Positions 1 through 64,000 of a stretch of DNA of 64,000 bases are shown here, piece by piece; positions within the stretch are counted from its first letter, which is position 1; every line of letters begins with the position of its first letter. Source of the stretch: Chiloscyllium plagiosum (taxonomy: Eukaryota); contig NC_057746.1 in assembly GCF_004010195.1 (NCBI RefSeq), forward strand, positions 26,125,523 to 26,189,522, written 5' to 3'. The translations under genes and the position numbers were made by a program. The notes beneath the pieces were generated by a model. That model saw only the letters and a program-made list of their open reading frames with translations, ran no database searches and had not been told where the DNA came from.

Positions 1-56
1 GAGAGAGGGGAGAGAGGGGGGAGACACAGAGAAGGAAAGACAGAGAGGGAGAGATA
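1..56. repeat. (GA)-rich simple repeat; other microsatellites are (CA)n 8124-8143 and (CT)n 56702-56720
   Basis: Direct reading. Confidence 0.85.
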
Positions 57-149
57 GCAAGGAGTCCACTTTTCTTCCTTGAAGTGAAAAACTGCGAAAA
101 AAGGCTTGTTGGTGTGTTCAGGCTTCACTGCAGCACAGAGCTGTTGTAC

Positions 150-155
150 TTTATT
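150..155 (-). terminator. Polyadenylation signal AATAAA of BAG6 (3' UTR about 200 nt)
   Basis: tttatt on the + strand about 200 nt after the stop, with U-rich downstream sequence on the minus strand (ccttttttcgcagtttttc). Confidence 0.75.
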
Positions 156-353
156 CAAGATTAAGAACAAACAACAAAAAAAAAGAGTGCAACGCGGAGT
201 TCCGCGGCGGGAGGAGAATAATTGAACAGTGTGGACAGTGAGTGGACTCACGATGGGGACCCACACAACATGGGAACCTTGCACTCGCTCCCTGGTCAGA
301 AACTGGACAAGTCCAGTCGACGGTGGGGGTTTGGGGAGAGAACGGAGGCTGCA

Positions 354-449
354 CTATGAGGGCTCTTCAAAGGCAGTGTGTGTGTTTGGAAACCGCTCTG
401 CGCTGTATTCCGGGTCTTCCCTTATCCTCTTCTGGATGTCGGACTGGAT
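354..449 (-). CDS. BAG6: BAG6 terminal coding exon [31 protein letters not shown]
   Basis: cag acceptor, TAG at 354-356; human [27 protein letters not shown]. Confidence 0.96.
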   Translation of the reverse strand: MQSDIQKRIREDPEYSAERFPNTHTAFEEPS

Positions 450-3400
450 CTGAAAGGAGAGGTGGGAAAAGAGGGAAAATCAACACGATCACTTCGAGTC
501 CTCCCCTCGCCACCTCCCTTCCCAGGATCAGGGCAGCGCTTGGAGCGGCCACTGGGCCCATCAAATTCACACTGGCTCCTTCTACAAACCGTTAAGTTGC
601 ACTCCTGTGCTCTTTTCCCCATGTCAGTGCTATGCGCAGGACTGCCACTTTCTGTTCCCACCATTGTCAAAACAACAGCTCTCTGGATTGGCTGCCCAAG
701 GTGCATTTATCAAACACAGTAAGGTTACCCCTTGGGAGGTATCACAGCTTAGTCCAAACATGTCTTTATCCACCACAGGATAGTGATCAGTAGCAGCGAT
801 CGGATAGACAGGGTGGCTTTATTCATTGGTGTATTGAGTATAGGAGTTGGGAGGTGATGTTGAGCCTCTGCAGGACATTGGTGAGGCCACCTTTGGAATT
901 CTGTGTTCAGTTCTGGTCTCCCTGCTATACGAAAGATGCCATTAGACTTGAAACTGTGCAGAAAAGATATATGAGGATGTTACCAGGGTTGGAAGGTTTG
1001 AGCTATAGGGAGAGGCTGAACAGGCTGGGACTGTTGGAGACAGTCCCAGCCTGTTCAGCGTGATCTTATAAAGGTTTATAAGATCATGAGGGGCATGGAT
1101 AGGCGAAGAGGCAAAGTCTTTTCCCCAGGGTAGGGGAGCCCAAAAACTGGAGGGCATAGGTTTAAGGTGAGAGGGGAAAGATGTAAACAGGACCCAAGGG
1201 GCAATTGTTTCACACAGAGGATGGTGCGTTTATGTAACGAGCTGCCAGATGAAGTTGGAAGAGGTTGGTATAATTACAGCATTTAAAAGGCATCTGGATG
1301 GGTACATGAATAGGGAGGGTTGAGAGAGATATGGGCCAAGTGCTGGCAAATGGGACTAGATTAACGTTTCTGGTTGACATGGACAAGTTGGACCGAAGGG
1401 TCCATTTCCGTGCTGTTCAACTCTATGACTGTACCCCGCTCTTGGGTGTGGAACGCAGGGTGAGGAGATGACGGAGTGGTATTACTGCTAAGACAATAAA
1501 ACCAGGTAATATTCTTGTGATCCAGATCAAATCCCATCATTACAGATAGTAGAATTTGAATTAGTGATGGCCATGAAAACTATGCTGATCGTCAGAAAGA
1601 CCCAACTGGTTCACTGATTTCCTTGAGGGACGGAAATCTCCGTCTTTACCTGTTCTGGCCTACGTATGACTTCACAGACCCAAAGCAATAGGGTTTCAGT
1701 TTCCCACTGGGCAACTAGGGACAGGCAGTAAATGCTGGCCTGGCCTGGTCGGTCAAGCCCAAATCCCGTGAATGAATAAACATAAAAATATAAATGCCCT
1801 TTGTTTTTTTTTATGTTTAAGATGAGGAATCAACCAATGCCTCAGTTTTAAAGCTTCCATCCTTATGGTCAACTCCTTCCGTTGCTCCACCTTTCCTGCC
1901 TCTCTAACTGCCGTCAGCTCTGCAAGGTGTGAGGTGCGATGACCCACAAGTTGGACAGGGATTGTAAGCCGTACTGTCAAAGGGCAGGAGGAATGAGGGG
2001 GCCCTGGACAGCTGAAGGCACACACCCCCTCTCCTCGCTAGCCCCACCTGAGTTGACAGAACAATTAAAAATCAGCGAGAGCGTTCCCAATATCTGGGGA
2101 GACTGCCCCCTCGAACAGATCTGTCACAGAAACTCAAGGGAAAGGTCACTGTCTGATGGAGGGAACATTTCCCACCTCCAGCCTTCAACACTCCACTAGT
2201 GTTGGCACTTGCTGTTGCTCCTTTAGGCCTTCCAAGCAGCGCTGAAGCGAGGTTTGTCGGCGTCTCCTCATTCTTTGCTCCGAAAGCTACAGAATTCTCC
2301 CTTCTCCCCCCCACCTGAGTTCTCCGACAATCTCCGCACCCCAGATCTGAGCTAACCCAGTTTCCATCACTTTGGGAAATTTTACCTGTTGCCTGTAGGC
2401 TTCTTGGGCCTCTGCTTTCTCCAGGTCCCGAGCCAGACTTTCCACGCTGGTGACCGGCTTGACGCCGACCGCTTTGGCAGCTTTACCCACGGCATCCGCC
2501 AGAGAGAGTTGTGGCCCTTCACCCTGCATTGTCTGCAACAGAGAGAGAAGGAACCTCTCACTCAACACAGCGACTGCCAGGAGAGAGCTCACTACCACTC
2601 GCACATCACACCACTGCTGAAGCGTACCCTGTAACCTTCTGTTTAAACTTGAAGGTCTTTTATACAACATAGAACAAAATAGTGTGCTGCAATTCAACAA
2701 TGTTGGGGTAGAGGAGATAGGATCAGGGTATCACACCAGTGAAGGACTGCGTTGGTCCGATCCACATCTCCATTTCTGGCCAGCACCATGGAGTGTCAAG
2801 AGAGGGGTGATAGAAAAACATAGACAGCAGTCACCAGGACTAAAGGATTTAACCAGGTTGATCAAGAAAACCTATTTCCTCTGATGCAAAATTAGAGCTA
2901 GGTCATTCGAGGTAGTGCCAGGAAGCACTTATGCAAATTATGGCGGAAATTTAAAATAGTCGGCCTCTGCCTGCGTCTGTCGGGTAACAGTATGAATGAC
3001 CACAGAACCAAGGCAGATAGATGGAGTTACATGAAAAACATCAGCTCTGACCTCATTGAATGGAAGGACACCTAAAGTGTTAGCTTTCCTGTCAACCTGA
3101 CTGACTTACTGCATAGTCCAGGCAGCAGGCATAAAGCTTTTCCTCAGGAATACTGGGAAACTGTTCCAGGGCAACTGGAGAATTGCTTTTTACTAAAACG
3201 TACAGACTGCAGAGGCGTTGGCCAAGATAATTCATGAAGTTCGTTGTTGCACCATCAGTAAATTGACGTTACAGTGAATACAACAGGAAACTGGCTCACA
3301 TATACATTTCCAGCCCAAATGTTTACTTAACCAGATCCAATAGTAAACACTGATGTAAAAGTGACAGGATATTTGCGTGTCCCCAAGGCTTTTAATGTCA

Positions 3401-6400
3401 TCGTACAACAGGGGGCCAATTTTTAAAATATAGTCTCAGGAGAAGAACCAAAAAGGCCATTATTTTGTTGTCTGTCCCGAACTGCACGGACTTTCTGGGT
3501 CATTTCAGACGATGGTCAAGCTTACTGTGGGCCTGTAGTCACGTGTAAGCCTAACCAGGTAAGGGCGGCAGATTTTCCTTCCTAGAGGGCGTTTGACAAT
3601 CAGATGGGTTTTTTTTTAAAATGACAATTGAAGCCAGCTCCATAGTCACCATCCCCGAGAGCAGCTTTCTATCCCAGATTTCATTAAACAAATTTAAACG
3701 TCAGCAAATGATTGGTCACTGGCTGCAGCACATCGAGCACTGCATCCTGTAAAATGGGATGCCACAGAGCCAAGTAAAACCTTGACTGATTTTGACCTGC
3801 TTTAAAGCAACATACAGCACACGGTGAGGCCACTCTGCTCTCTCTTTGTCATAGAGTTACACAATCTTAATCCTCTGCCAATGGCGACAGACCCCGCAAA
3901 CTGTCCTTTCCAAGTAATGCATACAATCCCTCTGCAAACAAGCTGCTGTTTCCACCACCCTTGCCTGGGAAGTGCATTGCAGATCCTAACTTGCTAGCTA
4001 TTCACTCTCTCTCCTGCTGCTTTCTGAGCCAATTCTTCTACATGTCTTTTGTGGTCACTGAATGGTAATCATTTTCTCCTCATTGACTCTGTCGGAACAC
4101 TACTCATTCATGCCTTAACCTGCCCTCCGAGAGCAATCTCAGCTTCTCCACACAGCTCCCATCCCTTGTATCCTTTTGACAAATCTGTTTGGTGTCCTGC
4201 TCAAAACCTTGATTTTTTTTCTGAAGTGCAAGTTGAGGGTGAGGTAAGATATCCCAGATGAGTACAACCCACTGGTTTGAGATCTCTGTTAAATCCAGGG
4301 AACCATGTACGTATTTGGATAGAATCAACTTGAGCCAGCTCATTTTCATTGTTCTCCTGGTACACTTACCGAATGCTTCGCGCACTGGTTAGTGACATAC
4401 ACACGGATAAGATCAAAGGGAAGGTGCATTACCTTGCGCCGTTTAGCTGGCATGCCGCTGAGGTAGGCATCACTGAGAGGAGGCTGCGGCTTCATCTTCC
4501 TCTGGCTCTGGATGTCCTGTCGGATTACGGGCACCCATTCCTGAGACGGAAAACAACAGGTCACAGACTGGCACTCTGAACCCACTGCCCTGCCCTGTTC
4601 CAGAGGGGCAGTGTGTCTGACCTAGTGCCCCCACCCAGTGCCAAATTTTGGGGTGGGGGCAGGGAGAGAGACAAAGGCAAAACCACTGTGCCACCCAATG
4701 CCAAAGGGGAAAGAATATCTGACCCAATGCCCCACACTGAGCCAAAGGGAAGACATCAGAGCCTGATCAACTGCCCGGCCCAGTTTCAGAGGGGGAAAGA
4801 CAAAGTCTGACCCACTGCCCCAGCCAGTGCCAAAGGTGGGAGAACGACAGAATCTGACCCATTGTCCTGCCCAGTCCCAGAGGGGTAGTGTCTGCCCCAC
4901 TGCCCTGCTCAGAACCCGAGGGGCAGAGTGCCTGACCCACCCAGTGCCACAGAGCGAATGAGCACTGGTGATCTACTGTTCTGCCCAGTCCCAAGGGCAG
5001 TATCGGACCCACTGGTTCTACCCTGTCCCGGGGCAAGACAGTGTCTGACTTTGGGGACTGGGGGCAATTTGCACCCACTGAACTGCACAACCTGCAAGTT
5101 AACACCCTCCCAGGGGTGACAAACAAAACGCAGATCTTTTGTTTTCCTGGCCGGGGCTCTTCCTACAGAGAGCCATGGGATAATTTCACGCAGGGCTTAA
5201 AAATTACGAAGGGATTGGTGGGGGAGCCGTGAAGGAAAGGTTTCCACAGGTGGCAGGTGGGTGGGCGAGAGGGGATGGGGGTAGAGCGAAACCCGAGGTC
5301 ACAAACAGAAAACAGTCGTCAGCAAAATCCAATAGTGAATTCAGGAGAAAGTTTACTCCTCGGAGCTCGGTGAGAATGTGGAACGGGATCGTTAAAGTTG
5401 AGCAGCGTAACTGTGCCGAAGGGACAGCCAGGTAAATACAGGAGAGCTGAGGAGGGGTCGGTGACTGAGGGGAGCAACAGAAGCCTTGGTGAACCAGTGC
5501 AGACAGGTGACCCGCTCCTGCGCTGCGCAGGCGGCAAAACTCACCGGCGGCACAGCGGCCACCCAGGGCTCTGCCTCGGAGCCTTCCCTCTGTGCAGCGT
5601 CCGCTCCCATTGATACGGCAGGCTCTGTTGACATCACCTCCTCCGCGGTGGTGGCGGGAGCGGGAGACGCAGTCGAGTCCTTCCTCTGTCGGCCAAAACA
5701 GGGGAGACAAAAAAAAAAACACCCTAAATCACTGGGGTTAGAGAGTCCGGGGCGGGGGGGGGGGGAGCTACAGGAGGTCGTGAGCGAAAAGCAACTGGCG
5801 CCTACGTCAACTCTCAACTAACAGGAAATAAAACAGAGGGCACAGACGCATCAGCAAACAAGAGGGAAGAAAATGACAGGTCCTGTTTGAGAAGACAGCC
5901 CCTGCGCAGGATTTTGATTTAGCTGGTGAGGAACGCAGGCCGCGATCCCAGAAGAGCTTCGGGATGAGGAAATTGGAATTCCGATTCAATACCAAAGAGG
6001 CGGGTGGCAAAAGCCAACCAGTGGCCAGGGTCTCAACACAATGGGGTTTCTCGACCATACAAGGAAGTCACTTGGCCCATCAAGTCCAAGTCGGCCCCCC
6101 CCACCCCAGCACAGCAATCCAGACCGACCCACTGTCTCTACGTGGTGCCTGTAGCCATAGAGACGTACAGCACAGATACAGACCTTTCAGTCCAACTCAT
6201 CCATGCTGACCAGATACCCTAAACTGATCTAGTCCCATTTGCCAGCATATGGCCCACATCCCTCTGGACCCTTCCTATTCATATACCCATCCAGATGCCT
6301 TTTAAATGCTGTAATTGTACCAGCCGCCACCACTTCCTCTGGCAGCTCATTCCATACACACACCATGCTGTGTGAGAAAGTTGCCCCTTAGATTCCTTTT

Positions 6401-9400
6401 AAACCTTTCCGCCTCTCACTTTTGACTCCCCCACCCCTAGTGAAAAGAGCATACCTATTCACCTTATCCATGCCCCTCATAGTTTTTTAAAACATCTATA
6501 AAGCTCACCCCTCAGCCGTGTTTGTCCCAGCCTATTCAGCCTCTCCCTACAGCTCAAATCCTCCAACCCTGGTAACATCCTTGTGAATCTTTTACGAACC
6601 CTTTCAACTTTCACAACATCTTTCCTACAGCAGGGAGACCAGAACTGAACGCAATAATTGAAAAGTGCCCTGCACGTTTATTTTCATCGAAGCCAAATTT
6701 CCCTTCAAAATCACTGATAGTTTCTCGCGTCCTCCCCCCCTCCGCTAACATTAGCTGCAAGTTGCCCTGACTGCATCGGAGGTGGTGTCGGTGCCATTGT
6801 AGGATTTCGACCATCCCCAGACTGTCGCTGCACAGTGCTTGGTGAATCAAAGCCACAAGGAATACTGATTGCAGCTTGTTAATCCTATGCATTCTCAGCC
6901 ATACTCTCATCTCCCCATCCAAAACTGTCTTAAAGCAGGAGGAGCTATGTGTGGGGCCCTGTCATTACCTGCCTGTGCTTGCCTTCTGACAAGAGTTGGC
7001 TCTATCAGGTAACCTCTGCCAACTACTCCGGACCTTGAATTTTTTTTAAAAAAATCTATTTTTCTAATGAACCCATTCAGACATGTAATTACACACTTAC
7101 ACGGTGGGACTTGAACATGGGTGGTCTGGTACAGGGGAAGGGACATTACCACCGTGCCTCAAGAGGATGCCAAGGACTTTGAAAGATAACGGTGGGAAGT
7201 CCCCACCAATTACCTCGTCAGAGTAACATATTGCTGTGCAGTATTCACCAAGAGTGGCCAGGTTGGAAGACTGGCCTTTAAGAATTGCATGCAAAGTCAA
7301 CATTTCTGATCAGCCCATTGCTTTTAAAACACTGGGGGGCTTCTCATGTTACCTGTGGTGCTTCCTGCACAGTCTCTTCAGACTCTGTTGGATGTTCCTC
7401 CACACGGTCCTCAGACATGTTCTGCATTAAAGGAGGCACTGTTAGAGTTGCACATAGAATAACACAATCCCTACAGTGTGGAAACAGGCCCTTCGGCCCA
7501 ACAGGTCCACACCGACTCTCTGAAGAGTAACCCACCCAGACCCATTCCCCTACATTTACCTAACTTACACATACCTGGACACTGTGGAGCTATTTAGCAT
7601 GGCCAATACACCTGACCAGCACATCTTTAGACTGTGGGAGGAAACCAGAGTTATCTTTCAGATCGACGGTCTCCCTCACCAAGACCTCTCCCCTTCTGAT
7701 TCGTTCCAATCATTTATGTTCATACCTCAAAGCAGCTTTTCTGGTCTTTATCGCAGTGTTGGCTGGGGGACCTCAGAGAGTGGTGGGTGTATGGAATGCT
7801 CTGCCCCAGAAAGCTGTGGAGGCCAAGTCTCTTGATACTTCCAAGAAAGAGTTGGATAGAGCTCTTAAGGATAGTGGAATCAAGGGTTATGGGGATAAGG
7901 CAGGAACAGGATACTGATTGAGGATGATCAACCATGATCATAATGAATGGTGGTGCTGGCTCGAAGGGCAGAATGGCCTACTCCTGCATCTATTGTCTAT
8001 TGCTGCATTTTCCAGTACAGTACAGCCACTACATGCTAAACACAATCTACCGACTGTAAACGAGATTGGGGATGCTACATCCATGAAAGTTCACGCAGCA
8101 ATGCCTCAGAGGTAACACTCCGAACACACACACACACACACACAAAACCACCCTACACACCCGCTCTCTCGTGTACCTAACTCCGGGATGCAGAGATGTT
8201 TTACCTCTTTACCTGACTTGCTAGTGGATTACCTGCTGTGTTTCTGGCTCTTGGGCCGAAGGTTGCCTCCTCCTGACATACTGCAGAATCTGCTCCTCTG
8301 TCACTGGCATGTGCTCCATGATCACTTGTAGCCTCATTGCCATCATAGTGGTCAGCCAGTTCACCAGCGAGGGGTTAACATCCACTGACATACGCCGCTG
8401 AGGTGGCGTTTGAGAAAAGCAGAACAGGAAGGAAAGGCAATTAGAATGCAGTGCTCCCAGCCTAAACCCACTTTGGAACATCAGAGCGTGTGGGTTGACA
8501 AACAAATTCTAATCGGTCAACGCCAGTGATCTGTTGCGCTGTTGCAAGGTTGGGAGGGGGGGGGTTCAGGTAAAACAAACCAAATCAAAGAACTGGAGAA
8601 AAAGGAGGGAAAAGGAAGCGAAAGAGAAAGGAGAGAAGTAGAAAGGAAGGGGCACGAACCATGGTCAGCTACATTTACATAATAGTGGTGGGCACTTGGA
8701 ACGCGTTGCCAGCAGAGGTGGTAGAGGCAGGCACGGCAGATTCGTTTAAGATGCGCTTGGACAGATGCATGTGTAGGTGGGGAGCACAGAGGGATACAAA
8801 TGCTTAGGAATTGACCAACAGGTGTAGACAGTACATGCAGAGGTGGTAGAGGCAGGCACGGCAGATTCGTTTAAGATGCGCTTGGACAGATGCATGTGTA
8901 GGTGGGGAGCAGAGGGACACAGATGCTTAGGAATTGACCGACAGGTGTAGACAGTACATTTGGATCAGCTCAAGCTTGGAGTGCCGAAGGGCCTGTTCCT
9001 GGGCTGTAAACTTTCTTTGTTCTTTAGCTTAAATACAGCAGTCGTTTCAGGCTGTGATACTAGAGCGCGGTCAGACTGTCAGGAACTCAGATTTGTTTTG
9101 GAGTCTTTAATGGGATTGCAAGAACAAAAATTGGGTGTTCATCCCTAACCGTCCCTTGGACTCAGTGGCATGCTAGGACGACTTTTCGGCGTACAGTTAA
9201 CCACAATGCTGAGGGGGCCTGGGGTCATCTCGTTCAGTCCAGGTAACGGGGGTAAGATTCAATTCTCTGAAGGACATCAATAAACTAAAAAGAGATTTTC
9301 AACAACCATCAAAAATTGCTTCGTGGTCACTGTTAACTTCATACGTCCAAATTATTAATAAGGCTAAATTAATTAATTAATTATTGAATTTAAATTCCAC

Positions 9401-12400
9401 CAGACGCTGTGGTGGATTTGAATCTATGTTGTCAGAACATGTGCTCAGGCCTCAGGATGACTAGGGATGGGCACAGCAATTCAGACAGCATCCGAGGACA
9501 GGCAAAATCGACGTTTCGGGCAAAAGCCCTTCATCAGGAAGGGCTTTTGCCCGAAACGTCGATTTTGCCTGTCCTCGGATGCTGCCTGAATTGCTGTGCT
9601 CTTCCAGCACCACTGATCCAGAATCTGGTTTCCAGCATCTGCATTGTTTTTACCTCAGGATGACTACACCAGTGACTTCACTACCACTCTACTGTCTACA
9701 TTGGGATGAGGAACAAGTGGAATTAAGTTCAGATGTATATTTCAGATTTATCAGCTGCTACGGTGGAAGTTGACCTCATAATCCAGAGGCATTAGCTTGG
9801 ACCTCCCCAGCGATGTTGCCCTTGTGCCACCATCACCACCTGCTGCCATTTACAGAGATTTTGTTCCGCCCCCGAACGCAAAGGTTCACTTACGATCCGA
9901 TCATTGATGACTGTAGTCAACGCACTCTGCTCTCCTCGTAGACTGTAGAGGTTCAGCGCTAAGCACTCAAACAGAGCCTGATTACACAGCTCCAGAAGTC
10001 GGTGACCAAAACTAGCGTCTGTGGGAAGAGAGAGACATCAGAGAGGACACAAAGCCAGGTCAGGTGTGACAAAGAGGGCAAGAGCAAACAAACGAAGGAG
10101 TCACTGAACGAGCAAAGAGTTTCTCTCCTGCTCCCTGACAGCTCAGTGGGTCAAATCCAACGGTATTGGCTGATCTCAACCAACTGGCCTCAGAAACCCC
10201 TGCAGTTTGCAGGCGTGAGGAAAACTTTACGGGATTTCTGCCCCCATTAATCATCCCTGGACTTCCAAGGAACCGGCAGTTGCATCACCCTGGGGAGGAT
10301 GAGATGAGGTTTGTGAATCGGGTGAAACAATCGCGCAGACCCCAACCCACACTCGACCGACAATCCCGGAGCGACTCAAGCTCCTGTGTGAACTGAAGGC
10401 CAGCAGAAAGCTAGTGTAGTGGAGAGGAAGGAGCAAGAGATGGAAGTAGAGAAGGGTCAGCAAAAGAGAACAAATAAACAAGGACAGCAGCAAGACAAGC
10501 ACACAGTACCCGTGCACTGGAGAATGTGTGTAGCAATCCGATTGAACTGCTCCCTCAAGAATTCCAAATTTGTACTGGTGATGTCTACTTCATCTCGCAC
10601 AACCACAGACGCCTCGAGAGAAAACAAACAACATTAGCAAGCAGCACCGCTTTATATCAGGCAATTTATTACCATCAAAATCAGCTCTCTATCAGGCCCC
10701 AGGCAATTCATAGAACATAAAACATTACAGCGCAGTACAGGCCCTTCGGCCCTCGATGTTGCGCCAACCTGTGGAACCAATCTGAAGCCTATCTGTCCTA
10801 CACGATTCCATGCTCATCCATATGCCTATCCAATGGCCATTTAAATGCCCTTAAAGTTAGTGAGTCTATTACTGTTGCAGGCAGTGTGTCCCACGCCCCT
10901 ACTACTCTCTGAGTAAAGAACCTACCTCTGACATCTTTCTATATCTATCAACCCTCAATTTAAAGCTATGCCCCCTCATGATAGCCATCACTATCCGAGG
11001 AGAAAGGCTCTCACTGTCCACTCAATCTAACCCTCTGATTATCTTAAATGTCTCAATTAAGTCACACCTCAATTTTCTTCTCTCTAACAAAAACAGCCTC
11101 AAGTCCCTCAGTCTTTTTTCCATACCAGGTAACATAGAAGTAAATCTCCTCTGAATCCTTTCCAAATCTTCCACATCCTTCCTATAATGCAGTGACCAGA
11201 ACTGTACGTAATACTCCAAGTGTGGCCACACCAGAGTTTTGTACAGCTGCAGCATGACCTCGTGGTTCCAAAACTCAATCCCTCTACTAATAAAAGCTAA
11301 CACACAGTATGCCTTCTTAACAACCCTATCAACCTGGGTGGCAACTTTCAGGGATCTATGTGCACGGACACAGAAATCCCTCTACTCATCTACATGACCA
11401 AGAATCTTACCACTAACCCAGTATTGCTATTGCTCCTTCCAAGTGAAACGTCTCACACTTTTCCACATTAAACTCCATTCGCCACCTCTCAGCCCAGCTC
11501 TGCGGCTTATCTATATTGCTCTGTAAACTACAACATCCTTCAGCACCACCACAACTGTACCGCCTTTAGTGTCATCTGCAAATTTACTAACCCATCCTGC
11601 TACGCCCTCATCCAGGTCACTTATGAAAATGACAAACAGCAGTGGCCCCAAAACAGACCCTTGCAGTACACCACTAGTAACTGAACTCCAGGATGAACGT
11701 TTCCCATCAACCACCACTGTCTTCTTTCTTTTTTCATAAAGGGTGAGGACAGTTGGAATGCACCCCAGGCCAGGGCATCTCTCTCGTGTCTGCTTCCACT
11801 CTGCTCTGTACCAGCTCAGCACCAACTGCTGGGCATGCAACTTGCTGCCAACTGCCTCATTCCCATTACAGAAGCAAAGCTTTAACAGCCCGAGAGCTCA
11901 GGATGCCAGTTTGCTCACTGAGCTGGAAGGGTTGTTTTCAGACGGTTCCTCACCATGCTCGGTAACATTATCAGTGAGCCTCTGGTGAAGCGCTGGTGTT
12001 ATGTCCCACTTTATACATGTGTGTCGTGGTCTCAGAAAGCAGGACGTAACACCAGCGCTTCACCAGAGGCTCACTGATGACGTTAACTAGCATTGTGGCA
12101 AAATGTCTGAAAACAAACCTTCCAGCTCAGCGAGCAAACTTGCAACCTGAACCTCAACCTCAGCTACAAACCTGCAAGCCTCAAGAGCCGCGGATGGACC
12201 GAAGACCTGGGACAACGACTCATGAGCACTGGTCTGAAGGAGATCACATTTCTTGTTGGCATGGCAAGGTGGTACAGGACCAGAGGGGAATCTACGGCTA
12301 TCTTATGACAAGTCCAGTTATGATCGGGAAATAGTCAGAGAACAAAGAAAATTTACAACCCAGGAACAGGCCCTTCGGCCCTCCAAGCCTGAGCCGATCT

Positions 12401-15400
12401 AAATGCACTTTCTAAACCTGTCACCCAATTCTTAAGCATCAGTATCCCTCTGCTCCCCACCTACTCATGCATCTGTCCAGATTCATTTTAAATGAATCTA
12501 CTGTGCCTGCCGCTACCACCTCTGCTGGCAATGCGTTCCAGAGCCCACCACCCTCCGTGTGAAGTACTTGCCGCGTGTATCCCCCTCAAACATTTCACCT
12601 CTCGCCTCGAAAGCGTGACCTTTCGTTATTGAATCTTTCACCCTGGGAAAAAGCTTATCTTTATCTACCTGTCTATATGCTTCATATGAAAACAAACCTA
12701 ACCTACTCAACCTCTTTTCATAACTAGCACCTTCCATACCAGGCAACATCCTCATAAACCTTCTCTGCACCCTCTCCAAAGTGTCCACTTCCTTTTGGTA
12801 ATATGGCGACCAGAACTGTACATAGTATTCGATATGTGGCCGAACCAACGTCATGTACAATTTTAACATGACTTGCCAGCTCTTATACTCAATACCCCGT
12901 CTGATGAAAGCAAGCATATTATATGCATTCTTGACCACACTATTCATCTGTGCAGCAACCTTCAGGGTACAATGGACCTGAACTCCCAGATCTCTCTGCT
13001 CATCAACTTTTCCCAAGGCTCTTCCGTTTACTGTATAATTCGCTCTAGAGGTGGCACCAGCCAATGTCTATGACCCTCAGGAGCCAAACACAGCCAGATC
13101 ACGCATCCTTGAGCCTCCCTTGTCTGTGCTAAGCAGAATTGTAATAACTTCACTGATTGTCCTGTGTTGTGGCTTGGCAGGGGTTAATAAGCGGCAGCTT
13201 TGGTGACCAAGTTTGAAACTGAAGTTGGCAGAACCTGCCATCCAGTTGGAAGCAGGTGTCCCAGAGATGTTTGAAGGAGATGACAGACCATGTGGCAATT
13301 CCATACACTCAGCCGAACTGAGAGGCAAGAAACTACAGTGCGTCCGTAAAGTCACTGGCCTGCTTTGGTAAGTATTATGTTGTAAGTTTAGTGAGTTATC
13401 TCGCCAGTTATTTCCTGTGGCCCTACTGGTTCAAGTCCCAAGCAAACACACAGATACTGAGTGGGAGTTTAAACTGCAGGCTCAATGTTACCATGACGAT
13501 CTGGAACACATTCGCCTGGAATTGTGGGACAGGATCATATAGTGCAGAGCAGAAAATTACCCCACCCTACCATCGCATCATGCCAAGGAGTTTACAGCAC
13601 ACTTACAAAACTTTCTTGGATGTACTCCTCTAGACCATTTATCAAGACGTCTGTTGATGCCTAGAATGAAAGGAACATGCATTTGGGTATCGTCTGATGT
13701 TAAAGGTCTGAAATCAATTCCAGCACAAACCAGAGTAACCATCTTAATCCATCACACTGTGTCGTCACCTCAGCCTGCTAATCATTGCTTCTGTGAAAAA
13801 TAGTTTTGCCGCTATTGGTTGCTGCAGTGCACAAACCAATATAAAGCCAAAACTCACTGTGTAACAGATGAACACAGCAAAGGCTCATAGATCTGGGCCT
13901 GGAAGCAACCTGGTTAGATCAGCCCTGGTCAAATACCGTATTGAACAACTGAGCCGGGGTTAGCGAGAAGGAAAGGAGGGCGAGAGAGGTGGGAGAGGAA
14001 AGGGGAGCATGGGGACAAGGAGAGATCTTGGCGATAGAGCGAGTGGAAAAGTCAGTTGGGATAAAAACGAAGGTGCGAGTGAGAGAGATGCATAGCGGGA
14101 GGGAGGGAGGGACAGGTAAAGAAACAGGCAGAGCGGTGTGTCTCTGCTTACCCGGATGTTCTGCTCTGTTGGCTCCTGGTTGTTGAGGTACTGCTCCCGG
14201 AAAAAGCGGTTGAGCTGAGGTTGGATCCGTTGCAGGGGCTGGAACTGGCCGTGCAGCAACATGATCATATCCACCATGGAGAAGTTCTGGCAAATCAGGG
14301 ACAGCAGGTCTCCGAAGAATCCTGCGAGGGACAAGAACGGCAGCTCAAGACGTGAAGGCTGGGCAAGAGGCGTGGAGGCGGGATAGAACATTTACATCAG
14401 AAACTGGGGGGTGGGGCAGTTCACCAGGAAACGCCAAGTGAACAAACGAGACAGAAATCAAGGAGATACTTTCTCAAAGGCAAACACTGAAGGGGGTGAT
14501 GCAAATTTGGTAAACACAGCAAGCGTACCGTTGTCATTCCCAGAAAGCCTTGACTTTTAAAAAAATAAAAAGCACAACAACAAAGTCATAAGACACATAA
14601 CACGCCAAAAAGCATGTTCACATTCGGAACCCTGTCTATGGCATCCTGTTCCTCCAGGGGAGGAAAGCTTTGAAGCCCAGAGAGCCGTGCATTCAGGGTG
14701 ACCGGACGACAAACCCTCCACTCCGTTTGTCAAACCCGAACGCGGGAAGAGGGGCCAACGCACCGAGAGCGCCGTCTGCTCCCGGCTCGAAGATGTTGCT
14801 GGTGCCGCTCAGCCGCTGGATGAAGTCAGCGATGCTCTCGGTGCTGCCCTGCTGTGCGTTGAGCGAGCCCATCATGGAGGAGAGCACCCCCTGCACCACG
14901 CTGGTGAAGAACTCCGGAGTCAGGGTGTCCGCTCCCGCCTGCTGCTGCTGTCTGCCACCGGCCCGGTCCTGACTCGGCTGCGGCTGCGATGGTGGAGGAG
15001 GGGGGGCAGCGGGAGCCCCCTGAGCCGTCGGCTGGGAGGCTGCCGGGGCCGCCTGGGGAACCGTCACAGCTCCCTGCGCCGCCTGAGGAAGAAGGGAAGA
15101 GACGGTGAAGCCGAGTGAGTGGCTGACCCGAGGGACAAGCAGTTCTGTCCAGCGAGCCATTGACCCCCTGGGGCCCTTACACCACACAGTCACAGAGATG
15201 TACAGCATGGATACAGACCCTTCGGTCCATCTCATCCATGCCAACCAGATATACTAACTTAATCTCGTCCCATTTGCCAGCACTTGGCCCATATCCCTCC
15301 AAACCCTTCATAATCATATACCCATCCAGATGCCTTTTAAATGCTTTAATTGTACCAGCCTCCACCACTTCCTCTGATAGCTCATTCCACACACGTACAA

Positions 15401-18400
15401 CCCTCTGTGTGAAAACGTTGCCCCTTCGGTCTCTTTTATATCTTTCCCCTCTCACCCTAAACCTATGCCCTCTAGTTCTGGACTTCCCCCACCCCTATCC
15501 ATGCCCCTCATGATTTTATAAACCTCTAATAAGGTCACACCTCAGCTTCTGATGGTCCAGGGAAAATAGCCCCCACCTATTCAGCCACTCCCTATAGCTC
15601 AACTCTTGGCTAGGGACAGTAGGCGCGAGATTGGACAGGGGACGCAAAATGAGAGGGATCGCTTCTATCACACATCCGAGAGTCAAACAAATCTGCATAC
15701 ATGGTCCAGGTGTATAAATGGCAAGCGCTTTTCAACTGCATCACCCTGTCCAGAGGAAGCTCACTACCAGACAATTCCTGGGATGCCTTTTGGAGGACAG
15801 CACAAGCCCGTGCCTTTAATCACTGGAGTTTAGGGGACGGACAGAAACAAAGGTGATTTGGAGAGAACGTTACCTCTCACAGGGGCATCTAGAAACAGAC
15901 TGGACACAGCTTGAAATGGGGAGGGGGGGGGAAAAAAGAGGGAGAGAAGGAGGAGGAATTTCTTCTGAGGGTTGTCAGCCTTTGGATCTCCCTGGCTGTT
16001 GACACAGCGGAGCCTGGGACACTCAACAGACTCAAGGCTGAGGCATGGAGCTTTTGGATGGGCGATAGTGTCAAGGTTTATAAGAAACAGGAGCAGGAGC
16101 AGGCCATTCGGCCCCTCGAGCCTGCTCCGCCACTCCACAAGACCGTGGCTGATGCTTCTACGCAGATTCAGCTCCACTTACCACCCCTTAATCCCTTTTA
16201 CTGTTCAAAAATCTACCTTTGCCTTAAAAACATTCAACAAACTGCCTCAACGGTTTCACTGGGCAGGGAATTCCACAGATTCAAAACTCTTTGGGTGAAG
16301 AATTTCCTCCTCAGCTCAGTATGAAATGTGCTCCACCTTATTTTGAGGCTATGTCCCCAGTTCTAGTTTCAACCCCCAGTGGAAACAATCTTCCTGCTTC
16401 TCTTATCTGTTCCCTTCATAATTTTACACGTCTCTGCAAGATTTCCCCCCACCGTTCTTTGAAATTGCTACGAGCATAGTTCCAGGCTACTCAATCCCGG
16501 CTCATGAGCCATATCCGGAATCAACCCAGTGAACCCCCTCTGCGCCCTCTCCAGTGCCAGTAGATCCCTTCTCAAGTGTGGAGACTGAGACTGTACACAG
16601 TACTGCAGGGTGAGGGGCCACATTGACAGCAGTCACCGAATGGCAGAATTGGCTCCATGGGCCAGATGGCCTACTCTCACATCCTTGTGCAAAGTAAAAA
16701 TCTGCGCGCGCTGCAGCCCTGAAATAGACAGGAACAGAAACTCAGCATGGCCGGCAGCATCACTGGAGAGAAAGCAGGGTTAACGTTTCAAGTCCGGCGG
16801 GATTCCTCTTCTCTCCCGCAGATGCTGCCAGAATCTGTTGAGTTTCTCCGGCAACTTCGGTTTCCGTGCCTGCTTTGGGTGCTCAATGCCCAGTTTTGAC
16901 CGACACAGGGAAAAATAGTCAGCAATGGGTTTGCTGGTAAGGGCTTAGAGGGTCGCTGTTCACGCAGCAAATTTAGCTCCAGTTTTAAGTCGGTCACGTC
17001 TTAATGGTTCTGGGTATCTGGACTCTTTGAGAGACAGGGAGGACAGACTTGAACCACAGGCAACAGGCTCCACGGTTCACTCCTTGGGTGTGCTGTTGCT
17101 GCAGCAGTGAAACAAATTATACAGCACAGGAGGCTCTCTGGACTCAAAGGATTTGGGACAATGGCAGGAAAGTTGGGATGAGTGCGCTTTTGGTGGTAGC
17201 TGCATCAGTGTCTTTTCTGCGCCGTACGAACGCGATTCCTCTGCCTCACACTGGCTCTCTGCAAAACATAGCGAACGCTCCCAAACTCCACACCCACCTG
17301 CCCACGGTCCTCTCCCTTTCCCAGGACCACGCTCCCCGGTACAACTGTGACTCCCTGCAAACCATAATGAACAATCCCAAACTCCATACCCACCACCACC
17401 ACCGCCGCCCTCCGGCCCGCTGCTCCTCTCCCTTTTCCATCACCACGCTCCCCCTCATATGACTGTGACTCTCTGCTTGCGCTGGTTCTCTGCAAAACAC
17501 AGCGAACAATTCCAAACTCCACGCCCACCGCTGCCCTCCGGCCTCCACCCCGCTCCTTTCCCCCCTGGACTGCGATCCAGTCACCCTTACCCGCGAGAGA
17601 GTGACGGCCTCACCTGCAGGAACTCGGTCATGCCCTGGACAAAAGCCGGCATCCCCGGCAAGGTGACAGTGATGGTCGGCGAGCCCACGCCGCCGGCGCC
17701 CGCCGCCCCCAGCAGGTTGCCGAGGAGCTGCGAGAACTGGACATCGGGAGGGGCAGGGTGCTGCTGCTGCTGCTGGCCACCACCGTCCGCTGTGGCTGAG
17801 GCGGTGGTCCCGGTCGAGTTGGTGGTGGAGGTGGGGGCTTGGCCGGCCGTGGCTGACGTGGTGGTGGACGAGGCGGCCGTGGTGCTGGTGCCGGTAGCTG
17901 CCGAGGAGCCGCTGTCACTGGTCGGGGGCTGGGCTGCAAGAAACAGACGGCAGAGGAGGTGGGGCGGGGGGAGGAGGAGAGGGGGTGGGAGAGCATGAAA
18001 CCACCCGGCAAACCCTTCGGAGTGTTGAAGAAATGCGACAGGGAAAGGGCAGGATAGGTCTTTTGTGTCTGTCTCACCGGCTAGTCTCTGAACCCTCGCA
18101 ATCCCGGGGAGAATGGATTTAATGACCTGCGTGTCCTCCAACCATCGGAGAGAACATCAGAGTCATAGAGATGTACAGCACAGAAACCGATCCTTTGGTC
18201 CAACCCGTCCATGCCAACCAGATATCCTAACCTAATCTAGTCCCACCTGCCAGCACCCGGCCCATATCCCTCCAAACCATTCCTATCCCTCCATATACCC
18301 ATGCTGATACCTTTTAAATATTGCAATTGTACCAGCCTCCACCACTTCCTCTGGCAGCTCATACATGTACCCCCTCAGTGAAAAGGTTGCCCCTTAGATC

Positions 18401-21400
18401 CCTCTTATATCTTTCCCCCCCTTCACCCTAAACCTATGCCCTTTAGTTCCAGACTCCCCCATCCCACGAAAATTACTTTGTCTATTTATCGTATACATGC
18501 CCCTCAATTTTGAGAGAGATAGGGTCTCGGGAGCCAATTTGTCTTTTCAAGACCACAGAGAGTTTACTGAAGTGCCCCACGCCTGTCACAGCCTTCATCC
18601 GGCGGAAGACAACCGCGGAGGGACTGGTAGGCGATGCCCGAGTGGTATTCTCAATGGATCCAGGTCATGCTCAGGCTTGAATCCCGCCACGGCAGATGGT
18701 GGAATTTGTTTATTCAGGGAGGGAAGTTGCCATCTTTACTTCGTCTGGCCAATATGTGACTCCGGACCCGCAGCAATATGGTTGACTCTCGGCTGATCAC
18801 CAGGCGATTATAAATGGGCAATAAATACTGGGACACTCTCATCCCATGAATGATTTTTTTAAAAAAACTTCCTAACACGTCAGTTCAGAAGCAGACATCA
18901 GCCTCAGACTGAAAAATTGCTTTAACCCCTCCTTTCGGGATAATAACCACTCCCACCTGACTGCCAGCACAGAATCGGTAGCTCCTTAATAAATGACTTT
19001 GAAAGCACCAGTACTCAAGCATTTGGTTAAGCTGCAAACGCCAAACCCTACTCTTAGAGAGTCAGTCAGTCAGAGACAGGGAGACATCACTAAATCCTGC
19101 AGAATGAGCTCACAAATCGACCTGTCTTGCCAAGATCCAGCATCTCTCATGGCTTACGTGATCACACAAAACACCACACGGTGTAGAATTCACAGGCCAT
19201 TCATCCCGACAGGTTCGTGCTAGCCTTTTATCTCAGTGTCTTCGCCAGGCCCTGTCAACATACCCACTCTGCGGCATTTCCACAGAGGCCACCCAGCTAC
19301 TTGCTCTTGTGCTGTGTTCAGTCAGGGATGTTACAAAGGGGAGGAAGCACTGTTACAGCGGCAACATCGAGCTGAACGCTTCATCTGAAGGGCAGCACGT
19401 TCAGTGATGCCGTTTCCTCTCAGAACCGCACCGAAACACAGAGCTCAGCTCCAGAGGGTGGGAGTGTACCGACAGACTTACTGGAGCTGACACCTGGATT
19501 GTGAAGTGACAGTAAAGAGCGGAGAGCGCAGAGCAAAAAGGGGCACCATGAGCCAGTCAGACACTTACCAAAGACGACGGGCTGCATCAGAAGTTGCCCT
19601 ACCAGTCCGGTGATCATCTGAGCAAGAGTGGCAGGACCGGGGGTGGGACCGGGACCAGGGCCGGGGCCAGTGCCAGGATCAGGGGCAGGGGTAGAGCCAG
19701 GAGGAACCTGGAGTGAAAAGAGCAGGCACAGAAAATGAACTGCACGCTTACAAAGAAGGCACTTGAACTACAAAAGTAAACTTAAACATAGCCATGCCCG
19801 GAGCTGCTTATTTGAGCAGCAAACAGTCCTGGGAACACTGGGCAGCACAGTGGCTGCCTCACAGCACCAGGGTCCCAGGTTCGATTCCAACCTCGGGCGA
19901 CTGTCTGTGTGGAGTTTGCACATTCTCCCAGCGTCTGTGTGGGTTTCCTCCGGGTGCTCCGGTTTCCTCCCACAGTCCAAAGATGTGCAAGACAGGTGAA
20001 TTGGCCATGCTAAATTGCCCATAGTGTTAGGTGCATTAGTCAGAGGGAAATGGGTCTGGGTGGGTTACTCTTCGGAGGATCGGTGTGGACTGGTTGGGCC
20101 GAAGGGTCTGTTTCCACACTGTAAGGATGTCTAATCTAATCTAATCTAAAATCCTCTCAGCTCGGACACCATCTTGTATGCTTTCACAGCCTGCCAGCTG
20201 TTTCCCCACTCCTTACACCTGAGGCTTGACAGAGGTTGCTGCACAGCACCACAGCAAGTGAGGTAAGAGTGCAAGAATGTCACTGTGACCCACGATATTA
20301 TATGAAATTTGACACCAGCCCCGAAAGTCCTTTTATTTTGCTACATCCTCAATAAAACAAAATGGTTTAATAGGTGTACAGTTCTGGTCGCTCTGCTATA
20401 GGAAGGATACTATTAGATTGGAGAAGGCGCAGAATAGATTTACAAGGATGTTACTGAGACTGGAGTCTTTGAGTTAGAGAGAGGGGCTGGATAGGCTTTT
20501 TTACCCAGGAGCGCAGGGAGACTGAGGGCTGACCTTGTAGAGGACCATAAAATCATGAGGGGCATGAATAACGTGAATTTCATGGTCTTTTCTCTTGGGA
20601 AGGGGAATTCAAAACTGGAGGGCATATTCTTAGGATGAAAGGACTAAGATTTAAGAAAAAAGAGACCTGAGGGGCAACTTTTTCACAGAGAGGATAGCTC
20701 GCATGTGGAATGAGTTGCCAGAGGAAGTGGTAGGTGCAGGCACAGTTACAACATTTAAAAGACATTTGGACAGGTACATGAATAGGAAAGGTTTAGAGGG
20801 ATACGCATGCAAGGGGGGGCCTCGTTTGGTTTGGGAAACTTGATCCGCATGGACTAGTTGGACTGAAGTGCCTGTGTGCCTCTATCCGCAGTAACAGAGT
20901 GATTTTACCACATCCCTCATACTGCGATCTATCTCTCATGAGTTACCTGTGGGCCAGGTTGTGGTCCTGATGCTGACTGGGTCTGCCGTGGGGGAGGGGG
21001 TGGAGGCCGGGTAATCACCACTCGGGCAGGTGAAGGCTGAAACCCAGGAACCTGCTGCCCTGCTGGAGAAGGGGCAGAAGAAAAGATGGAATGAAACACT
21101 GAGAGAAGAACATGTACGCTGCCTCACGTGTAACACTGATCACCTTCAGAAAAGCTTCTCAAATGGTAACCTCTCCCAGCCCCACTCCACCCTGGTCTGC
21201 AATCAGATTAGGCCACCAGTCGGCTGTGCCTGCCACATAAGCTACTGTCAAACGCTCGTGGAATTAAAGAATAAAAAATTATCAGGAAGTAATTAATTCA
21301 TTATATGGAACTGGGACCAACTTCCTTTTACAGGACTGCCTTATGTGGGTCAGTTCTTGCTGACACTGAAATAAAGCCAAAAACGCTGGAAACTCTCAGC

Positions 21401-24400
21401 AGGTCTGTCAGTTGCTGCACAGAGTTTTTGTGATCCTACTTCAGCTACTCATGATTCTGAAGGAAGGTCACAGACCTGCAATGTTAATCCTGTTTCGCTC
21501 TTTCCCCACCACTCTGAACATTTCGGGCATTTTCAGACTCGATTTCAGCTTTCCAGCATCCATGGGATTTTGCTCTTGCCACTCGGAGCCGTGTGTGACC
21601 GTCGCGATATCAGACCCGCTCAGTGCTCTTCCCACTGCTACTCTGTCAAGTCGAGAGGATTAAGCAGCGATTGGAACTGGTTACTCTAATCCAACGGTCA
21701 TATTCTTACGAGGCAGCGCTGTCACAAAAAGCATACTGTCAGCCTTGCTTAGCTGGCAGTGTCCACACGAGGGTCGGCAGATTGAGAGTTCTGAGCTCCC
21801 GCTGCAGGCCAGAAGCATCCTTTCCAATGCCCTAATTGACTGCCTTGCACCCAAAGGTGAAGGCACTCACTGCTCAACTGCATGGCTGCTCTCACTAAGT
21901 TCTTCCTTTACTCAAAAGTGTCGAGCATGGAGCCATTAGCAAACAGACTACTTCATAAACGGAGTAGGACAAATGGGAATGTGGTAAGCAGGGGGGCGGG
22001 GTTTGGATCCGGCTTTTAACAATGTTTGATTTACTGCCAATAGCTATGATTTGGAGATGCCGGTGTTGGACTGTGGTGTACAAAGTTACAAATCACACAA
22101 GAGCAGGTTATAGTCCAACAGGTTTATATGGAAGCACTAGCTTTAGGAGCGCCGCTCCTTCATCAGGCAGGATCATGAGATACAGAATTTGTAGCTTCTC
22201 AAACTGCGGTTGCTTCACTAAATTAATAGCTAATTATCAATTTAAATACGTAAGATTAAACATGCACGACAGGACTAGTGGCATGCCACGATTGCAGCGA
22301 AGGTGTTGACAGAATGTGTTGCATCCCCAACAATTAAGTCTGTGGTAAGTAACTGCAATTCAGACAACTCCAGTTCAAGAACTCCGAACTGAAGTCTTAA
22401 ATGCAAACACCAAAGGATATCAGGGAGTGGAAGAGATAACCTGTGGCACTTTGTTTTAGCAAGACAGTCAACCCTACTAAGGTTCAGGAGTAAGTTTAGT
22501 GTAGGTCTTTAGGTCAAAGGCAGGAGGGCACGACTGTGATACAGACAGGCACAGTGATTCAGGGTGTAATGGGAGGTGTGTGGGATCTTAACTTTGACCT
22601 ACAGGTATGATGCACCCAAGAACATGGATTGCAGGGTGGATCAGTAAGCTGACCATGGTGTAGGAGGCTTCTCAACTAGGGGAGAGTCTAAAGGAACATG
22701 GTAATGACAGCACTTATTTTAGCTACAGGGCTAGATGCTGTGACCAAGAGCTCTAAAGTTTATATTTCCTTCATTACAGTAAGGTTAAGAAAGTCTCCTT
22801 GTAGCTGGAGAGGAAGATCTAGTGGGAGGTATTGGAACCAGTAAACTTTGCGCGTAGGAAGCTGAAACCTGAATTGATGTTCTGCTGAGAGAATTTGAGG
22901 GGTTAGGGTTCAAATTAAAATGCAGAATTTCAAAAGGTATTAATCTCTGGATTGTTACCTGAAGCACACACCAATTGGCAAAGAGTCATGCTCATGACAG
23001 AATTAAGCATGTGCCTCAAGGTTTGGTATGGGAAGAAGGGCTTCAATGCACAACTATCCAAGTCAATGGGGAAAGACGTCACTTCTGCCGGGACGCACAC
23101 CAATTAAACTGAGCTGGGATCTGTGCCCTGGCAAATTGTATAGCTTGAGATGCAGATAGGTAATCTAAAGTGGGAGGATATGGATCAGTTGAAAGAGATT
23201 TAGAAATCCAAAGAGATAAATTCAGGCAATTCAGCAGTGTAGTGATTTGACTAAAAGCAAGCAGAACGGGTCAGGGAAGAACAGAGTTTAATGATAATGG
23301 TGCATCAGTCAACAAGGTCCATGCAAAGAACAGGAATAAAGTAATAAAATTCTGTCCTTTAACTAAAAGAAGAATTATTTACACTAAGGTTGATTAACTC
23401 ATAGCACAAATAGCAATAATTGGTTTCAAACATTGTTACAAGGTGACTAAGGCTGGGAAATAAATATTTCACTCCATAAAATATTCCAAATATTCAGGCA
23501 GAATTAAAACACAGCAGCCCTGACAGTAAAGAATTATATAATCAGAAATGAGAAACAATTTTTCATTCTGAAGATCAGGAAATAGAATTAAGATGACCAA
23601 GAATTACAAGGATCAGAAAACACTGGTTAAAAGACTCCCAACTGTGGTTATCTTGTGGGCCATCATGTTTGGCAAGAAATATTTTGTAGCTTCAACAAAA
23701 CTGAAGTAATACTCATGGAAAATGTTAATCTCCATATCGACTGGGCAAATGAAATTATCAATGGTGGTGTATAAGATTGTTTCATAGAATACCTTTTCAC
23801 CAGTTCCCTGTTACATACATCAAGAACAAAGCCACTTTACATCTATTAGTGTGAAATAAAGTAGGATTAATTAGTACTCTCTCTGTAAATGACCCTTTGG
23901 GAACAGAGATCACACAATTAAACTCCATAATCTCGTATCAAACAACAATCAGAGCTACAACAAAACCAATTACATATTGCTGAAACACTTCATCAAATCT
24001 TTTCATCTTATAATCATCTTGACAATTCGCAAGAATACCACTTTAAGGGGGAAAAACGTTTGTATTGCACGAGAGAAGAGTGTTGACTGGTTGCCAAGTG
24101 GACTCTGATTGGTAGAAATCGCCATGGAAAACACACCAGTCAATGACAACTGACAGTTAACTGTCAGTGCTTGTTTAAATTTTAATCCAAATAAGTTGAC
24201 ACTGATTGGTCAAGGTACTGTTCTGAAAAATGAACCAGCGAATAGCTATTGCCTATTTTGTTGAGTTGAGTCCGGCACACATGTAGGTATTCTGTCTGCA
24301 AAGTACAAGGCCCTACACAATTAACACATGCATCTTCCAGTAATAGTTATTTTAAAAACCCATGAAGGTAGAACTGGAGAGCAAGCCAAGGCTGATTAGG

Positions 24401-27400
24401 CAAACAGGCAATGTTAAGGCAGCACATATCAACCATGGGAAACAAGATGAGCTAATAACAAAAAAAATGTCCATCAAAAACACATTGCAATAAACAACAA
24501 AAGAAATCAAAAATGAGGCAGTAACTTGAAGAAATGTAGGACAGCATTACATTAAAAGACTTGGAAGATCTCAATGCTGCAAAGGAAGGATTTGCAGGTT
24601 TAAAATTTAGGAAAGGGTTCCCTGCAAAAAATGATTAAAAGAATATGGAATGGGAATAAATCAGCCGAGAATCTAAAAATACATAAGACTTTTTGTCAGC
24701 AGAAGTAGATTAGCTGAAGTAAATGTTAACCTCATAGATGACTGGAGAAGTTACATACAAAACCTAAATATTGCAAATGCTGGAAATCTGAGATTATAAA
24801 CAGAAAGTGCTGAAAATATTCAGCAGGTCCATCAGTCCTAAAAGCAAAACGTCATCAACCGGAAATCATGAATACTTTTTGTCTTTGCACAGATCTCTCC
24901 GAACCTGCTACTCATTTCCATTACTTTCCGTTTTAATTTCACTTGATACGTTCCTGGGACAAGGGAATTCTTTTTTTGCTGCCTCTCAGACCCCTGGAAT
25001 CCGTGAAGGGCAGTGGCTTTCAGAAGCAGAGGCCATTCACCGACACACTGAGCGGGATTTCCAGCATAAGTGGATTCTACTCTGACCTATGTGACAGGCG
25101 AGTTGAGTGATACGGCTGAGGCAACTGACCGGGTGCACAAGACGATCCACAAACATGATAGGCATGTTTCTAGTCATTGTCAGCTGTCTAAGACACTCCT
25201 CCTTCCAAACCCTCAAACTGACCGAGAAAAAAACAATTACTTCACAATGATCATGCAACTGTTTCCTAGCCCATTATAAAGGATTGCGAAATGTGTACTG
25301 ATTCAAGCTTCTTTCCCACACACTCGCTCGACAGAGCCCTGGGGCTACCTGCATTAACCGTTCACAGTGCAGTCTAATGCACCCATTCTGTATTCACGAG
25401 ACTCTTTCCAGTGACAAAGACATTTGGCCTAATATGCATGTGCTTGTTCTTTAAGAGAGCAACTGACCCCAATTTCCCAGCAAAGTTTCCCTTCATGCAC
25501 ATGTCCAATTGCCTTTTGAAAACTACTTTAGAATCTAATTTAATCAATCCCTCAGGTTCCGTTTCAGATCTCGTGTGATTAGAAATGTCTCTGCATTTCA
25601 CTTCTAATCATTTTAAATCTACGACTCCCCTGCATGCAGAAAAAACTGCTTTGCCTGATTTTATCAAAATCCCTCATAGTTATGGTTATCACTTCTTGAT
25701 CTGCCCTCAACCGTCTCTAGTCTCTCCATTCTCTCCAGAGAACTAAATTCTCCAGTCACAGGTATTGTCCTGGTAAATGTGCTATTCTCAGGGCCTTGCC
25801 TTCCTTCCCAGAATTAGGTCCACACGTCAGTTTAAGCCCAACCAGAGAACTGCAAGGTTTACTATGATTTCCTTGCAATTCTGCTCAATGCCCCACTTAC
25901 AAAATCAAGTACCACGTTTGAGTTGAGAAAAGCGTTCTGTCACCATACCTGAGCCCGCGCTAGCTGCTGCCATAGCCTGCTGGGTAATCTGGTGCATGAT
26001 GGTCTGCATGAATTCAGGTGTTATTCCCGGGACCTGAATGTGAGGCATGGCACCTGAATAAGAAACAGTAGTGGTTATACGCAGATGCAACATTTGCACA
26101 TCAGCAAACAATGCAGACAGATCTGCAGGGCGTCGTTTAACTTGTAAAACGATTATCACACAACACTTGAAATGAGGTAGGAGAAAGTGAGGACTGCAGA
26201 TGCTGGAGATCAGAGCTGAAAATGTGTTGCTGGAAAAGCGCAGCAGGTCAGGCAGCATCCAAGGAGCAGGAGAATCGACGTTTCGGGCATGAGCCCTTCT
26301 TCAGGATTCCTGAAGAATGGCTCATGCCCGAAACGTCGATTCTCCTGCTCCTTGGATGCAACTTGAAATGAGGTACCAGGACACATGAAGAAAAGCTGGG
26401 TCAAAGAAATAAGTAGCATTTTAAAAGGGGAGTGCGTGGTTGTGAGGGGTCTAGAGTTCAGAACGTGCCGGCCCCAGGAAGGCCAAGGCAAGACCCACGT
26501 TAAACAGGCTCTTCAGTCCAACTTGTCTGTGCTGACTAGATATCTCAAATTAATCTAGTCCCATTTGCCAACATTTGGCCCATATCCCTCTAAACCCTTC
26601 CTATTCATGTACCCATTCAGATGCCTTTTAAATGCTATAATTGTACCAGCCTCACCACCTCCACTAGTAGCTCATTCCATAAGCGCACCACCCTCTGCGT
26701 GAACAAGATGCCCACTGGTCCTTTTTTAAATCTTTCCCTTCTCACCCTACACCTATGCCCTCTAGTTCTGGACTCCCCCACCCCAGAGAAAAGACCTTGT
26801 CTATTTATCCTATCCATGCCCCTCAATTTTATAAACCTCTATAAGGTCACCCCTCAGCCTCCGACACTCCAGGGAAAACAGGCCCAGCCTATTCAGCCTC
26901 TCTCTTACAGCTCAAACCCTCCAACCCTGGCGACATCCTGGTCAATCTTTTCTGAATCCTTTCAAGTTTCACAACATCTTTTCTATAGCAGGGAGACCAG
27001 AACTGAACACAGTATGTGGTGCTGAGATTAAAATCTAGGATGCCAGAGGGTCAGAATTGGGAGGTTTGTTTTGGGGTGGGTGGGCAGGCAGTGACATTGA
27101 AAGCTTGGGATAGGTTTGGGGAATGATGAAATTAAGCTTAAATTCAGTAAGCAAGACACATTTAAAGAGGTGAGAGGAAGACTCTGGGTTCAAGGTTTGT
27201 GTAAAGATTTGTCACTCGGATGCTGGTTGCAGCAGTTGTAGTTCTGTTCACCAACCTGGGAGGTTGATTTGCAGACATTTCATCCCCTGTCTAGGTGACA
27301 TCCTCTGTGCTTTGGAGCCTCTGGTGAAGCACTGCTGTACTGTCTCTTCTGGAATGTATTTGGTTCCGTTTCTGCTGCTTCCGTTTGCTCGTTGTACTGA

Positions 27401-30400
27401 CCGGTGTACTGGGTCTAGATCTGTGTGTCTCAATGCATAGACCCAAATATACCGGCCACTACAACGAACAACCAGGACTGGCAATCGGAAACAGCAGGAA
27501 CAGAACCACATACATTCCAGAAGGGACAGTACAGCAGCGCTTCATAGAAGGCTCCAAAGCACAGAGGATGTCATCTGGATAGGGTACAAAATGTCGGCAA
27601 ATCAACCTCCCAGCTTGGTGAACATAACCCACAACTACGATAAGACTCTGAACGTGATGATAATTAGCCATCTGAATTTTGAGTTGAGGAGTGGGTGCAG
27701 TGGCAATTACTCAATTCGCCCTTCTCTGTCAGAGGGATCCTTATAATTGTTATTTTGGCGTGACGGAGGAAGGGGCAGAATTATTTTAAAAGAGCTTAGA
27801 CCTACTTTCCACACAGGCGAAAAAAAAAGGCTTTTCTCGCTTATTTCTAATGCCTATACAGAAATTTTTTGTAAAGGTTAAGGTTGAATAAGGGCTGAGG
27901 TCATTTATCAGTTTTATTGCGATTTTTTTAAAAAAAATTCTTTCATGGGATGTGGGTGTTTCTGGGGAGGCTTCCATGTGAAATGGACCTGGAGAAGGTG
28001 GTGGTGATTTGCCTTGTACCCCTGCAGTTCTCAGGGTGCAGGTATACCCACAGTGTTATTTGCCAGGGATTTCCAGGATTTTCAACCATATATACTGTCC
28101 GAAGAGCGATATTTATACAAATTGGAACGTATGCTGATTTGAAAAGGTACTATGTTGCTACGTTCTGCTATCTTTGTCATTTTAGCTGGTAGAGGTCACT
28201 GGTTTGAAAGGTACCAACTTGATGAAGTTGCTGCAATGCATTTTATGTATGTGCACACTACTGCCATTATGTGGTGTGGTAGAGGACAATGAATGCTGAA
28301 GGTGGTAAGACAGGATGCTGACCCAACAGATTTTCCATTGATGACGGTGAATGATGAGCAGTGCTTCACCCGGAGGCCCACTGAAGATGTTGCCTAGTAG
28401 GGTGACGAAACTTCTGGAAATGAACCTTCCAGCTCAGCGAGCAAACCTCAACCTGAGCAAACATCCAGAACCTCAACCTGAGCTACAAATCTTCTCAAAA
28501 CTCACTGAACTTCTTCAGTTTTGTTGGAGCTGTGCTCACCCAGGCAAGCAGGCAGTATGCCAGCCTTGATGGCCAGGTTTTTATGGAGATAGGGTGGTCA
28601 GTTATTTTCTGCCCAACTCCCAGCCTCTGGCTGGCTCGTACAGTCAGTACTGATAACGCATGCGCGATTAAGTTTCTCACCAATGGTAACCCACAACCCC
28701 ATCTCAAGATGTTGAAGATATTGGACTTAGTGACGATAATTTCACTGTTAAAGAAAGATGTCAGTGTCAGGTTAGAGAGCAATTGTCTGGCAGTCGTGCA
28801 GCACAAATTTTACTAATTAGCAAACACATTTCCTCCTCAACCTTACGGAAGACTGGAGAGAAGGCCCATCAATGAATCAGCTGAAAGTGTGCATTAACCA
28901 GAGACTTGGGAGGTGTTTAATAGAATCTCTGAACAGGTTGATTAGAAAATATCTATTCTAAGGAATTCTTGCAATAATGCCCTGGGGCCAAGATGACAGA
29001 TCTCCACAACCATTTTCCTCTGCACTTCTTCCGATTGCCTTCAGTTTTGCTGAGCTTTCTGATGCCACACACGGTCAAACTTTGTCTCAACAAGGACAAG
29101 TCGTCACCCAGTGAATTCAGCTCTTTTGTCCATTTGTGAACCTAGGCTGCCATAACTCTTGGAGCCCAATGCCCTCAGTGTGAGTCAAACTGCTTAATGG
29201 TAAGCAGGTTTGTCCTATTTAAATGCTGCTCATTAACGTAGTCAGTTACACCTTCCATTACTTTTCTGATGATTGAGAACAAAATTAATCCAGATTAGAT
29301 TTGTTCATTGCTTGTGGAGAGGACACACCTGGGAAATTTTCCACACTGTCAGGCAGGCGTCCATTTTGTAGCCATACTGGAACAGTAGTGAATATTATAA
29401 GAAAACAATAAAAAGAATTCAGATGAAGTGGATAATTTTGTTTTTTTCTTCTTCTTTTCAGTTGCCAAATTCAAGGAGCGAAGACTAACATTCAAAAAGG
29501 TGCTGACAGGGAAGAATGAATAAACTCCACTGCATCTCAAATTGGATCATCAGTGCAGATAGCAATAGAAGGTGTTGACTGAGCGGAATTAGTGCCTGAC
29601 GGCAGGACTCAAGTTACACTTCCAATGCAGCTGCAGCCAACAGTGGTTTCTGAGAAAGGAACAAGATCAGAAGACAGAGACCCAACCCAAACAGCATTGA
29701 GGACATACAGTTTCAATTGTGCACTCCAGGAAAAGGCAACAGATTCAACAAAATATCAAGAAAGGAAGATTCTGTAAAATACAATACTTTTGAGATTAGA
29801 CATCATAGGATATTAACAGCAGCAAAAGCAAAGTGCAGGATTTTTCCTTTTGAAAAGAAGTAACTGCACTCAGTTCGGCATCAAAGTTCACACAGCCAGT
29901 TTCAATTTCAGAGACATTGGTACAGCCTCCTTTGAGAGGCGCAGATATCCTAGGGACAGGGAAAACAAAACAGTGAACAAGTATTTCACCTCAAATTCAG
30001 ATGTCTGTGATATCCTGTCTTATTAGCGACAGAACTTCTCGACACAAAATGTCTTAGTAGATACATACCCACTGAAACTCTACCAGAGGTAGTGCATGGT
30101 GAATACAGTCAACTTTGTCTCAAAGACAAGAATTTGCAAATAGTACTTAATTATCAAAAGTATTGAGGCACTGAGTTTACCTTCAACTTAGAAAGAGTCT
30201 TTATAGAAAACATTGGTACAACTTTCGCCTCAGTTGCTGACAGACATATTTTCAGTCTGCAGTACATGCCTCTAGTTTTATCCAATGCTTTTGGGGAAGT
30301 GGAATGAATGCTTTATGGTGGTGCTGCTGCACTAGCTAGGCACTTACCTGGGCCAGAATTTCCTGTTGTTGATGAAGCAGTTGCAGAAGCATTCCCTGGT

Positions 30401-33400
30401 GTAGCAGAATCTACGCAGTGAGAGAAAAAAAAAACACCTTTTGGAACACATTATGATACAGCTGTGTGCTATGATGGTTTCATGGTTAATACTTTTTTTG
30501 TGAACTCAAAGATTGTAGAGGCCTAGATTTCTTTATTTTTAAAAAAAGAGATCCAACGAAAGGGAAAACATATGACTAATTTTGTGACTGGGGTTTGCAT
30601 CTGTTTTGTTTGACTTGTGTTTTGCAGGCTTGGAGATAGTTTTGAGTTCAATCGAGAGAAGCCTATTACAGAATAAGCTGTCCATTACTCCTGGTTCTGA
30701 AACAACTTGATGGTTAATTCAGCGCAAAACCCGACTGACCGCTTGAAGAGCAAGCGACTGACAAGAGTTCAGTCTGACTGATGTGATTCCTGAGCAAGCG
30801 GCATCTGCCAAGCTGCCAGAGACAATTGCCCATGTTTGGTGACATGTTACAGAACATCATACCAACATTTTGAATCTTAGCAGTTCTTGATAGCAGAAAC
30901 CCCTGTTGGCCATGGGTGTTTTCACCCCTACAAAATGAATCTCTGCAACACATTTTTACTTTTGTCTGGTGTGCGCGCGCATGTGCAAGAGAGAGGTTAG
31001 AAAGGTAAATATTTTTACTTTCATATTACAAACTAAGGATGTTAATCAATTTTACAGTCTCATTGAATAAATTGTTTTTAAAAAAATCAATAATTTTGAT
31101 TTTATTAAAGAATTGGATGTCTGGATGGATTTTTTGTATTCTAAGTTTAATGTAGAGAAAGTGTATGGCTGTTTTAACCAGTTGCCCTTATGACCAGTTA
31201 AATGTATAGTAGTGGGACTATATAAAGGCAATGCACTGTGATGTGAGATAATGTTAAGTGAATGAGAAACACTCGTGCCAATTGTGTCTCATGGGGAGCA
31301 GGTGGGGGGGGGGGGGAAGAGAGAGAGAACTCCTTTAACTTAGACATCAGGACATCAAGGGATCGTCAATACCACAATGGGGGCAAGAGTTAAATAACAT
31401 CTCACTCATGCATATCCCTCAAGTCCTAGACAAAAGCAACTAGAAATCCAGTACGGACATCTTCTTGCCATCACAGCCCGACCATACCTCCTTGAAGATT
31501 CATCTGCATCATGACAACGGGCTCCATGGTTTGATGTGTAATGCGGATGACCCGGGGATGTGGAGTCTGGGTCTGAGCCTGGGAGCCCTGAGTCTCCGGC
31601 GCTTCCCGTGACTCCGGGCCCTGTGGCTGGGCAGCAGGAGTGGCATTGGCAGTGGGGGAGGCCGCTGCCTGACCCTCAGCCGTGTGCTGTGTCCGGTTGC
31701 CGTTGGTCGTCATGGTGACTGTCGTTCCAACATTGATCTGCTGAAATGGCGAGAAATTGCTATTTTAGTATCCGGGAGGTGGGACATGCACATACGGTGG
31801 CAAGGTTTTAGGCTATGTACACGCTTTGAAAGAGATCCACCACTGACAGAAGCATTCCCCTTGTCCCGCACCAGTGGCTGGGCATGCTACTTTAACCCTT
31901 ACCTTCAGGTAAAATGTTGGCCACTTGTATCCGAGACACGAAAGAATATCTTTAGCCAAGAGGGCTCAGAATTGTTGGAATTCTCTGCAGAGAGGCAACT
32001 GCTGCTTGCGACGCTTTCCAACAGTGGTTGTAAATGACGGGAGAGCTCACAGACCAAGATGCTTCCAAGACCCATCACTGACAGACTCACCTGCACTCCT
32101 GCATACCCGAAGAGCCAGTGTGCAGTAACTCACCTGAATGGGCACAGCCTGCTGCAGCACTACAGGTGAAGCGTAATGGGACATAGGCCTCACCACATGC
32201 AGGTGACGGGGAGTGTTAGCTGCCAAGTTGCACCTGAGGTCAGACAGAGCCACGAAGGTGTTGCCCAAGAAACGAAGGGCTTCGCCGACAAGGTTGATGA
32301 TCCTCTGGTCTTCTTCTCTGCCTTCAGTCTGTTGGAAGGGCGGGTCAGAAAGGAAGGTTACGAGAAATATCGCACAACACACATTCATCTGATTTCTCCC
32401 AGTGCCCAGTTTGCGTTTCTAATTCTTCTGAAAGATGCTGACCATGCTGGAGGTGGTACAATTCCATGCAGAAGCAATTGTCATTTACATCCCAGCCCAG
32501 GTGAGTATACTTCAAATATGAGCCTAGACAGTAAGTCAGGCTTACACGATTTCAGGCGATTTAAATCCAAATACAGCATTTTTAATTCCCAACCACTTAA
32601 AGCAGGCTGGGGATTCCATGTCGCACTGCTAAGGGTTGTGATGCGATATCAGCTTGTGCTTCTGTACAATAGGCTACATGGGGCATTTATACAGTCAACT
32701 GATGCAACTCACCACTGACCATTCCCAGACAGCCTGGAGTCAAACAAAAACAGGAAGTGCTGGAGGAACTCAGCAGGTGTGGTAGCGTCTGTGAAGAGAA
32801 CTTCATCAGAATTGGAGGGTTGCTGACCTTGAAATGTTAACTCTGTCTCTCTCCTCCGATGCTGCCAGACCCGAGTTCCTCCAGCATTTTCTGTTTTTGT
32901 TTAAGATTACCAGCATCATTTCTGCCTACGTACAAATTCAGCAACACAGCAGAGGGGAAGGCACACTGCAGGAGGAGCAGAATTTGTTTCCAGCCACTTA
33001 ATGGTTTTGTGAAAGCTACTTTCATTGGAATGCAGCAGGTTAAGGGACAGTTTCAATGAGGTCTTTAGGATTTTGCTTAACATAGGGTTGTTGAAAAGGG
33101 AACATTTCCTGCAGGCGGGGGATAGCCAGGACAGGACTACATTATCTTCAGTGCTCAATATCATGATGGGTCTGGACAGAGTAGATAGAGAGGAATAGTT
33201 CCTACTGGCAGAAGGGTCAGGAAATAAAAGTCACCAGCTTAAGGCAATTAGCTTAAGAAACAACAGTGACACAAGGAAAATCTTTTAACAAGTGATTAGG
33301 ATATGGAACGCCTTGAGGGTGGGGTAGAGGTGGATTCAATGCAAAAGAAAATGGGCTAATAATGTACAGAGGGAAAATTGACAGCTTTACTAGGAAAGGG

Positions 33401-36400
33401 CGGAACAGTGGAAATCAGGTGGGTTCCTCTTCCACAGAGCTGGCATAGACACAATGAGCCAAATGGCTGTAAATGCAAAATCAAGAGACTGGTTCAAAAG
33501 TCAGGAAACGTTTCGCTACATCAAGGATAGATGAAACGTCTCACAATGAAGCACGAGCTGCTAACTCAACTAAGAACTTTTAACTCAAGAACAGATTTCT
33601 GATAGCCTGGGAAACGGAGCCGAGGCAGGTGTATGGAAGCTGAGCACAAGAATGACAGTGAATAACACAATAGACAGACTGTCAACCAATGCCACCACCC
33701 CCCCATCCTCAGATGCCTTGGTTCCCTCATGGTCCAAGAGTTTATTGATCTCAGTTTTAAATGCACCAAGCGTTCACACAACTCCGTGGGATGGGTAATT
33801 CCAAAGATTCGCCACTGAAGAAATTGTTCTCTGGCCTAAATGGCACTTATCCTGAGGTAAAGTTTGGAAGTTGGACACCTTTCACCAGCGGAACGGGAAA
33901 CACAAACACAAGCGCGCGCACACGGACACACACAGACACACACACACAAAACTTGGTGGCATACGTTGTTGTTGTAATCCGCGGTCGTGGCCGTGCTCAG
34001 GATCTCTTGGTACCGCTGAACAAATGGTTGCAGTCTCGCTTCTACCCTCTGGAGCTCAGTCAGAACCTCGAGGTACTCTGTGGGGGATGGGTGGCTGTGA
34101 AAGAGAGAGCAAGGAGTCAAAAACAAAATCTATGTAAGTTCTGAATGATGAACTGGCCGTTTTACCAGCTTGACTTCTCGCTGCATTTCCTGGTTTCCTC
34201 TTTCTGAAAGAAAAACCCTTCACCATTCAAATGGTCTACTGCCATATCCTTTCCATCCTACTCATTCATTAATTATTTCCTTTCAGATTAATATGTTCTA
34301 TTCTTAACCCAAAGTTCATACCTTTCAATTTGTGGCCACTAGGATTTGAACAATTGAACCAGTAATCAACTTATTTTCTGACTGAACAGATTGTAGTTTA
34401 GATTATAATACTTAGCACTTTTGCCTCTGAGTCACAAGGGGTCCAGATCCCACAGTAGGACGCAAGCACTAAAATCAACTTTTGACAGCCTAACGCAGTA
34501 CTGAGGAAATGCTGCACTGCTGAAGTGCCATCTTTACAGTTAAATCAGGTGCGAGATCAAGGTCCCATTGTCTGCTCAGGTGGATGCAGAAGATTCCTTG
34601 GCGCAATTTCAATGGAAGACAGGGAAGCCAGCCCCAGTGACCAATACTGATCCCTCAATCAACATCACAAAAGCCAACTGATATCTAGTTATTGTCACAT
34701 TGCTGCTTAAGAGCTTGCTGAGTGAAAACCGGCTGCTGTATCTTCAACAGTGACTAAACTGATAAGTACTTAATTAGCTGTAAAGGTCATCCAATGGTCA
34801 CGAACAAATGCCAAGTGGATGCTACAGTCTTCTTTACTCACCTCTAAATTTCGCTCTTTGTAAACATTACTTTTTTAGAAGAAATTCAATTGTAGTCTTT
34901 TGATAGAATATGCTCGAAGCATTACTGACGATAATAAATTTTCACAAAACATTTCACCTTGTGCTCATTCTGGGTGTACGTTTGCTCGCTGAGCTGGAAG
35001 GTTTGTTTTCAGACGTTTCATTACCACACGAGGTAACATCTTCAGTCCTTCATCCGGAGGCTCACTGATGATGTTACCTAGTACGGTGACGAAATGTCTG
35101 AAAACGAACCTTCCAGCTCAGCGAGCAAACCTACATCCAGAACCTCAACCTGCGCTACAAACCTTCTCAAAACTCGCTATCTCGTACTCATCCAGAGTAT
35201 TCACCTGAAATACCAAAGTAAAAAGGGGAAAGGACTGATTGTTTAGCAAGTGACATCGACTGGTAGACGTACTATCTTGGAAAATGTTGCAGTTAGAACA
35301 TGACTGATAGTTAACTACCAAACTTCGTTTAAATGATAAACCAAGCAGGTCGACTGATTAGCCAAGGCACTGCCTTGAGAAATTAAGCAGAGCATGGCTG
35401 TCACCACTTTGTTGAGTTGAAACAGGCACTACATGTGCATGACCTTTCTGTCCACAAAGAACAGGACCGCGCCTATTCCCCCAAATGTCCAGCAAGTAAC
35501 TGCATATCCCCTTCAGCTGCTCTCCAACTGGCCTGTCCTTTCAAAATTCACAATGCAGCGCATTAGATACTGGATATTACACATACCAGACGTGTACCCG
35601 TGGTTGGAACACCATTTGCTAAATAACCCTGTGTGAAGACTTATGCTGACTACTGACGGTGGATGGTCAGTCATGCTTGCAGTTGTGTGTACTTAAAAGT
35701 TACTTATAACAATACACAGGGTATTGTTCTTTTCAGACAGAAAGAATATGTAAACTCAGTTGCATCAAACCACAAAAGAAAAACCACTAAGAATGCATAA
35801 ACCACACTGAGTGTCATGATTCCAGGTGGCGACTCACCAACACCATCTTCTCAAAAGGCAATTTAGGAACAGACAAAAAATGGTGTCTGAGTGAAATAAA
35901 ACGCGACTGAGGCGGCCATGAGCAGGCACACAAGGGGTGGCCCCAGCTAACCTACTACGAAACCCCGGTGACCCCAGAACTTTGCTCAGAAAGAGCTCTA
36001 GCAAGCAATTCACTTAACCATGTTATTCTCAACATCCAGCAAGAAAAATTCACTGATTTTTCTTTTCAAAAATCAAATGCAACCACAAAAGACTTAGGAA
36101 ATGAAAAGCACAGGAAGGAAGCAGATTTGTTGTACATTCGCCTTACCATTAGCAATGGGCAGAGTTTTCCTGCCCTGTTGGAAACACCAGGCAGAGACCA
36201 CCTCCTCTGCTTTTTTTTTTTCAAGCCATCTGATCACTGGCGAGAGTTTAGAGTCACCAGAACATTTCACACTTGTATGGTAAATACTGGTTAAAAAACA
36301 AACAGCCATCTACTATAGCTCAGTCATAATGAAAGACCCCATAATAGAGGCAGCATGGCAACTGTACAGGAAACACCACCACCAGAACATTTCACACTTG

Positions 36401-39400
36401 TATGGTAAATACTGGTTAAAAAACAGCCATCTACTATAGCTCAGTCATAATGAAAGACCCCATAATAGAGGCAGCATGGCAACTGTACAGTAAACACCAC
36501 CTTGGTTTTAGCCTGCAATACCCTACTCAGAGTGCAGCTACGTATGTATGAACAAGATGCTTTGACAGTTATTCTAACTTTGATGTTTTTGATGTTCATG
36601 TTTGTAGTTGGTGGGTACAATTCTGATTTTGTTTATATTTAACTGAAATCTAACCTGTAAAATGCTATAGTTCCCTGCCTTAGTGGAAGAGCAGTTGAGT
36701 TTAATTAAAGCAGCCCCAACCAGTTTCCCACTAAATGGACCATTCACGTTAGGAGCAAATAAAACTAGCTAGTTTAGATTAGATTCCCTAGAGTGTGGAA
36801 ACAGGCCCTTCGGCCCAACCAGTCCACATTGACCCTCCAAAGAGCAACCCACCCAGACCCATTTCCCTCTGACTGATGGACCTAACTCTATGGGCAATTT
36901 AGCATGGCCAATTCACCTTGACCTGCACATCTTTGGACTGTGGGAGGAAACCGGAGCACCCGGAGGAAACCCACGCAGACACAGGGAGAGCATGCAAACA
37001 CCACACAGACAGGCACCCAAGGCTGGAATTGAACCTGGGACCCTGGTGTTGTGAGGCAGCAGTGCTAACCACTGAGCAGTTTAGTGCAACAGAGCACTTA
37101 AAATAAAAGGGCTCAGTGGTAGAGTACTGGGTTAGAAAGCCTGGATTCAAATTCACCCTCTCCAGGGGCATGTCATAACATATCTAACTGGTTTGGTGTC
37201 AAAATATCTGCCATAGAATGAGGAATTAGATATTTAAGCAAGTTAGAGGAAAAAAAAGTACAAAAACAGAAATTGCGAGAGAACCTCAGCAGGTCTGGCA
37301 GCATCTGTGGGAAAGAAAAGCATAATTGACAACTTGAATCTGGTGACTCTTCATCAGAACCAGGTGAAGAGTCACTGGACTCCACACATGAATCAACCTT
37401 AACACTAAATTAAGCAGAACTTCAAAGGTCACAATCCCTGCACTGTTACCAGAGTCATGCACAAATTGACATCGCGCAGATCAGTTTACAGACACCAATG
37501 CGTGGCTCTAAGAATGGTTTGAGAGAAGTGGGTTCTGGTTCTTGAAGCAGTAGCACCAACGCTGGGAAAAATGGGATCTTCGTTTATCAAATGTTCTCCA
37601 CCTACATTTACTGAATTGTTACTCACGTTAACTCTACAACTAGGCAAGTAGAGAAGATTTCACCCATAACACTAAGGACAAGGGATCAAATTTGGGAAAT
37701 GAATATAAGAATAGAGTCAATACCAAGGAGAAAAGTACTAATGTGGGAAATGATAAACAGACTGTGATAGGAAGCGATACGAACAGATAAGACTTAAATT
37801 TACCAAAAAGAGCAAAATGATAAAACTAAGATCCCGACACCTGAATGCACATGCCATTTAAAACAAAGTCAGACGTCATACGACACCAGGTTATAGCCCA
37901 ACAGGTTTACTTAAAATCACAAACTTTTGAAGCGTAGCCCGATGAAGGGACTATGCTCCGAAAGCTTGTGATTTTAAATAAGACTGTTAGACTATAACCT
38001 GGTGTTCTGTGACTTCTGACATGACTCAACCCAGTCCAACACCAGCACTTCCACATCATTAAAAACAAAACAGATGAACTGAATCAGCAAACAGAAATAT
38101 GTACATATATTCTGGTACCTACAGAGACATGGATGCAGGATGACATGGATTGGGACTTGAATCTTGAAGGGTGCGTTTCATTTATAAACGACAGAAAAGT
38201 AGGAAATGGTGGAGGGGTGGTTCTGTTAACTAATTACAGTGTTACTACTATAGACAGGGACGTGGAAACAGTTTGGGTAGAAACGATAAAGTCAAGAAGT
38301 CACTTGGAGGGCTGCATAGCTGTCCACCCAAACCTACAGTAATGGTTTCTATGTATATTTTAAAGAGAAAAGAGCTAACAGAGTGACCATGGATTTTATA
38401 GAAATTGAGTCTAGTGAATTTGAAATGGAAAATAAATGGCGGTTATTTTGCATTGGCCTTCACTTTACAGGTAACAGAAGCATTGATAATGGAAGGGAGG
38501 AACTCAAGAAAATTACAATCAATAGAGACGTGGCACTGAGTAAACTGTTTGGAGCTACCAGCAGACACATACCCCAGTCCTGGCTAACTTCATCCCAAGG
38601 TCTAAGAGTGCCCAATGAGATTGTTACTAAATTGGTTTTAATTATCTTGAACTCTCTTGATTCAGGATTGAATTGGTTAGTATACAAATAGAGTACAGGT
38701 TGCTCTGGTATAATGCGCATTTCGTTAACACAAATTGGCTATAATGCAATTGATGAATTGTGGGCGCTGTTTGAATAATGCGAACTTTCGACCGAATGGG
38801 TACAGCAATTTCTGTAGAAATCTTCTACAGCGTGAAGTTGCAGAGGAACGCAACTGCCGCGTTATAGCAGAACGTACTGTAATTAAAAACACTAACAAAA
38901 TGCTACCATTCTTTGTGAAGGGAATACAAGAGAAGGGAGGTTCAGTTTCAATTATACAAAGCACTGACGAGATCACATCAGTTGGAGTTTAGGAGAGTAG
39001 GAGGCACTCGATTGAAAAAACAAGGTCCTGAGTGGTCTTGACAGGGTTGATATACAGAAGATGTCTCCTCTTATGATGGGAATCTAGAACCAGAGATTAC
39101 TGCTTAGAAATCAGGCATCACCTATTTAAAACAGAGATGAGATGAATCTTAATCCGCCAGAAGTGTTTATAACATGTCACCAGAAAGGGTGGTGGAAGCA
39201 GAATCATTGAATATTTTCAGGACAGATTCCTGTTAAGATGGGGAGGTTGTGTGAATGAAAGGCTACCATTGATGGGCAGGAAAGCAGATTTGACGTGACA
39301 ATCACCCCAGTCGTGATCTGAGCGAATGGCGGAGCAGACTTGAGAAGCTCAATGACCAAGCCCTGCATGTTCCCACACCGGTTCAAACAGCACCCCCTGT

Positions 39401-42400
39401 CCCATGAATGCCAAAATCAACAAAGATATAATTCATTCGCCCGTTTGACACTGTCAACAAATTACTGGGCAGCAAAAAGAATGACGACCTTGGGTCCCAA
39501 AAAGAACAGAATTAGAATTTTTAAGTGGCGGTGCAGGGAACAAAATAGAGAGGACATTTAAAAAGGGAGGCGGACTTAACTCGATATAGGATAAGGGATG
39601 AGGTGATTTGCTCCAGACTTCTTGGCAACTGGCCTGTACACCATTTAGCGAATTGCTGTTGCCCCTTTTGTAACAGAACACTGCAATCCCTCGTATCCAC
39701 CCAAGGGAGAAGATATGTTTAACATATTAAAGGTGGTGCCACTAACAATGCAGCACTCTCTCAGACTTCCAACAATTAAAGATTGAACTTTGTTCAAGTC
39801 CCTGAGCTCAGACTTGGACCCACGACGTTCTGACTTGGGAGATGGCAGTGTTACCAACCTTCTGATGAGACGCCCCTGCACCTCTTACCCTTTCCATTTG
39901 ACATTAATGTGCAACACAACTAGAGGGAGATGTCCCAAATGAAGCCGGCGAGCAGACCCACACATACTTTTGCAGTCAACACTTACTTGGGCCCGGGCAG
40001 AGCTTCTTCGGTCTGTGTGGTAGCTGAGGAGGAGCCCACATTGTGGTCAGTGGCTGTTGATGTGCTTGTACTCTCCTGGGAGACGCTCTCAGCTGCTGGT
40101 TCTGGAGGCTGGGCCGTCGTTGCTGGTGGAGGCTCTGAATTGGACGTCTCCATGCTTTCTCCAGCTACCGGTGTGGCGGGTGCTGCAGGTTCTGCCGACA
40201 AGCCCGAGGCACCCACTGGGCTCTGAGCAGCCATCTCCTGCGGAGTGCCATTCGTATGACCCTGAGAAAGGTTTTCAAGAATGGAGCGTTACTTACAGGA
40301 AACATACAATGCTTGACCGCTGGCTTGCTCGAAACTGCTTCAAACTGTATGATTGGTCAGCCATTCTTATTCAACTTATTAGTTATCCTTCACAACAAAC
40401 TTGGTTAAAGATCCTCACTTCGCAAGCTTCTCCAATGAAAGCTCAAAGACGAAACATGCCAACTCAGTTTCTCACTCTACCTACAGATGTAGCCTGAGCA
40501 AATCTGTATCTCAGCAATTTCTGCTTCTGTTTACTAGCATAGCACCACGGATCAAAGGACATCAGTTCAATGGAGAAGCTGGGGACGGTTCTCCTTACAA
40601 CAGAGAGGTTTGAGATGGTGGGGGGTAGGGCTGTGATAGAACAAATAAGGGAAAAGATGTTTGTGGCAGAAGGGTCAGAGAATATCAATTTAAGGCAATC
40701 AGCAAAAGAATATGGCAGAGTGGAAGGCAATGTCCGAAAGGTGACCAGTTCCTCAGATCATCAAGAGGAATACGTTGACTGAAAGCATAGTCAAAACAGG
40801 TTCATTTGTAATTTTCAAAGGTAAATTTGCTAAATAGAGTCATAGAGATGTACAGCTTGAAAACAGACCCTTCGGTCCAACCCGCCCATGCCGACTAGAT
40901 ATCCCAACCCAATCTAGTCCCACCTGCCAGCACCCAGCCCATATCCCTCCAAACCCTTCCTATTCATATACCCATCCAAATGCCTCTTGAATGTTGCAAT
41001 TGTACCAGCCTCCACCACATCCTCTGGCAGCTCATTCCATACACGTACCACCCTCTGCGTGAAAAAGTTGCCCCTTAGGTCTCTTAAATATCTTTCCCCT
41101 CTCACCCTAAACCTATGCCCTCTAGTTCTGGACTCCCTGACCCCAGGGAAAAGACTTCGTCTATTTATCCTACCCATGCCCCTCATAATTTTGTAAACCT
41201 CTACAAGGTCACCCCTCAGCCTCCGACACTCCAGGGAAAACAGCCCCAGCCTGTTCAGCCTCTCCCTGTAGCTCAGACCCTCTAACCCTGACAACATCCT
41301 TGTAAGTCTTTTCTGAACCCTTTCAAGTTTCACAACATCTTTCCGGTAGGAAGGAGACCAGAATTGTACGCAATATTCCAACAGTGGCCCAACCAATATC
41401 CTGTACAGCCGCAACATGACCTCCCAACTCCTGTACTCAATACTCTGATCAATAAAGGAAAGCATACCAAACGCCTTCTTCACTATCCTATCTACCCGCG
41501 ACTCCACTTTCAAGGAGCTATGAACCTGCACTCCAAGGTCTCTTTGTTCAGCAACACTCCCTAGGACCTTTCCATTAAGTGTATAAGTCCTGCTAAGATT
41601 AGCTTTCCCAAAATGCAGCACCTCACATTTATCTGAATTAAACTCCATCTGCCACTTCTCAGCCCATTGGCCCATTGGGTTAAGATCCTGTTGTAATCTG
41701 AGGTAACCCTCTTCGCTGTCCACTCCACCTTCAATTTTGGTGTCATCTGCAAATTTACTAACTGTACCTCTTATGCTCGCATCCAAATCATTTATGTAAA
41801 TGACAAAAAGTAGAGGGCCCAGCACCGATCCTTGTGGCACTCCACTGGTCACAGACCTCCAGTCTGAAAAACAACCCTCCACACCACCCTCTGTCTTCTA
41901 CCTTTGAGACAGTTCTGTATCCAAATGGCTAGTTCTCCCTGTATTCCATGAGATCTGACCTTGCTAACCAGTCTCCCATGGGGAACCTTGTTGAACGCCT
42001 TACTGAAATCCATATAGATCACATCTACTGCTCTGCCAACTTCAAAGGAAAATAAGCTACAGGATTATGGATAGAAATCAGAGGATTGGAATTAATTGGA
42101 GTGTCCTACTATCTAAAGTACAATGGACTGAATAGCCTCCTCCTACACTGTTTTAATCTGTGTGATTTTGGATTTATAGCATTTGCCATTTGCTCCCAGT
42201 ATCCTTCTCTGTGTTTACCATTTGCTCTGATGCTGCCCCTATAATTGTTTGGTGAGGGGCAATCTTACCCCACCCCAAACAAAATTTAAAATTCACCTCC
42301 TACCTGCACAACTTTGATGGCCTCTAATTTCCTAATCAGCCCATAAAAGGCAGACCCAAAAGAAGCAGTGATGGTCACCAGTGAGGTAGTGACAGAGGTT

Positions 42401-45400
42401 CAGTGTCAGATCACTCCAAGCAACTGGCTGAAAAGCAGCAACTATGTAATCTTGAGGCTGATGGCACTGAACTCCAGCTTTTGACCCTGGAAGAATCATG
42501 ATCCAGAAATGAAATGAAGCTTTCAGCCAATCTAACAACAGAGATAATTATTTCTAGAACAAAGTGAGGACTGCTGATGCTGGAGATCAGAGTCGAGTGT
42601 GCGTTGCTGGGAAAGCACAGGTCAGGCAGCATCTGATGAGGAGAATCGACATTTCAGGCATAAGCCCTTCTTCAGGAATGTTCAGAGCAACGGAGAGGAC
42701 TTGGTAAGGGAGGGAGGTATAGTGAGAGAGGGACTCACTGAGATCTTTGTAAGAGAGGAGGAGAACTTCTTCAAGCTCGGCATACTTGGAAGAGGATTCG
42801 CAGTAAGGTTAAAATCAACTAGGAGAAAGTGGGGACTGCAGATGCTACCATATTTCCAAAGGGACAGATTGGCCATGATCTTACTGAATGGCGTGACAAG
42901 CTTGAAAGGCCGAATGACTGACTTTTGAACGTATTTCCTGTATTCACGCAATCTAATGCAAAATAGCTTCGAGCAAACAAAATCTGAGTGTGCGTGAACG
43001 TCACTGCCTCCCCATTTGACATCAGGGAAAACATTTGTGAAACTTGCCAACTGTTTGGAGACCTGCCATTTCACGCTGGCAAGGATATAGGATTCTCTCC
43101 AGAGCACAATAAAAGCTAGTCAAAAGTCAGAAGGCAGTAGACAGCATGTTTCCTGGGTGGAAGCTCACTTCACCCATTACTTGCAGTACTCATCAGCACC
43201 TGTAAACTACAGGGAAAGTAAAAGTCAACATCTAAACTCTTAACACCTTGCATGGTGGTTTAAACTCCTTAAAATTTCTCCCATGACTCCCATCACTTCA
43301 GTGTCATGCAATCCACAGCATTCTTCCCAGGCATAAACTAAGCTTGCAGGAGTAGTATCTGTAACTACAGTGCTGTCAATGAAACTGCGCAAGCAGTTCT
43401 AGATGGAAGCTGCCTCCCTATCATGTCAGCTGGCTGTTTCCCACCTTGTACACATTATCTATCTTCAAATCTTCACCTCATCCACATGACTCCAACAATC
43501 AATTAGTGTAAATATCTTTCCTAATTGACGATTTCACCTTACTTTTATCATTCTAGATAAATGCTCTCGCTAGACTTACTAATCAGCAGAACCAATCTAT
43601 CAGTCTTCCTCCACCTAAGCACTTCGTAAGTTTGATGCCTCTATCAGATCCTATTTTACCTTGCCTTGCTCAGTGACTAAAGCCAGAGTCTGTTCAGTCC
43701 CACAACAAAAATAACCTACACATCTATCACACCTTTATGAAACTGTAAGACCCCCCCCATGGCACTTGGTAATGGCATTATGCAAAGTGTGACACTGAAT
43801 CAAGTAACAGGTTTTAGATTAGATTCCCAACAGTGTGGAAACAAGCCGTTCGGCCCAACAAGTCCACACTGACCGTCCGAAGAGTAACCCACCCGGTCCC
43901 ATTTCTGTCTGACTAATATATCTAACACCATGGGCAATTTAGCATGGCCAATTCACCTGACCTCCACAACCTTGGACTGTGGGAGGAAACCGGAGCACCC
44001 GGAGGAAACCCATGAAGACACTGGGAGAATGTGCAAACTCCACGCTGACAGTCACCTGAGGCTGGAATCAAACCTGTGTTGTTGTGTCAAATGGCTCAAC
44101 AGCTTGATCAAAGAAGTAGGCTTTAAAGAAATGTGTTTAAGTGGAGCAGCAGGGAGGGAATTCCAGAGTGGAGGATCAAGGCAACTGAAGATGCATTCAA
44201 TGAAGGAAGCCATTAAAATTGGGATGGAGGTTGGAGTTGGAGCAGCAAAGGCACTTTGGATGATTGTAGAGCTGGAGCAAATTACAGGAGAGGAGGGCGG
44301 AAACTACAAAAATCGAGGGATAAGGCCACAGAAGGGTTTAAAGCAAGGAGGAGAATTCAAAATTCAAGACAGTATTTGACCAGGACCCGATGTAGGTCAG
44401 TGAACACAAGTATGGCAGAGGAATCAGTCTTGCTGTGAGATTTGGACACCCTAAGGTTTAAGGGAAATATGTGATCATGCTGGAAGAGGTGCTGTTGCCT
44501 GGGTTGGAGCACTTTGGCTACTAAGACAGTCTGGATAGGCTTGGGTCGTTTTCTTTAGAGCAGACAAAGCTGAGGAAGGACCTGACCAAGGTGCACAAGA
44601 TTATGAGGGACATGGACACGGTAGATCAGAAGCAGTTGTTCCCCTTGAGATCAATAACAAGGGAACATCATTTCCAGGTGAAGGACAGGAGGTTAAAAAA
44701 AGACTTGAGAAAAAAAAATTGTTTCACCCAGAGTACGGTGGGAATCTGTGACACACTGACTGGGAAGGTAGTAGAGGCAGGAAACCTCGCAATATTTATC
44801 AAGTACGTGGATGAGCAGGTAAAGTGTCATACCATTCAAGACTATGGGCCAAGAGCTGGAAATGGGTTTAGTGTAGATAGATCGGTGCCGACCTGATGAG
44901 TTAAAGGGCCACCTCCGTGCTTTATGTCAGAATGTTGGAGCCGAGTGTGCATGGAAAAATCAAATCTAAGTGGTAAAAAGAGGCCTGAACAACGGTTTCA
45001 ACAGTAATGAGCTAAACCAGGCAAAGTTAGACTGGGAATAAGTGAACGTAGAGATGTGGCAAGGGAGACTGGGAAGCTCAGATGTGAGACCAATATTGCC
45101 AACACTGACTCAGTCTCAGGGAGAAGGATGGGAACGGTTACTATAGGGAACAGGGAGGGGAAGGAAACTAGTGGCTTCAGCCTTCCTCAACTTAATTAAT
45201 GGAGATGTCTGAATATACAAGTACTGATAATTTATCAACAGTGGAAGTGGCAAGGGAGGCGGTGGTGATGTAAAGCTTGGTGTTGACAGAGCATGTGAAA
45301 TCTTAGGCAGCATTCTGTCAGCTGAACCACAAGCCTTTCATCGCTCCTATAAATCCTAATAAATCTGTTGTGTCATAGCTCCAATATCCTGTGTGCAATA

Positions 45401-48400
45401 AATGCCAGGAACGCCACAACTGACACCATGTCGTTGCCTTGTACAGACTGATCACATCCTTGCTTTCATGTTTAATATCGCCAACCATAAAGCCTAATTG
45501 CCCGTTCAAAAATGTTCACAGCTACGCTTTTAAGAACCTGTGCGGATGCACCCCATTTCTCTATTCAATTAATAATTGAACAAGGTTTAGCACACAGACC
45601 TATCATTCTGATGTTTTTCACAAAAATGTTATCCTTTTCATTTGTCCATTCTGAACCTCATTTGTTTGATACTTGCTCACTGGACAAACACGTTCCGGCA
45701 ACATCAATTCTCCTTCTGGCTGATCTAGCTTCTAAGCTCATCAGACCATAATACCATTCCTTTTACGTCTCTTCAAATAGAGAGCTCAACACACATCTTT
45801 GGAAGCTACACTTTGCCAATCCAAGAACTCTCTCATCTTCCCTACTCATGACCCTCTACCCAATCCTCTCACCCACGCTATTTTTTTTTTAAACCACACG
45901 TGCCTCAACACACTCCTCAGAGCTGATTCTCGCAGTGGACACTTCACTCATTTTGTTTCACTGAACTCCCAACGGCAACGCCCCTGCATCGATAAAGGGC
46001 GGCATGTCAAACGGTATTTCCCGAAACAGAAGCGTGCTCCTCACCTCCAGCCTGTTCAAGATCCCCTGAATGTCTCTCAGCATATGCTGTGCCAGTACCA
46101 GGCGAACTCTCGGCTCACTCTGTGAAAACAGAAAAGACAAGTTCCATCAGTGAAGAATGCCCTGGTGCACCTGAAACCCCACGTCAGCGGGGCCTAGATT
46201 CTCTGCTGACACATCTTGCCACCAGTACAGAATGATGCTGTACTATTGCACCTGGGGTTCAGTGTACTCTAACCAAATTCTCCATAAGCACAAGACCAAA
46301 CAGAGTTCTGATCACCGTAGCACAGTAGATTGATTTTCGTCTTACTCATTAAGTATTCAAAGAACGAGAGAAGCTGTGGCCCACCAGCTGAAAGATAAGC
46401 CAGTCCTGATTTCAAGGCAACAAACCCCAGCATTGCTGCTGAATAAAAATGGTTCACTGACAGTTCGTCATTCCACGCTCCTCTGGTTACAAACCAATTC
46501 CAACTGAAAGCACCACAGAGAAAAGCTCCCACTCCGAGACAATGAGGCTGACTCGGTGACATAGCCATGAGGGAAGCGAGATCACACACGTGAAATGGTT
46601 GTCGCCAGAATACTCTGGTCTAGACTCAGCCCATTCCCTGAGCACATCAGTGATGTCTGTGAATCTCGGCAAAGACAAAGGTGGACAGAGTGCGTTTGCA
46701 GAGACAAACTGGCCAGAGCTGTGCCGTGGGTACCCAAGTAGAAATGGCTACTGGTGCTGATCCATTTGCAAGTTTGCCTCCCAGAGTGAAAGGAGAAAGG
46801 TTCCCATTTGTTGGTAAAAGGTCGTGTTGGTTTTTCTTTGGGGGCAGGAGTTTGTGGAGGGAGGCATGCAGTCATTGGGATGAAAATGCATTGTTACACC
46901 AAATGCATAATAACAACAGCCTGCATAAAACTGTGGGGGAAACTAGTACAGTGTCAGGATCACCAATCAACCCAATTACTTAAGAATTACAGCAGAGACA
47001 GACCATTTGACCCTGTGTTTAGTTGCTTATTTAAGTACTACATGAACCACCATCCTACTTCTTCTCACCTGTGGAACCTCACGTACGTATTCTTCTACCC
47101 CTTCTGTGCTACTGGCCCCGTGCACTCCTTGCGGTAGTAATTTCCATGTCTTAATCACTCTGTGGGTAAAGTTGCTTCTCCATCTCGTATTTCTAGTTCT
47201 AAACTTCCCCCACAAGAGCAAGTACATCTGCTTTATCAAACACTTGCGTATTTTAACTGTGTCAGTCAGGTCACACTTTAACTTTCCCCGAACTTCCTTA
47301 AATGGTCATAACTTGCCACATCTGGTACCATCCTGCAAAGCTTTTGTGCACCTTGTCTAATGCCTCCATCATTACTGAGGAGTGGCCAAATAATGTTGCT
47401 GCTTCTCACCAGGCCTCTTGTATCTCTTTCAAATGGACAAACACACAACGTCCTCCTACTCCACATTAATTTAATTATACAATATTATGTAATGGTTCTA
47501 CAATGAAATTAGCCATGGCATTGGAGGGCACTGAGTATTTTCTCCGTCCTGAAGTGTGCAAGACACAAGACAGAGACAATAGCAGCAAATTGCACCTCAT
47601 CCTCCAAGGAAAGGCCAGCCATTCCTCCACAGATTCTGGGCTTGCCTCACTACCGCCTACCAGACAGGTTGTACTCATCTTCCTGCTAATGTAAGAATGG
47701 GCAAGGTTACAGAGGAAACCAGGGCTCGCTTGCACTCTTTCCCTCTCTCTGTACAACTCGGGCGAGAAGGGAATCAGATGAAAGATCGCAAGCCCCAGAA
47801 TCATGTGTTGGTAGTCAGAGGTGACACGACCTCTCTGTCCAGTGGAATTATAAAAAGGTAGAAACACACCAGCCCGCAAATGACAATTAGCAGAACGACT
47901 GACACACAAACCTAGCTGTCATGAGAAAGCAACGCTTCAGTCAAGGGGAGGCAATGGCTCAGTGGTATTGTTGCTAGACTTGTCATCCAGAGACACAGGT
48001 AAAGTTATGGGGTGTCAGTTTCAAATCCCACTGAGCAAATTCAACAAAAGCCTCAAATGAAAAATCTAATGATGATCATAAAATCATTGTTGATTGTTGT
48101 TAAGAAAAACCCAATCTGATTCACTAAAGTCTTTTAGGGAAGGAAACTATCCAGCCTGGTCGACATGTGACTCATGATCCACAGCAACGTGGCTGACTCT
48201 CACCGCCCAAAGCCCCCCCCACCCCACTGAAATGTCCTAGCAAGCCACTCAGTTGTATCCAGGGGATGACTTGCCAGCCCATATCCACCAGTGAATTAAA
48301 CGAGAAGTTACTTACAACCGACAATTCTAAGTAACACCCAAATTCAACTGTGGTTTCTCTCCTCTCCTTCAATGTCATATTGTTCTCCTCTCAAATGGCA

Positions 48401-49862
48401 CTATTCTGCTCTAATGCATAGCTCCCTCAAGTGCTTCCCTACAAAGTTTGTCATGCGTCAGCAGACCTTGCAAAGCTATCCAAAAAAATCTGATGCGCAC
48501 CTGCACACATGTTTTTGAGCGAGATAGAACGAAAAGCAGAACGCAATCAGACAGTGATGTTGGTCCCTTTCCTCCTCGCTAACCCAGAAGCATCAAGATA
48601 ACTGTTGCTTACCTACCCAAACTCAACTCAAAGCAAATACTGTCTACCTGTATGTGAATCCAACATCTTGGGGAAGTCGGCAAGGCCACCAGATTTCTGT
48701 AGCATCCCTGCTGGCTTGTTAACACATTGTATTGCTGCATACCTCAAGTATGTTTCTGCAAAAATACCTTTCCATCATGGAGAGAGTAACATTGCCCTTC
48801 AGAAGGCACAAAAGTGTGTTTTTTTTTGAGAGAGTATTATCTGAAAGAGTAAATTAAGTGACTTCCAGAGGAAATATTTGAGTTCCACTTGCACCAAATA
48901 TTAAGCACCCCAGAATCCCACACTTCTTTTAAAAAGCTTAATAAAGTACCAAAGACTTGTTTATATAGCACTTTTCACAAGTTCACGACTTCACAGAGTG
49001 CTTTGCAGCCAATTAAGAACACTTCAAGTATAGTCACCACCGAAAAGCAAGAAACATGACAGCTGATTTGTGCACAACATCACACAAACAGCAGTGAAAT
49101 CAAGTCTAGTTCACCTATCTTGTTCTTAAGTGATAATTTTAGGGAGAGAAATCTTGATCAGAACCTTGGTTTGATGTCCGAGCTTCTCATAGTTCACACT
49201 GCCTCATGCTTTTAGGCTAGACACTTGTTAGAATTTCCTCCCATAATTCAGAAGACTTATAAAGAACAAAGTAATTTCCGAAGGGGAGCAGGAGAAAAAT
49301 ATTCAGAGTAACCTCAATATTAGTGATAGATGTGCCAATGAGGTGCACAAATATGACAAGTGCAGGTTTGTAACTACAATATATTCCAGATTAGACACAC
49401 AATGAAAGTACCTGAAGCACTCAACTCAAAACATATTGATCAGCGTCCATGTTAAGTTGCTGGAAATGCACAAGGCAAGGCGCAGCCACAGCACAAATGA
49501 TTTCAACGTTAAATACATGGTGAAGGATTTCTGTTTCCAGACCCCTCAGCAAATCATTGCCCAAACTGATTCTCCACCCCATTTCCTTTAGAGAACAGCA
49601 GCCAGGGAATGACATACATGCCTACTGAGCTCAGTTACATTTTGCTGCACTGTACTATCTCTAAGAATTGTACATCCTCAGCCTACATGCTAACTACAAA
49701 CATGGATGAATAAGGCAGAAGCAGCATGGGTCAATGGTGGGATTAACAAGATGGGGAAAAGACACAGTGAAACATAGAGGGCAAAGAAAAGACAGAACAC
49801 AAAGTTACCTGGATGGGACTCTGTTCCACATTGATGTGCACATCCATCGACGATCCATCACT
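354..49862 (-). CDS. BAG6: BAG6 (BAT3/Scythe), 5'-partial spliced CDS, 22 exons equivalent to human exons 5-25 including 11B
   Basis: Manual splicing gives a continuous 3216-nt frame with BAG6 hallmarks ([73 protein letters not shown]). All donors are GT, all acceptors AG, and phases agree. The N-terminal UBL exons were not found in the window. Confidence 0.97.
817..1433 (+). mobile_element. CR1-type LINE 3' fragment
   Basis: [15 protein letters not shown]...[20 protein letters not shown] and ctctatgact tail. Confidence 0.9.
1470..1780 (+). mobile_element. Old tRNA-derived SINE; related copies near 18630-18860 and 47945-48300
   Basis: Shared aaatcccac...gaatttgaatt...ctggttcact...gggaaggaaa...gtgactc blocks. 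Confidence 0.55.
2386..2532 (-). CDS. BAG6: BAG6 exon 24-equivalent (147 nt) [11 protein letters not shown]...QEAYRQQ (BAG-similar domain)
   Basis: cag acceptor, gtaaaa donor, phase 0-0. Confidence 0.96.
4433..4540 (-). CDS. BAG6: BAG6 exon 23-equivalent (108 nt) [36 protein letters not shown] (NLS / GET4-TRC35-binding region)
   Basis: cag acceptor, gtaatg donor; near-identical to human. Confidence 0.97.
4575..5075. repeat. Degenerate minisatellite, about 40-60 bp units with core ctgacccactgccc...cagtgcca(a)agggg
   Basis: About 11 recognisable copies in the intron between exons 22 and 23. Confidence 0.75.
5545..5685 (-). CDS. BAG6: BAG6 exon 22-equivalent (141 nt) [19 protein letters not shown]...EPWVAAVPP
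   Basis: cag acceptor, gtgagt donor; human ASPAPGTTAEEAMS...EPWAAAVPP. Confidence 0.95.
6152..6667 (-). mobile_element. CR1-type LINE 3' fragment
   Basis: Reverse complement of the same family as 817-1433 and 40838-42038. Confidence 0.88.
7353..7421 (-). CDS. BAG6: BAG6 exon 21-equivalent (69 nt) [23 protein letters not shown]
   Basis: cag acceptor, gtaaca donor, phase 0-0; acidic linker in the expected position, ends PQ like human; weak similarity. Confidence 0.82.
7455..7648 (-). mobile_element. HE1-like SINE 3' half
   Basis: cagtgtggaaacaggcccttcggccc tail plus partial core. Confidence 0.8.
7770..8002 (+). mobile_element. CR1-type LINE 3' end (other subfamily)
   Basis: gtatggaatgctctgccccagaaagctgtggaggcc ([12 protein letters not shown]) and gaatggcctactcctgc tail. 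Confidence 0.75.
8233..8397 (-). CDS. BAG6: BAG6 exon 20-equivalent (165 nt) [19 protein letters not shown]...PETQQ
   Basis: cag acceptor, gtaatc donor; conserved peptide. Confidence 0.96.
8670..9025 (+). mobile_element. CR1-type LINE 3' end with an internal 125-bp tandem duplication
   Basis: [12 protein letters not shown]-type sequence; units 8712-8836 and 8837-8959. Confidence 0.8.
9464..9652. mobile_element. Penelope-like fold-back relic with 14-bp TSD
   Basis: Arms 9471-9532 and 9538-9599; TSD cctcaggatgacta at 9450-9463 and 9653-9666; hammerhead core. Confidence 0.75.
9507..9540 (-). ncRNA. Hammerhead core with short stem I
   Basis: uuc CUGAUGA a GGGC-uuuu-GCCC GAAAC GUC^gau. Confidence 0.6.
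9894..10018 (-). CDS. BAG6: BAG6 exon 19-equivalent (125 nt) (D)[23 protein letters not shown]...INDRI
   Basis: cag acceptor, gtaagt donor; conserved peptide. Confidence 0.96.
10510..10612 (-). CDS. BAG6: BAG6 exon 18-equivalent (103 nt) [34 protein letters not shown]
   Basis: Rare gag acceptor, gtactg donor; human [26 protein letters not shown]. Confidence 0.93.
10710..11730 (-). mobile_element. CR1-type LINE, degenerate RT C-terminus
   Basis: [16 protein letters not shown]...SKFADDTK and [17 protein letters not shown]. Confidence 0.92.
11908..12172. mobile_element. Penelope-like fold-back relic with degenerate hammerheads
   Basis: Inverted arms about 11908-12006 and 12042-12140; same family as the 28360 and 34980 copies. 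Confidence 0.7.
12338..13050 (-). mobile_element. CR1-type LINE 3' fragment
   Basis: ORF 12513-13064 QRDLGVQVH...[17 protein letters not shown]. Confidence 0.92.
13607..13660 (-). CDS. BAG6: BAG6 exon 17-equivalent (54 nt) [18 protein letters not shown]
   Basis: tag acceptor, gtaagt donor; human MATHTLITGLEEYVRESF. Confidence 0.94.
14152..14321 (-). CDS. BAG6: BAG6 exon 16-equivalent (170 nt) (G)[17 protein letters not shown]...EQNIR
   Basis: cag acceptor, gtaagc donor; highly conserved peptide. Confidence 0.97.
14764..15082 (-). CDS. BAG6: BAG6 exon 15-equivalent (319 nt) AAQGAV...[15 protein letters not shown]...FEPGADGAL
   Basis: cag acceptor, gtgcgt donor, phase 1. Confidence 0.95.
15188..15605 (-). 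mobile_element. CR1-type LINE 3' fragment
   Basis: [21 protein letters not shown]. Confidence 0.9.
16080..16608 (-). mobile_element. CR1-type LINE 3' fragment (other subfamily)
   Basis: ggccattcggcccctcgagcctgctcc tail and gggaattccacagattc (LWNSLP on the minus strand). Confidence 0.75.
17250..17530. repeat. Three degenerate copies of ctctgcaaaaca..gcgaacaa.tccaaactcca.acccacc
   Basis: Copies near 17251, 17345 and 17482. Confidence 0.75.
17614..17933 (-). CDS. BAG6: BAG6 exon 14-equivalent (320 nt) ...[13 protein letters not shown]...[23 protein letters not shown]
   Basis: cag acceptor, gtgagg donor; conserved motifs after a T/S/A-rich stretch. Confidence 0.95.
18158..18510 (-). mobile_element. 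CR1-type LINE 3' fragment
   Basis: agagtcatagagatgtacagca tail shared with the 15188, 40838 and 53082 copies. Confidence 0.88.
19569..19707 (-). CDS. BAG6: BAG6 exon 13-equivalent (139 nt) [18 protein letters not shown]...[19 protein letters not shown]
   Basis: cag acceptor, gtaagt donor; [17 protein letters not shown] motif. Confidence 0.95.
19840..20147 (+). mobile_element. HE1-like V-SINE (tRNA-derived)
   Basis: B box ggttcgattcc, V-domain tgtgtggagtttgcacattctccc...cccacagtccaaaga, CR1-like tail with (tctaa)n. Confidence 0.9.
20372..20880 (+). mobile_element. CR1-type LINE 3' fragment
   Basis: gtgtacagttctggtc...tggaatgagttgccagaggaagtgg. Confidence 0.88.
20947..21059 (-). CDS. BAG6: BAG6 exon 12-equivalent (113 nt) (G)[19 protein letters not shown]...PGPQ
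   Basis: Tandem cagcag acceptor (alternative start 21062), gtaact donor; human GQQVPGFPTAPTRVVIARP. Confidence 0.93.
22052..22170 (-). mobile_element. Penelope-like terminal fragment of a second family (GAAAGCUA-type hammerhead, mutated)
   Basis: Minus strand CUGAUGA a GGAGC-ggc-GCUCC uAAAGCUA; shares caggttatag-ccaacaggttta with the 37870 copy. Confidence 0.6.
22690..24750 (+). mobile_element. Old CR1 remnant including the ORF1 esterase region and decayed ORF2
   Basis: Frameshifted [11 protein letters not shown]...IISGLLPE-like sequence typical of CR1 ORF1 SGNH esterase. Confidence 0.55.
25949..26053 (-). CDS. BAG6: BAG6 exon 11B-equivalent (105 nt) (G)[34 protein letters not shown]
   Basis: cag acceptor, gtatgg donor, phase 1-1; resembles the mammalian alternative exon 11B peptide (IQLPSLPPEFMHAVAHQITHQAM). 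Confidence 0.92.
26180..26360. mobile_element. Penelope-like fold-back relic with 15-bp TSD
   Basis: 52-nt arms 26255-26306 and 26308-26359 with one mismatch; TSD acttgaaatgaggta at 26165-26179 and 26361-26375. Confidence 0.8.
26271..26310 (-). ncRNA. Minimal type I hammerhead ribozyme motif, intact core
   Basis: Minus strand reads ggaauc CUGAAGA a GGGC-ucau-GCCC GAAAC GUC^gauucu: 6-bp stem I (one G-U), 4-bp stem II, palindromic ACGU stem III. Confidence 0.8.
26505..27012 (-). mobile_element. CR1-type LINE 3' fragment
   Basis: [25 protein letters not shown]. Confidence 0.9.
27236..27640. mobile_element. Penelope-like fold-back relic with ORF C-terminal remnant
   Basis: Inverted arms of about 200 nt; [11 protein letters not shown]-type peptide on the minus strand; hammerhead remnants in both arms. 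Confidence 0.7.
28358..28505 (+). mobile_element. Penelope-like terminal repeat fragment
   Basis: Shares ccttccagctcagcgagcaaac...cctcaacctgagctacaaa with the 12120 and 35110 copies. Confidence 0.7.
28378..28417 (+). ncRNA. Minimal type I hammerhead ribozyme motif, stem III mutated
   Basis: cca CUGAAGA u GUUGCC-uaguag-GGUGAC GAAAC UUC^ugg; stem I cca/ugg. Confidence 0.65.
30348..30410 (-). CDS. BAG6: BAG6 exon 11-equivalent (63 nt) (D)[20 protein letters not shown]
   Basis: tag acceptor with pyrimidine tract, ag|gtaagt donor, phase 1-1, open frame beginning DS as in human exon 11; similarity otherwise weak. Confidence 0.82.
31488..31737 (-). CDS. BAG6: BAG6 exon 10-equivalent (250 nt) INVGTTVTM...[24 protein letters not shown]
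   Basis: Tandem cagcag acceptor (alternative start 31740), gtatgg donor, phase 1. Confidence 0.94.
32134..32328 (-). CDS. BAG6: BAG6 exon 9-equivalent (195 nt) [11 protein letters not shown]...QQAVPIQ
   Basis: cag acceptor, gtgagt donor; highly conserved peptide. Confidence 0.97.
32740..32918. mobile_element. Older Penelope-like fold-back relic; related decayed copies near 16690-16870, 21380-21560, 24760-24940, 37260-37390 and 58160-58295
   Basis: tgctggaggaactcagcagg...gagttcctccagca inverted arms; remnants of tcatcag and gaaatgttaac. Confidence 0.55.
33965..34094 (-). CDS. BAG6: BAG6 exon 8-equivalent (130 nt) [11 protein letters not shown]...DYNNN
   Basis: cag acceptor, gtatgc donor; strong similarity to human HPSPAEYVEVLQELQRLE. 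Confidence 0.96.
34410..34835 (+). mobile_element. Old Deu-type SINE (SacSINE/AmnSINE-like); related copies near 57150-57590 (+) and 51190-51580 (-)
   Basis: tRNA-like head, gcagtactgaggaaatgctgcactg core, tctttcttt tail; family name inferred. Confidence 0.5.
34980..35178. mobile_element. Penelope-like fold-back relic
   Basis: Arms about 34980-35046 and 35064-35130, each with a hammerhead core. Confidence 0.75.
35062..35101 (+). ncRNA. Minimal type I hammerhead ribozyme motif
   Basis: uca CUGAUGA u GUUACC-uaguac-GGUGAC GAAAU GUC^uga; stem I uca/uga; a second core (CUGAAGA...GAAACGUC) lies on the minus strand at 35009-35048. Confidence 0.7.
36255..36500. repeat. Tandem duplication, 125/121 bp
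   Basis: Units 36255-36379 and 36380-36500; differ by a 4-bp indel and a substitution. Confidence 0.92.
36775..37076 (-). mobile_element. HE1-like V-SINE
   Basis: Reverse complement of the 19840 family. Confidence 0.9.
37868..38056. mobile_element. Penelope-like fold-back relic, second family
   Basis: Inverted arms around ccgatgaaggga-ctatgc-tccgaaagctt; imperfect 13-bp TSD catttaaaacaaa (37855-37867) / cattaaaaacaaa (38057-38069). Confidence 0.65.
38694..38881. mobile_element. Tc1/mariner-pogo (Tigger-like) MITE
   Basis: TA flanks; imperfect TIRs caggttgctctggtataatgcg / cgcgttatagcagaacgtactg. Confidence 0.65.
39987..40261 (-). CDS. BAG6: BAG6 exon 7-equivalent (275 nt) [13 protein letters not shown]...EEALPGP
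   Basis: cag acceptor, aa|gtaagt phase-2 donor that joins the next exon to give PN-HPSP as in human; low-complexity P/S/T/A. Confidence 0.9.
40838..42038 (-). mobile_element. Young 5'-truncated CR1-type LINE with an uninterrupted 322-codon RT C-terminal frame (40914-41882)
   Basis: [38 protein letters not shown]; no stops over 969 nt. Confidence 0.96.
42555..42847 (-). mobile_element. Penelope-like fragment with partial direct terminal repeat
   Basis: The aaagtgaggactgc-gatgct start recurs at about 42826; degenerate hammerhead at 42642-42681 on the minus strand. Confidence 0.65.
43814..44075 (-). mobile_element. HE1-like V-SINE (5' truncated)
   Basis: ggactgtgggaggaaaccggagcacccggaggaaaccc core. 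Confidence 0.88.
44500..44920 (+). mobile_element. CR1-type LINE 3' fragment, degenerate
   Basis: KIMRDMD...[20 protein letters not shown]. Confidence 0.75.
46045..46119 (-). CDS. BAG6: BAG6 exon 6-equivalent (75 nt) [25 protein letters not shown]
   Basis: cag acceptor, gtgagg donor; close match to the human peptide. Confidence 0.96.
49809..49862 (-). CDS. BAG6: BAG6 exon 5-equivalent (54 nt) [18 protein letters not shown]
   Basis: aag acceptor after a pyrimidine tract, gtaact donor; human SDGSAVDVHINMEQAPIQ. Confidence 0.93.
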
Positions 49863-52800
49863 CTTCAGGAGTGCAAAGGGGAGGGAAGGAAGGAAGGAAG
49901 GAAGGAAAAAAGCACCAATCACAAAATAAGCAGCTACTCCCAGCCTCGATGCACCTGTAAGGAGCACCCTACCTGCGAATCTCAGCCTAGGTTACTGGCA
50001 CAACTAGCAAGAGGGGCCCTATCGCATACAGGCGTGAGAAAACAGGCTGAATCTTCCACCTCAACTTCACCTTCTCGTACTATCTTAGAAACAAAGGGAA
50101 TCAACGAAACCTGACCTGAACATACTCAAGAATTGAGGATTCACAGATCTCTTGGTTAGAATTCAAAAATTCACCACCTTTCAACTGAGAAACTTTTTCT
50201 TCACATTTGCCCTGAATGTCCAACCACTTACCAAAGCAGTGAGTATCCCTAGCTTAGATGAAATGTCCTCCCAGCATCTACGTTATCAAGCCCAAAAGAA
50301 TTTTATATGTTTCAACAAGATCACCTTTCATGTTTCCAAACTGCAGAAAAATGAGGCCTAACTGACTTCATGTTCCTCGCAAGGTAATGCGCTAATTCAG
50401 AGTCAGTCAAGTAAACCACTTTTAAGCCAAGGTTATCTTCCCTTAGGTAAGGAGACCAAAACTGTACACAGCACAATGGACACACGTTAGCATGGCTCAC
50501 AGCTCAGGGCTTCCTGCGTAGTCAGAAAAAGATCATGAGGCAGCCGCACATGTACTGTGCAGTGAGCACTCTCTCAGGCACTATCAACATTCCTCTCCAG
50601 GAATAGGGAATAAATCACCTCAGAGTTTTAGTTGAAGCGTGCAGCTGGTCAACGCAGTTATGAAAAAGCTACAATTTTACCTGAAGCCCCTGCACAATAC
50701 TGCCTTATCAAAAGAACATACAATTTCTCTTACACGTGCATGGGCAATGGTGAATGAGCTTTAAAACTGACTGCAATTTCAGACATTTCTGGGAAAGGTG
50801 AAAGGTCATTGTATAAATGTACGTTTACTTCACATTCTGACTACACCATCAGGTATGAAGTGAAAGGAGACAATTCCATTGTCATCAGGTTTTCAGTGAG
50901 GTATGGAGTCTTTGCTATTGCTGTTGTATTTGAAACAGCAGCATTGATAACAAGGCAGCTGAATCAATTCATTGCCCAATGGCACATGCGTGCATTTCTA
51001 TGTCACCCAGCTCTAGCCAAGGCATAGTCTTGGACTGGCCAAGGTTAGTTAATTCCTTCAATTCCACAGTTAACGGTAGTATCTTTGTCCTTACAAAGGC
51101 AGCAACAGCCAACTGCTGACTGCCTGAAATTGTTGTGACCCTCCCTTCCCAATAAAGACTGCCTGGGATTATTTTGCCTTATAAACTGCCACAAAGATTT
51201 ATGTGGTGCATTTCACATCCTCAGGACATCTTACAAAGTGTCCTACAGCCACTGATGCACTTCTGGAGATGTAGTTACTGCTGTAACATGGAAACATGCA
51301 GCAATCAACTTGCGTAGTGCCACTTCCTACAAATAGCATCAAGTTAGATCCAGATTATCTGCTTTAGGAGATGTTTGAGGGATGAATGTATGTCAGGACA
51401 CCAGGACATATCCTCTGCCTTGAGATCTTTTATATCCACCTGAAAGGGGAGAATTGCACTTTAACATCTGATCCAAAGATGACTAACTCAAGCAGTGCAC
51501 TAGGAATGTGCACATAGATTATTCATTCAAGTCTTAGGAATGGTGCTTCAGCCTGCATACCTGATTTAACCACATATAGAATAGTGAGTGAGGAAAAAAA
51601 GCACAATATATTCAACAACAAATACAGAAATAGTGAAGGTAATGGCTTCAAATGAAAAACAGATTGAAAACTTCAAGTGCAGTTTGACTTCATCTGAACT
51701 GAAAGGAGCTGGAAAATGGTGTTTTTTAATGCAGCAGACAGAGCGGCACGAACAGGAGGAAGCCGAACTGACTGTGAACGTGCCCAGAGCAAAAGACCAA
51801 GGTCGTGAACAATAATGGTAAAGAGGAATTAGGTATGTGAAGTAGGTGTAAAAAGAAAAACGGAGTGCAGAACTAACATCACATGGACGCTGCCTTCTGA
51901 TCTAAAGGTTGGATTAGGAGAGAGAAAATTCAGAAAGGAAACTTACAGAAGGCAGTGAGAAATGACAACTGACAGAACTGAATGAATGAATGAAACAAAG
52001 AGAAAAAGTGAGGCTGAAATATCAACTAAAACACCACTGACAATCCTGCTGGTGCACAGGCCAGCTATCATCGCGAAAGGTTTAAGATTTCAAACAACAT
52101 ACTTTGTCACAGCAAAGCTCTCTTTTACAGAATGGTTAACGTTGTGCATTCTTGGAATATTTTTGCTTTAAATCAGTCAGTGGAAGGTTAATTCAGAATG
52201 ATTGATGGAATCCAGCAGAGTGTGTTTTAAGCAGTTTGGCCAATTTGTTTTCATGTTTGTAAAGAATACAAAGATTACTTGATAAACATCTCAAGAAGTT
52301 CATCAATGTTTCAGAACCAGAAACAATAGATTAGATTTAACGAGTTCTCCTTCCTTTCAAATAGCAATCACATTTAATTACATCTTCATGTCCCTTCTTA
52401 AGGAAAAAAAATCTTCCTTTCTTTAATTCACTGTTGGGATGTTGACTTGAACTGCTGTAGTCCATGTGGTGGAGGCTGTTTGAGTGCTGTTTGAAATAGA
52501 GTTCCAGGGTGTTGACTAAATAATGGCCATATATTTCCAAGCCACAATGGTGCATGGCTTGGAGAACTTGCAGGTGATAACGTTCGCACGAGCCAAGTTC
52601 TAAATCATCGCAAAATTTATCTTGTTCTTTCAGTGAAAAACGTTCTAATTCTAAACTTTCTGCTTCAGAACTGGCAACCCTGACAGGTGACCCGCAAGTT
52701 TCCTCAAAGAAATGCCGCGAATCATCCTGCACGTTTCCATTCCATCACAGCCGTTGCACTGCTCTACTCCACAGAAGACATCATGATGTTGTCTTAACCT

Positions 52801-53081
52801 TTTTGGTCCTGGGTTCATTAAATCCCATTCAGCACAGGGAGCTCCAAGATTGCGTCACCACAGCGATGTTAAGCCGAGCACAAGATGCTTTCTCAGAATC
52901 GCTGGCCGGCATGTGAGGAACTTGGTAAAAGCTCCCCAATCATCACTACATGGTGACTCCTTCTGGAGGCACGAGTAATTGAGGATAACTATCAGAATCT
53001 AGAAAACTGGCCAATATGATGGAACGATGCGATGCTCACTCTTCACACTGAGGCATGAACAATGCCCCCTTGCAGCAAGAT

Positions 53082-53693
53082 ATAGAGTCATAGAGACGTA
53101 CAGCACAGAAACAAACCCTTCAGTCCAACTCGTCCATGCCGACCACATATCCCAACCCAATCTAGTCCCACCTGCCAGCACCTGGCCCATATCCCTCCAA
53201 ACTCTTCCTATTCATATACCCATCCAAATGCCTTTTAAATGTTGCAAGTGTACCAGCCTCCACCACTCCCCTCTGGCAGCTCATTCCATATACGTACCAC
53301 TCTCTGAATGAAAAAGTTGCCCCTTAGGTCTCTTAGATCTTTCCCCTCTCACCCTAAACCTGTGCCTTCTAGCTCTGGAATCTCCGACCCCAGGGAAAAG
53401 ACTTTGCCTATTTACCCTATCCATGCCTCTCATGATTTTATAAACCGCTATAAGGTCACCCCTCAGCCTCTGACGCTCCAGGGAAAACAGCCCTAGCCTA
53501 TTCAACCTCTCCCTATAGCTCAAATCCTCCAACACTGGCAACATCCTTGTAAATCTTTACTGAATCCTTTCACGTCTCACAACATCTTTCCGATAGGAAG
53601 GAGACTAGAACTGCATGCAATATTCCAACAGTGGTCTAACCAATGTCCTGTACAACTGCAACATGACCTCCCAACTCCTGTATTCAATACTCT
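53082..53693 (-). mobile_element. CR1-type LINE 3' fragment
   Basis: [33 protein letters not shown]. Confidence 0.92.
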
Positions 53694-54179
53694 GTTAGAG
53701 AGGACCTGTGAAACCATACCCCATGGAAGGCGTTATTTTCAGAGATGCAAGTTACTGGATTATTTTTTAAATGCATTTTATTCTCAATAGCTGGAACACA
53801 CTTGTATAAGTAGGTGACCAGAAATGCTACAAATGCAGCGAATAGAGTCTGACCAATGCCCTGTAGGGTATTCATACATTTTTTCATTTGTCTCGAGCCT
53901 CGTACATCACCTATCTTTCTGGAACTGTAATGAAAACAGACCATAAAACAGGAGTGGGGTGCAGGAGGGTGACAAGGAGTATTAATCTGCTTAAGGTTCA
54001 ATGAATTGTTCGATTAGTAAGGAGAGCTAAGTTTAGAACATTCTATATTGTACCTTCCAAAATACATTTGCTGAGATATATTGCTACAATGAAATAAAGG
54101 CCATATGGATGCATCAGCAATACTGGATAGAATGGTCTTCCATAATTCATCATATGATCTGAAACAAGGCAGTAGCTGA

Positions 54180-55658
54180 TGTTGTGATCGGAATGAGGTC
54201 AGCCAGATGGAGCCCAAAGAATGAGTTCCCTGACTGGGGCTGTTAATCTGCTCCAATCAGGGAGCCCTGGCTGACAGGAGTGTCAGACATCCCTGCTCAC
54301 AATGAGGGCCAGCTCTGAGAAAGGTGGACCAGTGTCACGGATTCCCCATATGCAGGTGACAGGATGTCGGTCTCCATGGAGTTTCTTCAGTGGCAACAAG
54401 GGAAGAGCACGCACCTGAAGAAATTCGCTTGTAACAGACGCAACTTTGAGCTGGGTTAAGCGTTTGTGTCATCATGCAGTGACCTGGGAAGTTCGACTTG
54501 TTCGATCTTGAAAACTGGGACCCAAAGGAATGCATTACTTTTTCTGGGCAAAGGACATTTGGGCTGACAAAAAGCATTGAGTGATTCACCTGATAGCTCA
54601 TGAACTGGCAGCTTTTTTGGTTATTAGGAGCCCAATTTTCCCAGACGCACCAGATATTTTTCAAGAGCTGACAGATTTAGTCAAAAAAATATTATGACCC
54701 CAAGCCGTCTCTAACTCTGTGATGCTATCAGTTTTACAAGGCTATTCAAAAATTGGAATCCCTGTTCGGATTTTTGACTAGGTTAAGATGACTGGCAGAA
54801 GCAGGTGACTTTGGTTCAACCCTTAATGAGATGCTGAGGCACCATTTGGCATGTGGGATTAATGATGCAAAAGCTCCTACTAGCTGAAGCCCAACTGGAC
54901 TTTAACCAGGCACTACAACTGGCTTTATCATTGGAAAATGCGGTAAACATAGTATACAAGTTACAGGGTACTCTCATGCAAGAGGACACCCTTGCCAGAC
55001 TGGGAAGGGACAGACAGCATCAGGAAGGTCAATGGCAGACACAAGGCTCCGCTAAGTGAGAGAGACAGTTTACTTCAGGGGGCAAAGTTTGGTGTCCGAA
55101 CCATGGGAATGGGCCTGCATGGGGAAAAGACGCAAGGTCAGGTCCAAAGATGCTGCAAACTTGCAAACGTGGCAAGAGCAAAATGTGCTTTGCCCTTGGC
55201 TACCTTTCTGATTGTTCTGGAACCTGTGGGTTCTACCTTTCCGTCAAGTGTAGACGTAACCTCAAGAGTCTGAGATGGACACAGCGCATGTCACTGCCTC
55301 GACATCTTTGCCGCCTGACGAGGAGAATGAATTTCTTCAGAGATGCTCTGGGTGAAACAGGTGAGTTACTGTGTTTGTATCCCAAGGCAGAGTTGGAGGA
55401 ACCTGATCCGATACTAAAATGCTCCAGGAGGAGCTACAAAAAGATACGGCTGTGGACTTAACAGAGAGGGATGTAGCGATTGTAACAAATTCAGCTGTGT
55501 GTACCTTACAGAATGAGTTCCCTGACTGGGCTTGTTAATCTGGTCTAATCAGGCAGCACTGTCTGACAGATATAAACAGGAGTGTCAGAGGTCCTGTTCA
55601 CTCAGAGCTCTGTGTAAATTAAGGGCAACAGGATACTGGCCTCAGTGGAGTTATGTCA
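54180..55658 (+). mobile_element. Internally deleted Gypsy-like LTR retrotransposon
   Basis: LTRs 54180-54389 and 55472-55658 (TG..CA, shared gaatgagttccctgactggg...tgttaatctg), TGG primer-site-like motif at 54391, purine tract before the 3' LTR, gag-like remnant (QKLLLAEAQLDFNQALQLA), flanks gctga/gctca. Confidence 0.75.
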
Positions 55659-55890
55659 GCTCAGGCTTTCAATGTCTGTGGAATGAAAAGGGATTGATAA
55701 ATGAGGGGAGAAGGAAATCCAGCCAAGAGACATGTGCTTAATTGTTCTCGAGACTCCAGTCATAATCTGTTGATAAGCAAATCAATATATTTTTTTTTAA
55801 AAAAAGGAAAGGTGACATGTGCAGACGTATGGAGAAACAGCAGGGGATTATGGGGCTGTTAGGTACTATTTTCAGAGAGCTGGAACAAGC

Positions 55891-56155
55891 ATAATAGGCT
55901 GAATGGTCTCCTGTGCTGCAAGATGCAAATGCAAGCCATGTGTGCGCTCCAGAGATGGCATATATCTCTGAAATTAAATTGATTTTTAAGGCTCACTCTC
56001 TTGCCAAATACAGCAAAATACCATAGTAGGATGAATGGTCTCCTGTGCTGCAAGATGCAAATGCAAGCCATGTGTGCGCTCCAGTGATGGCATATATCCC
56101 TGAAATTAAATTGATTTTTAAGGCTCACTCTCTTGCCAAATACAGCAAAATACCA
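55891..56155. repeat. Tandem duplication, 132 bp
   Basis: Units start at 55891 and 56023; a few substitutions. Confidence 0.92.
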
Positions 56156-56325
56156 AAGGACACTGCAGGCAACTGTACTACATCAGTGCACTGTACTTCA
56201 CATCTACTGACTCAATTCTTTGCACTGTTCAATTTCAGAATTTTGAGGGAATAGGTTTGCAAGCACCTGTGTTTCAAAACTGTCAAAGGAAGACTGACAT
56301 TAATCAAGGGTATTCAGATACTTTA

Positions 56326-56494
56326 AGGAGAAAGTGAGGACTGCAGATCAGAGCTGAAAATGTGTTGCTGGAAAAGCACAGCAGGTCAGGCAGCATCCAA
56401 GGAACAGGAGGATCGAAGGGCTTATGCCCGAAACGTCGATTCTCCTGCTCCTTGGATGCTGCCTGACCTTTTCCAGCAACACATTTTCAGCTCT
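56326..56494. mobile_element. Penelope-like fold-back relic with 15-bp TSD, centre deleted
   Basis: TSD tattcagatacttta at 56311-56325 and 56495-56509; same family as the 26180 copy; retains GGGC-ttat-GCCC GAAACGTC but not CTGANGA. Confidence 0.78.
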
Positions 56495-58929
56495 TATTCA
56501 GATACTTTACAAATGGATTCTTGAGAATGAATTATAGACTGGGTTTTAATAAAGGAATTTGCCTTACATATTGAGTAATGACTATCTGGCACAAATCTGC
56601 AGTCAAGAGTTCAGATAATACAAACAAGCAAACTTATGCCAAGTGCCGAGTTGTCGACTGTTAACAAGATTAAGATTCTGCCTTGAAATTGCTTCAGAAT
56701 GTCTCTCTCTCTCTCTCTCTGGCAAATGCAGAATGTGCAGATTGAGATCTTTTACTTTTGGCTGGATTCTATGCTGGCGGTAGCTGTTATTCTTGGCAAC
56801 CTTCTAATCCATTTAATGTGACACAGTGGCGCCGGGCCAGTTCACCTGGGGATTAACTGCAGTTAATTGAAAATTGTGTGGCCCCAATAAGAAGTGGGGA
56901 AAGTATGCAGGATGTATATCTTAAAATCTGCCGTCCATGGGTTCTCATCTCCCCACCTCTCCTTGTGAATCTGTTAGCTGGCTGCAGGATTAGTATTCTG
57001 TGATACTGATAGCTGACTCATAAGTAGTTGCAGACCCAGATCCCTTGCCTGTAACCACACGGCTCCCCCAGAATTGTACCCCAGAATCAATCAACTCACT
57101 CCCTTTAACCCCATCTAGAAGGGGGGCTCCCACACTAATAAAGGCATCAGCCATGCCCCAGTTGGTAGCACTCTTCCTCATGAATCACAAAGCTATGAGT
57201 TCGAGTCCCACTCAAAGGGCTGAGCTTGCATGACTGACGCTCCATTGCTGTCCTGCGCTGCACAGAGTTAAATGCAACCGTCTTTCTGGCCAAAGGTTAA
57301 ACCTGGGCCCCGATCAGCTGTTCTAATGGTGGTTTTTTAAAAAATCTCAGGACATTAATTTCAGCAAGAGCTGGGAGGTCTCCTTAGTCCCAGTCAATAT
57401 TTAACCCACTATCAACGTCACAAAATAAAATCAACCAACAATTATCACATGGCTGGTGGGAACTTCCTGTGCACAGAATGGCCATGAGATTTCACAACAA
57501 CTGTGACTACACCACATTGGCAGCAAAACATTTTGACAGGTCTAATAGTCAAAGTAAAATATTGCTTAAATACAAGCCTTTCTTTTACCTTTTCATAATT
57601 TGGTGCTTTATTACAAGGTCAATTTCCTATAGAGGCTAATAACCTACAAATTCTGGGGACAGGCTTTCCACTGATACTCATTCCAAGTCTACTAACTCCC
57701 ACAGTTACCTTAAATACACTTTCCCACATCTTGCTTCCTAATAAGAGTCTGTTCCACTTTCCCAGTTTCCCCACCACATCGGCCAGATTTCTTCCACTGG
57801 GGTTTCTAACGGGTTCTCCTTTTTACTCAAACAAAACTCCAACCCCATTTTTTTTCTTTTTTCACAGCTAACATTTACACCGGTCTTACAAATGAACTCC
57901 TCGTACAGCCAGAGAAGTCTACAGCACAGAAAAATGGCCCTGAAGCCTATCAACTCTGCAATGGTCAAAAACAAACACCTAATTGCCCGAATCCCATCTT
58001 CTGGCACTTGGACCATTTCCTTGACTGTCTTGGCGTGGCATCCTCCCTGACCTCCAGTGTCACAGCCTTTGCCTTTGGCACTGGGCACTTCAGAATCTGT
58101 TATTGCTGTTCCTCCCCTTTAGTCCACAGTATTAAAAACTACAATTTTCCACCTCCTTTTAGTTCAGAAGTCGTCATCCTGGAGTCGAAACTTTAACTCT
58201 TACATTTCTCTTCACAGATGCTGCCAGACCTGCTGAGTTCCTCCAGCACATTTTATTTGATTTATGGCTTCCAGCATCTGCAATATTTTGCTTTTATCCC
58301 TAAAATATCTTGCTGATTCATCCAAAATGGGCATCAAAGCTATCTTTCTTCATACAGCTCACTGCACATGTTTGGTGAAAAAGTGTTATCCTATTACTCC
58401 CATGTACTGGCTCTTTTTCCATTTCCCTGCAAACACTTCCCATTCAAACATACTGTCAAAAAGTCTTTAGAATTTTGCTATTCAATCTGCTTCTACCCTC
58501 CTTTCAGGCACCTTATTTCAGGTTGTAAACAAATACAAAAGAAAAAGTCTTCATTTCATGGCTGGTTCTATTTTTTAAATTCATTTTATTTTATCATAAA
58601 CAACAATGGCAAGGCAAGCATTTGTTGCTCATCCATAACTACACTCAAGAAAATGGTGGTGAGCCATCCTCCTGAATTACTACAGCTCGTGTGTTGGGAA
58701 TGAACACAGTAAAGAAATGGCCATTGTGTCCTCTGGTTACCAACCCTCTTGTCATTATTATTCTTATTGTGGGGGTGGGGCTCCATATTATCACAGTTCA
58801 AATTGCCTGTGAAGCACTTTGGTATAACCCTCAGCTCTGTGCAAGTCTCTTTTCACGTTGCTTATTTGACCAAACCCTTCATGATTTTGAACACCTCTGT
58901 TACATGCCCCCAAAGCTATTTTCAACAGC

Positions 58930-59605
58930 ATCAGTGAATATCCAAAGAGACTTGGGGGCTCAGGTGCATGGATCTTTACAATGTCATGAACAGGTATACA
59001 AAGCAATCAAGAAAGCTAATGGAATGTTGGCCTTGATGTCTAGAGGACTGGAGCACATGGTCACAGAAGTTATGCTGCAATGTACAAAACCCTGGAGTAC
59101 TGGGAGCAGATCTGAGCACCACAGCTCAGGAAGGATAACACTGGACTTGGAAGGACTACACTGTTACGTGTACAAGAATGAGACCTGGACTTCAGGGGTT
59201 AAGTTATGAGGAGAACTTATATAAATTCGCCCAGCTTTCTCTAGAATTTAGAAAGATAAGCAACAATGTGATCAAGTTCTTCAAGACATTGGCATTGGAA
59301 GCTATTTCCATTAGTGGGGTTTCTAGAATTAGGGCCATACTCTGAGAATAGGGTCAGACCATTCAAGAGAAATGTTAGAAGCATTTCTATACACAAGGCG
59401 GAAGATGCTTGGAACTCACTTCCACAAACGAAATTGGATGCAAGGTCAGCTGTTAATTTTAAATCTGAGATTTTTTTTGTTAAGCAAAGGATTGAAGGCA
59501 GGCATTTCTCCTGCATTGCAAAAGCTACAGATCAGCTATGACCTCATTGAATGGTGGAACAAGCCTCAAGGGGCTGAACAGTCCACTCCTGCTCCTGCGT
59601 TTCTA
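58930..59605 (+). mobile_element. CR1-type LINE 3' fragment, degenerate
   Basis: QRDLGAQVHGSL...KAIKKANGMLA. Confidence 0.8.
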
Positions 59606-62564
59606 ATGAGTGTTATTCTCCAGTTTCATCACACTGCTGGTACTGTAACCAGCAGATGGCCAACCATGCTTTCTGCATCTTCAGTCAGCAGGCAGCTCTG
59701 GTCAGTAATGCGACTTTTGAGTTTCGAGGCCACTGCTGCACTTTCCCACCATATTTCCATTAATTCATCTCTACAAAATAAAGCCAATATTTTTCTGAAG
59801 CCTCAGATTTTATGTTCCGTCTGTTCCCTCTTCCTTTCTGTTCTCATCTTCAGTGGCATTTTGTAGTGTGCGTCTCTAGCCTGTGGGAAGGTTTCGTAAT
59901 GCAGGAGAAATAATTAAGTGGAAAAAACAAATTTTAATTACATCTCAGAACTTGTTTTAAAAGTTGCAGACGCCTGCCTAATGGATTGTGTTTGCCTGCG
60001 TGGGGATAGATTACTTGCTTAGGCAAGATTTTGGCCTTTAAGCTAACTCTATTTCTTTGTGAATTTCATCACAGTTTTGATCCATTCAGCAGCACTTCAA
60101 TTCCCATGAATCAGTCAAACCCAGTCCTTTTACTGGCAATAAATTTCGCAACAAAACAATGAAAAGATTCCCCACTGGTTTCATGAAATGGCAAGTCTTT
60201 TTTATTAAAGCAGCTTCCTGTTCCTTCTTTTCCCATTTCCCCCTTCCATTGATTCACATCTTGCAGGGGTGTCACATCATTATAAAATCAAAGTCTCAAA
60301 TTATATTACAGTTTTGGCCAATATGAATGTTTTCCACTCATTCCTCTCGACCAGTCTACATCTGCCTGTGGTTAATCACAGGGTCCAGCTCAGACATCTC
60401 TCCTCCGCTGTCCAGCTGGGTGGGACCACCCTCACTTTGTTCCATTCACATTCATCCATTCACAGCCTAAGACTCTCCTAATGTCGTCGCATCCTCTCCC
60501 CAAATAGCTTCCTCTGAAGTTCTGCCCGGCATCTATCATTTGGCTCCTCATGAACACATTCTCCTTCTGAAAACAGACGATATTTTCACATGCACGCCAC
60601 TTCCGTCACCAGCAGGCTTTTATTTGATGACATTTGACAAACAAAAGGTTGCTGTTGCATTACATAGTTTTCGTTGTACTGAGGAAGATGTGTCAGCCAC
60701 GTGGCCGTTCTCCAGTCATGAGTGGAAATGGAAGGGTCATCAACTGCCGAGTCAATAAGAGCAAGACCAAGCCTCCCATCACCAAATGCCCAGGCAAGCT
60801 TGCTGCAGTTGTCACTAAGCTCTGGCCCTAATGCAAACCATTGCTACATCTTCACATTGTCCAGCCCAGCATGGAGACAGCGAGGGTGATGACAATGTCC
60901 GTCAAGGACAAAATCAGTTCCACAATCTTCCACTTCAACACATCTGGCTCAAATGAGGTACATAACCAGGGGTTACGTCACCACACTTATGAAGGTTTAC
61001 TAGAGGAAGCAGTGATCAAATGCCTGTTCGACAAAGTGCATCCATTGAAGGCAATCAGAATTGTTATAATCTTTAGATAAAATACAGAATGTTTTACCAC
61101 AAACCACTGCTGACAGAGTCCACTAACATTTTTAAAGGGGGAATAAAACTGGCTTCTTAAAAAAAAAGGAAAGTGTATAGGGAGTGAGAATGAAGAGATG
61201 AAGAGGGAGGATTGATGGGAGATGAGCCCATTTGTGCTGTGACAGTCTACATTCCAGGACTGTTAGATGGTCATTCACAATATATTATTCTTCTGCTGAG
61301 GTAAAGTAGAGAAATCTTTCAAGGCCTGTCAACCAAACTATGCCAACTACACATGAGACTCTCTCATTCAAATTACAGGTTAAAACCAGTAGTTTGTTTT
61401 CTCTTAGAAAAGGCTGGATAACATCAATTAAAATTCTGACTAAAGAACACACTGTTCCTGGACAGCTATCTGTACATTCCAAATGACTGCTCGCCTGTTC
61501 TCTTGAAATACCTTACAGCGATAGGAATGCTACACTCGAATTGCAATGCTGCAGAAATGCATGAACCAAAGACAGACAGATACAGATGCTGATACACAGC
61601 TTACATTAAACAATTCGAAGAATACTTCTCTGAAGAGTCATTCCAAAAATCAAACCAGCATATCGCAGAGAACAATCTGATATGGCTTTGTGCTCAGTGT
61701 TAAATGGTTCATCTCAAAAGCAATTACACTACCCACATGCAAAGTGAAAGGCAGAGAGGGTGGAAGTATAATTTCCAAATTTGAAGGATTACTAGTGTCC
61801 TTGCAATTACTTGTGCTGAGGATTCTAGAGTTTCCCCACTGTAGGTGCTTTACTTCACCTCATTGGGAAGTAAGAACAGGACAAGAGTACTGAAATCTAA
61901 ACCTAAATCTAACCATAACCGGGCCAAAGGTGAAGGTGCAGAGATGCAACAAATTCAAGGAACAATCCCATCAAGAATTGCTAAAGACTTCAGCCACCAA
62001 TTCAACTTGGCAATTTGGATTCTACATGCCTTGCCTGAGTTTAATAATTTAATATTCAACAGTAATTGTTACTCTAGAATTAGCACATATGGAATTCAAT
62101 CCATGCCAGCCAAGCATGAGTTGACAAATAATGCAGAAAGAAAATGGAAAAAGCAGAGCCATTTTATCTTTAGTAGATGTACTGACAAAAACTATATGCA
62201 AGTTACAGTAACCTTGAAACAATGGTAAGATCCCAAGAAATTATCACGTTTGCATCATGGAAGCATAGATAATAGGGGCAGGAATAGGCCATTCACTCCA
62301 TCATTCCTAACCTGCCTTTCAACGTGGCTGATCCTTAATTTCAATGTCATACTCCTGTTCTCTCCCCATACATCTTGAGCCTTTGGAACTTTATTTATTA
62401 TTTTCCTGAAGTACATTTCAGTCACTTGGCCTCCTCAGCCTTCTGTGGTACAGAATTTCACAGGTTCACCAAATGGAGAAATGCTCTGCTGCATAACGCA
62501 ATGCTATGACCCTGTGTGTACCCATCCCAGTGAGGAGAAACATCAGCCTGGCTAGAATGTTACT

Positions 62565-63990
62565 TTTGTAGAGTTGTACAGCACGCCAACAGACCTTTCG
62601 GTTCACCTCAGTTGTGCAGATAGGCATCCCGATCTCACCGATTCCCAATTGCCAGCATTTGGTCCATATCCATCCCCGAAACCCTTCCTAAACATCTACC
62701 CATCCAGATGCCTTTTAAATGTTCTTGTTCCAGCCTCCAACACTTCCTCTGGCAGCTTATTCCATACACACACGACTCTCTGCATGGAAAACGTTGCCAA
62801 AGGCCCCTTTTAAATGTTGACCCCTCTCACTTTTAACCTACTCCTTTTAGTTTTGGACTCCCCCATTCTAAGAAAAAGATCTTGGCTATTCACTCTATCC
62901 ATAACCGTCATGTTTTTATCAATCTTTGTCAGCTCAGAGTCTGACTCTCCAGGGGAAAAAGCCCCGGATTATTCAGCCTGTCCCTACAATACAAATCCTC
63001 CAGTCCCAGAGCAGCCTTATAAATCTTCCCTGCACCCTGTCAAGTTTAACAACATCTTTCCTATAGAAGGACAACCAGAATTGTACGCAGTATTCTACAA
63101 CTGGTCTCACTAATGTCCTCTACAGGTACAACATGACATCCAAACTCCAATACTCAATATTCTGCCAAAAACCTTCTTCTCTACCCCATCTACCTGAAAT
63201 TCCACTTTCAAGGAACTATGCAACTGCACCCCTCGGTCTCTTTGTTCAGCATCACTCACCATTAACTATACAAGTCCTGCCTTCATTTGCCTTACCAAAA
63301 TGCAACACCTCACATACATGTAATTTAAACTCCTCAGCCCATTTGATCAAGGTCCCATTGTACTCTGTGATAATCTTCGCTGCACACTACACCACCTATT
63401 TTGGTGGAATCTGAAAACTTACTAACCATACAGACTGTTTCAATGAGTTCCTTTTTCATTCTTCTAAACTTCATTGAATACAGGCCCAGACAACTCAATC
63501 TTACCTCATAGGACAAACCTGCCATCCCAGGAATCAGTCTGGTCAACTTCTGCTGCAATGTATGGCAAGCAGGTTTTCTTAGATAAGGAGACCAAACCTG
63601 CACACAATACCCTAGGTACATTCTTACTAAGGCCCTGTACTGCTAAGACTTCCTTGCTCCTGTACTTAAATCCTCTTGCAACAAAGGCCAACATATCATT
63701 TACCTTCCTATCTACTTGCTGTACCTGCATGCTTGCTTCTGTGACAAGTGTACAAGAACACCCACATCCCTATGTACATCAGAACTTCCCAATCTGTCAC
63801 CATTGAAATAATACTGTAATGGCATTCCTACCAAAGTAGTCAATTGATGTTAATACACTTTGTACCACATCTTCCACATATGTCCCTACTCACTCATTGG
63901 AATTGCCCTGAAACCTCTCTATAACCTCGCCACCCTCAAACCAGCCAAGCCTTATGTTGTCAGAAAATGTGCAAATATGACATTTGATTC
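62565..63990 (-). mobile_element. Two adjacent degenerate CR1-type fragments
   Basis: YCVQVWSPYLRK...TRLIPGMAGLSYE and MLAFVARGFKYRSKEV. Confidence 0.8.
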
Positions 63991-64000
63991 TCTCACCCAA

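Follow-up and report, generated by a model that had tools for sequence, protein, structure and literature searches.

The introns of the BAG6 gene of the shark Chiloscyllium plagiosum contain many short, mostly palindromic elements with hammerhead ribozyme motifs. The question raised by this locus is whether these are a reservoir of working ribozymes, spread as a non-autonomous family, as the original prediction made from the sequence had it, or the remains of larger elements. The window analysed is a 64,000-nt stretch of contig NC_057746.1. BAG6 was identified on its minus strand (Pfam BAG6, E 1.1e-26; Bag6_BAGS, E 6.8e-21), with the ubiquitin-like exons lying past the right end of the window. 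All ten elements named in the prediction were found where it had placed them, each between exons of this gene (Table 1). Their density in BAG6, which had been considered notable, is not enriched, as the window holds 14 arms in 64 kb (21.9 per 100 kb) against 313 arms in the 1,164,121 bases of 11 other blocks (26.9 per 100 kb, range 9.5-41.4).

The elements fall into groups A (9464, 26180, 42555 and 56326), B (11908, 27236, 28358 and 34980) and C (22052 and 37868), in agreement with the three or more sequence families proposed. Seven are head-to-head fold-backs (9464, 11908, 26180, 27236, 34980, 37868 and 56326), so that most are inverted repeats, as expected. The elements at 22052, 28358 and 42555 are single arms; the last also contains a fragment of the 5' end of the open reading frame (ORF), with which it forms a partial tandem.

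Table 1. Elements, relics and host exons in the 64,000-nt window.
Feature	Position	Strand	Details
BAG6 exons framing the elements	392..49847	minus	gene runs on past 64000
Family A2 fold-back	9450..9666		14-bp target duplication, 9450-9463 / 9653-9666
Intact core of 9450..9666	9537-9510	minus	
Plus arm of 9450..9666		plus	begins within the core; bears the tail
Family B fold-back	11898..12173		arms 11898-12012 and 12036-12150
Cores of 11898..12173	+12074-12107, -11974-11942		both mutated
Family C single arm with tail	22046..22168	minus	core 22166-22138, GAAA altered
Family A1 fold-back	26164..26374		body 26179-26359; 15-bp target duplication
Cores of 26164..26374	-26304-26277, +26310-26337		minus core intact; plus core with stem II broken
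Older B-type fold-back	27241..27628		148-nt arms and inner arms
Cores of 27241..27628	-27307-27274, +27562-27595		both mutated
Family B single arm with tail	28349..28506	plus	core 28381-28414, palindrome gone
Old fold-back relic, further family	32746..32900		
Relics related to 32746..32900	37260-37309, 58150-58295, 16736-16853, 24759-24829		
Family B fold-back	34968..35179		plus core 35065-35098, palindrome decayed
Minus core of 34968..35179	35045-35012	minus	intact; junction trims stem I to 1 bp
C-related fold-back	37863..38058		core +37939-37967, initial core letters altered
Family A partial tandem, not a fold-back	42561..42870	minus	core 42675-42648, palindrome decayed
Order within 42561..42870			piece of the tail with about 140 nt from the ORF 5' region, followed by arm beginning 33 nt before the cleavage site
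Family A1 fold-back	56311..56513		body 56326-56497, without CUGANGA; 15-bp target duplication
Short coding relic of PLE reverse transcriptase thumb	57652..57774	plus	51% identity over 41 aa, E 4e-5

The elements are the ends of autonomous Penelope-like elements (PLEs). This origin had been suspected, and it is supported by longer natural copies, in which the same hammerheads are immediately preceded by reverse transcriptase and GIY-YIG frames. In such copies, outside the stubs of the window, the GIY-YIG domain gave a Pfam match above the cutoff; the reverse transcriptase carries RYIDD, with an RVT_1 match below the cutoff in one of them (L034, E 3.4e-5). Endonuclease frames were also recovered for families B and C. 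Between the two domains a Cys-rich Zn-linker is present in A (CHRRNCKTC) and C (CHGRRCKTC-like) and missing in B; going by this linker alone, A and C would be Neptune-type and B Poseidon-type. The hammerhead lies in the pLTR, which continues into the ORF start, and in five natural copies with the hammerhead upstream the tail leads into that start. No unbroken full-length ORF was seen, the long frames containing runs of N. Giant ORFs of 890-2,242 aa were rejected, since their frames are runs of N.

The minimal type I hammerhead anatomy that had been described (CUGANGA-N, stem II, GAAA, palindrome, NUH, stem I) is supported. As a layout shared by all ten elements it is intact in only three, each on the minus strand (Table 1); in the other seven the core or the palindrome is changed, or CUGANGA is absent (56326). 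Two window elements pass a strict descriptor (core layout plus 2 bp of stem I), which had no match in 60 dinucleotide-matched random windows. Three exact patterns gave at least 74,017 matches genome-wide and none with reversed controls, in line with the huge copy number foreseen. An Rfam scan of the window returned no hammerhead among 23 matches at E<=5, only miRNA-like hairpins below the cutoff. Within 20 family B copies, 14 of them picked by a pattern fixing stem II, 87% of stem cells are paired. One stem I pair in the same 20 rows has changed on both sides between subfamilies (CG 8, UA 8, GC 2), and stems II and III differ in sequence between families while their pairing is kept. Such covariation would reflect selection on the parent elements.

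It would be a different matter if the intronic copies formed an active reservoir, with dimers cutting the host pre-mRNA, and we hold this to be most improbable. The three intact cores are all in BAG6 sense, the 1.16-Mb sample contains about 47 strict motifs, the stem I change among B subfamilies is compensatory, and amniotes have domesticated intronic hammerheads (PMC6155905; this and the other sources cited were available in part, and statements resting on them refer to those parts). Against this, damaged cores prevail in the window, and of 181 core-spanning arms only 59 have an intact core, the palindrome showing CpG decay. Folding predicts hairpins of -89 to -288 kcal/mol that bury the cores, at a predicted cost of 14-24 kcal/mol for freeing the core in the two best copies. 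Moreover, the second arm of a fold-back is antisense and offers no dimer partner. In vitro, monomers were inactive and dimers weak (PMC4209133), and the hammerhead of PAc, a Poseidon element of Anolis carolinensis, depends on its protein (PMC11167929). No pile-up of read ends was found at the cleavage site in one RNA run. The claim of a working ribozyme reservoir in pre-mRNA is therefore unsupported. The hammerheads are better regarded as probable passengers, most cores being decayed and the antisense arm being predicted to pair with the core in the host pre-mRNA.

The manner in which the stubs arose can be read in part from their architecture. The 1.164-Mb sample yielded 68 compact head-to-head pairs and no tail-to-tail pair. 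Their fold-back junctions are distinct in 65 of the 68, and the pairs are therefore one-off products and not a MITE-like family, contrary to the proposal that they spread as non-autonomous units. A tailed arm is joined to a short arm in 56 pairs, and the 3' ends lie at two sites separated by about 35-40 nt. A target duplication of at least 8 nt flanks 33 of 63 pairs, compared with 2.5% when the flanks were shuffled. Units of a MITE or retrozyme kind, with whole palindromes transcribed and copied by PLE enzymes, could account for the small uniform size, the very many copies and the recurrence of some junctions, and PLE-derived non-autonomous retrozymes do exist in vertebrates (bioRxiv 10.64898/2026.07.22.740005). 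Nevertheless this origin is very unlikely: no shared centre from one short master was found, the few recurring junctions lie at microhomologies, and single arms have the same 5' boundary as fold-backs. In addition, the window elements are inverted or single, and head-to-tail tandem units with a hammerhead each were not seen among them.

That boundary was mapped in families A and C, the family B sample being too sparse (22 arms), with positions counted from the hammerhead cleavage site. The 5' ends peak at -32 in family A1 and at -37 in family C, in each case an A in an initiator-like context. In family A the end rate is 5.1% per nt at -28..-38 (70/125) against 0.6% at -46..-100 (15/44), and in family C it is 5.1% per nt (20/36) against 0.3%. 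A footprint of cleavage was not found in family A, where 5' ends within 2 nt of the cut site amount to 6/193 (0.6% per nt). The peak is spread over -28..-38, and about 60% of the young A1 copies reaching -32 extend past -34. In public reads and contigs the depth drops about 4-5-fold over -29..-44, and -32 is the top listed 5' loose end in three of four runs.

At the peak an extra G is found. The letter before -32 in A1 is non-native in 7,202 genome matches and native in 22,503. By-eye tallies with subjective exclusions, from the first 100 matches listed in the first contigs, gave G57/A26/T17 before -32 in A1 against G17/T34/C49 at -31 (P 1e-6), and G still accounts for 38 of 69 after removal of rows explained by junctions or point mutants. 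Counted in the same way, family C has G73 at -37 (first 100 listed of 1,628) against G39 at -35 (first 100 listed of 484; P 2e-6), this control position being itself 39% G. The A2 or older group has no G excess in its first 100 listed matches (G25/A22, P 0.31). In full-length L1 insertions an extra G marks copying of the cap (PMC11702581). The boundary and the extra G likely mark a capped transcription start, and the position-specific G would thus provide a precise predicted start site. In Drosophila Penelope, helix I is separated from the start upstream by 46 nt plus a 75-nt intron (PMC2377424, PMC4209133), which counts against such a reading of the boundary. No site where many molecules begin was found in one RNA run. 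Of the sequencing runs listed in a search as containing the element, none was recorded as RNA. The read profiles of runs X19, X5 and X15 are much alike on both strands, and expression of the element itself is therefore not established. A splice acceptor was discarded as the source of the boundary, the nearest AG being 13-21 nt further upstream in A1 and A2, as was a circular RNA template, which would give no boundary at -32.

The stubs are probably one-off insertions of autonomous PLEs, most plausibly made by internally primed reverse transcription that ran off the capped 5' end of the mRNA. Within the element mRNA, reverse transcription would be primed about 55-100 nt beyond the hammerhead and would run off at the cap, which likely precedes the hammerhead core by a few bases. 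Two cDNAs, one per start site and each with one nicked strand as primer, may then be linked head to head at junctions of little microhomology, with a target duplication, and the product would be a palindrome of 150-230 bp with the ribozyme central. In vitro, PAc is primed internally at two adjacent sites, extends both strands and uses an uncleaved template (PMC11167929). Taken further, the genome would be a fossil record of the Penelope cycle, with a capped mRNA beginning at hammerhead helix I and strong-stop-like cDNAs joined in twos head to head, a reading to which we give about even chances. If true, it would establish the uncleaved sense transcript as the template, and would explain the hundreds of thousands of inverted stubs with a central ribozyme. 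In LTR elements, minus-strand strong-stop DNA is a short cDNA that is started close to the 5' end of the RNA and ends where the enzyme runs off at the cap. The process proposed here differs from it in having no tRNA primer and a target-primed product that ends up integrated.

The same dead-end insertions could pile up at the boundary if reverse transcriptase stalled at a folded or protein-bound hammerhead, or if the endonuclease cut its own cDNA at ATT. The family A boundary is indeed ATT, the motif most cut by PAc (PMC11167929), the end rate, at 2.5% per nt, is already raised within the hammerhead itself, over -18..-27, A2 has no G excess, and the RNA start was not seen in the one run. However, the boundary of family C is ACA, two copies with an ORF start near the boundary, at -32 and -35, and it would be left unexplained why two unrelated families each have an added G at a single position, so that we judge this account unlikely. 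Somewhat less unlikely, although doubtful, is a snap-back in which a single cDNA, perhaps made on an antisense template, folds and is copied back, as was proposed for rotifer Penelope. Self-priming has been put forward (PMC3846280), and short junction loops and recurrent microhomology junctions would suit it. A sense-templated cDNA would then predict the tailed arm to extend further 5' in every case, whereas among the 56 tailed and short pairs the short arm does so in 29, the tailed arm in 17, and 10 are ties. Both arms reach the core start in 16 of the 68 pairs, several with loops of 0-3 nt, and an extra G at the 5' end of the sense strand suits a sense template.

Compared with described systems, the elements resemble EN+ PLEs of the Neptune and Penelope/Poseidon clades (PMC8557442, PMC3846280, PMC8969392) in the reverse transcriptase with C-terminal GIY-YIG, the pLTR hammerhead, the Zn-finger-like linker (here in A and C), the 5' truncation with an adjacent inverted copy and short target duplication, and the 30-40-bp tail on one arm. 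They differ in that most copies here are reduced to two inverted ends, and the available parts of those papers do not mention an abrupt 5' boundary at the hammerhead that bears an added G. With PAc (PMC11167929) they have in common two adjacent internal start sites that bound the tail, extension of both strands, a hammerhead at the pLTR-ORF border and an uncleaved RNA template. The PAc ORF starts in stem II whereas here it starts after the tail, and the available part of that report holds neither a transcript-start map nor an account of short inverted copies. The minimal hammerheads of metazoan PLEs (PMC4209133) likewise have the extra nucleotide after CUGANGA, a palindromic 15.2-16.2, several families per genome and most copies outside full elements; the counts given there, about 4,000 in coelacanth and about 9,000 in Xenopus, are far below the exact matches obtained here. 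Non-LTR retrozymes (PMC7229834; bioRxiv 10.64898/2026.07.22.740005) are also non-coding, PLE-derived and equipped with type I hammerheads, but they form head-to-tail tandems that make circular RNA, while the present elements are head to head or single, each with its own junction. The preprint's genomes include one cartilaginous fish (bioRxiv 10.64898/2026.07.22.740005).

Sharks are not mentioned in the available part of PMC4209133, and neither shark hammerheads nor a capped start or run-off product of PLEs was found in the literature, although Repbase, Dfam, subscription journals and preprint supplements may hold such families. The description of these ribozymes as little described is thus fair for shark hammerheads, and not for genome-wide minimal hammerheads or inverted 5'-truncated PLE copies, which are already published. 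New here are the clustering of 5' ends just before the core and not at the cleavage site, and the extra G in two families. The mechanism bears on the inverted copies of PLEs, the template strand and the role of the hammerhead, questions left by PMC3846280, PMC8557442 and PMC11167929. Scaled from the 1.16-Mb sample, the genome would contain about 1 million arms, and strict hammerhead motifs would number about 140,000. The elements are ordinary remains of PLEs in very large numbers, and PLE masking is therefore needed for calls of palindromes or miRNA-like features in genomes of this kind.

All ten short inserts named in the original prediction, between 9464 and 56326, were recovered by motif scan and repeat search, and all are placed in introns of BAG6 (minus strand), as had been proposed, since the first coding exons of this gene are beyond the window. 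Seven are head-to-head inverted repeats (fold-backs), in line with the statement that most are, and those at 22052, 28358 and 42555 are single arms, an arm being one copy of the element end. The hammerhead layout ascribed to the set holds for three, which have an intact core with its palindrome (9537, 26304 and 35045), but not for the other seven. A strict hammerhead descriptor was passed by two window elements and gave 0 matches in 60 random windows, and the hammerhead family was absent from the matches listed in an Rfam scan of the window. Target duplications of 14-15 bp are clear around 9464, 26180 and 56326. The prediction was partly right.

The parents are indeed Penelope-like elements (PLEs): longer copies carry a Cys-linker plus GIY-YIG frame whose end lies ~215 nt upstream of the core; RT, in a different frame, is present in one of the longer family A copies. 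A peptide encoded upstream of a family A hammerhead gave 72,971 first-look candidates, of which 150 were scored. Family B hammerheads are preceded by an endonuclease without linker and those of family C by a second type of Cys-linker, clade names being assigned from the linker, as defined in PMC8557442. An older, fourth fold-back family with a hammerhead shares part of its sequence with the family A 3' region (see table).

The 313 sampled arms include 68 compact head-to-head pairs, with none arranged tail-to-tail. In 56 pairs a tailed arm (+93 to +100, counted like all such coordinates from the predicted cleavage site) meets a short one (+54 to +64), the others being long-long (3), short-short (1) or with a cut arm (8). 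Duplications of at least 8 nt occur in 33 of 63 scorable pairs, against 2.5% in shuffles. This is the anatomy of the PLE insertion unit published in PMC3846280, PMC8557442 and PMC8969392, and the tailed and short pairing matches the two RT start sites described for PAc, the Poseidon element of Anolis carolinensis (PMC11167929). The 65 distinct junctions among the 68 pairs, together with the tailed and short arms, speak against a master palindrome and so against the suggested non-autonomous unit. Arms mostly join with -4 to +6 nt of overlap or filler. Some junctions recur on microhomology between the core 5' edge and stem II (L155:6016-6028), and these are about a quarter of the 100 matches listed at -31.

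The 5' ends of arms are unevenly distributed. Family A is represented by 216 arms with N-free upstream sequence, 6 of which were reassigned on inspection to long older-subfamily copies; here the end rate per nt is 5.1% at -28 to -38, 2.5% at -18 to -27, and 0.6% both at the cleavage site and beyond -46; the core starts at -28 in A, -29 in C and -34 in B. The distribution in family C (69 arms) is similar. The further-reaching arm ends at -28 to -38 in 50 of 68 pairs, 12 of these at the reference edge. Public reads aligned to a young copy of subfamily A1 show the same step as the genome copies; the top listed 5' loose end is -32 in three of four runs, the fourth having no aligned reads. Fewer than half of the words in the window are present in these runs, which may come from a related species. 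Genome-wide, 22,503 A1 matches have the native letter before -32 and 7,202 a foreign one (~9,600 allowing for a sixth letter that the pattern also restricts), with 5,577 at -31 and 3,630 at -33.

The boundary letter is A at both -32 (A1) and -37 (C), in an initiator-like context. In hand tallies of the first 100 matches listed per position, the letter before -32 in A1 is G57 A26 T17, and G38 A17 T14 without 31 junction-explained or point-mutant rows; before -31 it is G17 T34 C49, and before -33 G7 A14 C19 after removal of a subfamily variant and junction-explained rows. Family C has G73 A12 T15 before -37 (G in 37 of 52 after exclusion) and G39 A28 T33 before -35, again among matches listed. 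Tests on the A1 and C tallies gave P of 1e-6, 8e-5, 8e-3 and 2e-6. No G excess was found among the matches listed for A2 and the older group (53 rows with the older native C; G25 A22, P 0.31). Cap copying leaves an extra G in full-length L1 insertions, according to PMC11702581. An extra G is also expected if RT adds C at any RNA end, so it indicates an RNA 5' end, which is likely capped.

The mRNA would start within helix I, on its 5' strand, with a priming site present twice, near the mRNA 5' end and 3' of the ORF. Reverse transcription primed at the first of these would run off after 90-135 nt, and that primed at the second would give long, randomly truncated copies. A dimer may extend both nicked strands from two adjacent start sites, giving two cDNAs whose ends are joined. 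Sequence 3' of the tail (the extra piece on the longer arm) continues into the 5' end of the ORF; a hammerhead followed by this ORF start is found in 5 copies among 11 matches, three beginning at about -31, -32 and -35 and two further upstream. Few arms have their 5' end at the cleavage site, which agrees with the uncleaved RNA template used by PAc in vitro (PMC11167929). Snap-back, forming the fold-back in place of two joined cDNAs, remains a rival, although the further reach is in the short arm in 29 pairs and in the tailed arm in 17. Because snap-back touches the joining step alone, confidence in it overlaps with that in run-off at a capped 5' end. In some family A copies (L009, L191 and one in the window) the ORF 5' region is fused straight to the terminal repeat (pLTR) or RT region, which suggests template jumps after run-off.

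Judging by one compensatory pair and by families that differ in sequence yet still pair, the hammerheads of the parents look to be under selection. Among copies the core is intact in 59 of 181 arms spanning it. In fold-backs the second arm is antisense to the first, and the predicted folding cost of freeing the core is 13.9 kcal/mol at 9464 and 23.7 at 26180; for single arms it is just 1-5 kcal/mol. According to PMC4209133, minimal hammerheads show no activity in monomeric form and cleave weakly when dimeric. RNA reads on the element come from both strands, 96% continuing into unrelated sequence, and no position with many starts or ends was found among them. With most cores decayed, those in fold-backs predicted to be buried by the antisense arm, and no pile-up of ends among these RNA reads, the proposed active reservoir in pre-mRNA is unsupported, though some hammerhead activity there may exist; intact single arms are the candidate place for it.

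Exact patterns matched 54,589 (A), 1,616 (B, a narrow pattern) and 17,812 (C) times in the 3.56-Gb genome, their reversed controls 0 times. The 313 arms come from 1,164,121 bases in 11 blocks picked by coordinate, at 9.5-41.4 per 100 kb; with 21.9 in the window, BAG6 is no hot spot. Intronic expansion of Penelope-like elements is already reported for the whale shark (bioRxiv 10.1101/443036). Full-length elements are likely under-represented in the assembly because runs of N interrupt long PLE copies (L071-L080). The window also holds many LINE 3' fragments, one with an open RT frame of 327 aa, which from the peptide are presumably CR1-like.

Other features of the window
Feature	Positions	Strand
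CR1-like LINE 3' fragment	40914-41897	minus
CR1-like LINE, related copy	817-1364	
CR1-like LINE, related copy	6150-6728	
CR1-like LINE, related copy	15185-15610	
CR1-like LINE, related copy	18158-18506	
CR1-like LINE, related copy	26477-27028	
CR1-like LINE, related copy	53083-53694	
CR1-like LINE, related copy	62569-63272	
Older fourth fold-back family	32746-32900	
Older fourth fold-back family	37260-37309	
Older fourth fold-back family	58150-58295	
Family A copy with fused ORF 5' region	42561-42870	
Small perfect hairpin within LINE fragment	1004-1070	
Seven degenerate 27-nt repeats, spacing 38-142 nt, BAG6 intron	4580-4997	
Near-perfect local tandem duplication, 125 nt	8712-8914	
Near-perfect local tandem duplication, 132 nt	55890-56153

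Follow-up and report, generated by a model that had tools for sequence, protein, structure and literature searches.

A locked hammerhead motif in a BAG6 intron of Chiloscyllium plagiosum as a probable by-product of head-to-head Penelope-like insertion

Results

A fold-back insertion upstream of a BAG6 exon

The analysed window, a stretch of 64,000 nt of the Chiloscyllium plagiosum genome, carries BAG6 on its minus strand; Pfam BAG6 matches were obtained in 2 of the 16 segments scanned (E 1e-26 and 1e-10), and the other 14 exon candidates gave none. The exon of interest is 105 nt long (25949-26053, minus strand, acceptor CAG at 26056-26054), as defined by its translation and splice joints, which occur at exactly these ends in transcript contigs and link it to exons near 30346-30412 and 20945-21062. 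In human, an alternatively spliced exon 11B of 108 nt has been described together with its primers (PMC3338477, in part). By eye, the printed 11B primers resemble the end of the 105-nt exon and the primer for the skipped form resembles the start of the next exon, a similarity in sequence from which the shark exon is likely the counterpart of human 11B.

Comparison within the window delimits a 181-bp insertion at 26180-26360, placed between exact 15-bp target-site duplications (26165-26179 and 26361-26375, plus strand) and made of two copies of one repeat end, of 127 and 52 nt, set head-to-head. The long arm (26180-26306, minus strand, sense to BAG6) is a pseudo-LTR segment of a Penelope-like element and alone carries a tail of about 35 nt (26180-26214), while the short arm (26308-26359, plus strand) is an inverted copy holding a mirror hammerhead core. 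A single extra base, 26360 (plus strand), follows the short arm and is unlike both the family's next base and the duplication. The arms meet in a palindromic junction (26305-26309, centre 26307). As the first-pass annotation had claimed, 51 of 52 positions match between 26255-26306 and the complement of 26308-26359, and the lone mismatch (26296/26318) breaks, at 26318, the conserved first pair of helix II in the plus-strand mirror core. The distance that it had put at about 125 nt, from the element to the exon acceptor, was measured at 123 nt, with the end of the hairpin 198 nt from the CAG; the 15-bp duplication, the plus-strand mirror motif and the high copy number of the repeat had been overlooked.

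An assembly artefact was ruled out by the duplication, by the one arm mismatch and by a contig from another organism that crosses the right junction (31 nt inside). The identity of a retrozyme was likewise rejected, the locus having one inverted pair only and no tandem direct units. The stretch 26180-26360 is a genuine insertion, though an ordinary one, and its kind is known.

A minimal hammerhead paired with its own mirror copy

On the minus strand, positions 26310-26271 read GGAAUC CUGAAGA A GGGC-UCAU-GCCC GAAAC GUC^GAUUCU, and both sequence and fold bear out the earlier proposal of a complete hammerhead there, with a predicted cut between 26277 and 26276. The motif has the CUGANGA, GAAA and NUH core of minimal Penelope-like hammerheads, the base between 9 and 10.1, the G10.1-C11.1 pair and the palindromic 15.2-16.2 segment. 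Helix I comprises six pairs, compared with 4-5 in the minimal type, and takes bases from the inverted arm. Its perfection is explained because the head-to-head junction supplies its 5' strand; the family's own 5' flank, matched without change at 9,842 genomic places, allows 3 of 4 helix I pairs with a U-U mismatch (by eye and by fold), and a perfect helix I native to the family was ruled out on this difference. Rfam hammerhead families gave no match within the window at the gathering score. Passages of PMC4209133 report that a single minimal motif is not cleaved and that dimers cut weakly, and the title of PMC5785218 states that such variants cleave as dimers. By its sequence, the motif corresponds to the minimal hammerhead of Penelope-like elements, a known type that depends on dimers.

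As RNA, the element is predicted to form a hairpin in which 50 pairs, interrupted by a single mismatch, close a 3-nt loop. The folding energy of the element is -112.1 kcal/mol (z = -15.0), and 0 of 200 shuffles folded equally well. Computed energies were -101.7 kcal/mol (locked state), -24.7 kcal/mol (modelled double hammerhead) and -12.9 kcal/mol (monomer fold). The catalytic core is predicted to be paired throughout, with an unpaired probability of at most 0.004 at 11 of the 12 positions tested and of 0.27 at the mismatch, which agrees with the first-pass claim that the upstream arm is transcribed first and can pair with the motif. In these models the lock is real. Both strands of every fold-back copy carry such a locked motif, whatever the insertion site, and in this inverted layout the in-cis dimer cannot form, unlike in the tandem direct units of non-LTR retrozymes.

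In about 2 in 100 of one run, 2,108 raw reads matched the element; 97% of them continue into unlike sequence and so come from other copies, and no pile of read ends was seen among the 2,108. Locus-specific raw reads were absent from the two runs searched, one sampled at that depth and the other without any matching read.

The source is a Penelope-like retroelement

Because longer copies lead upstream into remnants of reverse transcriptase (RT) and GIY-YIG domains, the source, judged by these matches, is a Penelope-like retroelement. GIY-YIG remnants were found in 3 of 3 segments (Pfam, E 5e-5 to 5e-3) and an RT remnant in 1 of 1 (E 8e-4), all four matches being below the curated cut-offs and none lying in the BAG6 copy itself. 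A C-x4-C-x2-C linker is visible by eye in the translations of three copies (L046, L043 and L024), of the Neptune type, the clade marked by a CX2-5CxxC linker between RT and endonuclease according to part of PMC8557442. The other hallmarks of insertions by endonuclease-positive (EN+) Penelope-like elements are also found: the order RT, GIY-YIG, terminal repeat in longer copies, inverted ends with a junction palindrome, a one-sided tail (127 vs about 92 nt) and a target duplication.

No intact full-length element was recovered among the copies examined. Two candidates were rejected, L046 consisting of separate insertions and L120 being a composite. In L017, L019, L022, L025, L045, L093 and L095, runs of N start about 170-500 bp upstream of the motif; past these runs, L022 and L025 each contain an inverted copy. 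Among L100-L119, copies extending past the tail frequently break off some 130-140 nt later and then join another copy, which hints at a third preferred RNA end.

Thousands of junctions with a regular geometry

Exact pattern counts over the 3.56-Gb genome, with control patterns at 0, placed the 30-nt core at 7,322 sites and the 29-nt junction of the BAG6 copy at 1,380 (control 0), while junctions with an apex of 0-8 nt between the arms numbered 4,002. An even junction, expected where two complete cDNA ends meet and predicted before the search, was present at 696 places. The 42-mer that holds the whole motif and the junction is letter-identical at 140 places, and the long arm shows 1 difference to five other genomic copies. 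Among 29 distinct loci, the first found by the core alone and read by eye, an inverted arm stood at most 600 bp upstream in 15, native or native-like sequence in 9 (at least two of which are longer fold-backs), and 5 started at the core. Copies without inversion also end at about 90-96 or 127 nt.

Fifty siblings were typed, the first 50 listed of the 1,380 junction loci and all on one contig (C1). Exactly one arm reached at least 117 nt in 50/50, and this arm carried the 35-nt tail; two long or two short arms occurred in 0/50 (9e-16 if independent). The other arm measured 86-101 nt in 35 siblings, less than 86 in 12, and 103-109 in 3, the last likely by alignment overshoot. Arm ends cluster at 90-99 and 125-127 nt, and the end point of the BAG6 long arm is shared by 44 of the 50. 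The tailed arm lay on either side of the A/T apex in a 25:25 ratio, and a target duplication of 11-18 bp was present in 41 siblings. Subfamily variants are nearly always common to both arms (position 33 is the same in 46/46, where 25% would be expected to differ), while in siblings L001 and L006 the arms differ at two diagnostic sites.

When the first 50 of the 4,002 junctions were counted by eye, the apex was odd in 18, even in 6 and 7-nt in 7. Several of these apices hold short local copies, which at joints are a sign of microhomology end-joining.

As for the motif itself, it is equally complete in 24/50 sibling loci, and the first 52 arm pairs contain 0-1 mismatches in 24/50. Given the divergence of the intron, the probability of at most one change in 179 nt is 0.25; by this sequence measure the BAG6 copy is no more conserved than its siblings and its conservation is unremarkable.

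Related repeats in the window

The window holds at least five further related stretches. A fold-back of a related subfamily (9464-9652, with a 14-bp duplication at 9450-9463/9653-9666) retains an intact BAG6-strand motif (9537-9510) and sits between two segments that we take to be BAG6 exons. Another fold-back, of the same family (56326-56494, 15-bp duplication), has lost its apex by deletion and with it a complete core. A partial tandem without an inverted arm (42561-42846), also of this family, carries a BAG6-strand motif at 42675-42648. Hammerhead-like motifs with a longer helix II belong to a second repeat family (34990-35120 and 28381-28414), the former stretch being a fold-back with one motif per strand. 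The terminal repeat of the BAG6 insertion also has older and more distant relatives in the window, at 37273-37375 and 58217-58282.

Splicing of the exon and age of the insertion

Transcript contigs from each of the four runs contain the 105-nt exon. Its upstream joint was found in 4/4 runs (three organisms) and its downstream joint in 3/4, in transcript-like contigs, and single contigs of 2,663 and 3,266 nt span all three exons. No exon-skipping joint occurs among the 15 joints listed of a set with 31 more, in contigs of a kind that drop rare isoforms. A 740-nt contig of run X1 continues past the exon donor as far as 25654 (25654-25948) and then shows 19 unplaced letters; a GC donor could exist near 25654, and either intron retention or an alternative donor would fit. 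The same run differs at donor position +6 (25943).

In one run of a second organism, in which the intron is about 3% divergent, one contig crosses the right junction and another reaches 20 nt into the left end. The insertion therefore predates the split from this organism.

Discussion

A proposed route to head-to-head stubs

The 26180-26360 element is very probably a protein-less Penelope-like insertion, with two hammerhead-bearing ends placed head-to-head between target duplications; its hairpin would likely be a by-product of insertion that keeps a monomer-inactive motif silent, with little effect on BAG6. Mechanistically, the element's enzyme would nick both target strands about 15 bp apart, and each nick would prime one cDNA, the two beginning at different internal start sites that lie 35 nt from one another; at the BAG6 copy the second cDNA would have begun further in, at 52. 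Both cDNAs would extend to the 5' end of the RNA, just before the hammerhead core, where the native sequence would fit an initiator consensus. The two cDNA ends would then be joined via 1-2 nt of microhomology, and in the pre-mRNA the arms would zip up and depart with the intron. A single RNA copied twice is suggested because the arms nearly always share subfamily variants; such double copying is possible if the enzyme lacks RNase H.

We lean, with modest confidence, towards the hypothesis that the stubs record double priming, in which one enzyme dimer would use both nicked strands, one RNA and one start site per strand and the ends would be joined head-to-head. Double priming is favoured over self-priming because every typed sibling has exactly one tailed arm and this arm falls equally on either side of the apex. 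The hypothesis is in line with PMC11167929, which reports that a Penelope-like enzyme nicks and extends both strands and that the tail is delimited by two internal start sites, and which predicts a dimer. For the Penelope-like class, PMC8557442 describes a one-sided tail of 30-40 bp, inverted ends and a target duplication. The published proposal for inverted Penelope insertions is self-priming (PMC3846280, in part), that is, the fold-back of one template or one cDNA would form the junction in place of two primings. The palindrome at the junction speaks for it, and its best argument is the concordance of the arms, which share subfamily and some private variants. A copied arm, however, cannot exceed the length of its template, yet the tailed arm occurs on both sides of an asymmetric apex; the commonest apex would need a loop of 1 nt, and short ends near 92 nt are present in copies without inversion. 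We consider self-priming rather unlikely. Double priming, if true, would explain at one stroke why the stubs have an inverted repeat, a tail on one side and a target duplication, and would replace the self-priming idea. A limited literature search, covering few subscription papers, found neither a shark case nor a twin-priming model in print.

What the lock may mean

The fold-back had been proposed as a safety catch that lets a self-cleaving motif persist in a sense intron. A catch tied to BAG6 or exon 11B is not supported: the hairpin is a routine product of the family, with the lock on both strands everywhere and a BAG6 copy conserved to the same degree as its siblings. No lock is required because the single minimal motif is reported not to cut (PMC4209133). 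Most likely, the locked ribozyme is what copying of the element ordinarily leaves behind, with no catch built for BAG6.

A weaker form of the idea would have fold-backs survive in sense introns as a passive filter, the arm blocking dimer cleavage and unpaired sense copies being purged, again with no design for BAG6. The energy of the lock, far outweighing that of the modelled double hammerhead, and the six-pair helix I given by the junction are consistent with such a filter, as is the depletion of Xenopus retrozymes in introns after normalisation; yet part of the same preprint places 42-44% of retrozyme copies in introns (bioRxiv 10.64898/2026.07.22.740005). An unpaired sense copy with an intact core stands on the BAG6 strand at 42675-42648, although decay has turned the first pair of its helix II into G-U, and monomers are reported to be inactive and dimers weak. 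We regard this filter as improbable.

Far less credible is co-option, in which this copy would serve exon 11B as a structural switch or regulated ribozyme that editing or a helicase opens. The BAG6-strand motif is intact, the single change having struck the core of the other strand, the insertion is common to a second organism, and the human exon is alternatively spliced. However, the motif is equally complete in nearly half of the siblings, opening would not free it from the need for a partner molecule, 198 nt separate the hairpin from the acceptor, and the contigs across all three exons come without a skipping joint among those listed. A co-opted intronic hammerhead is expected to be single-copy, with conservation above background; here the 42-mer is repeated through the genome and conservation is unremarkable. 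The hairpin had also been suggested as an ADAR or Drosha substrate. As an incidental dsRNA, the 50-bp hairpin may be edited by ADAR, which acts on long duplexes, or cut into small RNAs like thousands of its siblings, without a selected role. The near-perfect duplex favours this, as do small RNAs from Penelope copies in rotifer (PMC3846280, in part), and we hold it to be a realistic possibility, somewhat short of probable; it is compatible with the explanation as an insertion by-product and no substitute for it.

Relation to known systems

The closest insertion is the rotifer Pen2a_Av (passages of PMC3846280; scheme in PMC8557442), which shares the head-to-head inverted ends, the junction palindrome, a one-sided tail of 30-40 nt and a target duplication. 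The BAG6 copy differs in having no reading frame between the ends and a 15-bp duplication, compared with 8-10 bp in the rotifer, and the shark family in its thousands of copies with an apex fixed within a few bases. The motif resembles the minimal type I hammerheads described in parts of PMC4209133 in its core, the extra base before helix II, the G-C first pair, the palindromic two-pair helix III without a loop and its terminal-repeat location, whereas its 4-pair helix II, a helix I perfect only via the junction and sequestration by its own antisense copy set it apart. Like the shark family, the Poseidon element PAc of Anolis has two start sites 3' of the hammerhead that define the tail; the shark family, however, has a Neptune-type Cys linker, and the main text of PMC11167929 does not tie double-strand priming to inverted insertions.

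Non-LTR retrozymes, as presented in sections of bioRxiv 10.64898/2026.07.22.740005, are likewise short, non-coding and Penelope-derived with a type I hammerhead, but are defined by tandem direct units, whereas the BAG6 copy is inverted. Conserved intronic hammerheads of amniotes are in general single-copy, deeply conserved and active as monomers, whereas the BAG6 copy is a high-copy minimal motif. What the amniote ribozymes (mentioned in PMC6765202) share with it is the placement of the motif on the sense strand of an intron.

Implications

Control of exon 11B by this copy, if real, would make it a rare case of a co-opted antisense-gated ribozyme; none of the findings suggests such control. 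Its weight for BAG6 is probably none, as one of several such stubs in the introns of the gene. Only the junction statistics carry some news value: junctions this precise, in their thousands, constitute a testable record of Penelope-like integration, a step called unresolved in the portions of the literature consulted. For the shark, the stubs load pre-mRNAs with hairpins of 50-95 bp, whose editing and processing could be measured.
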